In this document: positions 1-64,000 of the stretch, in pieces
Layout: each line of letters opens with the position of its first letter
Numbering within the stretch: position 1 is the stretch's first letter
From: an uncultured Pseudomonadota bacterium
GTDB lineage: Bacteria; Myxococcota_A; Polyangia; Fen-1088
Assembly (NCBI GenBank): GCA_963847705.1
Contig: CAWKBC010000001.1
Location: forward strand, 96,001-160,000
Length of the DNA: 64,000 nt
Reading direction: 5' to 3'
Notes under the pieces: model-generated
What the model was told of the DNA's origin: nothing
Databases searched by the model: none
The model's input: the letters and a program-made list of their open reading frames with translations, nothing else
Translations under genes and position numbers: made by a program

Positions 1-1
1 C

Positions 2-160
2 ATTCGCGATCAGGCGGAGAGCGTCACCACCGACATCGAGCGGATCCGCAACCACCCGCTCGTCCCGCGCGACATCCCGATCTACGGATACGTCTATCAC
101 GTCGAGACGGGTCGCCTCGTCGAGGTCCCCCAGGCCATCGCCGTCGGCCGCGCCGCCTGA
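2..160 (+). CDS. beta-class carbonic anhydrase, C-terminal part (5' truncated by window edge)
   Basis: Manual translation [42 protein letters not shown]...*, matching the small beta-CA C-terminal pattern (IR.HPL.P..IPIYGY.Y.V.TG.L); not in the ORF track. Confidence 0.75.
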
Positions 161-2369
<2,209 letters not shown>

Positions 2370-2382
<13 letters not shown>

Positions 2383-4183
2383 TAGAGCTGTTGGGCGTTC
2401 TTGGACCGACGCGCCATGCAGTGCGGGCAGCCATTGGGGGGGCGCCGGGACCGTCGAGCCGCTGGTAGGCGCGGCGTACGGCGGTGACCGTCGACAGGCC
2501 TGGGAATGCCGGGTCGCCCGGGACGACCTGCTCGCCGGAGAGCCAGCTGTCGAAGCGCAGATTCTGCATGACGCGCGCGAAGTCCGTCCGGACGCCGCAG
2601 AGCCACACGGGGATCGCCTGGGCGGACAGGTCGCGCAGGAATCGCTCGAGGTGCTCCATGCAGACCAGGTCGGGGTTCCGGGCGCGCCGGACGCGCAGGA
2701 CCACCAGCTGCGCTCCGGCGGCGACCCGCGCCCGGACCTTGTCGAGGTGGATGTCCAGCTCCGGGGCGGCGCCAAAGAAGAACTCCCCTTCCAGATCGTA
2801 GATGACGGCCGCCCGGCAGAGGGCCGTGCTCGGCATCGGGCGCGCGGATGACGCCGTTCGCGTCGACGACCAGCTCGGTCCCCTTGAGGCGCGCCGCCCG
2901 CGGGACGAACAGCAGGATCGAGAGGCCGACGCCGATCAGGATGGAGAACTCGACGCCGACGAAGATCGCCGAGAACGCCGTGACCAGCACCAGCCCGGCG
3001 TCGAAGCGGGAGGCGCGGACGGCGTAGCCGAGACGCCGCCAATCGATGAGCCGCGCGGCGGTCACCAGCAGGAGCCCGGCCAGGGCGCTCTTCGGCACGT
3101 ACCGGGCCAGCGGCGCCCAGAGCACCACGACCAGCGCGACGGCGCCGGCGGTGATGAGCCCGGAGGTCCGGCTGACGGCGCCGGCCTGGTAATTGATCGC
3201 CGAACGGGTCAGCGAGCCGGAGCCGGGCAGGCACTGGAAGAAGCCGCCGCCCAGGTTGGCCAGGCCCTCGGCCAGGCACTGCCGGTTGTAGTCGAGCGGC
3301 TGGCGGGTCTCGTGGGCGATCGACTTGGAGATCGCCAGCGCCTCCAGCAACCCCAGGAGCGCGATCGCCAGCGCGCTGCCCGAGAGGTCCTTGATCCAGG
3401 CGAACTTGATCTCCGGGATGTGAAAGCCAGGCAGGCTGGCAGGCACGCGGCCGATCGTGGCCACCAGAGGCGTGCCGTGGGCGCCGGGGCTCGACCAGCC
3501 GAGCCGCCCGGCGACCAGCGCGGCGACGACGAGCGCGAGCAGCATGTCGATGCGCGGCAGGCGGTAACGCACGGCGAGCCGACGGACGCCGACGACCAGC
3601 GACGATGGTGCCGAGCGCCGAGCGCCAGCGCACGGGGGTTGACCGGGGTGTGGCTGGTCAGCGTGAGCCACAGCCGGTGCACCAGCAGCTGATGGCCGCT
3701 CCCCTTGTCGGGGATTCCGAGCAGGTTGCCGACCTGGCCGAGCCCGACCAGCAGCCCGGCGCCGGCCATGAACCCCAGCACCACCGATTCGGAGATGTAG
3801 CGGGTCAGATCGCCCAGGCGAAAGACGGCGATCAGGATCTGCAGCGAGCCGACCATGATCCCCAGCAGGAAGGTCGCCTGATAGGCGTCGTACCGCGCCT
3901 CCGGATCGAAGATCGCCAGCGCGCTGAAGACGACCAGCGAGATGGCGTTGGTCGGCCCGTTGATGAGGTGCGAGGAGGAGCCGAAGATCGAGGCGATGGC
4001 GGTCACCACGATGGCCGAGTAGAGCCCGAAGCGGGGATCGACGCCGGCGATCAGCGCGTAGGCCATCGCCTGGGGGAGGGAGACCGCCGCGACGGTCAGG
4101 CCGGCGATGAGATCCTTGCGCAGCGCCTCGCGGCCATGGGCGCGCGGGCGGGCGACGACCTGCGGCAGCGCCGAGGCGGTCAT
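2370..4183 (-). CDS. SulP family anion transporter with STAS domain (frameshifted in this sequence)
   Basis: DLIAGLTVAAVSLPQAMAYA, GSSSHLINGPT, GSGSLTRSAIN, YDLEGEFFFGAA split over ORFs 3209-4480, 2370-3671 and 2375-2836; breaks near 3600-3620, about 2840 and the G-run at 2436-2442; ends CPHC...LYYMI. Confidence 0.85.
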
Positions 4184-5252
4184 CGGGCGCCTCGCGCCAC
4201 GGCCAGCGCCGGGCCTGGGCGATCGAGCCGGTCGAAGACGCCGCCGTCGCCGAAGAACTTCTGCTGGGCCTCCTCCCAGTCCTTCGCCAGCAGCGTCACG
4301 GGGAAGAGATCCAGCGCGGGAAACGTCCGGCGTGCGCCGCCAGCGCGCGGGGATCGATCGGGCGGTAGCCGTGCGCCGCGATGAGCTCTTGTGCCGCCGG
4401 CGTGAACAGGAACTCGAGGTACGCCTTGGCCACCGCGGCCGTCCCCTTGCGGGCGACGTTGGCGTCGACCCAGGCGACATACGGCTCGGCCAGGATGCTG
4501 GAGCGCGGGTAGACGATCTCCAGATCGCCCTTGGCGTCCTCGACCTCGCGCAGCGCCTCGTTCTCCCAGGTGAGATGGACGTCGCCGATTTTCTCGTCGG
4601 CGAAGGTCGTGGCGGCGCCGCGCGCTCCCTCGGCCAGCGTGCCGGCGTGGCGATAGAGGTCGGCGACGAAGGCCCGCGCCTCCGTCTCGTCGCCGCCGGC
4701 GTGGATCACCGAGCCCCAGGCCGCCAGGAAGCTCAGCTTGCCGTTGCCGGAGGTGCGCGGATCGGGCGTGACGATGGCGACGCCCGGCTTGGTCAGGTCG
4801 GGCCAGTCGTGGAGCTGCTTGGGATTTCCCCGCCGCACCACGAAGACGATCGTCGAGGTGTAGGGGCGCGAGCCGTTGGGCAGGCGGGCCTCCCAGCCGT
4901 CGGCGACGAGGCCGTGGCGCTGCAACGCCACGACGTCCGAGTGCATCGCCAGCGTCACGACATCGGCTGGAAGGCCGCCGATCACCGCGCGCGCCTGTCG
5001 CGAGGAGCCGCCGTGTGACTGGGCGACCGTCAACGTCTGGCCGGTGGTCCGCGCGTAGGCGGCCGAGAACGCCCGGTCGACGTCCCGATAGAGCTCACGG
5101 GTGGGATCGTAGGAGACGTTCAGGAAATGCCGTGAGGGGTCCTGCCCGGCGAGGTTCTTGGTCACGACGGCCGTCGCCGTGGCGGCGATGGCCAGCAGCG
5201 CCAAGGCGTCGGTGGCCCAGCGCGGGACCCGCCGCGTCGATTCTCCTATCAT
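4180..5252 (-). CDS. sbp: sulfate ABC transporter substrate-binding protein (one frameshift near 4320)
   Basis: LNVSYDPTRELY, QSHGGSSRQARAVI, PYTSTIVFVVRRGNPK, TPDPRTSGNGK; adding one C at TTCCCGCG restores PALDLFPV...WEEAQQKFFGDGGVFD, ending in an ATGA overlap with SulP. Confidence 0.9.
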
Positions 5253-5259
5253 GGACAAC

Positions 5260-5277
5260 TGACTATTATACTATACG
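5260..5277. promoter_or_regulatory. imperfect palindrome TGACTATTATACTATACG between the divergent sbp genes; candidate operator
   Basis: AT-rich island in GC-rich DNA; 14/18 identical to the perfect palindrome at 6347-6364. Confidence 0.5.
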
Positions 5278-5326
5278 CGGGAAGGCAACCGCCTCGCCAG
5301 CCAACCGTCCGTTGCCAGGGGCCTCG

Positions 5327-6328
5327 ATGTCGAAACGTCCGAAACGTCTACCGCTCGTGCTTCTCTCGCTGGGGATCGCCGCCGCGGGCGTGGCGGAGGC
5401 GCGCGACGTGACGCTGCTCAACGCGTCGTATGACGTCACGCGCGAGCTCTACAAGGAGGTCAACGCCGCGTTCTGCGCCGCCTGGAAGGCGCGCACGGGC
5501 GAGACCCTGACCGTCAATCAGTCGCACGGCGGATCGAGCAAGCAGGCGCGCGCGGTCATCGAAGGTCTGCCGGCCGACGTGGTGACCATGAACCAGGCGC
5601 TGGACATCGACCTCATCGCCGAGAAGAGCGGCCTGGTCGCTGCCGACTGGGCGAAGCGTCTCCCCAACCACGCGGTCCCCTTCACGTCGACGATCCTGTT
5701 CGTGGTCAGGAAGGGCAATCCCAAGCAGATTCGTGACTGGGGCGATCTGATCAAGCCGGGCGTCGTCCCGATCATCCCCAATCCCAAGACCTCGGGGAAC
5801 GGGCGCTACAGCTATCTGGCGGCGTGGGTCTACGCGCTCGGCCAGGCGAAAGGGGACGAGACGGCGGCGCGGGCGTTCGTGGGCAAGCTCTTCAAGGCGG
5901 TGCCGGTGCTCGACTCGGGCGGGCGCGCCGCCACCAGCACCTTCGGACAGCGTGGGATCGGGGATGTCTTGCTCACCTTCGAGAACGAGGCCCAGCTGGT
6001 GCTCGCTGACTTTCCGGGGAGCGGTCTGGCGGTGGTGGTTCCGTCGGTGAGCATCCTGGCGGAGAGCCCGGTGGCGGTGGTCGACAAGAACGCCGCCGGG
6101 CACGGAACCACGGCGGTGGCGAGCGCCTACCTCCGTTTCCTCTTCGAGCCCGAGGCGCAGGAGCTGGGGGCGCGGCACTTCTTCCGCCCGGTCGATCCGA
6201 AGATCCTGGCGAAGCACGCCGATCGCTTCCCCCAGCTCCGGCTGGTCCCGGTTTCCGATCTGGGCGGCTGGGCGGCCGTTCAGAAGAAGCACTTCGCCGA
6301 CGGCGGCCTCTTCGATCAGCTCTTCTAG
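5327..6328 (+). CDS. sbp: sulfate/thiosulfate ABC transporter substrate-binding protein
   Basis: Signal peptide, LLNASYDVTRELY, QSHGGSSKQARAVIEG, PNPKTSGNGRY, HFADGGLFDQL; ATG at 5327 inside ORF 5015-6328. Confidence 0.92.
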   Translation: MSKRPKRLPLVLLSLGIAAAGVAEARDVTLLNASYDVTRELYKEVNAAFCAAWKARTGETLTVNQSHGGSSKQARAVIEGLPADVVTMNQALDIDLIAEKSGLVAADWAKRLPNHAVPFTSTILFVVRKGNPKQIRDWGDLIKPGVVPIIPNPKTSGNGRYSYLAAWVYALGQAKGDETAARAFVGKLFKAVPVLDSGGRAATSTFGQRGIGDVLLTFENEAQLVLADFPGSGLAVVVPSVSILAESPVAVVDKNAAGHGTTAVASAYLRFLFEPEAQELGARHFFRPVDPKILAKHADRFPQLRLVPVSDLGGWAAVQKKHFADGGLFDQLF

Positions 6329-6346
6329 CGGAGGCCGCCGTGGGCA

Positions 6347-6364
6347 TGTCTATTATAATAGACA
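6347..6364. promoter_or_regulatory. perfect 18-bp palindrome TGTCTATTATAATAGACA
   Basis: Exact inverted repeat read directly from the sequence, 18 nt after the sbp stop. Confidence 0.55.
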
Positions 6365-6493
6365 ATGTCTTCTCGTCTGCGTTCCCGGGGGAAGCGCGTG
6401 CGCGCACCTCGCGCAGACGCGGGTCATACCGCCGTCGATGACGAGCTCCTCGCCGGTGATGAAGGACGCCTCGTCGCCGGGGTGCTCGCTCAC
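6353..6493 (-). pseudogene. C-terminal fragment of a short-chain dehydrogenase
   Basis: Translation MSEHPGDEASFITGEELVIDGGMTR...; ASFITG..L.IDGG is the classical SDR C-terminal motif; no Rossmann N-terminus present. Confidence 0.65.
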
Positions 6494-6843
6494 GGTAAGA
6501 ACTCCTGCAGGTTCGTCTTGCCGAAACGGCTCCCCGCTGCCGCCTCACGCAGCTGACCGGCGATGAGCGCCAGGACCCGCTTGACGCCGTCGGTCTTGTC
6601 CGGATCGGTCGCCGGAAGCAGCCGCACGGTGATCTGCCGGTCCTTCTGGGAGAGCTGCACGAAGAACGACTGCGAGCGCCCCTCTTCCACCACCACAGAG
6701 TCGACCAGCGCGGTGTGGCCGGACCGGCTCGAGTAGACATCCACGATCTTGAGGATCTCGCTGCCGTTTCTCACCGCCGCGATCTTGATGCCCTGACAGG
6801 CCAGGCCGAGATCGAGCGCCTCTTCAATCACCACGTGCGGCAT
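6490..6843 (-). CDS. hypothetical protein (117 aa, MPHVVIEE...NLQEFLP)
   Basis: RBS GAGGAGG before ATG 6843; globular composition; follows the CPBP gene in the same direction. Confidence 0.7.
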   Translation of the reverse strand: MPHVVIEEALDLGLACQGIKIAAVRNGSEILKIVDVYSSRSGHTALVDSVVVEEGRSQSFFVQLSQKDRQITVRLLPATDPDKTDGVKRVLALIAGQLREAAAGSRFGKTNLQEFLP

Positions 6844-6859
6844 CGGTCGTCCTCCTCGT

Positions 6860-7501
6860 TCATCTCGCGTCCAGCGGCAGCCAGAGCAACACCAGGGTGT
6901 CCCACAGAAGGTGAGCCAACAGACTCGGTACCAGACTGGCGCTGGCGGCGCGCAGCGCACCCCAGGCCATCCCGCAGGAGAGCGCCGCCACGACGAGGAG
7001 AGGCGAGCCGAGGGGCGCATGGGCGAGCGCGTAGGCGATGGCCGCCAACGTGACGCCTCTCCACGGACCCAGGCGCCGCATGAGCGCCGTCTGGACGACG
7101 CCCCGCCAGACCAGCTCCTCACCGAGAATCACGGGTAAGAGCGCCAGCGCGGCGATGACCGGCGGTGGCCCGCGAAACGAGGCGTACAGACGCGCCGTGT
7201 CGATGGGGATGAACGGCAAGAGCCTGGCAAGCATCGGATAGAGGAGGTAGCTGGCGGCGGCCATCAAGCAACCTGCGGCGGCACCGACGAGAGCCAGTCG
7301 CGCGGTCGGGCGAAGGAGGCTGCGCGCCGCCGCGCGATCGCGCACGCAGACGGCGATGCCAAGCGCAACCGAGGCACCGCCGAGGGCGAGCCAGATCCCC
7401 AGCGCTCGCGCGCAGACGGAGGCAACGAGCCACACGATCACGCAGGCGAGCGCGAGCTTCGTCGTGGGCCGCGCCGCGATCTCGTCGCGGGCATCGCTCA
7501 A
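6860..7501 (-). CDS. CPBP (Abi/CAAX) family intramembrane glutamic endopeptidase
   Basis: Several TM helices, EELVWRG, YALAH, AHLLWD motifs. Confidence 0.85.
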   Translation of the reverse strand: MSDARDEIAARPTTKLALACVIVWLVASVCARALGIWLALGGASVALGIAVCVRDRAAARSLLRPTARLALVGAAAGCLMAAASYLLYPMLARLLPFIPIDTARLYASFRGPPPVIAALALLPVILGEELVWRGVVQTALMRRLGPWRGVTLAAIAYALAHAPLGSPLLVVAALSCGMAWGALRAASASLVPSLLAHLLWDTLVLLWLPLDAR

Positions 7502-8475
7502 ACCGGACGCTCCCGGAGTCCCCGGGCATGTTCGATGGCGGCCCAGGTGCCGCCCACCGGTTGCTGGCTCCGCTCGCCCTCGAGCGCCAGCCTGGCCCCC
7601 TCGGCGAACGCCAGCCGGTTCGGATGGTCGATGAGCCGCCAGAACCGGTCATCGCGGGCCAGGAGATCTTCGGTCAGGCCGACCACCACCTCGCGTGCCA
7701 CCGACCACTTCGCGCGCGTGACGAAGCGGACCCACAGGGACGACAGCCGCGGCGAGAGCAGGGGCACCTCGAGCATTCGTGGGTGCGGAAGTCCCAAGAC
7801 CCGCGCGGTCTCTTCGAGGATCTCCTTTCCGGAGAGCGTGAGCGGCCCGGGGATGTCGAAGCAGGCGCTGGCCGGCAGCTCCAGGTCGAGCGCCCGCACG
7901 AGAGCGATCACGACGTCGGCGATCGCCACCGGCTGCGTGCGCGACTTCAGCCACTGCGGCAAGACCATGAACGGCAACCGGGCGGCCAGATCGCGCACGA
8001 TGAGCCAGCTCAGGCTGCCCTGCCCGACGATCATGCTGGCGCGCAGCTCGATGGTCTTGACCGTGCCGGAGCGGAGCGCCTCGCCGACCTCCAGCCTGCT
8101 CCGCAGGTGCTCGGAGCCCGCGCCCGCCGGGGCGACGCCGCCGAGGTACACGATCCGTTCGACGCCCGCCGCGGCGGCCGCCCGGGAGAAGGTCGTTGCG
8201 GCTGCGACCTCGTGCTGGTGGTAGTGGGCGCCCTCGCCGATCCCGTGCACCAGGTAGACCGCCGCCTGGCAGCCGTCGAGCGCCCGGGCACAAGAGGCCG
8301 CATCCCCCACGTCACCCTCCACCCAGTCGAGCGCGGGCTGCCGCCGGCGCGCCCGGGCCACATCGCGGGTCAAGCAGCGGACGCGCCATCCCTTGGCGGC
8401 CAGCGCAGGCCGGACGGCGTTGCCGACGAAGCCCGTCGCGCCGGTCAGGAGGAGTGTGGGGTGGACAGCCGTCAT
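7498..8475 (-). CDS. NAD(P)H-binding atypical SDR / epimerase (YbjT-like)
   Basis: LLTGATGFVG, YLVHG, HLRSRLEVGE, LRASMIVG, TQPVAIADV; ATGA overlap with blc. Confidence 0.85.
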   Translation of the reverse strand: MTAVHPTLLLTGATGFVGNAVRPALAAKGWRVRCLTRDVARARRRQPALDWVEGDVGDAASCARALDGCQAAVYLVHGIGEGAHYHQHEVAAATTFSRAAAAAGVERIVYLGGVAPAGAGSEHLRSRLEVGEALRSGTVKTIELRASMIVGQGSLSWLIVRDLAARLPFMVLPQWLKSRTQPVAIADVVIALVRALDLELPASACFDIPGPLTLSGKEILEETARVLGLPHPRMLEVPLLSPRLSSLWVRFVTRAKWSVAREVVVGLTEDLLARDDRFWRLIDHPNRLAFAEGARLALEGERSQQPVGGTWAAIEHARGLRERPV

Positions 8476-9017
8476 GGTGTCGATGGGCCCTGCAGGGTTC
8501 GCACCAGGCGCGAGGTCTCGTAGCCTTGGGCTCGCAAGCGCGTCACGATCGCCTGGTAGGTCGCCTCGCTCATCGCCGGGGCGCGACTCAGAATCCAGAG
8601 GTAGTCGCGTCCGGGGTGACCGATGACGGCGTACGAGTAGTCCGGTGCGAGGTCGATGATCCAGTAGGGCGCCCAGAACGGGCGGAAGAAGCTCACCTTC
8701 AGCTTGGCGTTCGTGGCCCGGTCGACCAGCCGGGCGCGGCCGAGAGCCGCCTTCTCTTTCCCGTCCAGGGAGCCCAGACGGCAGCGGTTCATGACGTCGA
8801 GCTCGCCGTCGGCGCGCAAGGTGTAGGTCGCGGTCGTGCCGGTGCAGCCGCGCTCGAAGCTCTGCGGGAAGGCGGCGATCTCGTACCAGGTCCCCAGGTA
8901 GCGCCCGAGTTCGACGTGCGCCACCGTCTGGAGCGCAGGCAGGTGCAACCGCTCGGTCGTCGTGCTGGCGCAACCTGCCGTCCAGAGCGTCCCAATCAAG
9001 CCGACAAGACCTTTCAT
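8472..9017 (-). CDS. blc: outer-membrane lipocalin lipoprotein
   Basis: Lipobox TAGC, RYLGTWYEIA, LKVSFFRPFWAPYWII, YLWILSR. Confidence 0.9.
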   Translation of the reverse strand: MKGLVGLIGTLWTAGCASTTTERLHLPALQTVAHVELGRYLGTWYEIAAFPQSFERGCTGTTATYTLRADGELDVMNRCRLGSLDGKEKAALGRARLVDRATNAKLKVSFFRPFWAPYWIIDLAPDYSYAVIGHPGRDYLWILSRAPAMSEATYQAIVTRLRAQGYETSRLVRTLQGPSTP

Positions 9018-9067
9018 GGTGTTTCCCGCGATGCCCGAAGCGCGAATGGTTCTCCTCGTCTCTCCGC

Positions 9068-9712
9068 TCAAGCGCCCGGCATACCGTTGGGGTAGAGCAG
9101 GTGCCCGGAGCGCCGCGCCTTGGCTTCAAGGTAAGCGTGATTCAGAGGGCCGGGCTCCATGACGTGCGGAATGCGCGCCACGACCGGAATCCCGGCTTTG
9201 CTGAGCTGAGCAATCTTGTCCCGGTTGTTCGTCATGAGCGACACCGAGCGCACACCGAGCCGGCGCAGCATGCTGGCGGCGAACCCATAGTCGCGGCAGT
9301 CGTCCGGCAGACCGAGCGCCAGGTTGGCGTCGACGGTGTCGAGCCCTTTCTCCTGTTGCAACCGATAAGCGCGAATCTTGTTTGCCAGCCCGATGCCCCG
9401 CCCTTCCTGGCGGAGATACAGCAACACGCCGCAGGGGCGGGCAGCCAGACGCTCGAGGCCGCGGTCGAGCTGGTCGCGGCAGTCGCAGCGCAGGGAGCCG
9501 AACGCATCGCCGGTCAGACACTCCGAATGAATCCGGGTGGCCACCCGCTCCTGCCCGAACACGTCTCCCGAGACCAGCGCGACATGCTCCCGGCCAGTGG
9601 CGCCGTCGGTGAAGACGTGGATCCGGAAGAGTCCGTGCCGCGTCGGCAAGTCGGCGATGGGCGCCAGCTCCCCGGCCCGCTCGGCGTCGTTTGCAGGCAG
9701 GTTCGTGAACAC
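9068..9712 (-). CDS. ribA: GTP cyclohydrolase II
   Basis: RIHSECLTGD, RCDCRDQL, QEGRGIGLANKIRAY, LMTNN. Confidence 0.93.
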   Translation of the reverse strand: MFTNLPANDAERAGELAPIADLPTRHGLFRIHVFTDGATGREHVALVSGDVFGQERVATRIHSECLTGDAFGSLRCDCRDQLDRGLERLAARPCGVLLYLRQEGRGIGLANKIRAYRLQQEKGLDTVDANLALGLPDDCRDYGFAASMLRRLGVRSVSLMTNNRDKIAQLSKAGIPVVARIPHVMEPGPLNHAYLEAKARRSGHLLYPNGMPGA

Positions 9713-9719
9713 AGTTGAG

Positions 9720-9746
9720 GAACGCGGCAGCCGGCTGCGCGGTTAC
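9720..9746 (-). promoter_or_regulatory. ECF-sigma-type promoter GTAACC-N16-CGTTC for the ribA operon (probably leaderless)
   Basis: GTAACC at 9746-9741, CGTTC at 9724-9720, GTG start at 9712; identical motif on the opposite strand at 9802-9828. Confidence 0.6.
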
Positions 9747-9801
9747 AGACGAGACTGTTTGGTCATCCGGAATCTGCGCGCCAGCGCGGTCGAGGTGGTC
9801 G

Positions 9802-9828
9802 GTAACCCGCGAGGGGTCTGGCGCGTTC
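9802..9828 (+). promoter_or_regulatory. ECF-sigma-type promoter GTAACC-N16-CGTTC for the DUF393 gene
   Basis: GTAACC 9802-9807, 16-nt spacer, CGTTC 9824-9828, RBS GGAGG then ATG 9848. Confidence 0.6.
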
Positions 9829-9847
9829 GATCCGGTGGAGGCGACAC

Positions 9848-10312
9848 ATGACAGACTTCGACGTTGAGGTGTTCTACGACGGTGCGTGTCCCCTTTGCAT
9901 GCGCGAGATCCGGATGTTGCGCCGCCGCGACCACCGCGCGCGCATTCGCTTCACGGACATCGCGGCCGAGGGCTTTGATTCCGCCGCCGTCGGCCTGACC
10001 TGGGAGGCGCTCATGGAGCGGATTCACGGCCGCCTGCCTGACGGCACGCTCATCGAGGGGGTGGAGGTCTTTCGCCGTCTTTACGCGGCCGTGGGGTTCC
10101 GAGTGTTGGTGACCCTCTCGCGCGCGCCCGGCGTCTCGCAGTTGCTCGAGCTCGCGTATCGCCTCTTTGCCAGGAACCGCCTCCGGCTGACCGGCCGGTG
10201 CGGGGCCGGCGCGTGCGAGCTGCACCAGGGGCCCGCCCGCCGTTCGCCGGCAGCGAGATCACGTGCGATGGCGGCGCGCTCCGAGGCCTCCGGGGGACGC
10301 GGCCTCACGTGA
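9848..10312 (+). CDS. DCC1-like thiol-disulfide oxidoreductase (DUF393)
   Basis: [10 protein letters not shown] (DxxCxxC), [15 protein letters not shown]. Confidence 0.9.
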
Positions 10313-10379
10313 CCGAGCCCATGGGCGGCGATGAAACGCCCTGCTTGAATCGCCGAGGTTGAGATCCTAGGCTTCGTCC

Positions 10380-12500
10380 GTGCTGGCGAGATCCCCACGG
10401 TTCCCGGCCACGAGACGGTCCCGCGCTGGCGGCGCGCCCGGACGCAGCGGGACAGCCCTGGTGCTCGCCGGCCTGCTGGCCGGCGGCGGGCAGACGACGC
10501 AGGCCAAGCAGTCGGCGGCGGCCGCGCCGGCCCAAACGCCTCCGGCGGCCCCGTCGGCGGACGGTGGCGCGATCATGATCGTCGAGGGAGGTCACGCCGC
10601 GGGGCAGACGACGGCCGAGAACGCGCGGCGGGACGGCCTGACCGTCGTCGATCTCTCGGATGACTGGCTGCCGTACGTCTTTTCGGAGGAGCCAGGGAAG
10701 CCGCAGCCGCTCCGCCCCTATCTGATCGATCTGGCCAACGGGCGGTTCCGTTCGGGCAGCCAGTACGCGCGCGCCCGCGCCGACCGTTTCTTCGAGGCGT
10801 TCGGGATCTTCCCCAGCCTAAACCTGATGCGGCGAAGGCTGGCGGACAAGAAGCGGCACGCCTGCCACGCGCGGGTGAAGGACGGCGTGCTCGAGGAGCT
10901 GTCGGCCAGGAACGTGATCCCGGCGGAAGAGGCGGAGAAGGTTCCCAACCCCGACCCGGCGACGGCCAAGGAGACGCCGATGGTCACGACCGGGCGAACA
11001 ATCTCGCCGCGACCCTTGACCGCCCAGGAGAAGCGGGCCGTGATTGCCATGCAGGCCCACCTGCGCTGCGAGGATCTTCTCCCCGGCAAGGCGACCGCCG
11101 GGCGGATGGATCGCCGGACGTCGGAGGGACTGAAGACCTACCAGCATCTGCAGATGCTGGCGGACAACGCGAACCTCGATTTCGAGACCCGCACCGCGCT
11201 GCTGGGCGACAGCCGCGAGCAGGACTTTCGAGCGCTGCTGCGCGCGCTGCGGGCGCGCGTCGTCGACGTGACCGGCCTCATCGAGGACGGTTCGGCGCTG
11301 GGCGCGCAAGGTCAAGTGCAGGGCCGCGTGATCGACACCAATGAGTTCCAGCCGCTCTCCGCGCCACCAGGCGCCGCCAAGCCAACCCCGCCGTCGGCTG
11401 CCGCGGGATCAAACGCCAGCCCGCCCTCGGCCGCCGCGGGACCAAACACTGCCGCTGCGGCGACGGGGAGTGCCCCGCCCGCGGCCGCCGCCGAGGCGTC
11501 GGCCAAGATCGTCGCGGCGCCGGATCTGATCGCGGCGGCCACCCAGGCGGCCAGCCAGGCGCTGGGCTGGACCTCCCCGGACGCGGTCCTCGCCAGCACG
11601 CTGGTCGCGCCGCCGCCCGCCTCCAAACGGCCCGGGCGAAAGGCGGCCAAGCTCAAGGGGCCGGCGCCGCTGCCGGCCGCCGTGGCGATTCGTCTGCCGC
11701 CGCTGCCGCCGTACCACAGCCCCAACATGGAGCTGCGCGCGGAGATCGACCGCGGCGAGGTGGTCCTGGCGCGCCCACAGCTCGACAAGGACGGACACAA
11801 GAAGTGGAAGCCGCCGGTCGCCGATCGCCCGACCATCACGCTGTTTGCGCACGTGGGCGATCACGACGTGGCCCTGTGCCGCTGGCCGACCACCATCGGC
11901 GGCTGGAAGATGTTCCAGAAGTCCGACGGCACCATGGCGCTCAAGTACAAGGAGTCGGTCACGGGCGACGCCCTTTGGACCGAGGTCCTGGCCACGCCGA
12001 CCTGGCACCCGGCGCCGGGCATGCCCACCAGCCACCTGCTCATCAAGGTGGGGGATACGTTCGTGCCCAAGACCGAGATCATCGGCCCCGGCTACCACGC
12101 GGCCTATGGCCTGGTGGCGATGGTGCACAAGCAGATCCTCAGCGTGAACGACAAGGGCGAACCGGACCTCATGGACCTCCGCATCCGGACGCACGGCACG
12201 CCCGGCTACCGAACGGTCAAGCGCGGCGAGAGCAACGGCTGCCACCGGCTGCACAACTACGAGGCGCTCCGCCTGGCGGCCTTCCTCATCAAGCACCACG
12301 CGAACACGCGCGACGGCCTGGTGCCCGAGGACTACGTGCGGAAGCTCCAGTACAAGGGCCAGGAGGTCGAGCTGCTGAGTGACAGCAAGGGGTACCGCTT
12401 CAAGCTGACCCCGCCCGTGCCGGTGAAGGTGCTGGACGGCGACGTCAAAGGCAACGCCAAGTCCGTCAAGCACATGGTCCCGGTCGCCGCGGTGCCGTAG
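10380..12500 (+). CDS. large secreted L,D-transpeptidase-like (YkuD) protein with peptidoglycan-binding region
   Basis: Signal-like N-terminus, PG-binding-like G.MD..T..GLK.YQ segment, IRTHGT...SNGCHRL His/Cys catalytic motif. Confidence 0.7.
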   Translation: MLARSPRFPATRRSRAGGAPGRSGTALVLAGLLAGGGQTTQAKQSAAAAPAQTPPAAPSADGGAIMIVEGGHAAGQTTAENARRDGLTVVDLSDDWLPYVFSEEPGKPQPLRPYLIDLANGRFRSGSQYARARADRFFEAFGIFPSLNLMRRRLADKKRHACHARVKDGVLEELSARNVIPAEEAEKVPNPDPATAKETPMVTTGRTISPRPLTAQEKRAVIAMQAHLRCEDLLPGKATAGRMDRRTSEGLKTYQHLQMLADNANLDFETRTALLGDSREQDFRALLRALRARVVDVTGLIEDGSALGAQGQVQGRVIDTNEFQPLSAPPGAAKPTPPSAAAGSNASPPSAAAGPNTAAAATGSAPPAAAAEASAKIVAAPDLIAAATQAASQALGWTSPDAVLASTLVAPPPASKRPGRKAAKLKGPAPLPAAVAIRLPPLPPYHSPNMELRAEIDRGEVVLARPQLDKDGHKKWKPPVADRPTITLFAHVGDHDVALCRWPTTIGGWKMFQKSDGTMALKYKESVTGDALWTEVLATPTWHPAPGMPTSHLLIKVGDTFVPKTEIIGPGYHAAYGLVAMVHKQILSVNDKGEPDLMDLRIRTHGTPGYRTVKRGESNGCHRLHNYEALRLAAFLIKHHANTRDGLVPEDYVRKLQYKGQEVELLSDSKGYRFKLTPPVPVKVLDGDVKGNAKSVKHMVPVAAVP

Positions 12501-12526
12501 CGGTCGATGACTCGGCCCGACCGTCT

Positions 12527-14173
12527 CTAGGGTAGAACGACGGTGTCGCTGGCCAGGTTGACCGCCCCGATGCGGGCCAGCGCCCGCCCGTTCAGGGTCG
12601 CCCCGCTGTTCAGCGTGATCGTCTGATCCGCCATGATGGTGCCGTCGAAGATGCTGGTCGCTCCGAGGGTGGCCGAGGTGCCGACCTGCCAGAAGACATT
12701 GGCGGCCAGGGCCCCGTTGCTGAGGATCACCTGACGGCCCACCGTGGTGGTCAGCGTCGACGCCATCTGGAAGATGAACACGGCGGTGCTGTCTCCCTGG
12801 GCATCGAGGGTCAGATCACCCGAGGAGATTTCCAGCGATGAGGTCGACATGTAGAGACCCGGGGTGAGCGTGAGGCTGCCCAGATTGCCGGCCACCAGGA
12901 CCGGGCACAACGTCCGCCCTTTGGCGTCGTTGTACGCGGTGAGCAGATCGGCGATCCCCTGGGCGGCGGTCGTATCGGTGACGTGCTGAAGGCCGACGAC
13001 GATTCCAGGCGGGAAGCCGGTGACGGCAGAGCCCGGGCTCACCCCCAGATCTCCCGCGATCATGGTGGGACCCCCGTTGGTGACGGTGGAGCCTGCCAGC
13101 ACCGCGAAAGCGCCCGCCGACTGGAGATCGACCGTCATCTGGCCGCAGGCCCCGGTGGTGAAGCTCCAACTGTACGGCGCGCCCAACGCACGGCCCCCCA
13201 GGTCCATGGCCCCGGTGGAGATGGTGACGGTGTAGACGAGCCCGAGGGCGAGCGGGGCGCCCGGCGTGAAGGTCAACGTGTTGGTCAGCCCATCGAGGAG
13301 CAAGGTGCCGAGCACCGGGGTCAGACCTTGCGCAACGGTGACCGTGAGCCCGTTGAGGGTCGCGGGATCCATCGCCTCGCTGAAGGTGGCGGCAGGTTTC
13401 ACGTTGCTCGACACGTTGATGGCGAGATTCGTCGGGCTGGTCGCCATGACCTGCGGCGGAAGGACGTCGGGGGCGGCGGTGAAGGTCCAGGTGTAGATGG
13501 CCGCCAGAGGTCGGCCGAGCGCGTCCTTGATCGCCGTGCTGAGCGACGCGGTGTAGACCAGGTTCGCGCTGAGCGCGACGGTGGGCGCAAAGGTGACGGT
13601 CATCGTGACCGGGTCATAGGTCACCGCGCCGTCGATGTTGGTCGCCCCTTGATTCAGCGTGAAGGTCGTCTTGCTGAACGTGGTTGAATCCATGGCCTCG
13701 TTGAAAGTGGCCGAGAGGAAGGGATTCAGCGGCACGTTGATCCCGTGGTCGACCGGTAAGGTCGAGAGCACCAGCGGACCGACGCCGCCCAGGCCACCGA
13801 GGCCGCCAACTCCACCCAGGCCGCCAATGCCGGCACCGCCACCGGCGCCACCAATGCCGCCGGTGCCGCGAACGCCGCCCACACCCCCGACGCCGGCAGC
13901 GCCACCGGCGCCACCGGTGCCGCGAACGCCGCCCACACCCCCGACGCCACCAATGCCGGCAACGCCACCAATGCCGCCACCGCCGTGCCCAGCGCCACCG
14001 GCGCCGCCGGCGTGCCCGGCGCTGCCACCACCTCCGCCGTGACCGGCGCCGCCACCGCCGGAGTTGGCCTCCGCGTCGGAACCGGCGTCGTCGAGGAAAT
14101 GAACCACTTGGCGCCCACAGGCGGGCGAGCAGGCCAGCAACAACAACACGATCGCGCGATTCGAATAGTTCAT
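12527..14173 (-). CDS. ice-binding-like lipoprotein: Gly-rich linker, two Big_5 Ig-like domains, DUF3494
   Basis: Lipobox-type Cys, ATFNEAMD/ATFSEAMD Big_5 motifs, FAVLAGSTVTN, TLTPGLY, LTLDAQGD..AVFIFQ, ANVFWQVGTSATLG. Confidence 0.9.
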   Translation of the reverse strand: MNYSNRAIVLLLLACSPACGRQVVHFLDDAGSDAEANSGGGGAGHGGGGGSAGHAGGAGGAGHGGGGIGGVAGIGGVGGVGGVRGTGGAGGAAGVGGVGGVRGTGGIGGAGGGAGIGGLGGVGGLGGLGGVGPLVLSTLPVDHGINVPLNPFLSATFNEAMDSTTFSKTTFTLNQGATNIDGAVTYDPVTMTVTFAPTVALSANLVYTASLSTAIKDALGRPLAAIYTWTFTAAPDVLPPQVMATSPTNLAINVSSNVKPAATFSEAMDPATLNGLTVTVAQGLTPVLGTLLLDGLTNTLTFTPGAPLALGLVYTVTISTGAMDLGGRALGAPYSWSFTTGACGQMTVDLQSAGAFAVLAGSTVTNGGPTMIAGDLGVSPGSAVTGFPPGIVVGLQHVTDTTAAQGIADLLTAYNDAKGRTLCPVLVAGNLGSLTLTPGLYMSTSSLEISSGDLTLDAQGDSTAVFIFQMASTLTTTVGRQVILSNGALAANVFWQVGTSATLGATSIFDGTIMADQTITLNSGATLNGRALARIGAVNLASDTVVLP

Positions 14174-15309
14174 TTGGCACTCCCCGGATTCACGATGACG
14201 AAACGGACCACGAACTCGACGCGTCGATTGTTTTCACGGCCGGCGGCGGTGGCATTGGTATCGAGAGGTTTGGACGAGCTCATACCCTTGGAGCCCAGGC
14301 GCTCCTTGGCCACGCCGTGGGCGACCAGATAGTCGAGCACGGCCTGGGCGCGATTTTCGGACAGGGTCTGGTTGTGCTCCTCCGCGCCGGAGGAGTCGGT
14401 GTGGCCCTCGACCTGGACCTGAAAGCTCTTGTTGTCGTTGAGGGCCTTGACGACCTCGTCGAGCACGGGGAACGAGGCCTCTTCGAGCGTGGCTTGATCC
14501 CAGCCGAAGTAGAGCTTCTCTTTCAGCTCCAGCTTGTCCGGTTTGACGACGATCCGCTCGTAGTGAGGGCAGCCGTAGCTCTCCATCTCGCCGCGCACGT
14601 CGGGGCAGCGGTCGATGCTGTCGGGGATGCCGTCGCCGTCTCTGTCTGGACAGGAGACGACCTGTTGGGTCTCGGTGCGGACCTCGGTCGGTGCGCACAC
14701 CACGGTCTCCTCCGGTGGCGGCGGCGGCCACACCTGGCGGGCGCCGAGCTCGAAGCTGAGGCCGATCGTCAGAATCTTGGCGTCGCGATCGTCGAAGCCG
14801 GCGTTTTGGGGCTGAATGACCTGGGTGTAGCGAACGAATGGTCCCATCCACACCGCGCGGGACCTTCCAACGGGCGCCTCGAGGCCGAGCGCGGCGTCGA
14901 AGCCGGGGCGGCTGATCTCACCGGTCTGAATGTAGAAGAAGTCGGCGTCGAGCCAGGGCGAGAGACCGCCCGCGCTCACCTCATCTTGAGGCCGCTTGAG
15001 CCGCAGGCCGCCGCCGACTCCCCAGACGCTCCCTGCTGCGTTCAGCTTCTGCTCGGCGGGGAGAAACATGAAGAAGGCGGCCGGGCCGAAGTCGAGGTAT
15101 CGGTTGATGCGGAAGAGGGCCTTCAACGATTCGCCGCCCCCGACGTCGTAAATCTGCGACTGGGGCGCCGACAAGGGAATGGCGATTCCCGGCTCCAGCT
15201 TGAGGCTGACGTGCACGGCATTCGCAGCCCTTGGAAGCGCCAGAATACCCACCACGACCAACACCACCAGACCAAAAGCCTCTCCTGCAACCCACGATCT
15301 TCGGCGCAT
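14170..15309 (-). CDS. OmpA family outer-membrane protein with thrombospondin type-3 repeat
   Basis: beta-barrel-like N-terminus, DRDGDGIPDSIDRCP, VEGHTDSSG, LSENRAQAV, NRRVEF; ATGA-coupled to the DUF3494 gene. Confidence 0.9.
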   Translation of the reverse strand: MRRRSWVAGEAFGLVVLVVVGILALPRAANAVHVSLKLEPGIAIPLSAPQSQIYDVGGGESLKALFRINRYLDFGPAAFFMFLPAEQKLNAAGSVWGVGGGLRLKRPQDEVSAGGLSPWLDADFFYIQTGEISRPGFDAALGLEAPVGRSRAVWMGPFVRYTQVIQPQNAGFDDRDAKILTIGLSFELGARQVWPPPPPEETVVCAPTEVRTETQQVVSCPDRDGDGIPDSIDRCPDVRGEMESYGCPHYERIVVKPDKLELKEKLYFGWDQATLEEASFPVLDEVVKALNDNKSFQVQVEGHTDSSGAEEHNQTLSENRAQAVLDYLVAHGVAKERLGSKGMSSSKPLDTNATAAGRENNRRVEFVVRFVIVNPGSAK

Positions 15310-15459
15310 TCCACTCTCCCGTCGTTTTTTGGTGAGGCCCGACAATATGTATGCCCCCACCCCGGGATAGGGCTCCGAGGCAACTATCTTTGGTCGCCGC
15401 GAAGTTTGTCTTCCGGGCGCCGCCCCCGCCGTCCGGCGGGGTATGGTGACGGTGGAGCG

Positions 15460-16848
15460 ATGCGCGCAGCTCGATTCGCGTTGACCCAGCTCGGTGTGGC
15501 CCTGGTGGCCTTGGCGTGCGGCAGCAACTGCGGCGGGGGAGGCGGCGACGGGGCGAGCTGCTCGTTTTCGATCCTCGGCAACACCCTCAGCCCGAAGATG
15601 GCCACCGTCGGGATCGTCGAATGGTCAACCACCCTGTCGAACCTGGCGAGCGCCAGCGTCGTCTACACCCTGAACGGCGCGGCTCCCGGCGTGCTCAACA
15701 GGGGGGGGACGGCGCCGGTCGACCTGACGAAATCGAACAACCGCACGCTGCTGCTCGGGCTGAAACAGGCGAGCGACTACAGCTTCCACATCGAAGCCAC
15801 GGACGCGAAGGGCGCCGTGTGCAAGAGCCCGGACTACGGGTTGCCGACGACGGGCCTGCTGCCGGAGGCGCCCCTCATCTCGCGGACGGTCTCCCAGGCG
15901 GCCGCCCAGGCCCTGGGCTTCATCGTCACCAGCAGCGGCGTCACCTACGGCAACTACGCCATCATCATCGACGCCGACGGCGAGGTGGTCTGGTACGCCG
16001 ACGGCCCGACTCAATGTACGCGCGCCCGCATGGACTACGAGGGCGCGAACATGTGGATGGTGGCGGCCAACGAGGACAACTCGACGGGCGAGATGCGGTT
16101 CGTCTCCATGGACGGACAGACCCGCATGACCGACATCAGCGGCCTGGCCGACGCGCACCACGACTTTGCCGTGCTGCCCGGGAAAATTGCGGCGATGGTC
16201 TGGGCCACCACCGACATCGATGCCGAGAGCAACCTGGTTGAAATGAATTCTGACGGCTCGGGTGCGGCGACGACCGTCTTCGAGATCGGCTCGAACCTGT
16301 ACCTCGGTGCCCCGAGCACGGGGCAGAGCGCGGCGCCCCTGGCGTATCACTGCAATTCCATCCTCTATCACCCCGCCGACGACAGCTTCACGATCGGTGA
16401 CCGTTACCCCAACCTCTACGTGAAGGTCTCCCAGGCAGGTGTTCTCCAGTGGCAGTTCGGCGGCAGTTGCGCCAACGCCCCGGCCGGCGCATCACACTGT
16501 GTCGCGGAGAGCTGGCAGGTGAATCACGGTCATCACCTGCTGGACGACGGCACGATGCTGGTCTTCAACAACAATACCAACGGCAGCCCCTCCGATGCGC
16601 TGGAGTTCAAGCTGAGCACGACGGGCACGCTGGCTGCCACGCCGGTCAAGGACTTCGAATCCGGCAGCTTGACCAGCAATGTCCTCGGTGACGTGCAGAG
16701 GCTCCCCAACGGCAACACGCTCATCACCTACTCCACCGACGGCGTGATTCTCGAAGTCGACCCCTCCTGGGCCACGGTCCAGACGCTCACCGGAAGCTAC
16801 GGATACGCAGATTGGCGGGCGACCCTCTACGGCCCCCCGCCGCGGTGA
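15460..16848 (+). CDS. arylsulfotransferase-like (ASST) beta-propeller lipoprotein
   Basis: Lipobox ALAC; IDADGEVVW, HHDF, HCNSI, WQFGG, NHGHHLLDDGTMLVFNN, GDVQRLPNGNTLI. Confidence 0.7.
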   Translation: MRAARFALTQLGVALVALACGSNCGGGGGDGASCSFSILGNTLSPKMATVGIVEWSTTLSNLASASVVYTLNGAAPGVLNRGGTAPVDLTKSNNRTLLLGLKQASDYSFHIEATDAKGAVCKSPDYGLPTTGLLPEAPLISRTVSQAAAQALGFIVTSSGVTYGNYAIIIDADGEVVWYADGPTQCTRARMDYEGANMWMVAANEDNSTGEMRFVSMDGQTRMTDISGLADAHHDFAVLPGKIAAMVWATTDIDAESNLVEMNSDGSGAATTVFEIGSNLYLGAPSTGQSAAPLAYHCNSILYHPADDSFTIGDRYPNLYVKVSQAGVLQWQFGGSCANAPAGASHCVAESWQVNHGHHLLDDGTMLVFNNNTNGSPSDALEFKLSTTGTLAATPVKDFESGSLTSNVLGDVQRLPNGNTLITYSTDGVILEVDPSWATVQTLTGSYGYADWRATLYGPPPR

Positions 16849-16895
16849 AAGATCGCTCCAACCTGGGCAGGACTCAGCCGAGGCAGGCGCCGCGC

Positions 16896-18461
16896 TCAGC
16901 GGGGCAGGCGCCGTGCCCGATCCGACGGCGATGAACCGACTGGCAGGTTCGCGCTCAGCATGCGTCGCTGGGTGGACGCCACCAGCTTCGAGCCACCGCT
17001 TCCGCGTTCGAGACGCGTCTCCACGTCCCTGTCGCGGTTGGGCACCACCTTGAAAGAGACCGGCGCGAACCCTCGCTTGCTCACGACCAGCGTCATCGGG
17101 GTCTCGCCGCGCGGCACCCGGAACGCGCAGGGCGTCTCGCCCAGCGGCCGGGCGCGCTCGCCGGGCGTGGCGGCGGCGGTGACCAGCGCACCCTGAGGTC
17201 GCGAGTCGATCGACAGCTCCACGCCCGACGGGACGCCCGGCGTCGCGCAGGCAGCGGCGACGGGTATTGGTGCGCGCGCCGGCACCGGCGGCGCGGCCGG
17301 CGTCCGTGGCGCGGTCCCGCCGTGCCGGAGCACGATCACCATCAGGACCAAGGTCGCGGCGGTGGGGAGCAGCGCGGGCAGCCAGCTCGCGCGCGCGCCG
17401 CGCAGTGCGCCCAGCAGGGCCGGCGCGGGCGCGGGCGGCGCGGCGGGCGGTTTCGGGGGGGGCGGCGCCAGCCGCGGCTCCGCTCCGGCCACGATCGCCG
17501 AGGAATCGCGCTGCCCGAAGGCGATCTCGACCGGCACGCCCGCCTCCACCCCCGACTCGGTGGGCGGGACCAGCGCGCGCACCTGCTTGACGAACGAGCT
17601 GCCCGCATAGCGCTTGCGCAGCACCAGACGTTCCAGATCCTGGCCCATCTCGTCGGCGCTCTGGTACCGCTTGGCCGGGTCGCGCGCCAGCGCGCGCAGG
17701 ATCACCTCGTCGAACGCCGGCTTGACCTCCGGGTTGCGCGAGGAGGGCCGCGGCACCGGCATCTCGCTCACCAGCTTCAGGGTCTCGAGATCGGTCTCGC
17801 CCACGAACAGCCGCCGCCCGCAGAGCAGCTCGTGCAACACCGCGCCCAGCGAGAACAGGTCCGAGCGCGCGTCGGCGGGCTGCCCCTGCTGCAACTCGGG
17901 CGCGATGTACGACATCTTTCCCTTCACGATGCCGGCGTCGGTCTGGCTGGTGCGCAGCTCCTGCACCGCGCGCGCGATGCCGAAGTCCAGGATCTTCACC
18001 GCCCCGTTCCAGGCCACCATGATGTTGGGCGGGGTCACGTCGCGGTGGACGATCCCGTAGGGTTTTCCCTCCGGGCTGGAGAGGCCGTGCGCGAAGCCGA
18101 GCCCGCGGCAGGCTTGCCGCCCGACCTCCGCCGCGAACGCCGCCGGCGCCACCGCCCCCCGCCGCTCCAGCTTCTTCAGGAGGCAGCCCATGTCCACGCC
18201 GTCGACCGGCTCCATCACGATGTAGTAGCCGCCGTCCTGGTAGGCGAACTCGAACACCTGGACGATGTTCGGGTGCAGGAGGCGCGCAGAGATCTTCGCT
18301 TCGTCGACGAACATGCGGACAAACTCGGGCGCGTCCGACAGCCCCGGGAGGATCCGCTTGACCACGAAGGTCCGCTCGAACCCCTCCGGGCCTTCGCCGG
18401 TGGCCCGGAAGACCTCCGCCATCCCGCCGCTACCGATCTTCTGTGTGAGGCGGTACTTCAT
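16896..18461 (-). CDS. membrane Ser/Thr protein kinase with C-terminal PEGA-like domain
   Basis: IGSGGMAEVF, VVKRI, HRDVTPPNIM, DFGIA, YIAPE, DLFSLG; TM helix; IDSRPQGALV...LGETP. Confidence 0.92.
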   Translation of the reverse strand: MKYRLTQKIGSGGMAEVFRATGEGPEGFERTFVVKRILPGLSDAPEFVRMFVDEAKISARLLHPNIVQVFEFAYQDGGYYIVMEPVDGVDMGCLLKKLERRGAVAPAAFAAEVGRQACRGLGFAHGLSSPEGKPYGIVHRDVTPPNIMVAWNGAVKILDFGIARAVQELRTSQTDAGIVKGKMSYIAPELQQGQPADARSDLFSLGAVLHELLCGRRLFVGETDLETLKLVSEMPVPRPSSRNPEVKPAFDEVILRALARDPAKRYQSADEMGQDLERLVLRKRYAGSSFVKQVRALVPPTESGVEAGVPVEIAFGQRDSSAIVAGAEPRLAPPPPKPPAAPPAPAPALLGALRGARASWLPALLPTAATLVLMVIVLRHGGTAPRTPAAPPVPARAPIPVAAACATPGVPSGVELSIDSRPQGALVTAAATPGERARPLGETPCAFRVPRGETPMTLVVSKRGFAPVSFKVVPNRDRDVETRLERGSGGSKLVASTQRRMLSANLPVGSSPSDRARRLPR

Positions 18462-18587
18462 CTGTGCGATGGCCCAAGGGTCAGGAGCGGGGAGGCGCCG
18501 AGGGACGCCGGCAAGACATGGTAAGCGCCGCTTTTCGGTTCGGTACCTGAATATGCGTGCAGGGTCTTCACCGCTGATGGGTCGAAG

Positions 18588-19250
18588 CTAGGCGGGCTTG
18601 ATGATCAAGCGATGGTCCCGGCTGATGCTCAGGACGATCAGCACGCTCAGGATGGCGGCAAAGAAGCACCACACCGAGGTGAGCGCCTGGCGCTCGATCA
18701 CGAACGTGGCCAGCAGAGACAGGACCAGGACGGTCCCCATGAGTTTGGCCCTGCTGATCGTGGAGACGAAAAATGGCACGACGGTCGGTAGGACGTAGCC
18801 GGGCAGGTAGAGCGCCAGCACCAGCGCGGGCGCTCGGTCCTTGTAGCTGTAGGCGATGCTGTGTCCCGCGACGTGCGCGGTCGGTTGCCCGCGAATCAGA
18901 AGGACGGTGGCATAGACACCCACGACCACGCCGGTCCAGGACAGGACCGCGAGGGCTCGTCTGCGGCGGGGATTCCTTTCGGCAACGAAGAGCGAGAGCG
19001 GAACCCAGATCGGCCAGGCGACCAGGGCGAAACTGAGGAAGAAAGCCACGGCGAGCTGCTGCAGCCGGACCTCCGCTGGGTCGTGGATGGTCATCCAGAC
19101 GACACCCTCGGCCACTTGCTGGGCCGCGAAGAGCAGTGGGACCACGGCCAACATCCGGTGTGACGGCGGCTTGTCCTGGGTCATCGCGACCGCGCCGATT
19201 CCCGCGATCACGGTGGCGACGCCGAAGCTGCCGGTGGCCGAAAAACACAT
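18588..19250 (-). CDS. integral membrane protein (DUF6629-like)
   Basis: MCFSATGSF N-terminus, FAAQQVAEG, SVWCFFAAILS. Confidence 0.75.
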   Translation of the reverse strand: MCFSATGSFGVATVIAGIGAVAMTQDKPPSHRMLAVVPLLFAAQQVAEGVVWMTIHDPAEVRLQQLAVAFFLSFALVAWPIWVPLSLFVAERNPRRRRALAVLSWTGVVVGVYATVLLIRGQPTAHVAGHSIAYSYKDRAPALVLALYLPGYVLPTVVPFFVSTISRAKLMGTVLVLSLLATFVIERQALTSVWCFFAAILSVLIVLSISRDHRLIIKPA

Positions 19251-19449
19251 GGGCGCGTCGTTCAGAGCCGAACGTTGCCGGGGCGAACGTGACGCAGGCG
19301 GGAGGGGCGCATGCCAGCGCCATGGTGGGCACTGTTCGTGGAACAGGGAAGAGGTCGACTCGGCGATCGACGGTGGCGGCGGCCGCCGCCGTCGCCGCCA
19401 CGGCAGAGCTTGGCTGTCGCCGCAACGTAGTCAGGTTACTCACAGCGGT

Positions 19450-19477
19450 GGAACTGGGCAGGGAAGGGGTCCTCAAA
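19450..19477 (+). promoter_or_regulatory. sigmaE (ECF02)-like promoter GGAACTG-N16-TCAAA upstream of the BON gene
   Basis: Near-match to E. coli RpoE consensus GGAACTT-N16-TCAAA, 24 nt before ATG 19502. Confidence 0.45.
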
Positions 19478-19501
19478 CGGAAAGTCGAGGGAGGTGGAGA
19501 G

Positions 19502-20029
19502 ATGAAGACAAAGAGTCTAGGGGCGATGACGATCTGGATCCTGTCCGCAGGGACGGCCGGAGCGGCGCTGGCGGGTCCGGAACGGGCGCAGCAGCAGGTG
19601 GCGCAGATCCAGACGCGGTTGCAAAAGAATCCCGATCTGAGAAACAACGCCATCAATGTCTCGGTCAACAACGGCGTGGCCACGCTGACCGGCACCGTCG
19701 ATACGCAGGCCGAGAGGTCCGACGCCGCGCGGCTGGCATTGGTGGCCGGAATCGTGGGCGTCGACAACCGTCTCGACGTGGGCAGCCAGGGCGTCCGGCA
19801 GGCTGTCTCCGACGCGGGCCTGACGGCCAAGATCAAGGGGAAGCTGACGGAGGATGAAATGACCCGGTTCAGCGACGTGTCGGTCACGACCAACAACGGC
19901 GTCGTCACGCTGACCGGCTCGGTCCCCGATCAAGAGGCGCTGACACAGGTCGTCCGTGTCGCGGGCAGCGCCGACGGCGTCAGCCGCGTCGAGAACGATC
20001 TGACGATCGCGCCGCGCAGGGTGAACTGA
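19502..20029 (+). CDS. double BON-domain (OsmY-like) periplasmic protein
   Basis: Signal peptide; INVSVNNGVATLTGTV and VSVTTNNGVVTLTGSV, GVSRVENDL; RBS GGAG. Confidence 0.9.
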   Translation: MKTKSLGAMTIWILSAGTAGAALAGPERAQQQVAQIQTRLQKNPDLRNNAINVSVNNGVATLTGTVDTQAERSDAARLALVAGIVGVDNRLDVGSQGVRQAVSDAGLTAKIKGKLTEDEMTRFSDVSVTTNNGVVTLTGSVPDQEALTQVVRVAGSADGVSRVENDLTIAPRRVN

Positions 20030-20081
20030 TCACGCCTGGGCCCTCGCTCGCATTCGAGGTCCGTGGAAGCGCAGGCGGACG

Positions 20082-20140
20082 GGGTCACCGGTGTCCGGGT
20101 CGGGGAGATGCTCAACGATTTGCTCGGACACTGGTGACCC
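20082..20140 (+). repeat. long intergenic inverted repeat / stem-loop
   Basis: GGGTCACCGGTGTCCGGG (20082-20099) pairs with CTCGGACACTGGTGACCC (20123-20140): 16 Watson-Crick and 2 G-U pairs. Confidence 0.6.
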
Positions 20141-20362
20141 GAGAGGGGGCTGCCGATCTGCCAGGATGAACGCACCCATCACCGGTCTCGTCGTTTTGCG
20201 GCCGAGCACACAATCGCCCTCCGGACCAGGGGTCGAGGCCCAAGGCGCGGTAAGCTGACGTACGAACAACAGGAGTTGCACTGATCCCAGCTGCCCGAAC
20301 GCGTCGTTGGCCGCCCTTGACAACATTCGTGCCGATGGACACATCCCTCGCGTCAAAGTCCC

Positions 20363-20782
20363 ATGACGACGAAAATCTTCATTGTCGACGATCACCCCAT
20401 CGTGTGTGACGTTTTGGCCGCGATGTTCAAGGGAAACCCGGCGTTCGAGGTCGTCGGCGTGGCCTCCAGCATCCGCGGAACCTTGGCGGCCGTCGAGCGG
20501 TGCGGCCCCGATCTGATGTTGATTGACCTGTCGCTCGAGGACGGAAGTGGGATTCATCTCGTGCGGGCTCTCCGCGGCCTCGGGGTGGAGGCTCGCGTGT
20601 TGGTGGTCACCGGCGTGCGGAGCCGAGTCGTGGCCGCCGAGGCGTTTTCCGCCGGTGTCGCGGGCTATGTCCTCAAGGAACAGTCGACGAAGGACCTTCT
20701 CGCCGCGATTGACGCCGTGGCAGGCGGCGGAACCTACGTTGCTCCCGGTCTGGCCAGCACCTGGTCGTCTCACTTCAACTAG
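20363..20782 (+). CDS. NarL-type receiver-only response regulator
   Basis: IFIVDDHP, LIDLSL.DGSG, GYVLKE; stops before any HTH domain. Confidence 0.8.
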   Translation: MTTKIFIVDDHPIVCDVLAAMFKGNPAFEVVGVASSIRGTLAAVERCGPDLMLIDLSLEDGSGIHLVRALRGLGVEARVLVVTGVRSRVVAAEAFSAGVAGYVLKEQSTKDLLAAIDAVAGGGTYVAPGLASTWSSHFN

Positions 20783-20958
20783 CTTCCCCCGGGGCGATCG
20801 CCGTCACATCCGCTCCGCCGGGAGCGCGATGAGAGTGACCACGTCGCTCGAGATCTGGTAAATGGATAGGCTTTCATGCCATCTGCCGTGAAGTGGTGCT
20901 TCGGTCGGCGGTGCGTAGCGAAAGCGGGACGCAGTGGGGAATGACCTGCCATCCGTGA

Positions 20959-23516
20959 ATGACGAGCCGGAGCAGCGCAGCTAGCCCTCCAAGTTTTTCA
21001 TCGTGGGCGTGGGCGCCTCGGCCGGCGGTCTCGAGGCGCTGACAGCCTTTCTGAAGGGCCTCTCTCTGGATTCGATGGCGATTGTCATCGTCCAGCACCT
21101 CGCACCCAAGCACGAGAGCCTGCTGCCGACGCTGCTCTCACGCGGGAGCGAGGCGAAGGTCTCGGCCGTCGAGGACGGGATGCGGGTCGAGCCAGGGCGT
21201 ATCTACGTCATTCCTCCGAATGCGGATCTCGCCATTTTGCAGGGCGTCCTGCATCTCATGCGGCCCATCGGCGCGACGCACGGCCCGCACCTCCCGATCG
21301 ACTATTTCTTTCGCTCGCTCGCCGAGGACCAGGGATCTCGCTCGATTGGAGTCGTCCTTTCGGGGACTGGCTCGGACGGGACGTTCGGTCTCCAGGCCAT
21401 CAAGGAGGCGGGTGGCATCACGTTCGCTCAAGAGCCGGCCTCGGCCAAATACGACGGAATGCCCCGGAGCGCGATTGACAGCGGCTGGGCCGATTTCACT
21501 CTGCCGCCCGAGGGCATCGCCAACGAGCTGCTCCGGATCCGGAATCACCCCTATCTCACCCGCAAGCGCGCGAGCTCGCCTCAGGCCGAGGAGAGCGTCG
21601 GCAAGCTGATCGTTCTCATGCGAACGGAGTTTGGCAACGATCTCACCTACTACAAGCCGACCACGATGGACCGCCGCATCGAGCGCCGGATGGCTCTGCA
21701 GAAGATCGAGACGCTGTCCGATTACGTCAAGTTCGTTCAGAGCAACGCCGCTGAGCTGCGGCTCTTGTACAAGGACATGCTCATCAGCGTGACGAGCTTC
21801 TTCCGCGACGGGGACTCGTTCGAGGCGCTCAAGACCGTCATCCTGCCCCGCATCCTGGAGAGCAAGCAGACCGGCGGGCAGATCCGGCTCTGGGTGCCGG
21901 CCTGCTCGACCGGCGAAGAGGCCTACTCGCTGGCGATCGTGCTGTTCGAGTTGCTGGGCGAGCGCGCCGCGGAGTTTCGGTTGCAAATCTTCGGCACCGA
22001 CGTCGACGACTCGTCGGTTCAGCACGCGCGGCGCGGGCTCTTCCCGAACAACATCACACTCGACGTCTCCCCCGAAAGACTTCAGCGTTTCTTCATCAAG
22101 AAGGAGAGCGGGTATCAGATCGCGCGCCGCATCCGCGACGTGGTCGTGTTCTCTGCTCATAACGTCACCCGGGACGCCCCGTTCTCCCGCCTCGACCTGG
22201 TGAGCTGCCGCAACCTGCTCATTTATCTCCGTCCGACGATGCAGAAGAGGGTCCTGCGGATCCTTCACTACTCCCTGCTGCCCACGGGCTATCTGATGCT
22301 CGGGACGTCCGAGACGGTGGGAGACCTCACCGATTACTTTGCGCTCGTGGATCGCAAGAACAAGATCTATTCCCGGAGACACATGGCCGAGACCGCCGCC
22401 CTCGAGGTGGGGCTCGGCGTGAAGCTCCTGGAGCCGACGCAACCGTTTCCCTCCACCACGACGCGCCGGAGCAGCGCCACGCTGGCCAGCGCGGCGGAGC
22501 GGAAGATCCTGGAGCTCTATGGACCGCCGGGGGTCCTGGTCAACGACGACTTCGACGTCGTCCACATCCGCGGCCGGACGCGCGGCTACCTCGAGCCGAT
22601 GCCCGGTGCTCCCAGCTTCAACATCCTGCGCCTCGCGCGCCCCGACCTGCACGTCGAGTTGCGGCGCGTGCTTCAGGAGGCGCGTTCCGGGAATGGGCGG
22701 GCCAGCGTCGACTGTCGAATCGCCGAGGAGGGGACCGTCCGGCCGATCACCATCGAGGTCATTCCGGTGGTGGACCCGGAGACCAAGGTGCGCTGCTTCA
22801 TGGTGCTGTTCCATGAAGAGAGAAACATGCAGTCGGCGCGCGAGGCCAGCGATGCCGCGCCGTCGCTGACACCCGCCGAGACGGAAGACGCCAAGACGCA
22901 GGAGCTGGAACGCGAGCTCGTCATGACCAAGGAGTACTTGCAGAGCGCGATCGAAGAGCTGGAGAGCTCGAACGAGGAGCTGAAATCGTCGAACGAGGAG
23001 CTGCAATCATCAAACGAAGAGCTGCAGAGCACGAACGAAGAGCTTGAAACGTCGAAGGAGGAACTGCAGTCGTCGAACGAAGAGCTCACGACCGTCAACG
23101 ACGAGCTCCACAGCCGGATGGGGGAGCTTCAGCTCATCAACGACGACCTCCACAACATCCTGTCGAGCATGGGCAGCGCGATGATCATCGTCGGGCTGGA
23201 TCTCCGGATCAGGCGGTTCACGCAGGTTGCCGAGACCCTGATGAACTTGGTGCCCGGCGACGTCGGGCGAACGGTGAGTCTGCTCAACGCATTCATCGTG
23301 GGCGAACGAATCGAGGCGCTGGCCGCGCAAGCCATCGAAAAGCTGGTCCCCGTCGACAAGCGGATCGCCTGCGCGAACCAGCGCTGGTATCAGCTGCACA
23401 TCTCGCCATACAAGACGCTCGATCACGCGATCAAGGGCGCGGTCATCGTTCTGCTGGACGTCGACGACAGCCGCAGGCTGGCGGAGAGGACCAAGGAGGA
23501 TCGACGGGGGTCTTGA
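20959..23516 (+). CDS. CheB/CheR fusion with coiled coil and PAS domain
   Basis: GASAGG, VQHL, SGTGSDG (CheB); VTSFFRD, CSTGEEAYS, SCRNLLIY (CheR); EELQSSNEE heptads; start probably ATG 20959 with a 1-nt loss near 20990-20998 (ORF track starts at 21003). Confidence 0.9.
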
Positions 23517-23538
23517 CCCGCGACCGCCGCCGTCACGG

Positions 23539-25350
23539 ATGCCCTCAAAGAGTCCCACGTTCGAGGAGATGTCGAAGGACGAGCTGATCGCGGCGCTCCG
23601 AACCCTGGAGGGGTCTCCTCGCGTCGAGGACGCTCTGTGGGAGAATGCCTCCGTCATCCACGATCTCGAGGTCCATCAGATCGAGCTCGAGATGCAAAAT
23701 CGGCAGCTGCGCGAGACCGAAGCGCAGCTGCAAGGGTCGACGCACCGGTACATGGAGCTCTACGACTTCGCGCCGGTTGCCTATCTCACGCTCGACGTCG
23801 AGGGCCGTATCCACCAGGCGAATCTGAGGGCGGCGACGTTTTTCGGGACGGAGCGGGGACAGCTGCTCGGAAAGCCGCTGATCTCGTTGGTCGCCGTGGG
23901 CCATCGGGCTCACCTGCGCGGGCACCTCCAGCGCTGCTTCCGTCAGCGAGGCGCGCTCAGCGTGGAGCTCGATCTGTCAGGAGACGGAAGGCCAACCCAG
24001 CCGGTCAGTGCGACCAGTGTCTCCGTGCTCGATGAGGCCGGTCGAATCGTTGGCTGCCGAACGACCCTGACCGATATCTCGGCGCTCAAGCGCACGGAGG
24101 CCCGGCTGCTGCTCCTGGCGTCGGCGAGCAAGATGTTGGCGACCTCTCTCGACGTGGAGAGCTCCATCCTGGAGGTGCTTCGTGCCATCCTTCCGTCGTG
24201 CGCCGACATCGGAATGATCGATCTGTTCAACCGCGGCGAGGTGCGCCGCCTCGAAGCGCGCCGCGAATCGACCGCGCCCGCCGGCATAGAGACGGCCAGA
24301 TCGTTGCGTCCCGCGCCCTCACTCCGGCCGGACAGCCCGCAGACCCGTGTTCTCGAATCTGGCAACCCGATTCTGCTGTCGCGTTGCGATGCCAGCTCGC
24401 TCGCGGGTGACGACGGCCTCGATCACGAACCGTCCATCCGGACCAGCGGGGCCAGATCGCTGCTCTACGTCCCGCTCTCCTCCCGCGGAATGACGTTGGG
24501 CGTCCTGACACTGATCTCTCTCGACGAGGATCGAATCTTCTTGGGGGCAGACCTGCTCTTCGCGACGGACGTCGCCGCTCGCGTGGCCACCGCCGTCGAT
24601 AACGCGCGCCTCTATCGCGAGGCGAGAGACGCCGTGCGGGGGCGGGAGGACGTTCTCTCGTTCGTCGCGCACGATCTCCGTCAGTTTCTGTTCGGATCCC
24701 GGCTGGCCATCGACATCCTGCTCCGGTCGGTCCGGCAGGTCGAGCGACGTCAGGGGTGGCAAGAGCTCGATCGCGTCCAGAGATTGAATTCCCAGATGGC
24801 GCGCATGATCGAGGATCTGCTCGATGTCTCCAGCCTCGACGCGGGGCGGCTCTCACTGAAGCTCTCGGAGTGGCAGGCGACGGACTTGCTGTCGCAGGCC
24901 GCCGAGGCGCTCACCGCCACCGCGTCCGCCGGAGGCGTGGCCTTGACCGTCGACGCCACAGCCGCGCTGGGGACGGTGTGCTGCGACGCTGCGCGGGTGA
25001 TGCAGATCTTCGGCAACATCGTGGGAAACGCGGTGAAGTTCACGCCCAGGGGCGGGTCGATCACCATCTCGGCGTCGAGTGTCGGGGGGCAGCTTCAGTT
25101 CGCGGTGCATGACACCGGGCCGGGCATCGCTCCTGCTCTGCTCGAGCATCTGTTCGAGCGCTACTGGCAGGCGGATGCGGGCGCCCAAAAGGGAGAGGGC
25201 CTCGGTCTCTACATCGCGAAGCACCTCGTCGAAGCGCAGGGTGGCCGCATCTGGGTCGAGAGTCGAGTGGGTGCCGGGACCACCCTTTTCTTCACTCTCC
25301 CGCGCATCAACCCGTTCCGGACGGCTGCCGAGTCCACGGGCCTTCGATGA
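23539..25350 (+). CDS. PAS-GAF sensor histidine kinase
   Basis: HQIELEMQN coil, YDFAPVAY PAS, GAF ending AVDNARLY, VAHDLR, NAVKFT, DTGPGI, GLGLYI. Confidence 0.9.
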   Translation: MPSKSPTFEEMSKDELIAALRTLEGSPRVEDALWENASVIHDLEVHQIELEMQNRQLRETEAQLQGSTHRYMELYDFAPVAYLTLDVEGRIHQANLRAATFFGTERGQLLGKPLISLVAVGHRAHLRGHLQRCFRQRGALSVELDLSGDGRPTQPVSATSVSVLDEAGRIVGCRTTLTDISALKRTEARLLLLASASKMLATSLDVESSILEVLRAILPSCADIGMIDLFNRGEVRRLEARRESTAPAGIETARSLRPAPSLRPDSPQTRVLESGNPILLSRCDASSLAGDDGLDHEPSIRTSGARSLLYVPLSSRGMTLGVLTLISLDEDRIFLGADLLFATDVAARVATAVDNARLYREARDAVRGREDVLSFVAHDLRQFLFGSRLAIDILLRSVRQVERRQGWQELDRVQRLNSQMARMIEDLLDVSSLDAGRLSLKLSEWQATDLLSQAAEALTATASAGGVALTVDATAALGTVCCDAARVMQIFGNIVGNAVKFTPRGGSITISASSVGGQLQFAVHDTGPGIAPALLEHLFERYWQADAGAQKGEGLGLYIAKHLVEAQGGRIWVESRVGAGTTLFFTLPRINPFRTAAESTGLR

Positions 25351-25425
25351 CGCAGTAGGCGTCATTGATTGCGAACGTCACGTCGAAACCCGAAACGGCG
25401 TACGATGCCGGTGAGGAGGTGGCCG

Positions 25426-25794
25426 ATGGGACGTTGGCTTTCGTTCGGGGTTGCGCTGGTTGCGGTTGGTGCAATGGTGGGGTGCGGCGGATCGGACGGG
25501 CACCCCGACACCGGGTACGGGGCCAATCAGCCGATCCCGGCCGCCGAAACGTGCGTCGACCTCTGTCAGCGTCTGGCCGACTGCGTGGCCGACCTGTGCG
25601 ATGAGGACACCAGCTCGACGCGCTACGCCGGCACTCAGTCCTTGCTGGCCTCGAGCTGCAGCTCGACCTGCACCGACGGCGAGGTCCAGTCGGCGATCTC
25701 GCCCACGGCCTGGCAGTGCCTCTTCGAGGATACGTGTCGGCAGGTGTTTGGCGAAGACGCCTGCCACGCCATGAGCCAGTACCACTGCAGCTGA
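25426..25794 (+). CDS. small Cys-rich lipoprotein
   Basis: RBS GAGGAGG, lipobox MVGC, about 10 further Cys. Confidence 0.7.
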   Translation: MGRWLSFGVALVAVGAMVGCGGSDGHPDTGYGANQPIPAAETCVDLCQRLADCVADLCDEDTSSTRYAGTQSLLASSCSSTCTDGEVQSAISPTAWQCLFEDTCRQVFGEDACHAMSQYHCS

Positions 25795-25917
25795 GGTCCG
25801 ACGGCCTTCGATTCAATGATCCGCCTGAAGCGGCCGATGCGTTGGCCGGGTCTTTGTCTCGCGCCGGGTTGCGTGAGACGATTGGCGGAAGGTCGCGTCG
25901 CCCGGAGAGGCTGCACA

Positions 25918-27045
25918 ATGCAGAAAAAGCCCTGGTTCATCGTCGGTCTGGTGGTCTGGCTCCCGGCTTTGGCGGGAGGATGTGGGGGCGGCTCCGCGTC
26001 GACGGGCTCGACGGGCGGATCCATGGGATCGGGCGGCGGCCCCGGGACAGGCGGGGGGATGGACGCGGCCCAGATTCCACCCGGCCCCAACGGCAACCCG
26101 GATGGCCACTGCGCCGTGCCGAGCGCCGGGCTGGCGGCGGACGTCTCGTCACCGACCACGGTGGTGGGAACGGGAAGCGCGGCCAGTTGCACCGCCAACG
26201 CCGTCGTGGCGGCCGTCGCGGGGGGCGGCGTCGTGACCTTCAACTGCGGGCCCGATCCGGTCACCATCACGGTCCCCGAGATCGAGATCTTCAATGACGG
26301 CGGCCTCGGCGACGGGAGCGTCACCATCGACGGCGGCGGGCTCATCACGCTGAGCGGGGGCGGGGCGAACCGGATCCTCTATCAGAACACCTGCGATCAG
26401 AGCCTCCACTTCACCTCGTCGCGTTGCGATCTTCAGACCACGCCTCACCTGGTGGTCCAGAACATCGCCTTCGCCGACGGGAGCGTCCCTGGCGACGCGA
26501 CGGCGTTCGGCGGCGGCGCGCTCTACGTCAGCGGCGGCACGTTCAAGGCCTTCAACATCCGGGTCACGAACAGCACCCAATCGACCGCGCACGACGACTG
26601 GGCGGGCGGCGCGATCTACACGTTTGAACAGAGCCAGCCAGTCTTCGTCGTCAACAGCACGTTCGACGGCAACGTCGCCTGCAGCGGCGGGGCGCTCGGC
26701 AGCATCGGGACCGCGTGGTCGATCTACAACAGCGTCTTTGCCAACAACCACACGCTCACCACCGGTGGCCAGTCGGGCGGCGCCATCTACAACGACGGGA
26801 ACAGCTACACGCTCACCATCTGCGGCTCGGAATTCGAGAACAACGCCGCGGCGCGACTGGGCTCCGGTGCGATCTTTCAGGTGGTCGACGATCTCAAGGG
26901 GGCGCTGGTCATCGACCAGTCGACCTTCACCGGCAACAGCAACACGGGGAGCGTCCAGTCGAGCGCGCACCCGAGCATCTACGTCGAGGCCACGGACAAG
27001 GTCGGCAACGGCGGCGTGACCATCACCGCCACCACGTTCAACTGA
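25918..27045 (+). CDS. lipoprotein with right-handed beta-helix / Pmp-like GGA(I/L) repeats
   Basis: Lipobox AGGC, Gly linker, GGVVTFNCG, repeated GGALY/GGAIY and FxxN motifs. Confidence 0.75.
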   Translation: MQKKPWFIVGLVVWLPALAGGCGGGSASTGSTGGSMGSGGGPGTGGGMDAAQIPPGPNGNPDGHCAVPSAGLAADVSSPTTVVGTGSAASCTANAVVAAVAGGGVVTFNCGPDPVTITVPEIEIFNDGGLGDGSVTIDGGGLITLSGGGANRILYQNTCDQSLHFTSSRCDLQTTPHLVVQNIAFADGSVPGDATAFGGGALYVSGGTFKAFNIRVTNSTQSTAHDDWAGGAIYTFEQSQPVFVVNSTFDGNVACSGGALGSIGTAWSIYNSVFANNHTLTTGGQSGGAIYNDGNSYTLTICGSEFENNAAARLGSGAIFQVVDDLKGALVIDQSTFTGNSNTGSVQSSAHPSIYVEATDKVGNGGVTITATTFN

Positions 27046-27125
27046 ACCGCGCCCAGCAGGTGGGTGGCGAGCCGATCTCCCGGGCCGCCTTCGGCGGCTA
27101 CGTCGTCGGGCATGGTTCGCTTCGC

Positions 27126-27908
27126 TCACCGTTGCCTTACGGCAACGCCGTCCCAGGTGGCGCCTCTGCGGGCCGCAATGGTGATGCCTTCCTGAAGCGA
27201 TCCTGGAAGGAACCGGTAGAGAGTGTTCTTGATCGAACCCGAGAGGTGACTTGCCGGCTCATCGCCCGCATCGTGGCGGGCGTAGCGAGCATCGAAATAA
27301 TATTTCATCCACACGCGATCGATCGCGAATCCGGCGCCCAGGAGGATCTCCCGCAACTCCGAGAGCGTGTATTCGCGGAAATGACCGGGATTGCTTCGAT
27401 CGGTGCGGATCCGCTCGAACGGGTTTCGACCGAGCAACAGCTTGGCGCGCTTGCGCAAGGCGACCGCGTTTGGTGTCTGGACCAGGAGCACGCCCCCGGG
27501 AACGAGGAGGTCTTTCAAATACGCGAGGACCAGCTCGGGAGCGGTGTAGAGATGTTCGATCACCTCGGCGAAGACGATGATGTCGTACGGACCGATGTCG
27601 GTGCGCCATCGCGAGCGATCCTGGGCATCATTCAGGTCGAATCGATGATGACGGGTGTCGTGAATCTGACCGTCGGCGTCGAGCCCGAGACAGTCGACCT
27701 CCACGTTCAGCTCGGTCGCGAGCAATGAGGTCAGCCGAGAGGCGCCAATATCCAGCAGTCGGCACCCTGGGCGCGTGGCGTACAGGCGAACCGTGTCGAC
27801 GAGAAACTGAAATCGCGGGCGATGAAATGCGACATAGGCGGGATTCGCGTCGCCCGAGATGACTCGATGGACCCGATCCTCCGAAGGGTTCGCCAAGGCC
27901 ACGGCCAC
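27126..27908 (-). CDS. class I SAM-dependent methyltransferase
   Basis: LLDIGA, YDIIVFAEVIEHL, LVPGGVLLVQTPN, HFREYT. Confidence 0.85.
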   Translation of the reverse strand: MAVALANPSEDRVHRVISGDANPAYVAFHRPRFQFLVDTVRLYATRPGCRLLDIGASRLTSLLATELNVEVDCLGLDADGQIHDTRHHRFDLNDAQDRSRWRTDIGPYDIIVFAEVIEHLYTAPELVLAYLKDLLVPGGVLLVQTPNAVALRKRAKLLLGRNPFERIRTDRSNPGHFREYTLSELREILLGAGFAIDRVWMKYYFDARYARHDAGDEPASHLSGSIKNTLYRFLPGSLQEGITIAARRGATWDGVAVRQR

Positions 27909-28222
27909 AAAATTAACATCCTTTTCGACACCTGTTCGCCCACCGCCCAGGCACGACGCAGCACCGAAGAGAGATGACAGCTCAGGGACAGACGGGACCG
28001 CGCTCGTCGGGGAATGCTTTTGACCGCGCGTGTCGAGATTATTTGGGGGTGGCCTTGACGTCCCGGGGTCGCATTCCTACCTCATTGATGTTGTACGAAC
28101 CCAAGCCTGGATCCTTGATGTTGAGGGTCCGCGGTCGGCGAACGCCCCGGAGTTCCCGGCCCTCGAGATCGGCGGAGAAATAGTCGCTTGATGTCAACCG
28201 ACAAGAACCGCTCAGGGACGGC

Positions 28223-31200
28223 ATGAGCACTCCGAAAAGCATGGTCGGAGAGTCCAGCGTGGATCCCCTGTTCTCGGGAGCGGGGGAGATTGCGGCGCTC
28301 ATGCGCGCCCGGGACTGGTCGACCACGCCGCTCGGACCGCCAGCCGACTGGGACCGAAGCTTGCGCACGGTGGTTCGGATCATGCTCACCTCGCGGTACG
28401 CGATGTGGATGGGCTGGGGGCCCGACCTGACCTTCTTCTACAACGACGCCTATGCCCCGACGCTGGGCGCGAAGCACCCCTGGGCCCTGGGGCAGCCCGC
28501 GCGACAGGTGTGGGCGGAGATCTGGGAGGCGATCGGGCCCCGGATCGACACGGTCTTGCAGCATGGCGAAGCGACCTGGGATTCAGGGCTGCTGCTCTTT
28601 CTCGAGCGCAACGGCTATCCCGAGGAGACCTACCACACGTTTTCTTACAGTCCGCTTCCCCGCGACGACGGCGGGGTGGGCGGAATGCTCTGCGTGGTCA
28701 CCGAAGAGACCGACCGCATCCTGGGCGAACGCCGACTGGCGCTTCTGCGTGACCTGGCCTCCCGGCTGGCGGCGATCAAGGCGACGGAAGAGGTCTTCGC
28801 CGCCGTCGAACACTGCCTCGGCCGCAACTCGCCCGATCTTCCTTTTTCGCTCACCTATCTGTTCGAGGACGACGCGCGGCGAGCCAGGTTGGTTTCGCGC
28901 ACCGAGATTTCGGCGGAGCATCCGGCCGCGGCAGCCGTCGTCGAGATGAGTGGCGTGCCATTCCGCTGGCCCTTCGCCGATGTCGTCGCCCAGTCGACGG
29001 TCCCCGTCGTCGTCGAGCTGGATGCGGCGGTTCCCTGGCCGCGGGGGAACTGGCCGCGATCTCCGGACCGTGCGCTCCTCGTTCCGATCCCCGCGCAGGG
29101 GCAGACCCGACCGGCCGGTGTGTTCATCGCTGGGCTCAACGTCCATCGACCGCTCGACGATGCCTACCGCGCGTTCATCCGGCTCTTCGTGGGACAACTC
29201 ACGGCGGGCCTGGCGAACGCGCGCGCCTACGAGGCCGAGCGCCGGCGGTCGGAAGCGCTGGCCGAGATCGACCGCGCCAAGACCACCTTCTTCAGCAATG
29301 TCAGCCACGAATTTCGGACGCCGCTGACGTTGATGTTGGGACCGATCGAGGACGCGCTGGCCGAGCGGGAACGGTTCTCTGTCGAAGACGCCGAGCGGTG
29401 GGAGCTGCTTCACCGCAACGGTCTGCGGCTCTCCAAGCTGGTCAACACGTTGCTCGACTTCGCCCGGATCGAAGCCGGCCGGCTCGAGGCGGCCTACGAG
29501 GCGACCGATCTGTCGGCTCTGACCCGCGATCTGGCCAGCGCGTTTCGATCGGCGATCGAGCGCGCCGGGTTGCGGCTGACGGTCGATGCCCCTCCGCTGG
29601 CGGCGGCCGCCTACGTCGATCGGGACATGTGGGAAAAGATCGTGCTCAACCTGCTCTCGAACGCGCTCAAGTTCACCTTCGAGGGGGAGATCTCGGTCTC
29701 GCTGCGCGGCGAGGGTGAGCACCTCCACCTCACCGTCGCGGACACCGGTGTGGGCGTCGCGCCGGAAGAGCTGCCCCACCTCTTCGATCGGTTCTATCGC
29801 GTCCGTGGGGCGGAGTCCCGGACCCACGAGGGGACCGGCATCGGGTTGGCGCTCGTTCAGGAGCTGGCGCGGCTGCATGGAGGGACGGTGGCGGCGGCCA
29901 GCGTCGTCGGGCAGGGAACGACCTTCACCGTCACGATTCCGAACGGCAGCGCGGAGCTGTCCGGGCGGCGCTCGACCGCGGGGACCATGCCGGTCTCGAC
30001 CGCGCTCGGGACCAGGCCCTTCGTCGAGGAGGCCCTGAGGTGGCTCCCCGCCGATACGGGAAATCAGCTCACCGGCCCGGGAATCGACGCGCAGAGTGGG
30101 GAGAACGATCCTGGACAGGGGTCCGGGTCGGGCAGGAATGCCCCCCTCATCCTGCTGGCCGATGACAACGCAGACGTGCGGCGCTACGTCTCTCGCATTC
30201 TCGGGGAAAAATGGGCGGTGGAGGCCGTCGCCGATGGCGAGGCGGCCCTTCGCGCCGTCCAGATTCGCCGCCCGGATCTGATCCTCAGTGACGTGATGAT
30301 GCCGAAGCTGGATGGATTCGGGCTGGTGAAGGCGCTGCGCGAAGATCCGGCGACGACCGACCTGCCGATCATCCTGCTCTCCGCGCGGGCCGGCGAAGAC
30401 GCCACCGCGGAGGGGCTCGGCCAGGGAGCCAACGACTATCTGGTGAAGCCGTTTTCTTCGCGGGAGCTCGTGGCCCGGGTGGCCGCGCAGCTCGAACGGG
30501 CGCGGGCGCAGGAGATCATCAAGAAGAACGCCGAAGCGGAGCGCCGCCGCCTGCACTCCTTTCTGATGGAGGCGCCCGCGGCGATCGCCATCTTGCGGGG
30601 CCCCAAGCTGGTCTTCGAGCTGGCCAACGACCGCTGTTCCGAGATCTTCGGCAAGCGCGCGGTTGTCGGCATGCCGGGACGGGAGGCGCTGCCGGAGCTG
30701 GCCGAGCAAGGTGTCTGGGACCTTCTGGATCGGGTCTTCTCGACCGGAGAGCCCTTCTTCGCGACCGAATTCGCGGCGCGGTTCGCCGGGGACAATGGCC
30801 GTCCGGGCGAGGCGAAGGTCTTCAACTGGGTGGCCCAACCCACGCGAGACGAGCAGGGGCAGATCGACGGAGTGATGGTCTTTGCCGTCGAGGTCACCGA
30901 GCAGGCGGCGGCTCGACGCCAGGTCGAGCAGGCACGGGCCACGGAGCGCGAGCTGCGACGGGCCGCCGAAGAGGGGAACCGGGCCAAGGACGAATTCCTG
31001 GCCATGCTCGGTCACGAGCTGCGAAATCCGCTGGCGCCGATCGTGACCGCGCTGCACCTCATGCGGCTGCGCGGCAGCGACCGCACCGAAAAGCAGCGCG
31101 CCATCATCGAGCGGCAGGTCAAGCACCTCACCCGGCTGGTCGACGACCTGCTGGATGTCTCGCGAATCACCCGCGGGAAGGTCGAGCTCAAGCGACGCGC

Positions 31201-32104
31201 CATCGAGCTGTCCGAGGCGGTGGCGCGGGCCATCGAGCTCGCCAATCCCATCGTCGAGCAGCGCGGACACTACCTGGAGCTGGACCTTCCGCAGCGCGGG
31301 CTGATCGTGCACGCGGATCCGGTGCGGCTGGCCCAGGTGGTGGCCAACCTGCTCACCAACGCGGCCAAATACACCGACGCCAAGGGGACGATCGCCGTGT
31401 CGGGTGGCCGGGAGGGTGAGCACGTCGTCCTCAAGGTTCGCGACACCGGCATCGGCATCACCCCGTCGATGCTCCCCCGGGTGTTCGATCTCTTCGCGCA
31501 GGAGTGGCAGGCCTCCGATCGCTCGCACGGCGGCCTCGGCCTGGGGCTGAGCATCGTGCGCAGCCTGGTCAACCTCCATGGCGGAACCGTGGAGGCACAC
31601 AGCTTCGGCCTGGGGCATGGCTCCGAGTTCGTGGTGCGCCTTCCGGCTGCAGTCGTCGGGGACAGCGTCGACGAACGAGCGAGCGCACCTCAGGGAGCCA
31701 GAGCATCGCGGAACGGGCGGAAGATCCTGGTGGTGGACGACAACCAGGACGTGGCCGAAACGCTCGCCGACCTGCTCGAAGACACAGGCCACGTCGTCCG
31801 GATTGCCCAGGACGGTCCGGCCGCCTTGCGAATCCTGGACTCGTTTGTTCCCGATCTGGCCCTGCTCGATATTGGCCTGCCGGTCATGGACGGCTATGAG
31901 CTGGCCCGCCAAATTCTGGAACGGAACGGGCTCCAGAACATGTCGCTGGTCGCGGTGTCCGGCTACGGTCAAGAGGCAGACCAGAAGAGAGCCCATCAAT
32001 CGGGATTCGTCGCCCACCTGGTCAAACCGGTCGACCCGGATCGCTTGATTGCCATCGTCGAAGAGCTCACAGAACCCCTAGAAGCAGACGCTCAGAGGAG
32101 TTAG
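28223..32104 (+). CDS. hybrid sensor kinase PAS-GAF-HK-REC-PAS-HK-REC
   Basis: DWSTTPLGP, SHEFRTPL, ADDNAD/SDVMMP, GHELRNPL, VVDDNQD/LDIGLP. Confidence 0.93.
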   Translation: MSTPKSMVGESSVDPLFSGAGEIAALMRARDWSTTPLGPPADWDRSLRTVVRIMLTSRYAMWMGWGPDLTFFYNDAYAPTLGAKHPWALGQPARQVWAEIWEAIGPRIDTVLQHGEATWDSGLLLFLERNGYPEETYHTFSYSPLPRDDGGVGGMLCVVTEETDRILGERRLALLRDLASRLAAIKATEEVFAAVEHCLGRNSPDLPFSLTYLFEDDARRARLVSRTEISAEHPAAAAVVEMSGVPFRWPFADVVAQSTVPVVVELDAAVPWPRGNWPRSPDRALLVPIPAQGQTRPAGVFIAGLNVHRPLDDAYRAFIRLFVGQLTAGLANARAYEAERRRSEALAEIDRAKTTFFSNVSHEFRTPLTLMLGPIEDALAERERFSVEDAERWELLHRNGLRLSKLVNTLLDFARIEAGRLEAAYEATDLSALTRDLASAFRSAIERAGLRLTVDAPPLAAAAYVDRDMWEKIVLNLLSNALKFTFEGEISVSLRGEGEHLHLTVADTGVGVAPEELPHLFDRFYRVRGAESRTHEGTGIGLALVQELARLHGGTVAAASVVGQGTTFTVTIPNGSAELSGRRSTAGTMPVSTALGTRPFVEEALRWLPADTGNQLTGPGIDAQSGENDPGQGSGSGRNAPLILLADDNADVRRYVSRILGEKWAVEAVADGEAALRAVQIRRPDLILSDVMMPKLDGFGLVKALREDPATTDLPIILLSARAGEDATAEGLGQGANDYLVKPFSSRELVARVAAQLERARAQEIIKKNAEAERRRLHSFLMEAPAAIAILRGPKLVFELANDRCSEIFGKRAVVGMPGREALPELAEQGVWDLLDRVFSTGEPFFATEFAARFAGDNGRPGEAKVFNWVAQPTRDEQGQIDGVMVFAVEVTEQAAARRQVEQARATERELRRAAEEGNRAKDEFLAMLGHELRNPLAPIVTALHLMRLRGSDRTEKQRAIIERQVKHLTRLVDDLLDVSRITRGKVELKRRAIELSEAVARAIELANPIVEQRGHYLELDLPQRGLIVHADPVRLAQVVANLLTNAAKYTDAKGTIAVSGGREGEHVVLKVRDTGIGITPSMLPRVFDLFAQEWQASDRSHGGLGLGLSIVRSLVNLHGGTVEAHSFGLGHGSEFVVRLPAAVVGDSVDERASAPQGARASRNGRKILVVDDNQDVAETLADLLEDTGHVVRIAQDGPAALRILDSFVPDLALLDIGLPVMDGYELARQILERNGLQNMSLVAVSGYGQEADQKRAHQSGFVAHLVKPVDPDRLIAIVEELTEPLEADAQRS

Positions 32105-32151
32105 CCCGCCGCTGTGCGAATGCCCCCCCTCACCGCGCGCGGCAATGAGAG

Positions 32152-32274
32152 GACGACCTGATGGTGTGGCGTCCGTCGGACGGCAACTGGTACATGTTCC
32201 CGAGCAACTGGCAGGGCGCCTACAACCACTTCGACAAGGACTGCTACGATGCCGGGGATGCTCCCATCCCCTGA
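32152..32274 (+). pseudogene. FG-GAP/VCBS-repeat C-terminal remnant or 37-aa small ORF
   Basis: Translation DDLMVWRPSDGNWYMFPSNWQGAYNHFDKDCYDAGDAPIP*; D.AV(W/Y)RPS.G.WY...GD.P is the FG-GAP-like repeat pattern. Confidence 0.5.
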
Positions 32275-32397
32275 CGTCGGGTCTCATTGTCCTGGCTGGA
32301 TAATAGGAGTCGGGCAGACGTAGGCCGCAGCGGAAAGGGTGCGGGGGGAGGCGTTGGCGCCCCGGGCGGCAGCCGTCCGTCGCAACCGCGCGCGGGT

Positions 32398-33153
32398 TTA
32401 CCGAAGCACGCGGCGCTGGAACAGCGGAGACCGCACCAGGCCCATGCGATCGAGCCGGTACTGCACGGCGGTGGCGCAACAAAGGATTCCGTAGCGCAGG
32501 CTGTGGCGGAAATTGATGCTCGAGGCTTCGGCGAAGTATTTGGTCGGGCAGGTCAACTCGGCGATTCGGAAGCCGAGCGCGTGGGCTTGCACGAGGGCCT
32601 GATTGTCGAAGATGTAATCGTCCGAGTTGCGGTGATACGGAATGCCCTCCAACACGCGGCGCCGGTAGGCGCGAAAGCCGGTGTGGTACTCGGAGAGCTT
32701 CTGCCCGGTGACGATGTTTTCGAACAGCGTGAGCGCCCGGTTGGCCACGTACTTGTAAAGAGGCATGCCGCCCTCGAGCGCGCCGTTTCCCAGGATGCGC
32801 GAGCCGAGCACGATGTCGTAGACGTCCTCGACAAGGACGCTGACCATGGCCCGCACGAGCTTCGGCGTGTACTGGTAGTCGGGATGGAGCATGACGACGA
32901 TGTCCGCACCGAGGCCGAGGGCCGTGTCGTAGCAGGTCTTCTGATTGGCGCCGTAGCCGCGATTCGCGTCGTGGAGGATGGCATGCTTGATCCCCAGCGC
33001 TTTGGCCAGCGCCAGCGTGTCATCGGCGCTTCGGTCGTCGACCAACACGACCTCGTCGACGATGTCGGTCGGAATCTCGCGATAGGTCTGTTCCAGCGTT
33101 CTTGCGGCGTTGTGGGCCGGCAGAACCACGACAATCTTGTGACCGAGCAACAT
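32398..33153 (-). CDS. glycosyltransferase family 2 (DPM1-like)
   Basis: VVVLPAHNAA, LVDDRSADDT, NRGYGANQK, MLHPDYQY, EYHTGFRAY. Confidence 0.9.
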   Translation of the reverse strand: MLLGHKIVVVLPAHNAARTLEQTYREIPTDIVDEVVLVDDRSADDTLALAKALGIKHAILHDANRGYGANQKTCYDTALGLGADIVVMLHPDYQYTPKLVRAMVSVLVEDVYDIVLGSRILGNGALEGGMPLYKYVANRALTLFENIVTGQKLSEYHTGFRAYRRRVLEGIPYHRNSDDYIFDNQALVQAHALGFRIAELTCPTKYFAEASSINFRHSLRYGILCCATAVQYRLDRMGLVRSPLFQRRVLR

Positions 33154-33263
33154 CGTGGAGCACCCACTCTACAGGGTGCCGGTTCGGTCTGCTCGGGCCG
33201 GGGAGGGCCGATCGGCCTATTGGCGCCTGGCGATCTTGCGGCTTGAATGACCCGCGGGTGATC

Positions 33264-34688
33264 ATGCGCATCCAGAGTCCAGGATCAGTCGCCGTCGGTC
33301 TCGTGTCTGGTCTCGTCGCGCTTTCGCTGGCCGGCTGCGGCGGCTCAACCGGGAGTGGAGGGGCCGGCGGCGGCCCGGGTGGCGAAGAGACCGGAGGGCA
33401 CAATGGAGCCGGGGGAGCCTTCGCAACCGGGGGCTCGGTCGGCTCCGGCGGCGCGGCAGGCCGGGGAGGCGGATCCGGCGGAACGTCGGTGGGGAGCGGC
33501 GGCTCGGGCGGCGCGGTCGGCGCGGTCGGCTCGGGCGGCGCGGTCGGCGCGGTCGGCTCAGGCGGCGCGGTCGGCCCGGGCGGCTCGGGCGGGAAAGGCG
33601 GCCTCGGTGGTGCAACCGCGCGGGGCGGCTCGGGCGGCGGGGCCGCGAAGGGTGGGGCGGGCGGTGGCGGGGCAATGGGCGGTGCCGCCGGGAGCTCCGC
33701 CGGTGGCGGCGCGGCGGGCTCGTCGACGTCGGATGCGGGCGCCGGGTCCTCGAACGCCACGCTCGTCCCGGACCCTTCCTGGGCCTGCGGGATGGCGAAG
33801 GGCATCGCGGCGCCGGCCCGCGGCACGCTGGTGTTCCGTGCGACGCTGCAGCTGACGGCAACCCAGGACGTGGGAACCACGCAGTACGGCCATCGGCGAA
33901 TCTTCGACATCGGCGGCGGGACCGCGACGGGCTCGCGGTTGCAGGCCACGTTCCTCAAGGGGGGCTTCGACTTCGAGCTCACGCTCTCGAACGGTGTCGT
34001 CGAGCAGGAACAGATCGACGTGCTCGAGGCCAGCGACGGCACGCTCATTTACCTCCGGACCTGCGGCGTTGCGCCCGCGGGCGACTCGGAGATCCGGATC
34101 GTCCCCGACTTCGAGGTGGCCACATCCAGCTCGCTGGCCTGGCTCAACACCGGCGTCTTCGCCGGGACGCTGACGGTCGACAGCACGGGCACGACGATGG
34201 AGCTGGACGTCTACGACATCTCCAGCGTTCCGACCGGCAGCCCTTCGATCCAGCTTTCGGTCCCGGCCGGCGCGACACCGCAGCCCTGGGACTGCTCGAC
34301 CGCCACGGGAGCCAAGGGCGCCAGCGTGTTCACCGAGAACGTGACCCTCGGGTCTTCGCTGTCGATCGGCGCCAGCAAGCGAGGAACACGGAACATCATC
34401 CCGATCACCGGAGGCTCGGTGAGCGGCCAGGTGGCGGGGACCGTCCTTTACGGCGGCGGCGACTATCAGCTGCTCGGCAGCCCGACCAAGCTGGACGCCC
34501 GCTACGTCATCTCGGCCAACGGAAACTACGTCATCGTTCGGAACTGCGGTCCGCTGGGCTCGCTGGTCCCCTGGTTCGAGGCCCGGGCCGACGGTCCCTA
34601 CGCCTTTCTGAACGCCAACGACTTCGTGAGCTCCGACCCGGGGTCCGGCAGCGGCGGCGTCAGCATCACGTTCTACCAGCGCCAATGA
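33264..34688 (+). CDS. lipoprotein with long Gly-rich linker and two tandem DUF3237-like domains
   Basis: Lipobox LAGC; GTTQYGHRRIFDIGGG...GGFDF...PDFEV...WLN and GTRNIIPITGG...GGGDYQ...LDARY...PWFEA...YAFLN. Confidence 0.75.
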   Translation: MRIQSPGSVAVGLVSGLVALSLAGCGGSTGSGGAGGGPGGEETGGHNGAGGAFATGGSVGSGGAAGRGGGSGGTSVGSGGSGGAVGAVGSGGAVGAVGSGGAVGPGGSGGKGGLGGATARGGSGGGAAKGGAGGGGAMGGAAGSSAGGGAAGSSTSDAGAGSSNATLVPDPSWACGMAKGIAAPARGTLVFRATLQLTATQDVGTTQYGHRRIFDIGGGTATGSRLQATFLKGGFDFELTLSNGVVEQEQIDVLEASDGTLIYLRTCGVAPAGDSEIRIVPDFEVATSSSLAWLNTGVFAGTLTVDSTGTTMELDVYDISSVPTGSPSIQLSVPAGATPQPWDCSTATGAKGASVFTENVTLGSSLSIGASKRGTRNIIPITGGSVSGQVAGTVLYGGGDYQLLGSPTKLDARYVISANGNYVIVRNCGPLGSLVPWFEARADGPYAFLNANDFVSSDPGSGSGGVSITFYQRQ

Positions 34689-35172
34689 CCGCCACGGCTG
34701 ATGAGCGCCGCGCGCCGGTCGAGAGAGCCTTGCCGAAGCGAGGCTTGCCTGCCGGCAGAGCGTGCCAGACGGAAGCGGAAGCCAAGCCCGCCTTCCTGCG
34801 CGCGTTCGACTCGGCGAGGCTTTGGACGTCGCTCCACCTCCCCGTCAGGAGCCTGGTCGCACGTCTCACGGCCCGAATCCAATGCAGCAAGATCCAATCG
34901 CCGGGATCCTCCCCCATCTCTTGGCGGATACGCTGGTAACAGGAGTCGAGGTCATATCCCGCATGCGAGGTCACGTCCCGCCAGCGCAGGCCCAGACGCC
35001 TCACCAGTTCCCTCTCCGCCGCCTGTCCGGCGGCGGTGAGGGTGAGCCAGTCATCGAGGGAGCCGTTCGCAATGACCCGCGCGGCGATCGTGTGGCCCGC
35101 GTCGTGATAGGCAGCGAGGATGGCGTCCGAAGGATGACCGGCCTCTGTTCGCGAATCGCCTGGAGTCTTCAC
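34666..35172 (-). CDS. hypothetical protein with degenerate M41-like AYHDAGH motif
   Basis: AAYHDAGH, AAGQAAE, DL and W..V..LAE resemble FtsH-type peptidase domain elements; atypical codon usage. Confidence 0.4.
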   Translation of the reverse strand: MKTPGDSRTEAGHPSDAILAAYHDAGHTIAARVIANGSLDDWLTLTAAGQAAERELVRRLGLRWRDVTSHAGYDLDSCYQRIRQEMGEDPGDWILLHWIRAVRRATRLLTGRWSDVQSLAESNARRKAGLASASVWHALPAGKPRFGKALSTGARRSSAVAVIGAGRT

Positions 35173-35250
35173 GCCCCTGCATTTGCTGCGACGGAGGCGA
35201 ACTTGTCAGAAAATGCAACCAACCCCCAGACGACGACCTCTGGTGTCAGT

Positions 35251-35281
35251 CTCCCTGACAACGGCCGAGGCCTGCCGACAA
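35251..35281 (+). promoter_or_regulatory. GACAA-N15-GACAA direct repeat upstream of the AraC gene
   Basis: GACAA at 35257 and 35277; same arrangement recurs at other carbohydrate-gene promoters. Confidence 0.6.
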
Positions 35282-35294
35282 GTACATAACAGGC

Positions 35295-36314
35295 ATGGAT
35301 GAGAGGGCGACCGGACGCCGCGCGAACTGGCCAAGCGTCTTGCAACCTGACGCGCCTGCGCCCACGGTGATGGCGCGAGCGGCGCGCGGTGGAATGGCAT
35401 CCCTGCTGAGGGCACTCGACGAGATTCGCTCCCTCGATGATACCGACCTCATCCTGCGCCGCGCGATCGAGCTCGCCCGCGATCGAATAGGTTTGAAGCG
35501 CGCGGGGATCTTCGTGCTCGATACCTCCCGGAGGGTGATGCTGGGGACGTGGGGGATGGATCTCTCCTGCACCGTCGTCGATGAACATCAAGTCATCTAC
35601 GAGCTCTGCGGGACCGACGAGGAGGCGCTGCGCCGCGCCGCGGACGAGAGAATGCATTTCACAGTCTTCGAGAACTGCCCGATCATCGAGCACCACCGAG
35701 GCGAGACTCGGATTGCTGGACGCGGCTGGGTGGCAAAGACGCCGATCCGATCGCGGGACATGGCAATCGGGATGATGTTCAACGACGCGGGATTGACCGG
35801 CGCTCCTTTCGACGACGCGAAGCAGGCACAAGCTGCCATCCTCTGCATGATGCTCGGGTCAGTGCTGGACCCCCTGCGCGGGCTCCATGGGCATCGGGTC
35901 GGTCCCCTCTTCGAATCGCCCAGCCAGTCGATCGTCTCCTCGACGGTCGCGATGCTGGACGCAGAGCCGGGAATGAGTGGAGGGGAGATCGCCAGGTCGT
36001 TGAACATCAGTCAGTCGCATCTCGGTCGCGCGTTCAGAGCCGTCAAAGGAATGTCGCTCGTTGATTACCGGAATCGGTTGCGCGTGGAAAAGTTCATTGC
36101 GCTCCTCGAGCGCGGTGAGACCAACCTTCTCGATGCGGCGTTGGAGGCCGGGTTCGGCAGTTATTCTCACTTCCACCGCGTGTTTTTGGAGCAACGGCGC
36201 GTGACCCCCAGCGAGCACCTTCGCCGGTTGAACAGCGGGCGTCGCGCCTCAAGGCTGTCCGACAGCGTCGAGCAGGGCCGCCACGACGGCCGTGGCCGCC
36301 GCTTCTCGAAGTGA
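35295..36314 (+). CDS. AraC family transcriptional regulator with GAF-like N-terminal domain
   Basis: IARSLNISQSHLGRAFRAVKGMS, YRNRLRVE, AALEAGFGSYSHFHRVF...TPSE; exact start uncertain. Confidence 0.9.
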   Translation: MDERATGRRANWPSVLQPDAPAPTVMARAARGGMASLLRALDEIRSLDDTDLILRRAIELARDRIGLKRAGIFVLDTSRRVMLGTWGMDLSCTVVDEHQVIYELCGTDEEALRRAADERMHFTVFENCPIIEHHRGETRIAGRGWVAKTPIRSRDMAIGMMFNDAGLTGAPFDDAKQAQAAILCMMLGSVLDPLRGLHGHRVGPLFESPSQSIVSSTVAMLDAEPGMSGGEIARSLNISQSHLGRAFRAVKGMSLVDYRNRLRVEKFIALLERGETNLLDAALEAGFGSYSHFHRVFLEQRRVTPSEHLRRLNSGRRASRLSDSVEQGRHDGRGRRFSK

Positions 36315-36525
36315 TTTGCGTGACAACTTCAGATCCGGCGGGAACAACGACAGGGGACCGGCGGGGTGGGCGGTTCGGGAGTCGGACCCGACCGATCCGG
36401 GCCAGTCGAAGAGCTGGGAATATCAAAATGTCTGGACCTTTCTCGGGCAATTCCGAGGCCGACCCGGCGGTCGCATCTTCGAGGTCCCCGGGGTGAAGAT
36501 TTCTGCGGGATTTTGCTCGATCTAA

Positions 36526-36543
36526 ATATTAATCTGTTAATAT
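36526..36543. promoter_or_regulatory. palindrome ATATTAA-N4-TTAATAT upstream of the GGDEF-EAL gene
   Basis: Perfect 7-4-7 inverted repeat in an AT-rich patch. Confidence 0.5.
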
Positions 36544-36600
36544 CGCGTATGTGAGCTTACGCGTTATAGCTTATCAGATGTTGGACGAGGCGGCGTCCAG

Positions 36601-38397
36601 GTGAGCCGGGCCCTGCGCGTGAGAGCCGGCTCCCCCACCGCTGACGCCGCGCTCACCGGCGAGACCAGCGAGGAGATCTTGCAACTCGAAGACGCCATCT
36701 TCTTGCTCGAGACGTTGATGGACAACGTCCCTGACGCCATCTACTTCAAGGATCTCGACAGCCGCTTCACACGCGTCAACCGATACGCGGCCGCGCGGTT
36801 TGGCGTCGCTGGCCCGGCGCACGCTGTCGGTCGAACCGACTTCGACTTCTTCACCGGCGAGCATGCCCAGCAGGCGCTGAGGGACGAGCAAGAGATCATC
36901 CGCACCGGACAGCCGTTGGTGAACGTGGAGGAGAAGGAGACGCTGGCGAACGGCGAGATCCGCTGGGTCTCGACGACCAAGCTCCCCTTGCGCGATCGGA
37001 AGGGGGAGATCGTGGGGACCTTCGGGATCTCGCGAGACATCAGCGACCGCAAGAAGGCCGAGGAGCAGCTCCAGCGGCAGGTGTTCTACGATCCACTCAC
37101 CGATCTCCCCAACCGCGCGCTGTTCCTCGACCGGTTACAGCACCTGTTTCACCGGGCCCGGCGCTCGTTGGGCAGTCCGCAGTTCGCGGTGCTGTACCTC
37201 GATCTCGATCGCTTCAAGTCGGTCAACGACAGCCTCGGACACCAGGTCGGTGATGAGCTCCTGATCGCCACTGCGCGCCGGCTCGAACGCTGCTTGCGTC
37301 CAGGCGACACGCTGGCGCGCCTCGGCGGCGACGAGTTCACGGTCCTGCTCGACGATGTGCGCTCCGAGGCGGACGCCACGGGCGTGGCCCAGCGGATCCA
37401 TCAGGAGATGGCCGCCTCACTCGAGGTGCGGGGCGCGGAGGTGTTCACCAGCGTCAGCGTCGGCATCGCGCTGTCGAGCGCGGGCTACGAGTCCCCCGAG
37501 GACATGCTGCGGGATGCGGACACGGCGATGTACCGAGCGAAGGAAGGCGGGCGCGCCGGCCATCGGGTGTTCGACGGGGACATGCACCGACGGGCGGTCT
37601 CCTCCCTGCGGCTCGAAACGGATCTTCGACGCGCGCTCGAGCGTCAGGAAGTCGTCCCCTACTACCAACCGATCGTGGAGCTCGACACGGGCACGTTGGT
37701 CGGGTTCGAGGCGCTCGCGCGTTGGCGGCATCCGACCAGGGGAATCCTTCTGCCCGATCTCTTCATTCCCGTCGCGGAAGAGACCGGGCTGGTCGTGGAG
37801 CTCGGTGCCCGGATGCTGGAGGAGGCCTGCCGGCAGGCGCGCGAATGGCAGCGCGCGCATCCGCGCTGGTCGGCGCTCGGGATGAGCGTCAACGTCTCCG
37901 GCCGACAGCTCTCCCAGGGCGGCCTCGCCGCCGAGGTCGAACGCGTGCTGGCCGCGACCGGCCTGGAACCCACCAGTTTGACCCTCGAGATCACGGAGAG
38001 CGCGCTCATGCACAACCTGACCGCCGGAGCGGTAACGGTCGAGCGCCTGCACGCCATGTCCGTCGGCCTGCACCTGGACGACTTCGGGACGGGCTACTCC
38101 TCGCTCGGGTACCTGCAAAGCCTCCCCGCGCAAGGACTGAAGATCGATCGTTCCTTCGTCAGCCGCATGGACCAGGCGCCGCAGCAGCTGGCGATCGTCA
38201 AGGCGATCGTTTCACTGGCACAGGATCTCGGGATGGAGGTGATCGCCGAGGGGCTCGAGACGCGGGCGCAGGTGGAGACCCTCCGCGCGTTCGGCTGCCG
38301 GCTCGGGCAAGGATTCCGGTTTTCGAAGCCACTGCCCGCGGAGCAAGCGGAGCGGCTCCTCGCCAGCGGCGTTCCCACCATCTACAAACGACTCTAG
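36601..38397 (+). CDS. PAS-GGDEF-EAL diguanylate cyclase/phosphodiesterase
   Basis: PAS (YFKD..SRF), DPLTDLPNR, RLGGDEF, FEALARW, LDDFGTGYSSL, AEGLET. Confidence 0.95.
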   Translation: MSRALRVRAGSPTADAALTGETSEEILQLEDAIFLLETLMDNVPDAIYFKDLDSRFTRVNRYAAARFGVAGPAHAVGRTDFDFFTGEHAQQALRDEQEIIRTGQPLVNVEEKETLANGEIRWVSTTKLPLRDRKGEIVGTFGISRDISDRKKAEEQLQRQVFYDPLTDLPNRALFLDRLQHLFHRARRSLGSPQFAVLYLDLDRFKSVNDSLGHQVGDELLIATARRLERCLRPGDTLARLGGDEFTVLLDDVRSEADATGVAQRIHQEMAASLEVRGAEVFTSVSVGIALSSAGYESPEDMLRDADTAMYRAKEGGRAGHRVFDGDMHRRAVSSLRLETDLRRALERQEVVPYYQPIVELDTGTLVGFEALARWRHPTRGILLPDLFIPVAEETGLVVELGARMLEEACRQAREWQRAHPRWSALGMSVNVSGRQLSQGGLAAEVERVLAATGLEPTSLTLEITESALMHNLTAGAVTVERLHAMSVGLHLDDFGTGYSSLGYLQSLPAQGLKIDRSFVSRMDQAPQQLAIVKAIVSLAQDLGMEVIAEGLETRAQVETLRAFGCRLGQGFRFSKPLPAEQAERLLASGVPTIYKRL

Positions 38398-38460
38398 GCG
38401 GAGGCGGCAGGCCCCTGCGGGCCTGCGGGTCGAGCAGCCACGGGGCCGTTGGCCGTCGAG

Positions 38461-39978
38461 TCAGACCCGCCGTCGACGGCGGGCAAGGGCGAGCAGGGCA
38501 AGTCCAAGGGCAAGGGCGGCTTCCAGGTCGGCGTGTGCCTTCCCCGTCGCTCCGCCAAGCGCACAGCTGCAGCCGCCACTGGAGTCGGACTCGGTCCCGC
38601 CGGACGAGCCGCCGCTTCCCACCTCTCCGCCGGTGCCGGCGCTCGAGGTTCCGCCCGAGCCGCTGCCTCCGGTCGCCGCCTGACCGCCCGTCGCGCTGCC
38701 GCCGGCGCCGAACGCTCCGCCGGTGCCAGTCGCGCCGCCCGAGCCCGGTGTGCCGCCGGTCCCATTGCCGCCGCTGCCCGGCGTCCCTCCCTCCCCCGAC
38801 GCTCCACCGGTCGCTCCGTTCCCTGCGTGCCCGCCGACGCCGCCGCCCCCGCCGCCTCCGACAGAGCCGCCGCGCCCCGCCGATCCCCCGCTTCCGCTGG
38901 TTCCGCCGGTGCTCCCGCCCTTGCCGCCAGCGCCGCCGCTGCCGACGGCGCCTGCGCCTCCACCTGCGCCACCAGCTCCTCCCGTCGAGCAGGCGGCGAT
39001 CTCGGGATCCACCGGACCGGTCTTGTCGAGACCCAAGAAGGGGACGACGTAGGTCGCGTCGAAGAGAGCGTCCGAGGGGCCGTGATCGCCGCCGATCGAC
39101 GTGAAAGCATCGAGGACGACGTAGCCGCACGAATTCTTCCACTGCTGCCGCGTCGCCTGGTGAGTCCCCAGGGTCAGCCCGGTCGTCGTCGACGTCGGGC
39201 TGGTGCTCAACCCCAGAACGTTGGTCCACTGCTTGATGGCTTCGCCGAAATTTTTGTAGCTGATGGTGGGATCGGAGTCGCCGTGGAAGAGCTGCACGCG
39301 GGGGCGAGGTCCCGTGTATCCCGGGTCCATTCCCCGCGCGAGATCCCCCCATTGCTGCGCGGTCATGATGTCGTTGCCGCCCGCGCAGGTCCCACCCCAG
39401 TTGCTGGCGGCGCTCCAACCGTCGGACCAACATCCGGCCGGCACCCCGGCGAACGAGGCGCCCCCCTTGAACACGTCGGGGTAGACGGCCATCAGCGCCT
39501 GCGTCATCATCGCGCCCGACGAGTCTCCCGTCGCGTACACGCGATCGGCGTTGGCGCCGTACTTGGTGATCGTGTACTTCACCATCTCTGCGATGGCCTG
39601 GGTGTCGCCGCCGCCGTCGTGCGTGAGCGAGGCCTTCGAGCCGACGTCCCAGCATTTCGCGGAGGTCGCGGGGTTGGTCGTCTGCGGGAAGATCATGATG
39701 AAGCCGTACTGGTCGGCGGCCGCCACGACCCCGCCCCCTTGCGCCTGCCCAAAAACGGCGGAGGCACTGCCTCCGCAGAAGTGCGAGACGACCAGGATCG
39801 GCGGGTCCGTCGCCAGCTTGTCCGGCACGTAGATGTACATGCTGATGTAGCTGGGGACGCCGCTCGCTCCCCAGTTGCTGACCGGCTGCAGCGACGCCGC
39901 CTCAGCCGGCCTGGCCACCAGCCAGCCGAGCAACGTGGTGAGGAGGAGAACACGCGCAACGGTAACCCTGGGGGACAT
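38461..39978 (-). CDS. CE1 / PHB-depolymerase-family esterase (acetylxylan/feruloyl esterase-like) with MYXO-CTERM anchor
   Basis: Signal peptide, MYIYVPD, HFCGGSA, CWDV, nucleophile GDSSG, HGDSD; Gly/Ser linker then SSGGCSC...TM-RRRRR. Confidence 0.85.
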   Translation of the reverse strand: MSPRVTVARVLLLTTLLGWLVARPAEAASLQPVSNWGASGVPSYISMYIYVPDKLATDPPILVVSHFCGGSASAVFGQAQGGGVVAAADQYGFIMIFPQTTNPATSAKCWDVGSKASLTHDGGGDTQAIAEMVKYTITKYGANADRVYATGDSSGAMMTQALMAVYPDVFKGGASFAGVPAGCWSDGWSAASNWGGTCAGGNDIMTAQQWGDLARGMDPGYTGPRPRVQLFHGDSDPTISYKNFGEAIKQWTNVLGLSTSPTSTTTGLTLGTHQATRQQWKNSCGYVVLDAFTSIGGDHGPSDALFDATYVVPFLGLDKTGPVDPEIAACSTGGAGGAGGGAGAVGSGGAGGKGGSTGGTSGSGGSAGRGGSVGGGGGGGVGGHAGNGATGGASGEGGTPGSGGNGTGGTPGSGGATGTGGAFGAGGSATGGQAATGGSGSGGTSSAGTGGEVGSGGSSGGTESDSSGGCSCALGGATGKAHADLEAALALGLALLALARRRRRV

Positions 39979-40095
39979 GTCGAGGGATTGTCCGACCCGC
40001 GAAAAATTGTCACGCCGGGCGCGATTTGCGCCCGAGCACGACGCCGAATCGCCAGGGACTCCCATCCGATGCGTGAAAAGGAGGATGCCCCCACA

Positions 40096-40127
40096 TTTGC
40101 GTGACAAGAGGGCGGCCCGAGGGACAA
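40096..40127 (+). promoter_or_regulatory. TTTGCGTGACAA-N15-GACAA direct repeat upstream of araB
   Basis: GACAA at 40103 and 40123; similar flanks at 58387-58429. Confidence 0.65.
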
Positions 40128-40145
40128 CAACCACTAGACAGCATC

Positions 40146-41831
40146 ATGAGTGGCAACGCCTGTGTGGTGGGGATCGACTTCGGCACCGACTCGGTGCGCA
40201 GCATCGTCGCTGATGCGACCACGGGAAGCGTCCTCGGCACTTCGGTAAGGAACTACTCCCGGTGGGCCGACCGGCTCTATTGCGCTCCGGTCGACAACAG
40301 GTTCCGGCAACACCCGCTCGACTACCTCGAAAGTATGGAAGCGGCGGTGCGGGAGGCGCTCCGGGAGGCGGGGCCGGCGGCGTCCGCCCTGGTGCGTGGC
40401 ATCGCGGTGGACACGACCGGTTCCACGCCGGTGCTGGCCGACCGATCGGGCGCGCCCTTGGCGCTCAGCGCCCCGTTTGCCGAGAACCCCAACGCCATGT
40501 TCGTCCTCTGGAAGGACCACACCGCCGTCGCCGAGGCCGAGCGGCTGAATCGTCTCGCGCGGACGTGTGGCGGGGTGGACTACACCAAATACGTCGGCGG
40601 GATCTATTCGTCGGAATGGTTCTGGGCCAAGGCGATTCACGTCCTCGAGACCGACCCGGCGGTGGCCGAGGCGGCGGTCACCGTCCTCGAGCATTGCGAC
40701 TGGATTCCCGCCGTGCTCACCGGCACGACCGACCTCGCGCGGTTCAAACGAAGTCGCTGCGCCGCCGGACACAAGGCCCTCTGGCACGCGGAGTTCGGTG
40801 GCTACCCGTCGGACGCGTTTCTCGCGAAGCTCCACCCCAAGCTTCCGGCGCTCAAGAAAACACTGGGGACGGAGACCTTCACCGCCGACGTGCCCTTCGG
40901 CGCGCTCTCGGCCGAGTGGGCGGCCAAGCTCGGCCTGTCGCGCGAGACGGTGGTGGCGGTGGGCGCGTTCGACGCTCACATGGGCGCCGTGGGCGGAGGC
41001 ATCGGCCGGAACCGACTGCTCAAGGTGATGGGAACGAGCACCTGCGACATCGTCGTCGCGGCTCCTGCCAATGAGCCCGAGAAGCTGGTCGCCGGGATCT
41101 GCGGGCAGGTCGATGGGTCGGTCATTCGAGGCATGATCGGCTATGAGGCCGGCCAGTCCGCGTTTGGAGATGTGTACGCCTGGTTCAAGGCGCTCCTCTC
41201 CTGGCCTCTCGAAGCCATCTTGCCGACGCTGACCGGCATCTCGGACCTGGTGAAGCGTCAGGTGGCCGACGGCATCGCTGAAAAGATCATCCCGGCGCTG
41301 GAACAGGGTGCGACGGCTTTGAACGTCGAGGAGACGGTTCCCGTCGCGCTCGATTGGTTGAACGGTCGGCGGACCCCGGACGCCAATCAACGACTCACGG
41401 GCGCCATCACCGGCCTCCGGTTGGGCACCGATGCCCCTCGCATCTTTCGGAGCCTGGTCGAAGCCACGGCGTTCGGCTCTCGGGCCATCGTGGAGCGCTT
41501 TCGCGCCCAGGGGATCCGGATCGACCGCGTCATCGCCATCGGCGGCGTGGCCAAGAAGAGCCGCTTCGTGATGCAGACGATCGCGGACGTCATGGGCCTC
41601 GAGGTTGCGGTGGCGGCCGGTGATCAGCCTGTCGCGCTGGGTGCCGCGATGTTTGCCGCCACGGCGGCCGGTCTCTATGGCCAGGTCGAAGAGGCTCAAC
41701 AGGCGATGTCGGCCGGCACCGAGACGGTCTATCGCCCCGAGCCTATCCGCGTGAAGCGTTACGACAGTCTCTACAAAGAGTATTTGGCGCTGGGCGCGTT
41801 TGTGGAGACCGGGCTGAAGGACAACTCGTGA
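40146..41831 (+). CDS. araB: ribulokinase
   Basis: GIDFGTDSVR, FRQHPLDY, DTTGSTP, LWKDHTA, YSSEWFWAK, LDWLNGRRTP. Confidence 0.93.
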   Translation: MSGNACVVGIDFGTDSVRSIVADATTGSVLGTSVRNYSRWADRLYCAPVDNRFRQHPLDYLESMEAAVREALREAGPAASALVRGIAVDTTGSTPVLADRSGAPLALSAPFAENPNAMFVLWKDHTAVAEAERLNRLARTCGGVDYTKYVGGIYSSEWFWAKAIHVLETDPAVAEAAVTVLEHCDWIPAVLTGTTDLARFKRSRCAAGHKALWHAEFGGYPSDAFLAKLHPKLPALKKTLGTETFTADVPFGALSAEWAAKLGLSRETVVAVGAFDAHMGAVGGGIGRNRLLKVMGTSTCDIVVAAPANEPEKLVAGICGQVDGSVIRGMIGYEAGQSAFGDVYAWFKALLSWPLEAILPTLTGISDLVKRQVADGIAEKIIPALEQGATALNVEETVPVALDWLNGRRTPDANQRLTGAITGLRLGTDAPRIFRSLVEATAFGSRAIVERFRAQGIRIDRVIAIGGVAKKSRFVMQTIADVMGLEVAVAAGDQPVALGAAMFAATAAGLYGQVEEAQQAMSAGTETVYRPEPIRVKRYDSLYKEYLALGAFVETGLKDNS

Positions 41832-41905
41832 GCTACGAAAGACGTCTTCGCTTGGCTTCCCGCGGCGGCCAGGAATGGTCTGAACGAAATGAGGACATTG
41901 GAGCA

Positions 41906-43411
41906 ATGAGCGCAGTAAGCACCCAGGAAGTCTGGTACGTGACAGGCAGTCAAGAGTTGTACGGTCAGGAAACGTTGGACAAGGTCGCGGAGCACTCCCG
42001 CGAAATTGCCGCGTATCTCAGCGATCAGCTGCCGGTGAGGGTTGTCTGCAAGCCCACGCTCACTGGGCCAGAGGCGATCTCGCAGATGTGCCTGGAGGCC
42101 AACGCCGCTCCCCAGTGCGTTGGCCTGATCACCTGGATGCACACCTTTTCGCCCGCGAAGATGTGGGTGAACGGCCTGAATCAACTGACGAAGCCGCTGG
42201 CGCACCTGCACACGCAGTACAACCGCGAGCTCCCCTGGTCGGAGATCGACATGGGGTTCATGAATCTGAACCAGTCGGCCCACGGCGACCGCGAGTACGG
42301 GTTCATCCTGGCCCGACTCCGGCTCGACCGAAAGATCGTGGTCGGTCACTGGCAGGACAGCGCTGTCATGGCCGAGCTCGACGCCTGGTCGCGCGTCGCC
42401 TGCGCCGTCGCCGAGTCGCGCAAGCTGAAGATCGTGCGCTTCGGAGGCATGAACATGCGCGAGGTCGCAGTGACGGGCGGCGACCGCCTGGAGGCCCAGA
42501 TTCAGCTGGGGTGGTCGACGAACGGCTACGGCGTGGGCGATCTGGTGGCGCACATCGCCGAGGTGCGAGACGCCGAGATTGACCAGCTCGTGGAGCAGTA
42601 CGAGGCGCAATACACCGTGGTTCCCGAGCTGCGCCGGGGCGGGGCCAAGCGTGAGAGCCTGCGCTACGCCGCCCGGCAGGAGATCGGGATTCGCGCGTTC
42701 CTCACGGAGGGCGGCTACGGTGCCTTCACCACGACGTTTGAGGACTTGCACGGGCTGAGCCAGCTTCCTGGGCTGGCCGTCCAGCGTCTGATGGCGGACG
42801 GCTACGGCTTTGGCGCCGAGGGCGACTGGAAGGCGGCCGGGCTGGTCCGCCTCATGAAGATCATCGCCGCCGGCCGCAAGGGCGGCGTGTCCTTCATGGA
42901 GGACTACACCTACCACCTGGTGAAGGGTCAGGAGACGATCCTCGGCGCGCACATGCTCGAGATCTGCCCGTCGATCGCCGATCTCGCGGAAGGAAAGCCC
43001 TCGCTGGAGATCCATCCGCTCTCCATCGGCGGCAAGGGTGATCCCTGCCGGCTGGTCTTCAACGCGGCGCCGGGGCCTTCGGTCGCCGCTTCGATCATCG
43101 ACATGGGCGGGCGGCTGCGAATGGTCGTGCAGGAGATGGACGCGGTCAAAGCCGAGCACGCGATGCCGAAGCTCCCCGTGGCGCGCGCCCTCTACGTGCC
43201 GCGGCCGGACTTTCGCCGCGGGTGCCAGGCCTGGCTGCTGGCGGGCGGCGCGCACCACACCTCGTTCAGCCAGGCGGTCACCGGCGAGCAGCTCTCCGAC
43301 CTGGCCGGCATGTTGGGCATCGAGTGCGTGCGCATCGGAAACGACACCGAGCTCGGCGCGCTCAAGAACGAGCTCCGCTGGAACGACGCGGCCTATCGGT
43401 TGGGCCTCTAG
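41906..43411 (+). CDS. araA: L-arabinose isomerase
   Basis: VTGSQELYG, WMHTFSPAKMW, NLNQSAHGDREYG, FGAEGDWK, FMEDYTY, GAHMLE, GGAHHT. Confidence 0.97.
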   Translation: MSAVSTQEVWYVTGSQELYGQETLDKVAEHSREIAAYLSDQLPVRVVCKPTLTGPEAISQMCLEANAAPQCVGLITWMHTFSPAKMWVNGLNQLTKPLAHLHTQYNRELPWSEIDMGFMNLNQSAHGDREYGFILARLRLDRKIVVGHWQDSAVMAELDAWSRVACAVAESRKLKIVRFGGMNMREVAVTGGDRLEAQIQLGWSTNGYGVGDLVAHIAEVRDAEIDQLVEQYEAQYTVVPELRRGGAKRESLRYAARQEIGIRAFLTEGGYGAFTTTFEDLHGLSQLPGLAVQRLMADGYGFGAEGDWKAAGLVRLMKIIAAGRKGGVSFMEDYTYHLVKGQETILGAHMLEICPSIADLAEGKPSLEIHPLSIGGKGDPCRLVFNAAPGPSVAASIIDMGGRLRMVVQEMDAVKAEHAMPKLPVARALYVPRPDFRRGCQAWLLAGGAHHTSFSQAVTGEQLSDLAGMLGIECVRIGNDTELGALKNELRWNDAAYRLGL

Positions 43412-43418
43412 GCTGCCC

Positions 43419-44144
43419 ATGAAATCGATCTACGCCGATCTGAAAGAAGAGGCCTGGCGGGCGAACATGGAGATCCCGCGCCGGGGGCTGGCCATCTACA
43501 CCTTTGGCAACGTCTCGGCGTTCGACGCCGGGCGCGCGGTGTTCTCCATCAAGCCGAGCGGAGTCGCTTACGAGAACCTCACCGTCGCCGACATGGCCGT
43601 GGTCGACGTCGAGGCCAACCTGGTGGAAGGACACCTCCGGCCATCATCCGACACCAGGACGCACGCCGCGCTCTACCGCGCCTTTCCGGGCGTGGGCGGG
43701 ATCGTCCACACCCACTCGACCTATGCCACCGCCTGGGCCCAGGCGGGCCTGTCGATCCCGATCTACGGCACGACCCACGCAGACCACCTGACCGAGGACG
43801 TCCCTTGCACCGCGGTCATGAGCCCCGAGGCGGTCGAGAGAGACTACGAGGCGGAGACGGGCAAGCAGATCATCGACTGCTTTCGCACGCGTGATCCACT
43901 CCAGACGCCGATGGTGCTGGTGGCCGGGCATGGAGCGTTCGCCTGGGGCAAGACGGCGGACAAGGCGGTGTACCACGCCGTCGTCCTCGAAGAGCTCGCC
44001 AAGATCGCCTCCATCACGCGCAGCCTCGATCCCGGCGCGCGTCGCCTGCCGGAGCACCTCGTTCGCAAGCACTTCGAGCGCAAGCACGGGAAGAGCGCCT
44101 ACTACGGGCAATCGGTCGTCACGCTTCGCAAACCGGCCGGTTGA
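43419..44144 (+). CDS. araD: L-ribulose-5-phosphate 4-epimerase
   Basis: TFGNVS, IKPSGV, RPSSDTRTH, IVHTHS, GTTHADH, GHGAFAWG. Confidence 0.95.
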   Translation: MKSIYADLKEEAWRANMEIPRRGLAIYTFGNVSAFDAGRAVFSIKPSGVAYENLTVADMAVVDVEANLVEGHLRPSSDTRTHAALYRAFPGVGGIVHTHSTYATAWAQAGLSIPIYGTTHADHLTEDVPCTAVMSPEAVERDYEAETGKQIIDCFRTRDPLQTPMVLVAGHGAFAWGKTADKAVYHAVVLEELAKIASITRSLDPGARRLPEHLVRKHFERKHGKSAYYGQSVVTLRKPAG

Positions 44145-44177
44145 ACAGCCGGAAAAACCCGGGAGGACGGGTCAACC

Positions 44178-45743
44178 ATGAGACGAGCACTGCAAATTTG
44201 GGGACTGTCGGGGCTGTTGGTGCTGGGCGCCGCGTCGACGCGCGCTCTTGCCCAGGAACCGACCGAAGACGACACCGCACACGACACGCGGGCGGATGCC
44301 CATCACAACACCGAAGAACCCAAAGAGGCCGAGCAGCCGGTCCCGGTCATCGAGCCGGGGGCCGCGACGGGCACGCCAACGGAGGCGGCCATCGCGCCAC
44401 CTTCCGCCACGCTCCCGCCGCCCGCCAGGCCGAAGGTCGGCGATCTCTCGATCACCGGATATTTCCGCGGCGGTTTCGGCGCGGTCCAGCAGGAGTCGTC
44501 CGGACCGGGCATGACGGTCGGCGGCCGCCAGACCTGCTTCTCGCTCTCCAACCCAGCGGGGCTGGTCGCCAAGTACCGGCTCGGCAACGAGTGCGAGGTC
44601 TGGTCCGAGACGCACTTCACGATGGTGACCTACGTGGGGGACGACGGGGTGGTGTCGACCATGCACTTCATGCCGACCGTCTACATCCCCAACACGAACA
44701 TCGGCTACACCCCGAACGGAACGGTCACTTCACCGTCGATTTATACGACCGCCACCGGGGCCACGATCTCCTTTCCCAATCTCTACGTCGACCTCAAGGG
44801 GATCCCTTGGCTCCACGGAGGCACCGCCTGGGCTGGAACCCGCTACTACAAGCGCGAGTCGGTCTACATCAACGACTTCTTCTACTGGAACCCCTCCGGC
44901 GTGGGCGCCGGCGTCGAGGACATCAAGCTCGGCAAGGACCCGCGTCTCAGCCTGGCGGCCTTCGCCGTCGACGGAGAGCCAGCGCCGCCGGCCGACCCCA
45001 CCGCGCCGTTGCTGCCGTCGCAGCTCGACTTCGGCGTTCGCCTCGACGGACAGCTTCGCGGGATCAAGCCGTGGGAGAGTGGTGAGCTTCAGCTCGGGCT
45101 GCAGTACATCTGGGATTACAGCAACCACCCCGATCCGAACACCGGCCTGTCGGTCACGCACGGCGGCTGGGGAGTCACGTTCCAGTACGTGCAGAAGCTG
45201 CTCGGCGGCGACAACAAGCTCGCCTTGCAATATGGCAAGGGGGCGGGGACAGGCTTTGGAACGCTCTCGCGCTTCTACTACCCGGACTTCTCTCTCTACT
45301 TCGACCCGAGTGAGTACCGGTTCCGGTTCGTCGACGTCCTGACCATACAGCCCGTCGCCTGGCTGGGGGGACAGTTCGACGTCATCTACCAGCGTGACCA
45401 GAACTTTCTCGGCGTCGCCGGGCAGAGCACGACCTGGTACTCCGCGGGCGGGCGCTTGAGCTGGGCGGTTCTCGACCACTTCAAGATGGTCGGCGAGATC
45501 GGCTACGATCGTGTGACCAAAAGTATCAGTCCAGATGTGCAACAGCTGACCAAGTACACCATCGCCCCCACGCTGACCACCGGGCCAGGGCTCATGACCC
45601 GCCCCGAGCTGCGCCTCTTTTACACCTACGCGGTCTGGAGCGAGGCGGCGGCGGAGGCCAACGTCGACTCGGGCATGATCTACCGGGCCACCAACCTCTT
45701 GAGCGGCTCCACCTTCGGCATCCAAGCGGAGACCTGGTACTAG
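44178..45743 (+). CDS. carbohydrate-selective porin (LamB/maltoporin family)
   Basis: GYFRGGFG, KYRLGNECE, WAGTRYYKR, RPELRLFYTYA, C-terminal FGIQAETWY. Confidence 0.9.
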   Translation: MRRALQIWGLSGLLVLGAASTRALAQEPTEDDTAHDTRADAHHNTEEPKEAEQPVPVIEPGAATGTPTEAAIAPPSATLPPPARPKVGDLSITGYFRGGFGAVQQESSGPGMTVGGRQTCFSLSNPAGLVAKYRLGNECEVWSETHFTMVTYVGDDGVVSTMHFMPTVYIPNTNIGYTPNGTVTSPSIYTTATGATISFPNLYVDLKGIPWLHGGTAWAGTRYYKRESVYINDFFYWNPSGVGAGVEDIKLGKDPRLSLAAFAVDGEPAPPADPTAPLLPSQLDFGVRLDGQLRGIKPWESGELQLGLQYIWDYSNHPDPNTGLSVTHGGWGVTFQYVQKLLGGDNKLALQYGKGAGTGFGTLSRFYYPDFSLYFDPSEYRFRFVDVLTIQPVAWLGGQFDVIYQRDQNFLGVAGQSTTWYSAGGRLSWAVLDHFKMVGEIGYDRVTKSISPDVQQLTKYTIAPTLTTGPGLMTRPELRLFYTYAVWSEAAAEANVDSGMIYRATNLLSGSTFGIQAETWY

Positions 45744-46051
45744 CGCCGCCGCCGCTGACGCGACCGCCGGATGAAGTCCGAGCGTGACGCGGGAGCAGGA
45801 GTCGGTCTGAAGCGGCGGGTGTGCGCGTTTCGTCGACGGGGAAGGTGAAGGTGGTCGACCCGGGGAAATGACGCGTGCTGGAAGCATTTCCTGACAACGC
45901 CAGCCCGGGCCAGACAAGACGACATGAGGGTGATGGCGAATCGATTGTGTTTCGCGTTGTCGGAGCGATGCTTGGTGCCACTCCCCGATTGCCGACAGAG
46001 CGTTGCGAACTAGGTATCTGTGTGGCGAATTCCGGGAAAAGGGGTTGGCGG

Positions 46052-46714
46052 GTGACTCGGGTGCCGGGCGCATGGTCGAGCGGTGTGCGAGAGATGCTTG
46101 CCCAGGAGCGGCGGATACCTGCGGTGCCGGCCGCTACCCGGGATCGGGCTCTTGCGCGCGCGTTGGAGGCGATGACCACGATCGCCGCATCACCGCTCGA
46201 ACCGAGACCGCGGCGGAGGTTCCCTTGGGCGGTGTTCGTACCGGTGCTCGGTCTGGCGAGCGCCGCCGGCGGATTGGCTATCTACAGCGCCGGCACCTAC
46301 GCAAAAGCCGTCCCGGCGGTGGCGGTGGCGGTGGCAGCGGGACAAATGCCCCAGTTGATGCCTGAGCGGGAAACGAAGGCCATCGCGATGACTGTCCCGC
46401 GGGTGGAGGTGACAGGTGTGTCTCCCCTTGCTCCGCATGTCCGGAGTCCAGCCGACGGGGAGGTGCATCTCCTGGAGCAAGCACGGGTGGCCTTGGATCG
46501 GGCGGATTTTGCTGCGGCCATGATTCCCCTCGTCGAGCATGCGCGGCGGTTCCAGAACGGACAGCTGGCAGAGGAACGAGAGGCTCTGCGGGTGCGGGCG
46601 CTGTCTGGGCTCGGCCTGCGCGACGAGGTCCGGCGCGCCGCCGCGGACTTCGAAGCGCGGTTTCCACTCAGCCCCCTTTTGCCGGCCGTCACCCGATTGG
46701 CGTCTTCATCATGA
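46052..46714 (+). CDS. myxobacterial single-TM protein with C-terminal TPR-like domain (anti-sigma-like)
   Basis: TM helix then E..LLEQAR.AL...HARRF.NGQLAEEREAL.V.AL...F.ARFP.SP pattern; start uncertain (45875/46052/46094). Confidence 0.55.
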   Translation: MTRVPGAWSSGVREMLAQERRIPAVPAATRDRALARALEAMTTIAASPLEPRPRRRFPWAVFVPVLGLASAAGGLAIYSAGTYAKAVPAVAVAVAAGQMPQLMPERETKAIAMTVPRVEVTGVSPLAPHVRSPADGEVHLLEQARVALDRADFAAAMIPLVEHARRFQNGQLAEEREALRVRALSGLGLRDEVRRAAADFEARFPLSPLLPAVTRLASSS

Positions 46715-46801
46715 CCTCGCGCGGTCACGCTCAGTTGCGTCGACCGGCTGTTTAGGTTGGCGTGGATGATCCCCAGCGTTCCCCCTGACAGGACGGCCGG
46801 A

Positions 46802-48748
46802 ATGTCCCTCTCATGGACGGGGGGAGCGTGCTGGATCTGGACGGTGACGGCCGGGGTGATGGCGATGACTTCCTCCGTCAGGGCGCAGACGCCGGCGACC
46901 GTGGATGTCTCGGTCGACGCGACCGTGGTCGGGACGCCGCTCGAGCGCGTGTGGGCGTTTCACGGCTACGACGAGATCAACTACACGACCACGCCGGAGG
47001 GCGAGGCGTTGCTCGGGGTCATCGCCGCCGCGGACAGCGCACCGGCCCACGTGCGCAGCCACTTCCTTCTCAACACCGGCGACGGCACCCCGGCCATGAA
47101 GTGGGGATCGACGAACGTCTACACTGAGGACGCCGCGGGGAACCCGGTCTACAGCTGGGACCTGACCGACGGGATCATGGACGCCATCACCTCGGTCGGA
47201 GCGTTCCCGCTGGTCGAGCTCGGCTTCATGCCCGAGGCGCTCTCGACCCACCCGACCCCCTACCGCAACTCCAGCACCACCACGCTCGACGGCGGCTGCT
47301 TCTACCCGCCGACCGACTACACGAAGTGGGCGGATCTCATCAGCACGTGGGCGATGCACGCCAGCGCACGCTACCCGAACGTCGCGGCCAGCTGGCTGTG
47401 GGAGCTGTGGAACGAACCCGACTTCAATTACTGGGAGGGGACGCCGGACGAGTACGCGGAGCTCTATGACTACACGGAGTCGGCGCTGCACGCGGTGCTC
47501 CCGGACGCGGCGCTCGGCGGTCCGGCGGTGGCCGGCCCCGGCGGCAGCTTCCTGCCCCAATTTCTCAAACACTGCGCGACCGGGGTCAATGCCGTCACGG
47601 GCGAGATCGGGACCCGGCTCGACCTGGTGACCTTCCACGCGAAGGGCGGCGTCGGCGTGGTGGGGGACCACATCGAGATGGACCTCGGCAACCAGCTTCG
47701 GTTGCACAGAGCCGGGTTCGACGCGGTTGCCGCTGTCCCCCAGTTCAGCCAGACGCCCATCTACGTCACCGAGGCGGATCCCGACGGATGCGCCGCCTGT
47801 CCGGTGAGCGGCACGCCCGCCGATGCGTACCGGTATTCGCCAGCGTACGGCGCTTACGTGATCGCGATGATGAAGCACACCCTCGAGCTCGAGGCCGAGA
47901 TGGGCGTGAAGCTGGGCGGGCTGCTCACCTGGGCGTTCACGTTTCCGGGCACGCCGTATTTCGCCGGGTATCGCACCCTCGCCACGAACGGCATCAACCT
48001 CCCGGTCATGGGCGCGTTCGAGCTGCTGGGCCGCCTGGCCGGGACCCGCTTGCCCCTGACCAGCAGCGGGGCGCGCACGCTGGACGACATTCTTGCGAAC
48101 GGCGTGCTCGGCGAGCCGGACGTCGACGGGATGGCCACATTGAACGGCCCCGCGGTCCAGGTGCTGCTCTGGAACTACCACGACGACATCGTGACGGTCT
48201 CCGCGACGCCGGTGCACCTGGCGGTCGAGGTTCCTTCCAGCTTCGGAGCCACGGCGCGCGTCTCGCACCTGCGCCTCGACGACTCGCACGGCGACGCGTA
48301 CACCGTCTGGGTCTCGCAGGGCATGCCGGCCAGCCCATCGGCAGCGCAGATTGCGGCCCTGCAGCAGGCGATGGATCCCGCGTTGCTGGTTCCGGACCAG
48401 ACCGTCGCGGTGGCGGCGGACGGCACGGTCGGCGTCGACTTCGATCTGCCTCGGTTCGGCGTTTCGCTGGTCACGATTCAACCGGCGGATGGTGCGATCG
48501 ACGGCGGCACCGTCGCCGACGGCTCAGCAGGCGTCGGCGGTGACGGCGGCGGCAATGGCAGCAGTGGGTGCGGGTGTCGCATCGGCGGTCGCGACGTCGG
48601 CGCGGCCAATTCGGCGGCGGCGCTCTCCGGTCTGGCCGCCATGGTCATCGTCATGCTCGCGCGCCGTCGGAGCGCCGGCGAGGTTTCTGCCGAGAAGCGG
48701 TGTCGGAGAAGAAGATGGTCAGCTCTCTCAGGCGCCGACCGAACGTGA
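46802..48748 (+). CDS. GH39 beta-xylosidase-like protein with MYXO-CTERM-like anchor
   Basis: GYDEINY, KWGSTNVYTED, LVELGFMP, acid/base WELWNEPD, nucleophile TEADP; SSGCGC...TM-RRR; start uncertain. Confidence 0.88.
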   Translation: MSLSWTGGACWIWTVTAGVMAMTSSVRAQTPATVDVSVDATVVGTPLERVWAFHGYDEINYTTTPEGEALLGVIAAADSAPAHVRSHFLLNTGDGTPAMKWGSTNVYTEDAAGNPVYSWDLTDGIMDAITSVGAFPLVELGFMPEALSTHPTPYRNSSTTTLDGGCFYPPTDYTKWADLISTWAMHASARYPNVAASWLWELWNEPDFNYWEGTPDEYAELYDYTESALHAVLPDAALGGPAVAGPGGSFLPQFLKHCATGVNAVTGEIGTRLDLVTFHAKGGVGVVGDHIEMDLGNQLRLHRAGFDAVAAVPQFSQTPIYVTEADPDGCAACPVSGTPADAYRYSPAYGAYVIAMMKHTLELEAEMGVKLGGLLTWAFTFPGTPYFAGYRTLATNGINLPVMGAFELLGRLAGTRLPLTSSGARTLDDILANGVLGEPDVDGMATLNGPAVQVLLWNYHDDIVTVSATPVHLAVEVPSSFGATARVSHLRLDDSHGDAYTVWVSQGMPASPSAAQIAALQQAMDPALLVPDQTVAVAADGTVGVDFDLPRFGVSLVTIQPADGAIDGGTVADGSAGVGGDGGGNGSSGCGCRIGGRDVGAANSAAALSGLAAMVIVMLARRRSAGEVSAEKRCRRRRWSALSGADRT

Positions 48749-50748
48749 CGGTCACCTACGGCGGGTTGGACCTGGCCGTTGCGGCGCTGGCGGCGGCCGT
48801 GGTCGCCGGGTGGGCGGCGGTGGCCGGGGGCGCCTTCTCGCCGCTGGCGCTCGGCGCCTGCGAGCTCGCCTTCCTGGCGTTCTATCTGGTGGGCTCGCTC
48901 TTTGCGGCCTGGGGCGCCCTGGCGGCGGGCGCCCTCTTCGATCTGCCGCTTCGCCTGCTCATGGGGTACGCCGCCATCAACACGGCGTTGCTCGTCCTGG
49001 CCTGGCTTTCACCGCTCGGCATCGTCGCCAACTTCGGCCTCCTGTTCGCCGCCGCCGCCGCGCTGTTCGTCGCCGGAAGACCGATCCGACAGCGGCCCAA
49101 GGACGACTCCGTCGGTCTCCTGGTCGTCGGACTGTCTCTGGTCGCCGCCACCCTCTGGTGCCAGGACTCGCTCCGCCCGATCGCGGTCGAAGAGAACACC
49201 GTCACCTTCAAGCCGTGGATCGACGGCTTCTATCACGCGGTTCATCTTCGAATCTTCGGCGCCGCCCACGGGGCGTCCACCATCGAGGACTTCCGGATGG
49301 CAGGCGTGCCTGCGCGCCTCTACCACTATGGGGCGTACATGACGCCAGCCTTCATCAAGCAGGCGTCGGGAATCCGTGCGTATGCAGCCTTCGCCGGCAT
49401 TCTGGCGCCGATGGGTGTCTTCTTCACCGGGCTCGGGGCGTACGCTCTCGTCGGATCGTTCTGGGGCAGTTGGCCCGGATTGGCCGCCGCTTCGGCGCTG
49501 CTCCTGCTGCCGGACGGCGCGCAGCAGGGGATGCAGAACAGCTTCATGTCGTATCACTGGCTGACGCAGATCTCGCCCAGCGCGAGCTACGGGTTGGCTC
49601 TGCTGGCGCTGGCCTGGATGTTCGTCCTCCTGGGGTGCCGGCAGGGCAGCCGGGTGCAGTTGATCGCGGGCTGGCTGATCGCGGGGATTCTCACGTTCTA
49701 CAAGCTGCACTTCTTCATCGCGAGCGCTCTGCTGCTGTTGCTGCTGCCTCCGCTGTTTTTTCGTCGGCCGCTCGGGGTTCGCAAGCGAGTCCTGTGGACC
49801 GTCTCTGCCGCCGCCGTGTTTGTCCTGACCGTCATCGGCGTGCAGAAGATCCCTGGCGTTCCTCTCATTCGGCTCGATGGCTCGAGCGTCCGCGAGATCT
49901 TCTCCCTCATCAAAGGGTTCGCTCAGCGCGGGGGGCTCCGCGACCTCCTCGACAGCCGGCTCGGGCCGGAGCATTCGCGGCTCTCGAACCTGACCTTCGG
50001 CGCACCCTATGTCCTGCTCTCCGCCCTCGGTCTCTTCGCGCCCCTGCTGGTGATTCTGGCCATTCGCCTGCGCCGGCGCACCTCACCCGTGCTGGTGATC
50101 TTTCCGTTGCTGCTCGTCGCCAATTTCCTGGCGATGTTCCTGGGGCTGGCGCTCGACCTTCGCAGCAGCACCCCCGACGAGCTCTCGCATCGCCCGATCA
50201 TGATCGTCTACTTTTTCGTGGTGGCCTGGGTGGGCGGGGCCGCCGGCCTGTCGCTGGTCGACTCCCCACGTCTGGGTCGCCTGGCCCGCCCGGCCCTGCT
50301 CTTGGCGGCGGTCTTGCTGCTGGCCGTCCCGGCGTTTCTGGGGGCGGGCGTCCAGCGAATCGCGGCCATGCGCATGTTTTCCCCCGTTCGCGTCCCGCTC
50401 GGCCTGGTGCGGGCCGCCGCGTACATCCGCGACCACGGGGACGGCCAGGACCTGGTCCAGGATTCGCAGTTCGATCGGACCTACGCCCTCGCCGCCCTGG
50501 CCGAGCGGAGGACGTACGCCTCCCGGTCGCTGACGATCATCAGCTACAACATCGACCTCTTGCAGCAGCGGATCGCTTTGGTCGAGCGCTTCATGGACCT
50601 TCGCGACGTCGCCGCGGTCGTGGCGACCGCGCGCCAGCTCGGTCTTCGCTGGTTCCTGCTCGATCCTGGCGACCAGGTCGCCTGGCCGGCCGAGGTGGTC
50701 CAACACCCGGTGTTCGAGCTCGGCGGGTACCGGCTCTATCGCTTCTGA
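48715..50748 (+). CDS. polytopic membrane protein, possible GT-C glycosyltransferase
   Basis: More than 12 TM helices, early loop PWIDGFYH...YHY, soluble C-terminal domain (AAAYIR...WFL...YRLYRF). Confidence 0.55.
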   Translation: MVSSLRRRPNVTVTYGGLDLAVAALAAAVVAGWAAVAGGAFSPLALGACELAFLAFYLVGSLFAAWGALAAGALFDLPLRLLMGYAAINTALLVLAWLSPLGIVANFGLLFAAAAALFVAGRPIRQRPKDDSVGLLVVGLSLVAATLWCQDSLRPIAVEENTVTFKPWIDGFYHAVHLRIFGAAHGASTIEDFRMAGVPARLYHYGAYMTPAFIKQASGIRAYAAFAGILAPMGVFFTGLGAYALVGSFWGSWPGLAAASALLLLPDGAQQGMQNSFMSYHWLTQISPSASYGLALLALAWMFVLLGCRQGSRVQLIAGWLIAGILTFYKLHFFIASALLLLLLPPLFFRRPLGVRKRVLWTVSAAAVFVLTVIGVQKIPGVPLIRLDGSSVREIFSLIKGFAQRGGLRDLLDSRLGPEHSRLSNLTFGAPYVLLSALGLFAPLLVILAIRLRRRTSPVLVIFPLLLVANFLAMFLGLALDLRSSTPDELSHRPIMIVYFFVVAWVGGAAGLSLVDSPRLGRLARPALLLAAVLLLAVPAFLGAGVQRIAAMRMFSPVRVPLGLVRAAAYIRDHGDGQDLVQDSQFDRTYALAALAERRTYASRSLTIISYNIDLLQQRIALVERFMDLRDVAAVVATARQLGLRWFLLDPGDQVAWPAEVVQHPVFELGGYRLYRF

Positions 50749-50766
50749 GGCGCGGCGCGCTCAACC

Positions 50767-52479
50767 ATGAACAGACCATTCGTGACCACCGGGGCGGTCG
50801 CTCTCGTCCTCGTGCCGCTGGCGCTCCTCGCCTTGCTGGTGATCGGCGCGGCGGAGATCAGCTACGCCCAGACGCTGTTCGTTCACACGACGTACTACTT
50901 CCTCCTGGCCACGGTGCTCTGCTGGGCCGGCACCTACCTCCGGGCCGCCCGCGACGTGCGCCGGGAGACGATCGCGGCCTGGTTGAAGGAAAACTGGCCC
51001 GGCCTCGTCATCGCGCTGGCGTTGACCGTCATCGCCTGGCTCGCGGTTCATCCCGCCCTGCGGATCCTCTCCGACGAGGCGGACTTGGTGGGGACGTCGA
51101 AGAATCTCTTCTCTTCGAGGACCGCCACCTTCACCGTCTCCGGCAAGAACTACTACGACAGCTACTGGGACGTCGACGTGGCCATCGACCGCCGGCCGGC
51201 GCTGTTCCCCTTCCTGGTCAGCCTGGTCCACGTCGTGTGCGGCTACTCGTACAAGAACGTCTTCCTGTTCAACTTGCTGTTGCTGCCGGCGTTCGTCCTG
51301 GTGTCGTACCGGCTGGCGAAGTCCCTGGGGGGCGAGACGTTCGCCGTCGTGACCTCGCTGCTGGTGGTGGCCCATCCCATCACCCTCATCTCCGTCCGTT
51401 CGGGCGGCTTCGACTTCCTTGCCCTGTTCTTCGCGCTGCTGGTCCTCAAGAGTGTGTTCGACCACCTGCGCGAGCCATCGGCCGCCAGGCTGGCGATTCT
51501 CTGGATGAACCTCTGCATGTTCGCCGAGATCCGCTACGAGAGCGCGCTGTTCATCGTGCCGGTGGTGGCGCTGCTCTGTCTCTTCAGGATGAGCACCGCG
51601 ACCCTCCTGCGCCCCTACGCCTTCATCTACGCGCTCACGCCGGCCTACCTCGCGCCCCGCATCTGGCAGGCGGTGCTGCGCGGGAGCGTGCCGGACCAGG
51701 AACCCGGGGCGACCGCGCTGAGCGCCGAGAACTTCTTCAACAACGCGCGCGAGTACTTCAGGCCCGTTCTGTCACCCTTGAACGGCTATCCCGCGCACGC
51801 GGGGATGGTCATCGCGCTCGGTCTGGCTGGCTGCGTCGTCTGGCTGGCGTCGCACCGCCGCGAATTGGTCTCGCCCGACTGGAAGGCACCCCGGGAGAGG
51901 TTCGCGGTCTTCGTCGCCGTCTGGATGCTGCTCCAGGTGATCGTCGTCTTCAGCTACGTGTGGGGACGCGCCCAGGCCCCTTCGGCCGCGCGCCTGGTCA
52001 TCGCGATCGACACCTTCTTCTCGTTCGTCGCCGCCTGGGCGCTGACCCTGGCGCTCAGACGCTGGAGACCCTTCGTCCCCGTGCTGCTCGCCGTCGGGGT
52101 TCTGGCGATCCACCTGCCCATCGCCGGGCAGCAGCGGATGCTGAACCGTTTGACCCAGACGCGAGAGACGGCCACCGCCTGGCGCTTCTTCGAGAGCCTG
52201 CACGAGAAGCGCATCCTGATCGTGACGGACCGTCCCGATCTCTTCACCATCATGGACTACGGCGCCATGAGCTTCGAGGCGGCGAGGCAGGACCCCTTCC
52301 TCTTCGAGGCCTTCGCCCGCCACCTCTTCTATGACATCTACGTCGTCCAGCAGATCAAGCTGTCCACGAACAGCCCGCTGCCCGGATACGACCTTCCGTC
52401 CACGCGTAAGCTGGAGACGATGCTCGAATACCAGAACGACGCCGACGTGTTGATCCGCATCTCGCGTCTCAGCCACTGA
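50767..52479 (+). CDS. GT-C fold (PMT/ArnT-like) membrane glycosyltransferase
   Basis: DE motif (ILSDEAD) in first loop, RPALFPFL, RYE, AARL, many TM helices. Confidence 0.65.
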   Translation: MNRPFVTTGAVALVLVPLALLALLVIGAAEISYAQTLFVHTTYYFLLATVLCWAGTYLRAARDVRRETIAAWLKENWPGLVIALALTVIAWLAVHPALRILSDEADLVGTSKNLFSSRTATFTVSGKNYYDSYWDVDVAIDRRPALFPFLVSLVHVVCGYSYKNVFLFNLLLLPAFVLVSYRLAKSLGGETFAVVTSLLVVAHPITLISVRSGGFDFLALFFALLVLKSVFDHLREPSAARLAILWMNLCMFAEIRYESALFIVPVVALLCLFRMSTATLLRPYAFIYALTPAYLAPRIWQAVLRGSVPDQEPGATALSAENFFNNAREYFRPVLSPLNGYPAHAGMVIALGLAGCVVWLASHRRELVSPDWKAPRERFAVFVAVWMLLQVIVVFSYVWGRAQAPSAARLVIAIDTFFSFVAAWALTLALRRWRPFVPVLLAVGVLAIHLPIAGQQRMLNRLTQTRETATAWRFFESLHEKRILIVTDRPDLFTIMDYGAMSFEAARQDPFLFEAFARHLFYDIYVVQQIKLSTNSPLPGYDLPSTRKLETMLEYQNDADVLIRISRLSH

Positions 52480-52534
52480 CAGGCCCGTCGAGGCTGGCCG
52501 CGCAGACGGCCACGTTGCACTTTCGCCTCTGGAC

Positions 52535-54487
52535 CTACTTGCCGTAGCCGGCGCTCACGATGTTCGCTTGAATGGCCGCGTCGGTGGCGTCGGACGGATA
52601 GCCGGCGACGATGGCGCCTTCGTAGAAGGTCCCCTGGCTGGCCGTGTTGTTGCTGTAGCAGCAGTCGCCGCCGCTGCCGAGAACGATCGACCCCTGCTTC
52701 TTGGCCGGGTTGTATCCGGGGGGAACCGCCCCGCTGTAGAACGTGCTCAGGCTGCCGGTCGTCGCGTCGGCCCCCTTGAGGGCGAAGGTCCCGGTGCCGG
52801 TGTTTTTCTCCATGGCCGTGACATAGCTGTAGCTCATGGTCGGATCGGCCGTGCTCTGTCCGGAGCCGCCCTTGGCATAGAGCCCCCCCTCGAGATCGGC
52901 CATGACCCAGGGACCGGCGCCGGTGCCCGTTCCCCAGATCGTGCAGTTGCTAAAATTGACGGCGTCCATCGAGGGGCCGGCGACGTACATGCGGCCGGTT
53001 TCGCCGTTGCCGTAGTCGAAGCAACATCCGCTGCCGTAGTGCTTGCCGCTGGTGACCATGTAGATCCCTTGCGGAGAGCTGCCGAGCGGCATCCCCGACT
53101 TGGAGCCGTCCCTCCAGTAGGCCTGGCTGGTCTTCATGTAGAGCGAGTAGACCTTGTGGCCGTTGAGGGTCAGCGACTCCTGGGTGGCGTTGGAGGCAGT
53201 CATGCCGGCGTGGCCGCCGACGGTGCTGTTGGGGGTCTCGGCCTCGACGAAGTTGCCGTGCCCGGACTGGTCATAAACGATCGTGATCGTGCACGTCGTG
53301 CCGGAGCAGAACGCATCTTGCGTCGCAGTGTCGGCGAGACCGCCAGGGCTGACGACGCCGATGTCCTTGGTCGCGCCGTCCGACGCGCGCGTGACCTGGT
53401 AGAGACTGCCGCTGTAGGCGCCGAGCAGCGCGCGCACCGTGCTGTGCGCGGCGACGCACGCGGTGTTGGCGGCCGCGTAGATATCACACGGCGCCATCCC
53501 AGAGGCGCCGGACGTGCCTCCATTCGCGCTGGTTCCGCCGCTGCCGCCCTTGCCGGCGGCACCGCCGGTCCCGGGCGCGCCGGCCGTCCCGCCCGCGCCG
53601 CCCCTTCCGCCCGAGCCGGTGGCACCCCCCGAACCTCCGGCGCCTCCCGTGCCTGGAGCACCGCCCGTCCCGACGGTGCCGCCCGTGCTGATGGCACCAC
53701 CGGAGCCCGTGGCGCCACCGGTCGCGCTCGACCCGCCCGAGCCCGACGAGGTGCCGCTCTTCTGAAGCACGACCGTGCCGGAGAGGGGGAGGATCGTCGG
53801 CTTCGGGGTCACGGTCAGCGTGTTTCCCGAGACGCAGTAGGAGTAATCGACGGTGGCGTCGGTGTTGAGGCCGGAGCTGGAGGTCGTGTAGTTGCCGCTG
53901 GTCATCGCCCAGGGAGAAACCACGCCGAGGCCGCCGCTCTGGTTGGCGGTGGCCGTGCAGGCGCAATGGCCGCTGGAATCGTTCGAGCAGGTGGCCGTGG
54001 CCCAGCCGAGCGCCGTGATGGCCCCCGATGCCTTGTCGCACGCGACGTTGACGGACGAAACCGAGAGGCACGCGGCGGCCAACGGGAAGGTGACGGAGCC
54101 GGAGGTGACCGTGTTGTCGGTGTAGGTCCCGTTGCTGTTGGCGATCCATGTTCCGGTCACCTGCAGGGATCCGGTCACGGGAACGGTCTTGCACCCCAAG
54201 CTGGCCAGCGAGACATCCATGTCACCCGACAGGGCCAGACATGACGACGACACGGTCCAGGTGCCGATCAGGCTGCCGCCGCAGGCCGTCCCGTTGGGAC
54301 AGGACGTCGCTCCCCCGGTCCCGCTGGAGCTTCCGCCGGTCCCTGCTCCTCCCGTGGCCGTCGACCCGCCAGTGCCCGTGTTCCCTCCTGTGGCACCTCC
54401 TTGGACGTTGTTGCTGCCACAACCGCCGCTGGCCATCGCCGAGGCGAGAGCCACCGCGCCAAGAAGTCCAAAGAGTCTGTTTCGCAT
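52535..54487 (-). CDS. GH54 alpha-L-arabinofuranosidase B lipoprotein with Cys-rich N-terminal module
   Basis: PCDIYAA, CVAAHSTVRAL, YDQSG, CCFDYGN, nucleophile PWVMADLE, acid/base GSGGD, TFYEG. Confidence 0.9.
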   Translation of the reverse strand: MRNRLFGLLGAVALASAMASGGCGSNNVQGGATGGNTGTGGSTATGGAGTGGSSSGTGGATSCPNGTACGGSLIGTWTVSSSCLALSGDMDVSLASLGCKTVPVTGSLQVTGTWIANSNGTYTDNTVTSGSVTFPLAAACLSVSSVNVACDKASGAITALGWATATCSNDSSGHCACTATANQSGGLGVVSPWAMTSGNYTTSSSGLNTDATVDYSYCVSGNTLTVTPKPTILPLSGTVVLQKSGTSSGSGGSSATGGATGSGGAISTGGTVGTGGAPGTGGAGGSGGATGSGGRGGAGGTAGAPGTGGAAGKGGSGGTSANGGTSGASGMAPCDIYAAANTACVAAHSTVRALLGAYSGSLYQVTRASDGATKDIGVVSPGGLADTATQDAFCSGTTCTITIVYDQSGHGNFVEAETPNSTVGGHAGMTASNATQESLTLNGHKVYSLYMKTSQAYWRDGSKSGMPLGSSPQGIYMVTSGKHYGSGCCFDYGNGETGRMYVAGPSMDAVNFSNCTIWGTGTGAGPWVMADLEGGLYAKGGSGQSTADPTMSYSYVTAMEKNTGTGTFALKGADATTGSLSTFYSGAVPPGYNPAKKQGSIVLGSGGDCCYSNNTASQGTFYEGAIVAGYPSDATDAAIQANIVSAGYGK

Positions 54488-54691
54488 GAGTCCTCAGTCC
54501 TGTTTGTCCGTTCGGCGGGACTTTGTTCACAATTCCTCTCGAGTCCCCGGGAAAGCCCGATGGGATGCGTTCCGAACAAATCCGTCGCGTCATCTGTCGG
54601 TTCGGAGGACTTTGTTCAACGGTTTTTCTGGTGAAGATTTTTTGGCCGGCGCCGCCCTTCCACGGCGAACCCGTATGATAGTGAGGAGCCA

Positions 54692-55573
54692 GTGACCGAT
54701 AGCTCTCCCAGCCGCGAATCGAGCCGCGCGGACCGTTCGGCCGAACAGGCGCAGCTCGAAGAGCGGGTCTTCTCGGTGAAGAAGCGCTTTCTGGCCATGT
54801 ACAAGATGGCGCACGCGGGACACATCGGCAGCTCGCTGTCGTGCGCCGAGATTCTGGTCTTTCTAAAGCACGCCTGGATGCGCGACGAGGACACGTTCAT
54901 CCTCTCCAAGGGCCACGCAGTGGCGGCGCTCTACGCGCTGCTCGCCGAGGCGAACGCCCTCGACCCGCGCGAGCTCGACACCTTCTATAAAGACGGGACG
55001 CGCTTACCTGCCCTGCCGCCGGTCAACGCGATCAAGGAGATCCCGTTCGCCACGGGGAGCCTGGGTCATGGGCTCTCGCTCTGTGCCGGCATGGCCGTCG
55101 GGGCGCGACTCAACCGAAGCGAGCGGCGCTTCTTCTGCCTCACCTCCGACGGGGAGCTCGACGAGGGGAGCACCTGGGAGGCCGCCCTCTTCATCGCCCA
55201 CCGCAGGCTGACCAACGTCGCGTGGCTGATCGATCGCAACCGCATTCAGGGCATCGGCGGGACCGAAGAGGTGCTGGCCCTGGAGCCGCTCGACGCGAAG
55301 CTCGAGGCCTTCGGCTTTCACGTGATCGCCGTCGACGGGCATGACTGCGCCTCTCTGCTGGCGCTGCGCGACGCCTGCGCCCACGCTCCGGCAAGCCAGG
55401 GAAGACCGCTGGCCGTCATTTGCAACACCATCAAGGGGCACGGCATTCGTCACATGCAAGACACGGTGGCGTCCCACTACCTGCCGATGGACGATGCGCA
55501 GTACGCGCAAGCTCTCGACGACCTGGCGGCCGCGCATGCGTCCGCGCTGGCGGGGGCTCGCCATGCGGGATGA
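54692..55573 (+). CDS. transketolase-like protein, N-terminal (ThDP-binding) subunit
   Basis: GHIGSSLS, LSKGH, TGSLGHG, SDGELDEGSTWEA, DRN, VDGHD, TIKG. Confidence 0.9.
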   Translation: MTDSSPSRESSRADRSAEQAQLEERVFSVKKRFLAMYKMAHAGHIGSSLSCAEILVFLKHAWMRDEDTFILSKGHAVAALYALLAEANALDPRELDTFYKDGTRLPALPPVNAIKEIPFATGSLGHGLSLCAGMAVGARLNRSERRFFCLTSDGELDEGSTWEAALFIAHRRLTNVAWLIDRNRIQGIGGTEEVLALEPLDAKLEAFGFHVIAVDGHDCASLLALRDACAHAPASQGRPLAVICNTIKGHGIRHMQDTVASHYLPMDDAQYAQALDDLAAAHASALAGARHAG

Positions 55574-56471
55574 ATTCGCCCAGGCGATGATCGCGCTCTT
55601 TCGCGAGCGGAGCGATCTGGTCTTCCTCACCGGCGACGTCGGCTTCATGGCGCTCGAGGGGATCGCCCAGACGTACGGCGAGCGCTTCATCAACGCCGGC
55701 GTCGCGGAGCAGAACATGGTGTCCCTCGCCGCAGGGCTGGCCCGCGAAGGGCAGCTGGCCTGGGTTTACAGCATGGCCCCCTTCGTCGCGCTTCGCCCCT
55801 ACGAACAGATTCGCACCGACGTGTGTCTGCACAGACTCCCGGTCAAGCTGGTCGGCAACGGCGGCGGCTACGGCTACGGCATCATGGGGGCGACCCATCA
55901 CGCCCTCGAGGACGTCGGCGCCATCCGTGTCCTGCCCAACATGCGGCTCTACCTCCCGCTGACCGCGACGGACGTGGGGCAGGTCGTCGGCATGATGGCG
56001 CAGGATCCCCTGCCCAACTACCTGCGGCTCAACACCGCCGCGCCAATTCCGGCGGAGGTTCCGCCGTTCGCGCCGTGGCGGAGGATCAAGCGAGGCCGGA
56101 CGACCGTGGTCGTCGGGCTGGGGCCAGTGGTGGGCAATCTCTACCAGGTGGGCGACCAAGACCTGCTCGACGAGCTCGAGATCTGGAGCGTCGGGACTCT
56201 CCCGCTCGCGGACCTTCCGGCCGAACTCGTCGCGAGCATCGAAGAGAAGCGGCGGGTCGTGACCATGGAGGAGCACTATCTGTCTTGCGGCCTGGCCGAG
56301 GCGCTGAGCTACCGGCTCTTGAGCCAGGGTGTTCATCCGCGGTCCTTCACCAGCCTCCACGCCAAGGGATATCCGAGCGGACGTTACGGCAGCCAGCGCT
56401 GGCACCAGGAGGAGAGCGGTCTGGCGGGTCAGGCGTTGCGCGCGCAGCTGGAGCGGGTCGCTCGTGGCTGA
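55563..56471 (+). CDS. transketolase-like protein, C-terminal subunit
   Basis: MRDEF, TGDVG, NAGVAEQNMV, RPYEQIR, GATHHALED, MEEH. Confidence 0.9.
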   Translation: MRDEFAQAMIALFRERSDLVFLTGDVGFMALEGIAQTYGERFINAGVAEQNMVSLAAGLAREGQLAWVYSMAPFVALRPYEQIRTDVCLHRLPVKLVGNGGGYGYGIMGATHHALEDVGAIRVLPNMRLYLPLTATDVGQVVGMMAQDPLPNYLRLNTAAPIPAEVPPFAPWRRIKRGRTTVVVGLGPVVGNLYQVGDQDLLDELEIWSVGTLPLADLPAELVASIEEKRRVVTMEEHYLSCGLAEALSYRLLSQGVHPRSFTSLHAKGYPSGRYGSQRWHQEESGLAGQALRAQLERVARG

Positions 56472-57519
56472 CGCCAGGCCCCGGCGCCTCTCCGCCGTGA
56501 TCGTTTGCTATCTGGACGCGCAGGCGATCCCTCTGATGTACCGGCGGCTGTCCGAGGTGTTCTCCGCCTTGGCCGTGGACTACGAGATCATCTTCGTCAA
56601 CGACGGCAGCCCCGACGACACCCACTCGGTGTTGAAGGCCCTGACGGAGAGCGACGACCACGTGCTGGCCATAGAGCACTCCAGAAACTTCGGCTCGCAG
56701 AACGGGTTTCTGAGTGGAATGGAGCTCGCCACCGGCGACGCCGTGGTTCTTCTCGATGGCGATCTCCAGGATCCGCCCGAGGTCATCCCCGCCCTCTACG
56801 AGAAATGGCGGCAGGGAAACGACGTGGTCTACGGCCGTCGATCCAAACGCCAGGCGCCCGCACTCATGGCGCTCGCCTACAGGGCCTTCTACCGAGTCTT
56901 CCGGGGCGTCTCTTACGTCCCCGTGCCGCTCGACGCCGGCGATTTTTCGCTGATGGACCGAAGGGTCGTCGACGAGCTGCTGGCGCTTCCCGAGACCGAT
57001 CAGTTCTTGCGCGGGCTTCGGGCCTGGGTCGGCTTCAAGCAGACGGGCGTCGACTACGTCCGCCCCGCGCGCGCCTTCGGACGCTCGACCAACAGCCGGT
57101 TGAAGAACCTCTGGTGGGCGAAGAAGGCCCTCTTCTCGTTCAGCTTCCTGCCCATCGAGGTGCTGGGCTACGCCGCCGCCGTGATGACCGCGCTGTCGTT
57201 TGCGGCCGTCATCTATCAGGTCGTCGACGGCCTTCGTCGTCCCGACCTCAGTCACGGCATCTCCACCCTCATCGTTCTGGTCGTGTTCTTCGGCAGTCTC
57301 ACTCTTCTGGCCATCGCCGTGCTGGGCGAGTACCTCATCAGGGTCTTCGAGGAGGTCAAACGGAGACCGAGGTTCATCCGGAAGGCCTTGTGGCACGGCG
57401 GACGCGGGTTGCAGAGCGCGGCGGAGGTGGAGAGTTTCGTGGGGCGAAGGAAGGCCGCGCTGCGATCGACCGGGGCGGGTGCGCCGGAGGCCGATGGGCC
57501 GGAGACCTGTGAACGTTAG
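56464..57519 (+). CDS. GT2 polyprenol-phosphate glycosyltransferase (GtrB-like)
   Basis: EIIFVNDGSPD, SRNFGSQ, LDGDLQDPP, AGDFSLMDR, FLRGLRAWVGF, two TM helices, LGEYL.RVFEEVKRRP. Confidence 0.88.
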   Translation: MADARPRRLSAVIVCYLDAQAIPLMYRRLSEVFSALAVDYEIIFVNDGSPDDTHSVLKALTESDDHVLAIEHSRNFGSQNGFLSGMELATGDAVVLLDGDLQDPPEVIPALYEKWRQGNDVVYGRRSKRQAPALMALAYRAFYRVFRGVSYVPVPLDAGDFSLMDRRVVDELLALPETDQFLRGLRAWVGFKQTGVDYVRPARAFGRSTNSRLKNLWWAKKALFSFSFLPIEVLGYAAAVMTALSFAAVIYQVVDGLRRPDLSHGISTLIVLVVFFGSLTLLAIAVLGEYLIRVFEEVKRRPRFIRKALWHGGRGLQSAAEVESFVGRRKAALRSTGAGAPEADGPETCER

Positions 57520-58303
57520 GAGCGTCCTCATCACGGGCACGACCTCCGGTCTCGGCCGGGGCCTCCTCCAGCATTACGCCGAGCAGGCGGTGAAGGTGAT
57601 CTCCGTCAACCGGCGCCGCGTCGAGGCGCTCGAGTCCCAGTATCCGTCCGTCCGCTTCGAGTGCGTGGATGTCCGTTCGGCCGAGCGTGTCGAGAGCCTG
57701 GTCCGCGATCTGGCGGCGTCGGGTGACCTGCCCGACGTCCTCATCTTGAACGCCGGGATCAACCGCCTGGACAACGACGCTGCGTTCGACTTGCCCCTCT
57801 GCCGGGAGGTCGTCGACACCAACCTGTACGGCGCCCTGAACTTCATCGCGCCCCTGACCCGCGTTCCAGCGGCCGGCGGCCAGCGACACATCGTGGCGAT
57901 CAGCTCCATGGTCAATTACGCCGGGAACCCTTACTGCCTCGGGTATTACGCGAGCAAGAAGGCCCTGACGGCTTGCTTCGACGTGTGGGCCGAGATGTAC
58001 GCGGGGACCGATCTGGTGTTCAAGCAGGTCATGCTGGGGCCCGTTCAGACGGCGATCTACACGATGGGCGACAGGCTTCCCCGGTGGATGGTCCGGATCA
58101 AGAGCCTTTGTTCCGCATCGCTCGACGACACGGTCCGCGCGGTTGCACGCTTTGCGCCGACCCGCGGGAGAAAGCTGATCTATCCGTGGCGAGCGCTCCC
58201 TGCCTTCGGTGCGATGCGGCTCGGTCGACGACTCATTCCCGGCTTCTTCCACGGCCGCAAGACGACCGCCGGACAGCCGCGGCGGCGCCTGCCCGGCCGC
58301 TGA
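57509..58303 (+). CDS. short-chain dehydrogenase/reductase
   Basis: LITGTTSGLG, LNAGI, ISS, YYASK (YxxxK). Confidence 0.85.
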   Translation: MNVRSVLITGTTSGLGRGLLQHYAEQAVKVISVNRRRVEALESQYPSVRFECVDVRSAERVESLVRDLAASGDLPDVLILNAGINRLDNDAAFDLPLCREVVDTNLYGALNFIAPLTRVPAAGGQRHIVAISSMVNYAGNPYCLGYYASKKALTACFDVWAEMYAGTDLVFKQVMLGPVQTAIYTMGDRLPRWMVRIKSLCSASLDDTVRAVARFAPTRGRKLIYPWRALPAFGAMRLGRRLIPGFFHGRKTTAGQPRRRLPGR

Positions 58304-58386
58304 CCGAGTCTGTCGTTCGCTCCCTGACTTCCGGCTGGGGGGTGCTGAAGGCGGACGCCGGTCGGGCGGGTGCGAAGCGGCGCAGT

Positions 58387-58417
58387 TTTCGTGACAACAG
58401 CGGGCTCCCGGGGACAA
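58387..58417 (+). promoter_or_regulatory. TTTCGTGACAA-N15-GACAA direct repeat upstream of GH54 #2
   Basis: GACAA at 58393 and 58413. Confidence 0.65.
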
Positions 58418-58464
58418 ACACCACAAGACCCCCCCTTAGTTCCCCCTTGGAAGGAGCCCCTTCG

Positions 58465-60439
58465 ATGAAGGTTCAATCTGCTTTTCCGGCGATGCCGCTC
58501 GCAATCGCAATGATGTTAGGCGCTTGCAGCTCTAGCTCGATTGGTTCATCGGGCACGGGTGGAACCACCGGCACCGGCGGAACCACCGGCACCGGCGGCA
58601 GCTCCAGCGGGACCGGGGGAGGATCGTCCTGTCCCAACGGGACCGCCTGCGGCGGCAGCGTGGTCGGTTCTTGGACGGTGAGCTCGTCGTGTCTGACGTT
58701 GAGTGACAGCAACCTCGACATTTCGCTGGCGGGTCTCGACCCTCGCTCTTGCACGAACGTGACGCTGTCGGGCTCGCTCACCGTGACCGGCATGTGGTCC
58801 GCCAAGTCGGACGGAACGTACACCGATGGCACGACCACTTCGGGCACCGCACAGCTTCAGCTGCCGGCCGGCTGCTTGCAGATTTCGGGGACCACCACCA
58901 CGTGCCAGCGGATCGGTGGTCCTCTCGCAGGTCTGGGCTTCGCTTCTGCCACTTGCACCGATGCCACCGGGGGCGGGTGCTCCTGCACGGCGACGGTGCA
59001 ACAGACGGGTGGGCTCGGGTTTCTGACCTCCGATCCGCAGACCAACGGCAACTACGCCACCTCGGGCAGCACGCTCACCGACGATACGGTGTCGCCGTAC
59101 TCGTACTGCGTCGCGGGAAACCAGCTGACGCTGACCCCGCAGCCGACGAACCCGTCCGGGACCGGGACGATCGTGCTCCAGAAGGCTGGAACGACCGGCA
59201 CCGGCGGCGCGATTGGTACGGGCGGCACGACCAGCACGGGCGGCACGACCGGCACCGGCGGCACGACCGGCACGGGCGGCACGACCGGCACCGGCGGCGC
59301 GAGCGCGACGGGTGGCTCCGGCGGCAAGGGCGGTACGACCGGTACCGGCGGCATGGCCGGCGCCAAGGGGACCGGCGGCGCGCCGGCGACTGGTGGCGCG
59401 ACGGGCACCGGCGGCACCGCCGCGACCGGTGGCGCGACGGGGACCGGGGGATCGACGACGACTGCCGCGGGCCCCTGTGACATCTACGCTGCCGCGGGCC
59501 AGCCCTGCGCGGCCGCCTACAGCATGATTCGGGTGCTCTCGATGGCGTACACCGGCCCGCTCTACCAGGTCAGGAGCGGGAGCTCGAGCATGAACACGGG
59601 CTCGGGCGGAACGACCAAGGACATCATGAGCATCGGTGGCTTCGCCGACACAGCCACCCAGGACACCTTCTGCAGCGGCTCGACCTGCACCGTCTCCATC
59701 CTTTATGACCAGTCCGGGAACGGCAACGATCTCAGGGCGGCGCCCCCCGGCCTCTCCGGCGGGGGAACCTACGCAGCGATGCACGACTTCGAGTCGAGCG
59801 CGACGAAGGGTGCGCTGACCGTCGGCGGGCACAAGGTCTACGCGCTCTACACGAATGCGCGAGAGGGGTATCGGACCGCCGTGGGCGTCAAGGGCAAGAA
59901 CATGCCGATCGGCAATACGCCGCAGGGGATTTACGAGCTCGCGGACGGCACGCACACGGGCACCGCCTGCTGCTGGGACTTCGGGAATGTCTCGACCGAT
60001 CCCACGGTCTACGGCGTCATGAACACCATCTTCTTCGGGACCGGATTCTGGGGCACCGGGGCCGGCAGCGGCCCCTGGTTTCTGGGCGACTTCGAGGGGG
60101 GAGTCTGGGCGGGGGGGTCGGGCGCGTCCACCGTGAACAACCCCAACGACCCGTCAATGAAGGTTCCCTACGCCTTTGGCATCGTCAAGACCAGCTCCGG
60201 GCAATACGCCATCAGGGCCGCCAATGTGCAGACGGCCACCGATTCTGACGACCGCCTACGACGGCGCCTCACCCAAGACCTGGGCCAACACGGGCGGGAT
60301 CCTCCTTGGGATCGGCAGCGACAACAGCAACAACTCGTGGGGGACCTTCTACGAGGGCGCCATCACCGCCGGCCGACCGGCCGACGCGACCGATCTCGCC
60401 GTCCTGAAGAACGTTCAGGCGGCGGGCTACGGCAAATAA
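58465..60439 (+). CDS. GH54 arabinofuranosidase lipoprotein #2 (one frameshift near 60243)
   Basis: Lipobox LGAC, Cys-rich module, TGG linker, GPCDIY, CCWDFGN, PWFLGDFE; C-terminus GIGSDNS...TFYEG...AAGYGK lies in ORF 60176-60439. Confidence 0.85.
59190..59460 (+). repeat. coding tandem repeats (about 18 bp, TGGTTG/TGGATG) forming a Gly/Thr linker
   Basis: Repeated ACCGGCGGCACGACCGGC-type units; similar linkers at 60660-60995, 53500-53760, 33350-33720 and 13790-14060. Confidence 0.7.
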
Positions 60440-60569
60440 GACTCGTCGCGCAACAAAGCCGTCCCCGCTGGCCGTCGCAACGTCCAGCGGGGCTTGAAAG
60501 CTGGATTCCCGCCGCTGCGGCGGTACGGATTGGTTGCGACCTTCAACCCCCCTAGAAGGAGTGAGCCTC

Positions 60570-61695
60570 ATGAGATCCAAGGTCCTGTTCTCCGGTCTGG
60601 CGACGTGCCTGGCGCTCGGGGGATGCGGCTCGGGCGGCACTGATTCGGGTATGACAGCGGGCTCCGGCGGCGCGGCCAGTACTGGTGGGGCCACCGGCTC
60701 CGGTGGGGGCCCTGCCTCCGGCGGAACCACCGGCTCCGGCGGTAAGACCGGCTCGGGAGGGACGACCGGCTCCGGTGGGGTGACCGGCTCGGGCGGGACG
60801 ACCGGCTCGGGCGGGGTGACCAGCACGGGAGGGACCACCGGTTCCGGTGGGACGATTGGCACGGGAGGCGTCACCGGTGTGGCTGGCCGCGGCGGCATGA
60901 CCGGCTCGGGTGGCGCGGCCGGGCGCGGCGGCGTGACCGGTTCTGGCGGGGCAGCCGGGCGGGGCGGCACCACGGGGTCGGGCGGCACCACCGGATTCTG
61001 GAGGCTCCGGCACCGACGGCGGCGTGACGGTCGATTGCTCGGCCACGCTGCCCACCGGCGGAACGACCTACACCGGAACCAACATCAACGGCAGCGCCGA
61101 CGGGCTCGGCTATGGGATCTGGACGAACGGAAGCGGCGGGAGCATCACCGTCTTCCCCAACGCCCACGCGTTCTCGACCTCCTGGAACAACAGCCAGGAC
61201 TTCCTGGCCCACCTCGGCCTCGATTTCAACTCCTCGAAGGCTTACACGGCCTACGGGACCATCGAGGCGCAGTTCTCCGAGGTGAAATCAGGAAGCGCCG
61301 GCGGCTTCTCATCCATCGGAATGTACGGATGGATGCACAGCCCGTGTGTCGAGTGGTACATCAACGAAGACTCGTTCAACGGTCTCGCCCCGCGCGGCAG
61401 CGTCACCGCCGTCATCGACGGAGCCACGTACTACCTGACCACGACGACCACCACCGGAACCGGTGGCGCCAACGCCTGCGAATCTGGCCATACCGGTGGT
61501 TGGACTCAAATGATCAGCACCCGGAAAACGGCTCGCACCTGCGGCAACATCACCGTCAGCGATCACTTCGCGGCGTGGGCGAACCAGGGCTGGAGCTTGG
61601 GCACCCTCTCGTCGGTCCACATCAACGTCGAAGTGGGCGGCGGCTCCGGGAGCATTCAATTTCCGGTGGCAAACGTCACGACGACCAGCAAATGA
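60570..61695 (+). CDS. divergent GH11 xylanase-like lipoprotein (one frameshift near 60996)
   Basis: Lipobox LGGC, GSGG linker; GMYGW..PCVEWYINED, IDGATYY, Q..S.R, ITVSDHFAAW...G, NVEVGGGSGS (both catalytic Glu positions). Confidence 0.8.
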
Positions 61696-61843
61696 CCCGC
61701 TCCTGACCAGGCTGGCCACCGGCCGTTTTCAAATCGACCCGGGGCGCCTCGGCGCTCGACGGCCCTCCCTCCACCGGCCGGCTTGGGCCTCAGGCTGTGA
61801 GCGTCGAGGAGGATCCGGCTCTCGATCTCGGGCGCGACGCCGT

Positions 61844-63001
61844 CTACTGGGCTCCGTAGACGGAGACGATGTTGGCCTGCACGGCGTCGTCGGCCGAGTC
61901 CGAGGAGTAGGCGGTGGTCATCACGCCTTCGAACCAGTTCCCGGTGGCGGCGTTGCTGTTGTCGCCGCCGGTGCCCAGGCCGATGGCGCCTTCCTTCCTC
62001 ATCGGCGTGTACCGCGTGCTGGGGCGCTGGCCGTCGAACGGTGTGGTCAGTCCGCCGGACTGCGCGTTGCCGCTCTTGATGGTCCAGTGGTTCTTGCCGG
62101 CGGCGTCGCCCTTCACCATCCCGGTGACGTAGCTGAAGGTCAGCGGCATGTTGTTGTCGTAGGGGCTCACGTTGCCAGCCCAGAGTCCGTTTTCGAGATC
62201 TCCCATCACCCAGGGACCGTTGTCAGCGCCTTTGCCCCAGATGGTGCAGTTTCCGAAGTAGACGGCTTCCATCGTCCCCTCGCCGTCGTCCCGGCTCGTG
62301 GTTTCCATGTTCCCGTAGTCGAAGCAGCACCCGCTGTTGTAGGGCGACCCGGCGACGACCATGTACTCGGTCTCGGGGTTGTCGCCGGTCGCGGTGCCAC
62401 AGGCCGTGTTGTTGCGATAGCCCACGCCGGGAACGATGTGGACGCCGTAGACGGCGTGGCCACCGAAGGTGGCCGAGACGGACTTCGCGTTCGCTTCGTT
62501 GTCGGGAGTCGTCTTGGCGCCGCCCGCGGGCGCCGAGGTGAGGTTGTTCCCGTTGCCCGACTGGTCATAGATGATCGAGATGGTGCAGGCGGCGGTGCCG
62601 CAGAAAGTGTCCTGGTCGGCCGAGCTGGCGAAGCCCCCCGGCGCGAGGACGCCGATGTCCATCGTCGTGCCGTCCGTCTTCTTGACCTGGTAGAGCGGTC
62701 CGCTGTACGCGGCGTAGAGAGCCCGAACCGTGCTGTGGGCCGCTACACACGCGCCACCGTCGGCGGCGTAGATGTCGCAAGGGCCGCCGGTCGGGCCGCT
62801 GGTGGTCGTCGGTACGCCTGTACAGGCCCTGGTGCCCGTACCGCCGGTGCCGGGGGTGCCGGTGGTGCCGCCCGAACCGACGGTGCCACCCGTCGAGGAG
62901 ACCTCTCCATCCGGCCGGTCCGCGGTGACCTTGCAGCCCAAGCACGAGACGCCCACGATCGCCACCAACGACAGCTTGGTCCCGAATCCTGTTTTTCTCA
63001 T
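61844..63001 (-). CDS. GH54 alpha-L-arabinofuranosidase B lipoprotein #3
   Basis: Lipobox CLGC, GPCDIY, GYRNN, CCFDYGNME, PWVMGDLENG, KEGAIGLGTGGDNSN. Confidence 0.92.
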   Translation of the reverse strand: MRKTGFGTKLSLVAIVGVSCLGCKVTADRPDGEVSSTGGTVGSGGTTGTPGTGGTGTRACTGVPTTTSGPTGGPCDIYAADGGACVAAHSTVRALYAAYSGPLYQVKKTDGTTMDIGVLAPGGFASSADQDTFCGTAACTISIIYDQSGNGNNLTSAPAGGAKTTPDNEANAKSVSATFGGHAVYGVHIVPGVGYRNNTACGTATGDNPETEYMVVAGSPYNSGCCFDYGNMETTSRDDGEGTMEAVYFGNCTIWGKGADNGPWVMGDLENGLWAGNVSPYDNNMPLTFSYVTGMVKGDAAGKNHWTIKSGNAQSGGLTTPFDGQRPSTRYTPMRKEGAIGLGTGGDNSNAATGNWFEGVMTTAYSSDSADDAVQANIVSVYGAQ

Positions 63002-63186
63002 GGATAGGGGGGTTTGTCGGGGAGCAGGAATCTTTGTTACGGTAAAGTGCCTCGACCGCACGAGCGGGGCCGTCTCTGGCCCTGGCCCCGGCCCCGGCTC
63101 AGACACCGGGTGACGCGCCGCAAGGCTACCGGTTTCGCTCGAGAGTCGATCTCCCGATTGATGGGAATGTAAGGTGGCATGCTCTT

Positions 63187-64000
63187 ATGGCTAACATGAT
63201 GGTCCGCGGACTGACGATCCTGACGCGCAAGGTGATCGTCACGCGCCGGTTTGGTGCCGACGCCTGGCTGCTGCTCTATCGCGACGTCGCCGGGGCGCAT
63301 CGCTCCTTCCGCTCGCTGATCACCTCCGAGACGCTGATCCCGCTCTCCGACTACCTCACCTTTCACGACGAGCTCGTTCGTCGTTTCTACAAGGACGACG
63401 ACAGCTCGCATTTCGCGCTCGGCAGGGAATCAGCGCGCTGGGCGCTGGTCGACGGGCCGTGCAAGTCGTTCCTGGAGCAGAAAGACCTGCGTGGGTTCGT
63501 CAGGTCGTTCCCGAAGTTCTGGGAGACCTATTTCTGGGAGACGACGAGCCGCTCGCAGGCTTCGCTGAACGGTGACTCGGTCGAGTTCAAGGCGTTCGAT
63601 CTGCCGCGCTGGCATCCTTACTTCGAGCATTTCGTCATGGGGTACATGACGGAGGCGCTGGAGATGTTCTGCGCGAACCCGATTGGCGCCACCCGACTGC
63701 GCGGCGGCGGCGGGGCGGGTTATCACTACCTGCTCCATACGGCGCCCACGGCGCTGGAGCTCTCGCCCGACCACGGCGGCAGCGCCTCGGGGCGGAGTTT
63801 GCCCGTGCGCGGAGCGTCGCCGCACCCCTCGAACCGGGAGCTCGAGGTCCTGCTCCTGGTGGCCGAGGGGAAGACCAATGAGGAGATCGGTCTGGTGCTG
63901 GGGATCTCCGGCAAGACCGTCCAGCACCACGTCGCGCGTGCCTACCGGAAGATCGACGTCACCGGCCGCGTCGGCGCCGCCATGTGGCTCGCCCAGCGCG
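63187..64000 (+). CDS. LuxR-family regulator with H-NOX/V4R-like N-terminal domain (3' truncated)
   Basis: Open frame from ATG 63187 to window end: MANMMVRGLTILTRKVIVTRRFGADAW...SNRELEVLLLVAEGKTNEEIGLVLGISGKTVQHHVARAYRKI. Confidence 0.85.
   Translation, partial: MANMMVRGLTILTRKVIVTRRFGADAWLLLYRDVAGAHRSFRSLITSETLIPLSDYLTFHDELVRRFYKDDDSSHFALGRESARWALVDGPCKSFLEQKDLRGFVRSFPKFWETYFWETTSRSQASLNGDSVEFKAFDLPRWHPYFEHFVMGYMTEALEMFCANPIGATRLRGGGGAGYHYLLHTAPTALELSPDHGGSASGRSLPVRGASPHPSNRELEVLLLVAEGKTNEEIGLVLGISGKTVQHHVARAYRKIDVTGRVGAAMWLAQR

Follow-up and report, generated by a model that had tools for sequence, protein, structure and literature searches.

A probable ECF sigma factor promoter motif in the hemicellulose gene region of an uncultured Polyangia bacterium

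In a 64,000-nt stretch of DNA from an uncultured Polyangia bacterium (the window), genes for xylan and arabinan utilization are preceded by a recurring bipartite element with the consensus TTTTC-TGACAA-N15-(G/A)(A/G)CAA. Judged from comparative sequence analysis, this motif is very probably the -35/-10 promoter of a lineage-specific ECF sigma factor for an undescribed hemicellulose regulon. The T-tract and TGACAA would form the -35 element and (G/A)(A/G)CAA the -10 element, with +1 about 8 nt past the right element, placing TGACAA at approximately -34 to -29 and GACAA at approximately -13 to -9. The sigma factor would transcribe its own gene and those for xylan- and arabinan-degrading enzymes, araBAD, a porin, an AraC-family regulator and an orphan anti-sigma factor. 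A single-pass anti-sigma factor whose gene is translationally coupled to that of the sigma factor, with cytoplasmic N-terminal helices and a periplasmic TPR-like domain, is predicted to sequester it until an extracytoplasmic signal arrives, which probably derives from hemicellulose and may be passed on by an OmpA-like barrel protein encoded nearby. Negative feedback would come from the orphan anti-sigma factor (45947-46714).

The bipartite element and its target genes

A previous sequence-only reading of this DNA described nine paired GACAA half-sites, each oriented with a downstream ORF, and all nine were verified (Table 1). The proposed spacing also held, as TGACAA..GACAA occurs genome-wide 11 times at offset 21 and 4 times at offset 20, compared with 0-2 times at each of the remaining offsets counted (5-44). 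The halves are not equal, however: the left consists of a T-tract and TGACAA, the right of (G/A)(A/G)CAA, with C before GACAA in 60% of sites. The likeness noted between the araB and GH54#2 sites over about 45 nt corresponds to 33 identical positions of 44, counted by eye. Eight matches to [GA]ACAA-N14-16-[GA]ACAA are present in the window, all within 35257-63038 and none elsewhere in it, whereas 60 third-order Markov simulations gave a mean of 0.23 and a maximum of 2; the ninth site (35183/35203) has the right half AGCAA and so falls outside this pattern. Eight of the nine sites are conserved in the relative G072, where the 35183/35203 site was looked for and not found. Carbohydrate families account for 70 of 107 scanned proteins downstream of the motif (a raw share), mostly xylan or arabinan enzymes, and 25 have no Pfam match. 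In other genomes, AraA and LamB have their own motif copies (G054 and G061), and homologous esterases start 8 nt past the motif (L182 and L198).

Outside the window, the motif was found at C1:131-226 kb and on contigs C27, C12, C21, C30 and C34, using a matrix trained on this genome's own sites, which makes that search circular. A second matrix was built from 24 ECF upstream sites of other genomes only, leaving out this genome (G000), and gave 17 G000 sites above 20 bits, four of them in the window, versus 2 in the reversed control. The spacer is 15 nt in 22 of these 24 sites, 14 in one and 16 in one. Across the 300-nt regions upstream of the ECF genes of 29 other genomes, no A/T-rich 6-mer is commoner than TGACAA (24 of 29). 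The motif is a bipartite element whose spacer of 15 +/- 1 falls inside the range of 14-17 bp stated for promoters of this sigma factor class (PMC6061681).

Table 1. Motif sites and genes of the carbohydrate region, in window coordinates; scores refer to the matrix built from ECF upstream sites of other genomes
Feature	Position	Strand	Remarks	Score (bits)	G072
TGACAA-N15-AGCAA with T-tract, predicted ECF promoter	35183..35208	-	Back-to-back with araC site; predicted +1 near 35174	30.2	
TGACAA-N15-GACAA, predicted ECF promoter	35256..35281	+	13 nt 5' of AraC start	24.8	Kept
Motif variant, 16-nt spacer	36321..36347	+	253 nt 5' of PAS-GGDEF-EAL gene	12-15	TAACAA-N15-GACAA at same place
TGACAA-N14-GACAA	39988..40012	-	9 nt 5' of esterase (CE1) ATG	3.1 (weak)	Kept, spacer 15 nt
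TGACAA-N15-GACAA	40102..40127	+	18 nt 5' of araB; predicted +1 A at 40136	16.1	Kept
TGACAA-N15-GACAA with T-tract	45892..45917	+	5' of orphan anti-sigma gene	25.8	Kept
Variant TGAACA-N15-GACAA	54504..54529	-	16 nt 5' of GH54#1	0.5 (clade A matrix)	Kept
TGACAA-N15-GACAA with T-tract	58392..58417	+	Predicted +1 A at 58426	30.2	Kept
TAACAA-N15-GACAA	63014..63039	-	12 nt 5' of GH54#3; predicted +1 A at 63005	16.0	Kept
ORF without Pfam match	34666-35172		Downstream of 35183..35208 site		
AraC-family regulator (HTH_18)	35295..36314	+	Read as the promoter's target, not its binder		
PAS-GGDEF-EAL gene	36601-38397	+	Downstream of 36321..36347 site		
Secreted esterase (Esterase_PHB; CE1-like)	38461..39978	-	Predicted target		
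araB (FGGY kinase), araA, araD (class II aldolase family), LamB porin	40146..45743	+	Putative operon		
Orphan paralogue of predicted anti-sigma factor	45947..46714	+	True start probably near 46052		
GH39 glycosidase	46757..48748	+	3' of orphan anti-sigma gene		
GH54 arabinofuranosidase #1	52535..54487	-			
GH54 arabinofuranosidase #2	58447..60555	+			
GH54 arabinofuranosidase #3	61844..63001	-			

ECF genes, motif variants and promoter geometry

The candidate sigma factor, P0001 (G000 C1:178033-178584), is encoded 18 kb beyond the window. It is a 183-aa protein matching TIGR02937 (60.5 bits, cut-off 42.9) and lacking a C-terminal extension of the ECF220 type, and its homologues contain PF04542 and PF08281, that is, only regions 2 and 4.2 of Sigma70, as expected for an ECF sigma factor. 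The motif lies 5' of 27 of the 30 best ECF homologue loci, as expected for autoregulation, and 25 of these have it 14-20 nt ahead of the gene start; the other 3 loci lack it. G000 has four paralogues of clades A and B, any of which may read the sites. In a quick tree, from which the clades were taken, the ECF paralogue clades have their own motif variants: the A-type motif is present within 75 nt of 46 of 69 clade A genes (the remaining 23 having none) but only one of the 26 in clade C. TGAACA-N14-GACAR precedes 18 of these 26 and none of the clade A genes, and in subclade B six of seven genes are preceded by TGAGAAG. In region 4.2, clade C is unlike clade A at two positions (157 and 160). By its sequence, the GH54#1 site resembles the clade C variant more closely. 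A separate clade C regulon is only weakly seen: a clade C matrix ranks its own ECF gene and a GH43 gene first, with 4 hits above 20 bits versus 1 in the control, and neither the B nor the C variant gave a genome spacing peak.

The positions of start codons are consistent with the right element acting as a -10 box. The ATG of a long ORF lies exactly 8 nt past it at 13 of 206 sites, involving 7 protein families, and 9 nt past it at 5 sites, compared with a mean of 1.6 (maximum 5) at other offsets and 0-2 on the opposite strand. Among the remaining 188 sites, 73 have a pyrimidine-purine step at +8, versus 32-57 at other offsets. This +8 ATG peak appears to be the signature expected for leaderless mRNAs behind a -10 element, and with +1 some 8 nt beyond the right element, many transcripts would be leaderless or short-leadered. 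Among well-coding downstream ORFs, 74 of 128 start at most 25 nt past the motif, while some sites are 100-250 nt from the start codon.

A different repressor or activator, binding the repeat over housekeeping-sigma promoters of ECF genes and carbohydrate-active enzyme genes, is an improbable explanation. It would account for the ACAA/CAA common to both halves, for the few genomes with sites and no close ECF (G003, G034 and G041, with 3-6 strict sites), and for the TAnnnT hexamers that many ECF genes have 1-3 nt past the right element (8/46 clade A at +2; 6/6 subclade B; 5/16 clade C at 0-3), so that the promoters of these genes may be compound. However, only 8 of the 206 sites have TAnnnT at +2, so most targets lack a housekeeping -10; the sequence 17 nt past (C/G)TGACA is ACAANN, unlike the housekeeping sigma70 arrangement TTGACA-N17-TAnnnT. 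The +8 ATG peak requires the right element to be the -10, the halves are unlike in flanks and tolerance, and the motif varies with ECF clade.

Site number in relation to the ECF sigma factor and AraC

The sequence-only reading assigned the sites to the local AraC protein, which was to bind them, autoregulate, and control the enzyme genes, araBAD and the porin. An element shared by these genes is indeed present, but the number of sites across 89 genomes tracks the ECF and not AraC. Mean counts per genome, which include each ECF's own site and come from related, incomplete genomes (G000 is 84.7% complete and 6% contaminated), are 5.1 with a close ECF and no AraC match (n=8) and 5.3 with both (n=28), compared with 1.9 for AraC without a close ECF (n=8) and 1.1 for neither (n=45). 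Five genomes (G007-G010 and G047) combine the ECF with 4-8 strict sites and have no protein matching the window AraC at E<=1e-25. In G071, the ECF is present and no strict site was found. High counts in G051, G086 and G048 fell to 2-3 after dropping the 16-nt spacer, and outside the family matches are mostly near background (e.g. 13 versus 12 in the control for G207, 11 versus 5 for G195).

Binding and autoregulation by the window AraC is thus a very improbable reading, even though the HrpX PIP box, TTCGB-N15-TTCGB, provides an AraC-type site with exactly the same period (described in part of PMC7831014), and the motif precedes araC in G000, G072, G063 and weakly G073. It is found 5' of only 3 of 29 AraC homologue loci, where an AraC operator should be conserved, and the genes around the AraC homologues show no common theme, the 44 ORFs including a single GH30, a single GH8 and a single polysaccharide deacetylase. 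An activator site 5' of a separate -10 box was not seen either: YAnnnT/TAnnnT enrichment was sought 8-39 nt downstream of the 206 sites, including a -10 box at 28-34 nt, and none was found, and there is no room for a promoter 3' of an activator site because starts often lie within 8-20 nt. The comparative data favour the alternative also named in the sequence-only reading, a sigma-factor -35/-10 pair; such a pair can mimic the direct repeat of a transcription factor, which calls for caution. Least probable of all is a translational regulator acting on two GACAA repeats in an RNA leader, as the strictly sense orientation and nearness to start codons would allow, since the fixed 15 +/- 1 spacer, the T-tract and the pyrimidine-purine step at +8 suit the layout of a promoter in DNA and some sites are far from the start codon.

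The anti-sigma candidate and related systems

A coupled membrane protein follows 48 of 59 ECF genes, mostly with a -4 or -1 overlap. This candidate anti-sigma factor (~220 aa) has a hydrophobic stretch near residues 55-76 and helices in its structural model, and the single membrane helix and cytoplasmic N-terminal domain predicted for the product of the +1 gene are as expected for a membrane anti-sigma factor. No Pfam match and no carbohydrate-binding domain were detected in it, and in a fold search with its model nothing reached E<=0.001, the TPR proteins YbgF and BamD appearing at ~0.03. The predicted complex with the ECF scored 0.77, compared with 0.01 for the best control; the runs agree in at least 82% of contacts, the partner pLDDT is at least 70, and the score mark used is reached by 116 of 157 solved versus 2 of 215 mismatched pairs. 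This modelled complex supports binding of the ECF by the candidate, though the score may stem from resemblance to sigma/anti-sigma pairs of solved structure. The third gene beside the pair often encodes a small OmpA-like barrel. The orphan in the window is 42% identical to the ECF-coupled protein over 220 aa (E 3e-24), is the seventh protein of this genome to be hit strongly by the anti-sigma profile, has no ECF beside it, and comprises an N-terminal helical domain, one hydrophobic helix and a TPR-like C-terminus.

The anti-sigma factor DdvA has a periplasmic TPR region. With DdvS, it forms a Myxococcus xanthus system which, likened by description, also joins an ECF of a myxobacterium to an anti-sigma factor that spans the membrane (PMC6061681, in part); however, DdvS drives CRISPR/CBASS defence (PMC6061681; see also PMC11506125), and the anti-sigma candidate here is only ~220 aa. 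In the accessible parts of PMC7826278 and PMC10766802, Bacteroides ECF240 (formerly ECF10) shares the coupled membrane anti-sigma factor and the paralogous ECFs tied to polysaccharide use. By contrast, the present system involves one promoter type over a dispersed xylan/arabinan regulon including araBAD, an anti-sigma candidate without Pfam match, and a frequent third gene for a small OmpA-like barrel. Clostridium thermocellum SigI/RsgI, as partly described in PMC6056542, differs in that the sigma factor here is ECF-type (Sigma70_r2 and r4_2, TIGR02937) in a diderm host, with another promoter sequence and no carbohydrate-binding domain detected in the anti-sigma candidate. For ECF218 s41/s28/s33, the predicted promoter is TGCAAG / CGACA (text part of PMC7826278), a CGACA-type -10 as here, also with a single-pass anti-sigma factor at +1, but with another -35 and in a group that is 100% Actinobacteria. 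The HrpX box also has 15 nt between its 5-bp direct repeats, and the protein that binds it is of the AraC type, whereas here no downstream -10 is present, starts lie within 8-20 nt and the motif tracks the ECF (PMC7831014, in part). The text descriptions of the 2021 ECF classification (PMC7826278, in part) give no conserved promoter for ECF210, 216, 220 and 267, and the myxobacterial groups are listed there with none; neither GACAA nor TGACA occurs in the text part of its supplement. A description of the motif was sought in literature on ECF sigma factors, myxobacteria/Polyangia, xylan/hemicellulose and leaderless transcripts, and none was found. ECF control of hemicellulase genes is called less understood in part of a 2024 review (PMC10766802).

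As a tentative and rather doubtful extension, this Polyangia family may sense plant hemicellulose through an undescribed trans-envelope relay, comprising a small OmpA-like barrel of the outer membrane with a TolB-N-like periplasmic domain, a TPR single-pass anti-sigma factor and the ECF. Paralogous ECFs with altered recognition helices would read a promoter code (TGACAA, TGAGAA, TGAACA) dividing the polysaccharide genes, with orphan anti-sigma factors as feedback, in a TonB-independent Gram-negative counterpart of clostridial SigI/RsgI. The promoter assignment would in itself supply a consensus sequence together with its regulator and regulon for the use of hemicellulose in a family represented by MAG-type assemblies. 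The promoter would predict which uncharacterised secreted proteins act on xylan or arabinan, and the ECF, anti-sigma factor and promoter could be studied in a heterologous host, so that the bacterium itself need not be cultured.

The direct-repeat element in the window and genome

All nine paired half-sites of the sequence-only reading were found in the window as described, as was its gene content for the region, comprising AraC, an esterase, araB/A/D, LamB, GH39 and three GH54 genes. The window holds eight matches to [GA]ACAA-N14-16-[GA]ACAA, all within 35257-63038; 60 windows simulated with a third-order Markov model average 0.23 matches and never exceed 2. The window corresponds to C1:96001-160000 of the assembly (6.1 Mb, 69% G+C, 84.7% complete, 6% contaminated), across which GACAA follows TGACAA at offset 21 in 11 cases and offset 20 in four, with 0-2 cases at other offsets. 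The related genome G072 keeps eight of the nine window sites, with diverged spacers. The motif commonly occurs in back-to-back divergent pairs, 48-90 nt apart.

Coordinates of motif sites and genes (unprefixed, window coordinates; L, fetched loci; C, contigs of G000, the genome under study; bits, score with the ECF-upstream matrix)
Feature	Position	Strand	Remark
Motif site	35208		30.2 bits
Motif site	58392		30.2 bits
Motif site	45892		25.8 bits
Motif site	35256		24.8 bits
Motif site	40102		16.1 bits
Motif site	63039		16.0 bits
Motif site	36321		12-15 bits
CE1 (esterase) site			just 3.1 bits
GH54#1 site			just 0.5 bits
Divergent pair	35183-35281		
Divergent pair	39988-40127		
Divergent pair	L001 near 11952-12032		
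Divergent pair	L002 near 1936-1990		
Paralogous ECF genes	C1:178033; C27:349913		motif 17-18 nt upstream of each
Orphan paralogue of predicted anti-sigma	45947-46714	+	directly behind 45892 site
Third gene	L002:3378-4475 (C1:179378-180475)		Myxococcota-type protein; three paralogues; often adjoins ECF/anti-sigma pair
Further, more distant ECF, then anti-sigma-like gene	L002:8449-10412		same carbohydrate island; no strict motif site upstream of ECF
Variant sites next to two clade C ECFs	L249 (C1:210-222 kb); L248:8066; L004:9273		
469-aa ORF without Pfam match	L006:6350-7756 (C30:53793); also L131	-	14-nt-spacer site upstream
Sulfate permease	2370-4480	-	broken across two frames by frameshift or assembly error
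Ice-binding-like (PF11999) protein with Big_5 domains	12527-14173	-	adjoins OmpA-family gene
Split transketolase pair, GT2 glycosyltransferase, short-chain dehydrogenase	54776-58303	+	between GH54#1 and GH54#2; no motif site
LuxR-type HTH regulator	63187-64000	+	divergent from GH54#3; AraC homologues of L041 and L043 likewise have LuxR neighbours

Probable regulator and promoter geometry

The motif is most probably a promoter recognised by an ECF sigma factor, the best-fitting reading. One of two paralogous ECF genes preceded by the motif (C1:178033) lies 18 kb past the window end, and their close relatives come mostly from Polyangia, Myxococcales or uncultured proteobacterium MAGs. ECF and AraC were searched against all 89 genomes of the order; for each of the two, the top 30 loci had their upstream 300 nt scored. 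The motif was present at 27 of the 30 ECF loci (25 at 14-20 nt before the start, two at 88 and 208 nt), compared with three of the 29 AraC loci having upstream sequence. The earlier assignment of the window AraC (35295-36314) as motif binder is not supported. A matrix trained solely on 24 sites from 29 ECF-upstream loci of other genomes (consensus TTTTTC-TGACAA-N15-(G/A)(A/G)CAA) finds 17 sites above 20 bits in this genome versus two in a reversed control. Mean strict sites per genome, counting the ECF's own site in genomes that are interrelated and incomplete, were 5.3 where a close ECF and AraC occur together (n=28), 5.1 where a close ECF stands without AraC (n=8), 1.9 where AraC stands without a close ECF (n=8) and 1.1 where both are absent (n=45). 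Exceptions are G071, with the ECF but no strict site, and G003, G034 and G041, with 3-6 sites and no close ECF.

Geometry was studied in 206 distinct sites from loci around strict matches, a part of the order's matches, counting ATGs that open an ORF either 150 or more codons long or running on to the locus end. ATG lies exactly 8 nt past GACAA at 13 sites, whose genes span seven families, and 9 nt past at five; remaining offsets average 1.6 and never exceed 5, and the opposite strand has 0-2 per offset. With ATG sites left out, the pyrimidine-purine step also peaks at +8 (73/188 versus 32-57 elsewhere). Because of these two peaks, the transcription start is tentatively placed 8 nt past GACAA, which would put the T-tract at about -40 to -36, TGACAA at -34 to -29 and GACAA at -13 to -9. 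The spacer falls inside the 14-17 bp range given for ECF promoters in the text of PMC6061681. The PIP box of the AraC activator HrpX, as described in PMC7831014, has an identical 20-bp period, but such an activator site requires a promoter further downstream. No -10-like hexamer is enriched 8-39 nt downstream of the motif, and the ORF starts within 25 nt of it in 74 of 128 well-coding ORFs. The simple ECF-promoter picture is weakened because many ECF genes (e.g. in L015, L018, L020 and L003:16190) carry a TAnnnT hexamer 1-3 nt past the right element; this may be an overlapping housekeeping promoter, possibly giving basal, near-leaderless transcripts.

Proposed regulon content and motif variants

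The 206 sites yielded the 128 well-coding ORFs, the remaining 78 being left unannotated; 107 were scanned, omitting 17 recognisable ECF genes and four others. Within this site-bearing set, 70/107 belong to carbohydrate families, 25 match no family and the remaining 12 fall into other families. The proposed shared regulon over carbohydrate genes is supported. The carbohydrate families comprise glycosidases (GH2, 3, 5, 6, 10, 11, 27, 30, 39, 43, 51, 54, 62, 67, 115, 127), glucuronoyl, GDSL and PHB-type esterases, AraA, LamB and a periplasmic sugar-binding-type protein. Among 251 genomes sampled across the class, only the family of the genome under study gives ECF matches stronger than 1e-55, and motif matches outside it are mostly close to background.

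The region 4.2 helix of sigma factors reads the -35 element. In a tree built by a quick method from 107 ECF homologues, the upstream variant tracks ECF clade, and region 4.2 positions 157 and 160 distinguish clade C from clade A. The A-type motif precedes 46/69 clade A versus 1/26 clade C genes, TGAACA-N14-GACAR precedes 18/26 clade C and no clade A genes, and TGAGAAG precedes 6/7 genes of the nested subclade B; four homologues from Myxococcales/Polyangiaceae have no variant upstream. The GH54#1 site, TGAACA-N15-GACAA, resembles the one found upstream of this genome's clade C ECF, where an ATG likewise stands at +8. Signs of a separate clade C regulon are weak. Next to two clade C ECFs, genes for GH43, GH54 and unknown secreted proteins are preceded by variant sites (TGCACA/TCCACA/TCAACA-N14-GACAG). 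The 14-nt-spacer site of L006 and L131 is conserved and almost identical in several congeneric genomes; it could be an element in its own right.

The available text of PMC7826278 reports no conserved promoter for myxobacterial groups ECF210, 216, 220 and 267; by description, its nearest element is that of ECF218 (TGCAAG/CGACA). No description of the motif was found in the open literature that was searched, though the supplementary tables of that paper could hold a matching group.

A predicted sigma/anti-sigma module

At 48/59 loci the ECF gene is followed by a coupled gene for a ~220-aa protein with one hydrophobic helix and no Pfam match, which has Myxococcota look-alikes, a few of them with TPR families at 11-16%; its modelled C-terminus resembles YbgF/BamD TPR folds, below significance in a fold search. 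By structure prediction, it would bind the ECF through its N-terminal 56 residues (complex score 0.77 versus 0.01 for the best control; contact agreement at least 82%; partner pLDDT at least 70). This mark is reached by 116/157 solved and 2/215 mismatched pairs; similarity to sigma/anti-sigma complexes of solved structure may add to the score. An orphan paralogue of this predicted anti-sigma in the window (42% identity over 220 aa), the seventh strong match in the genome, is conserved in G072; predicted anti-sigma genes also lie shortly downstream of the motif in G069 and G068. Of 61 ECF loci, many of which are covered to 1.5 kb only, 28 have a third gene within 3.5 kb. In its product's model, a linker joins a periplasmic alpha/beta domain to a C-terminal barrel; the barrel matches OmpA/OmpX (E 1e-6), and there are weaker matches to TolB.

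Glycan genes are described as under ECF/anti-sigma control in Bacteroides (text of PMC10766802) and SigI control in C. thermocellum (text of PMC6056542). Judging from gene context and targets, the ECF, the anti-sigma and the barrel protein would form a relay, whose signal may be hemicellulose.
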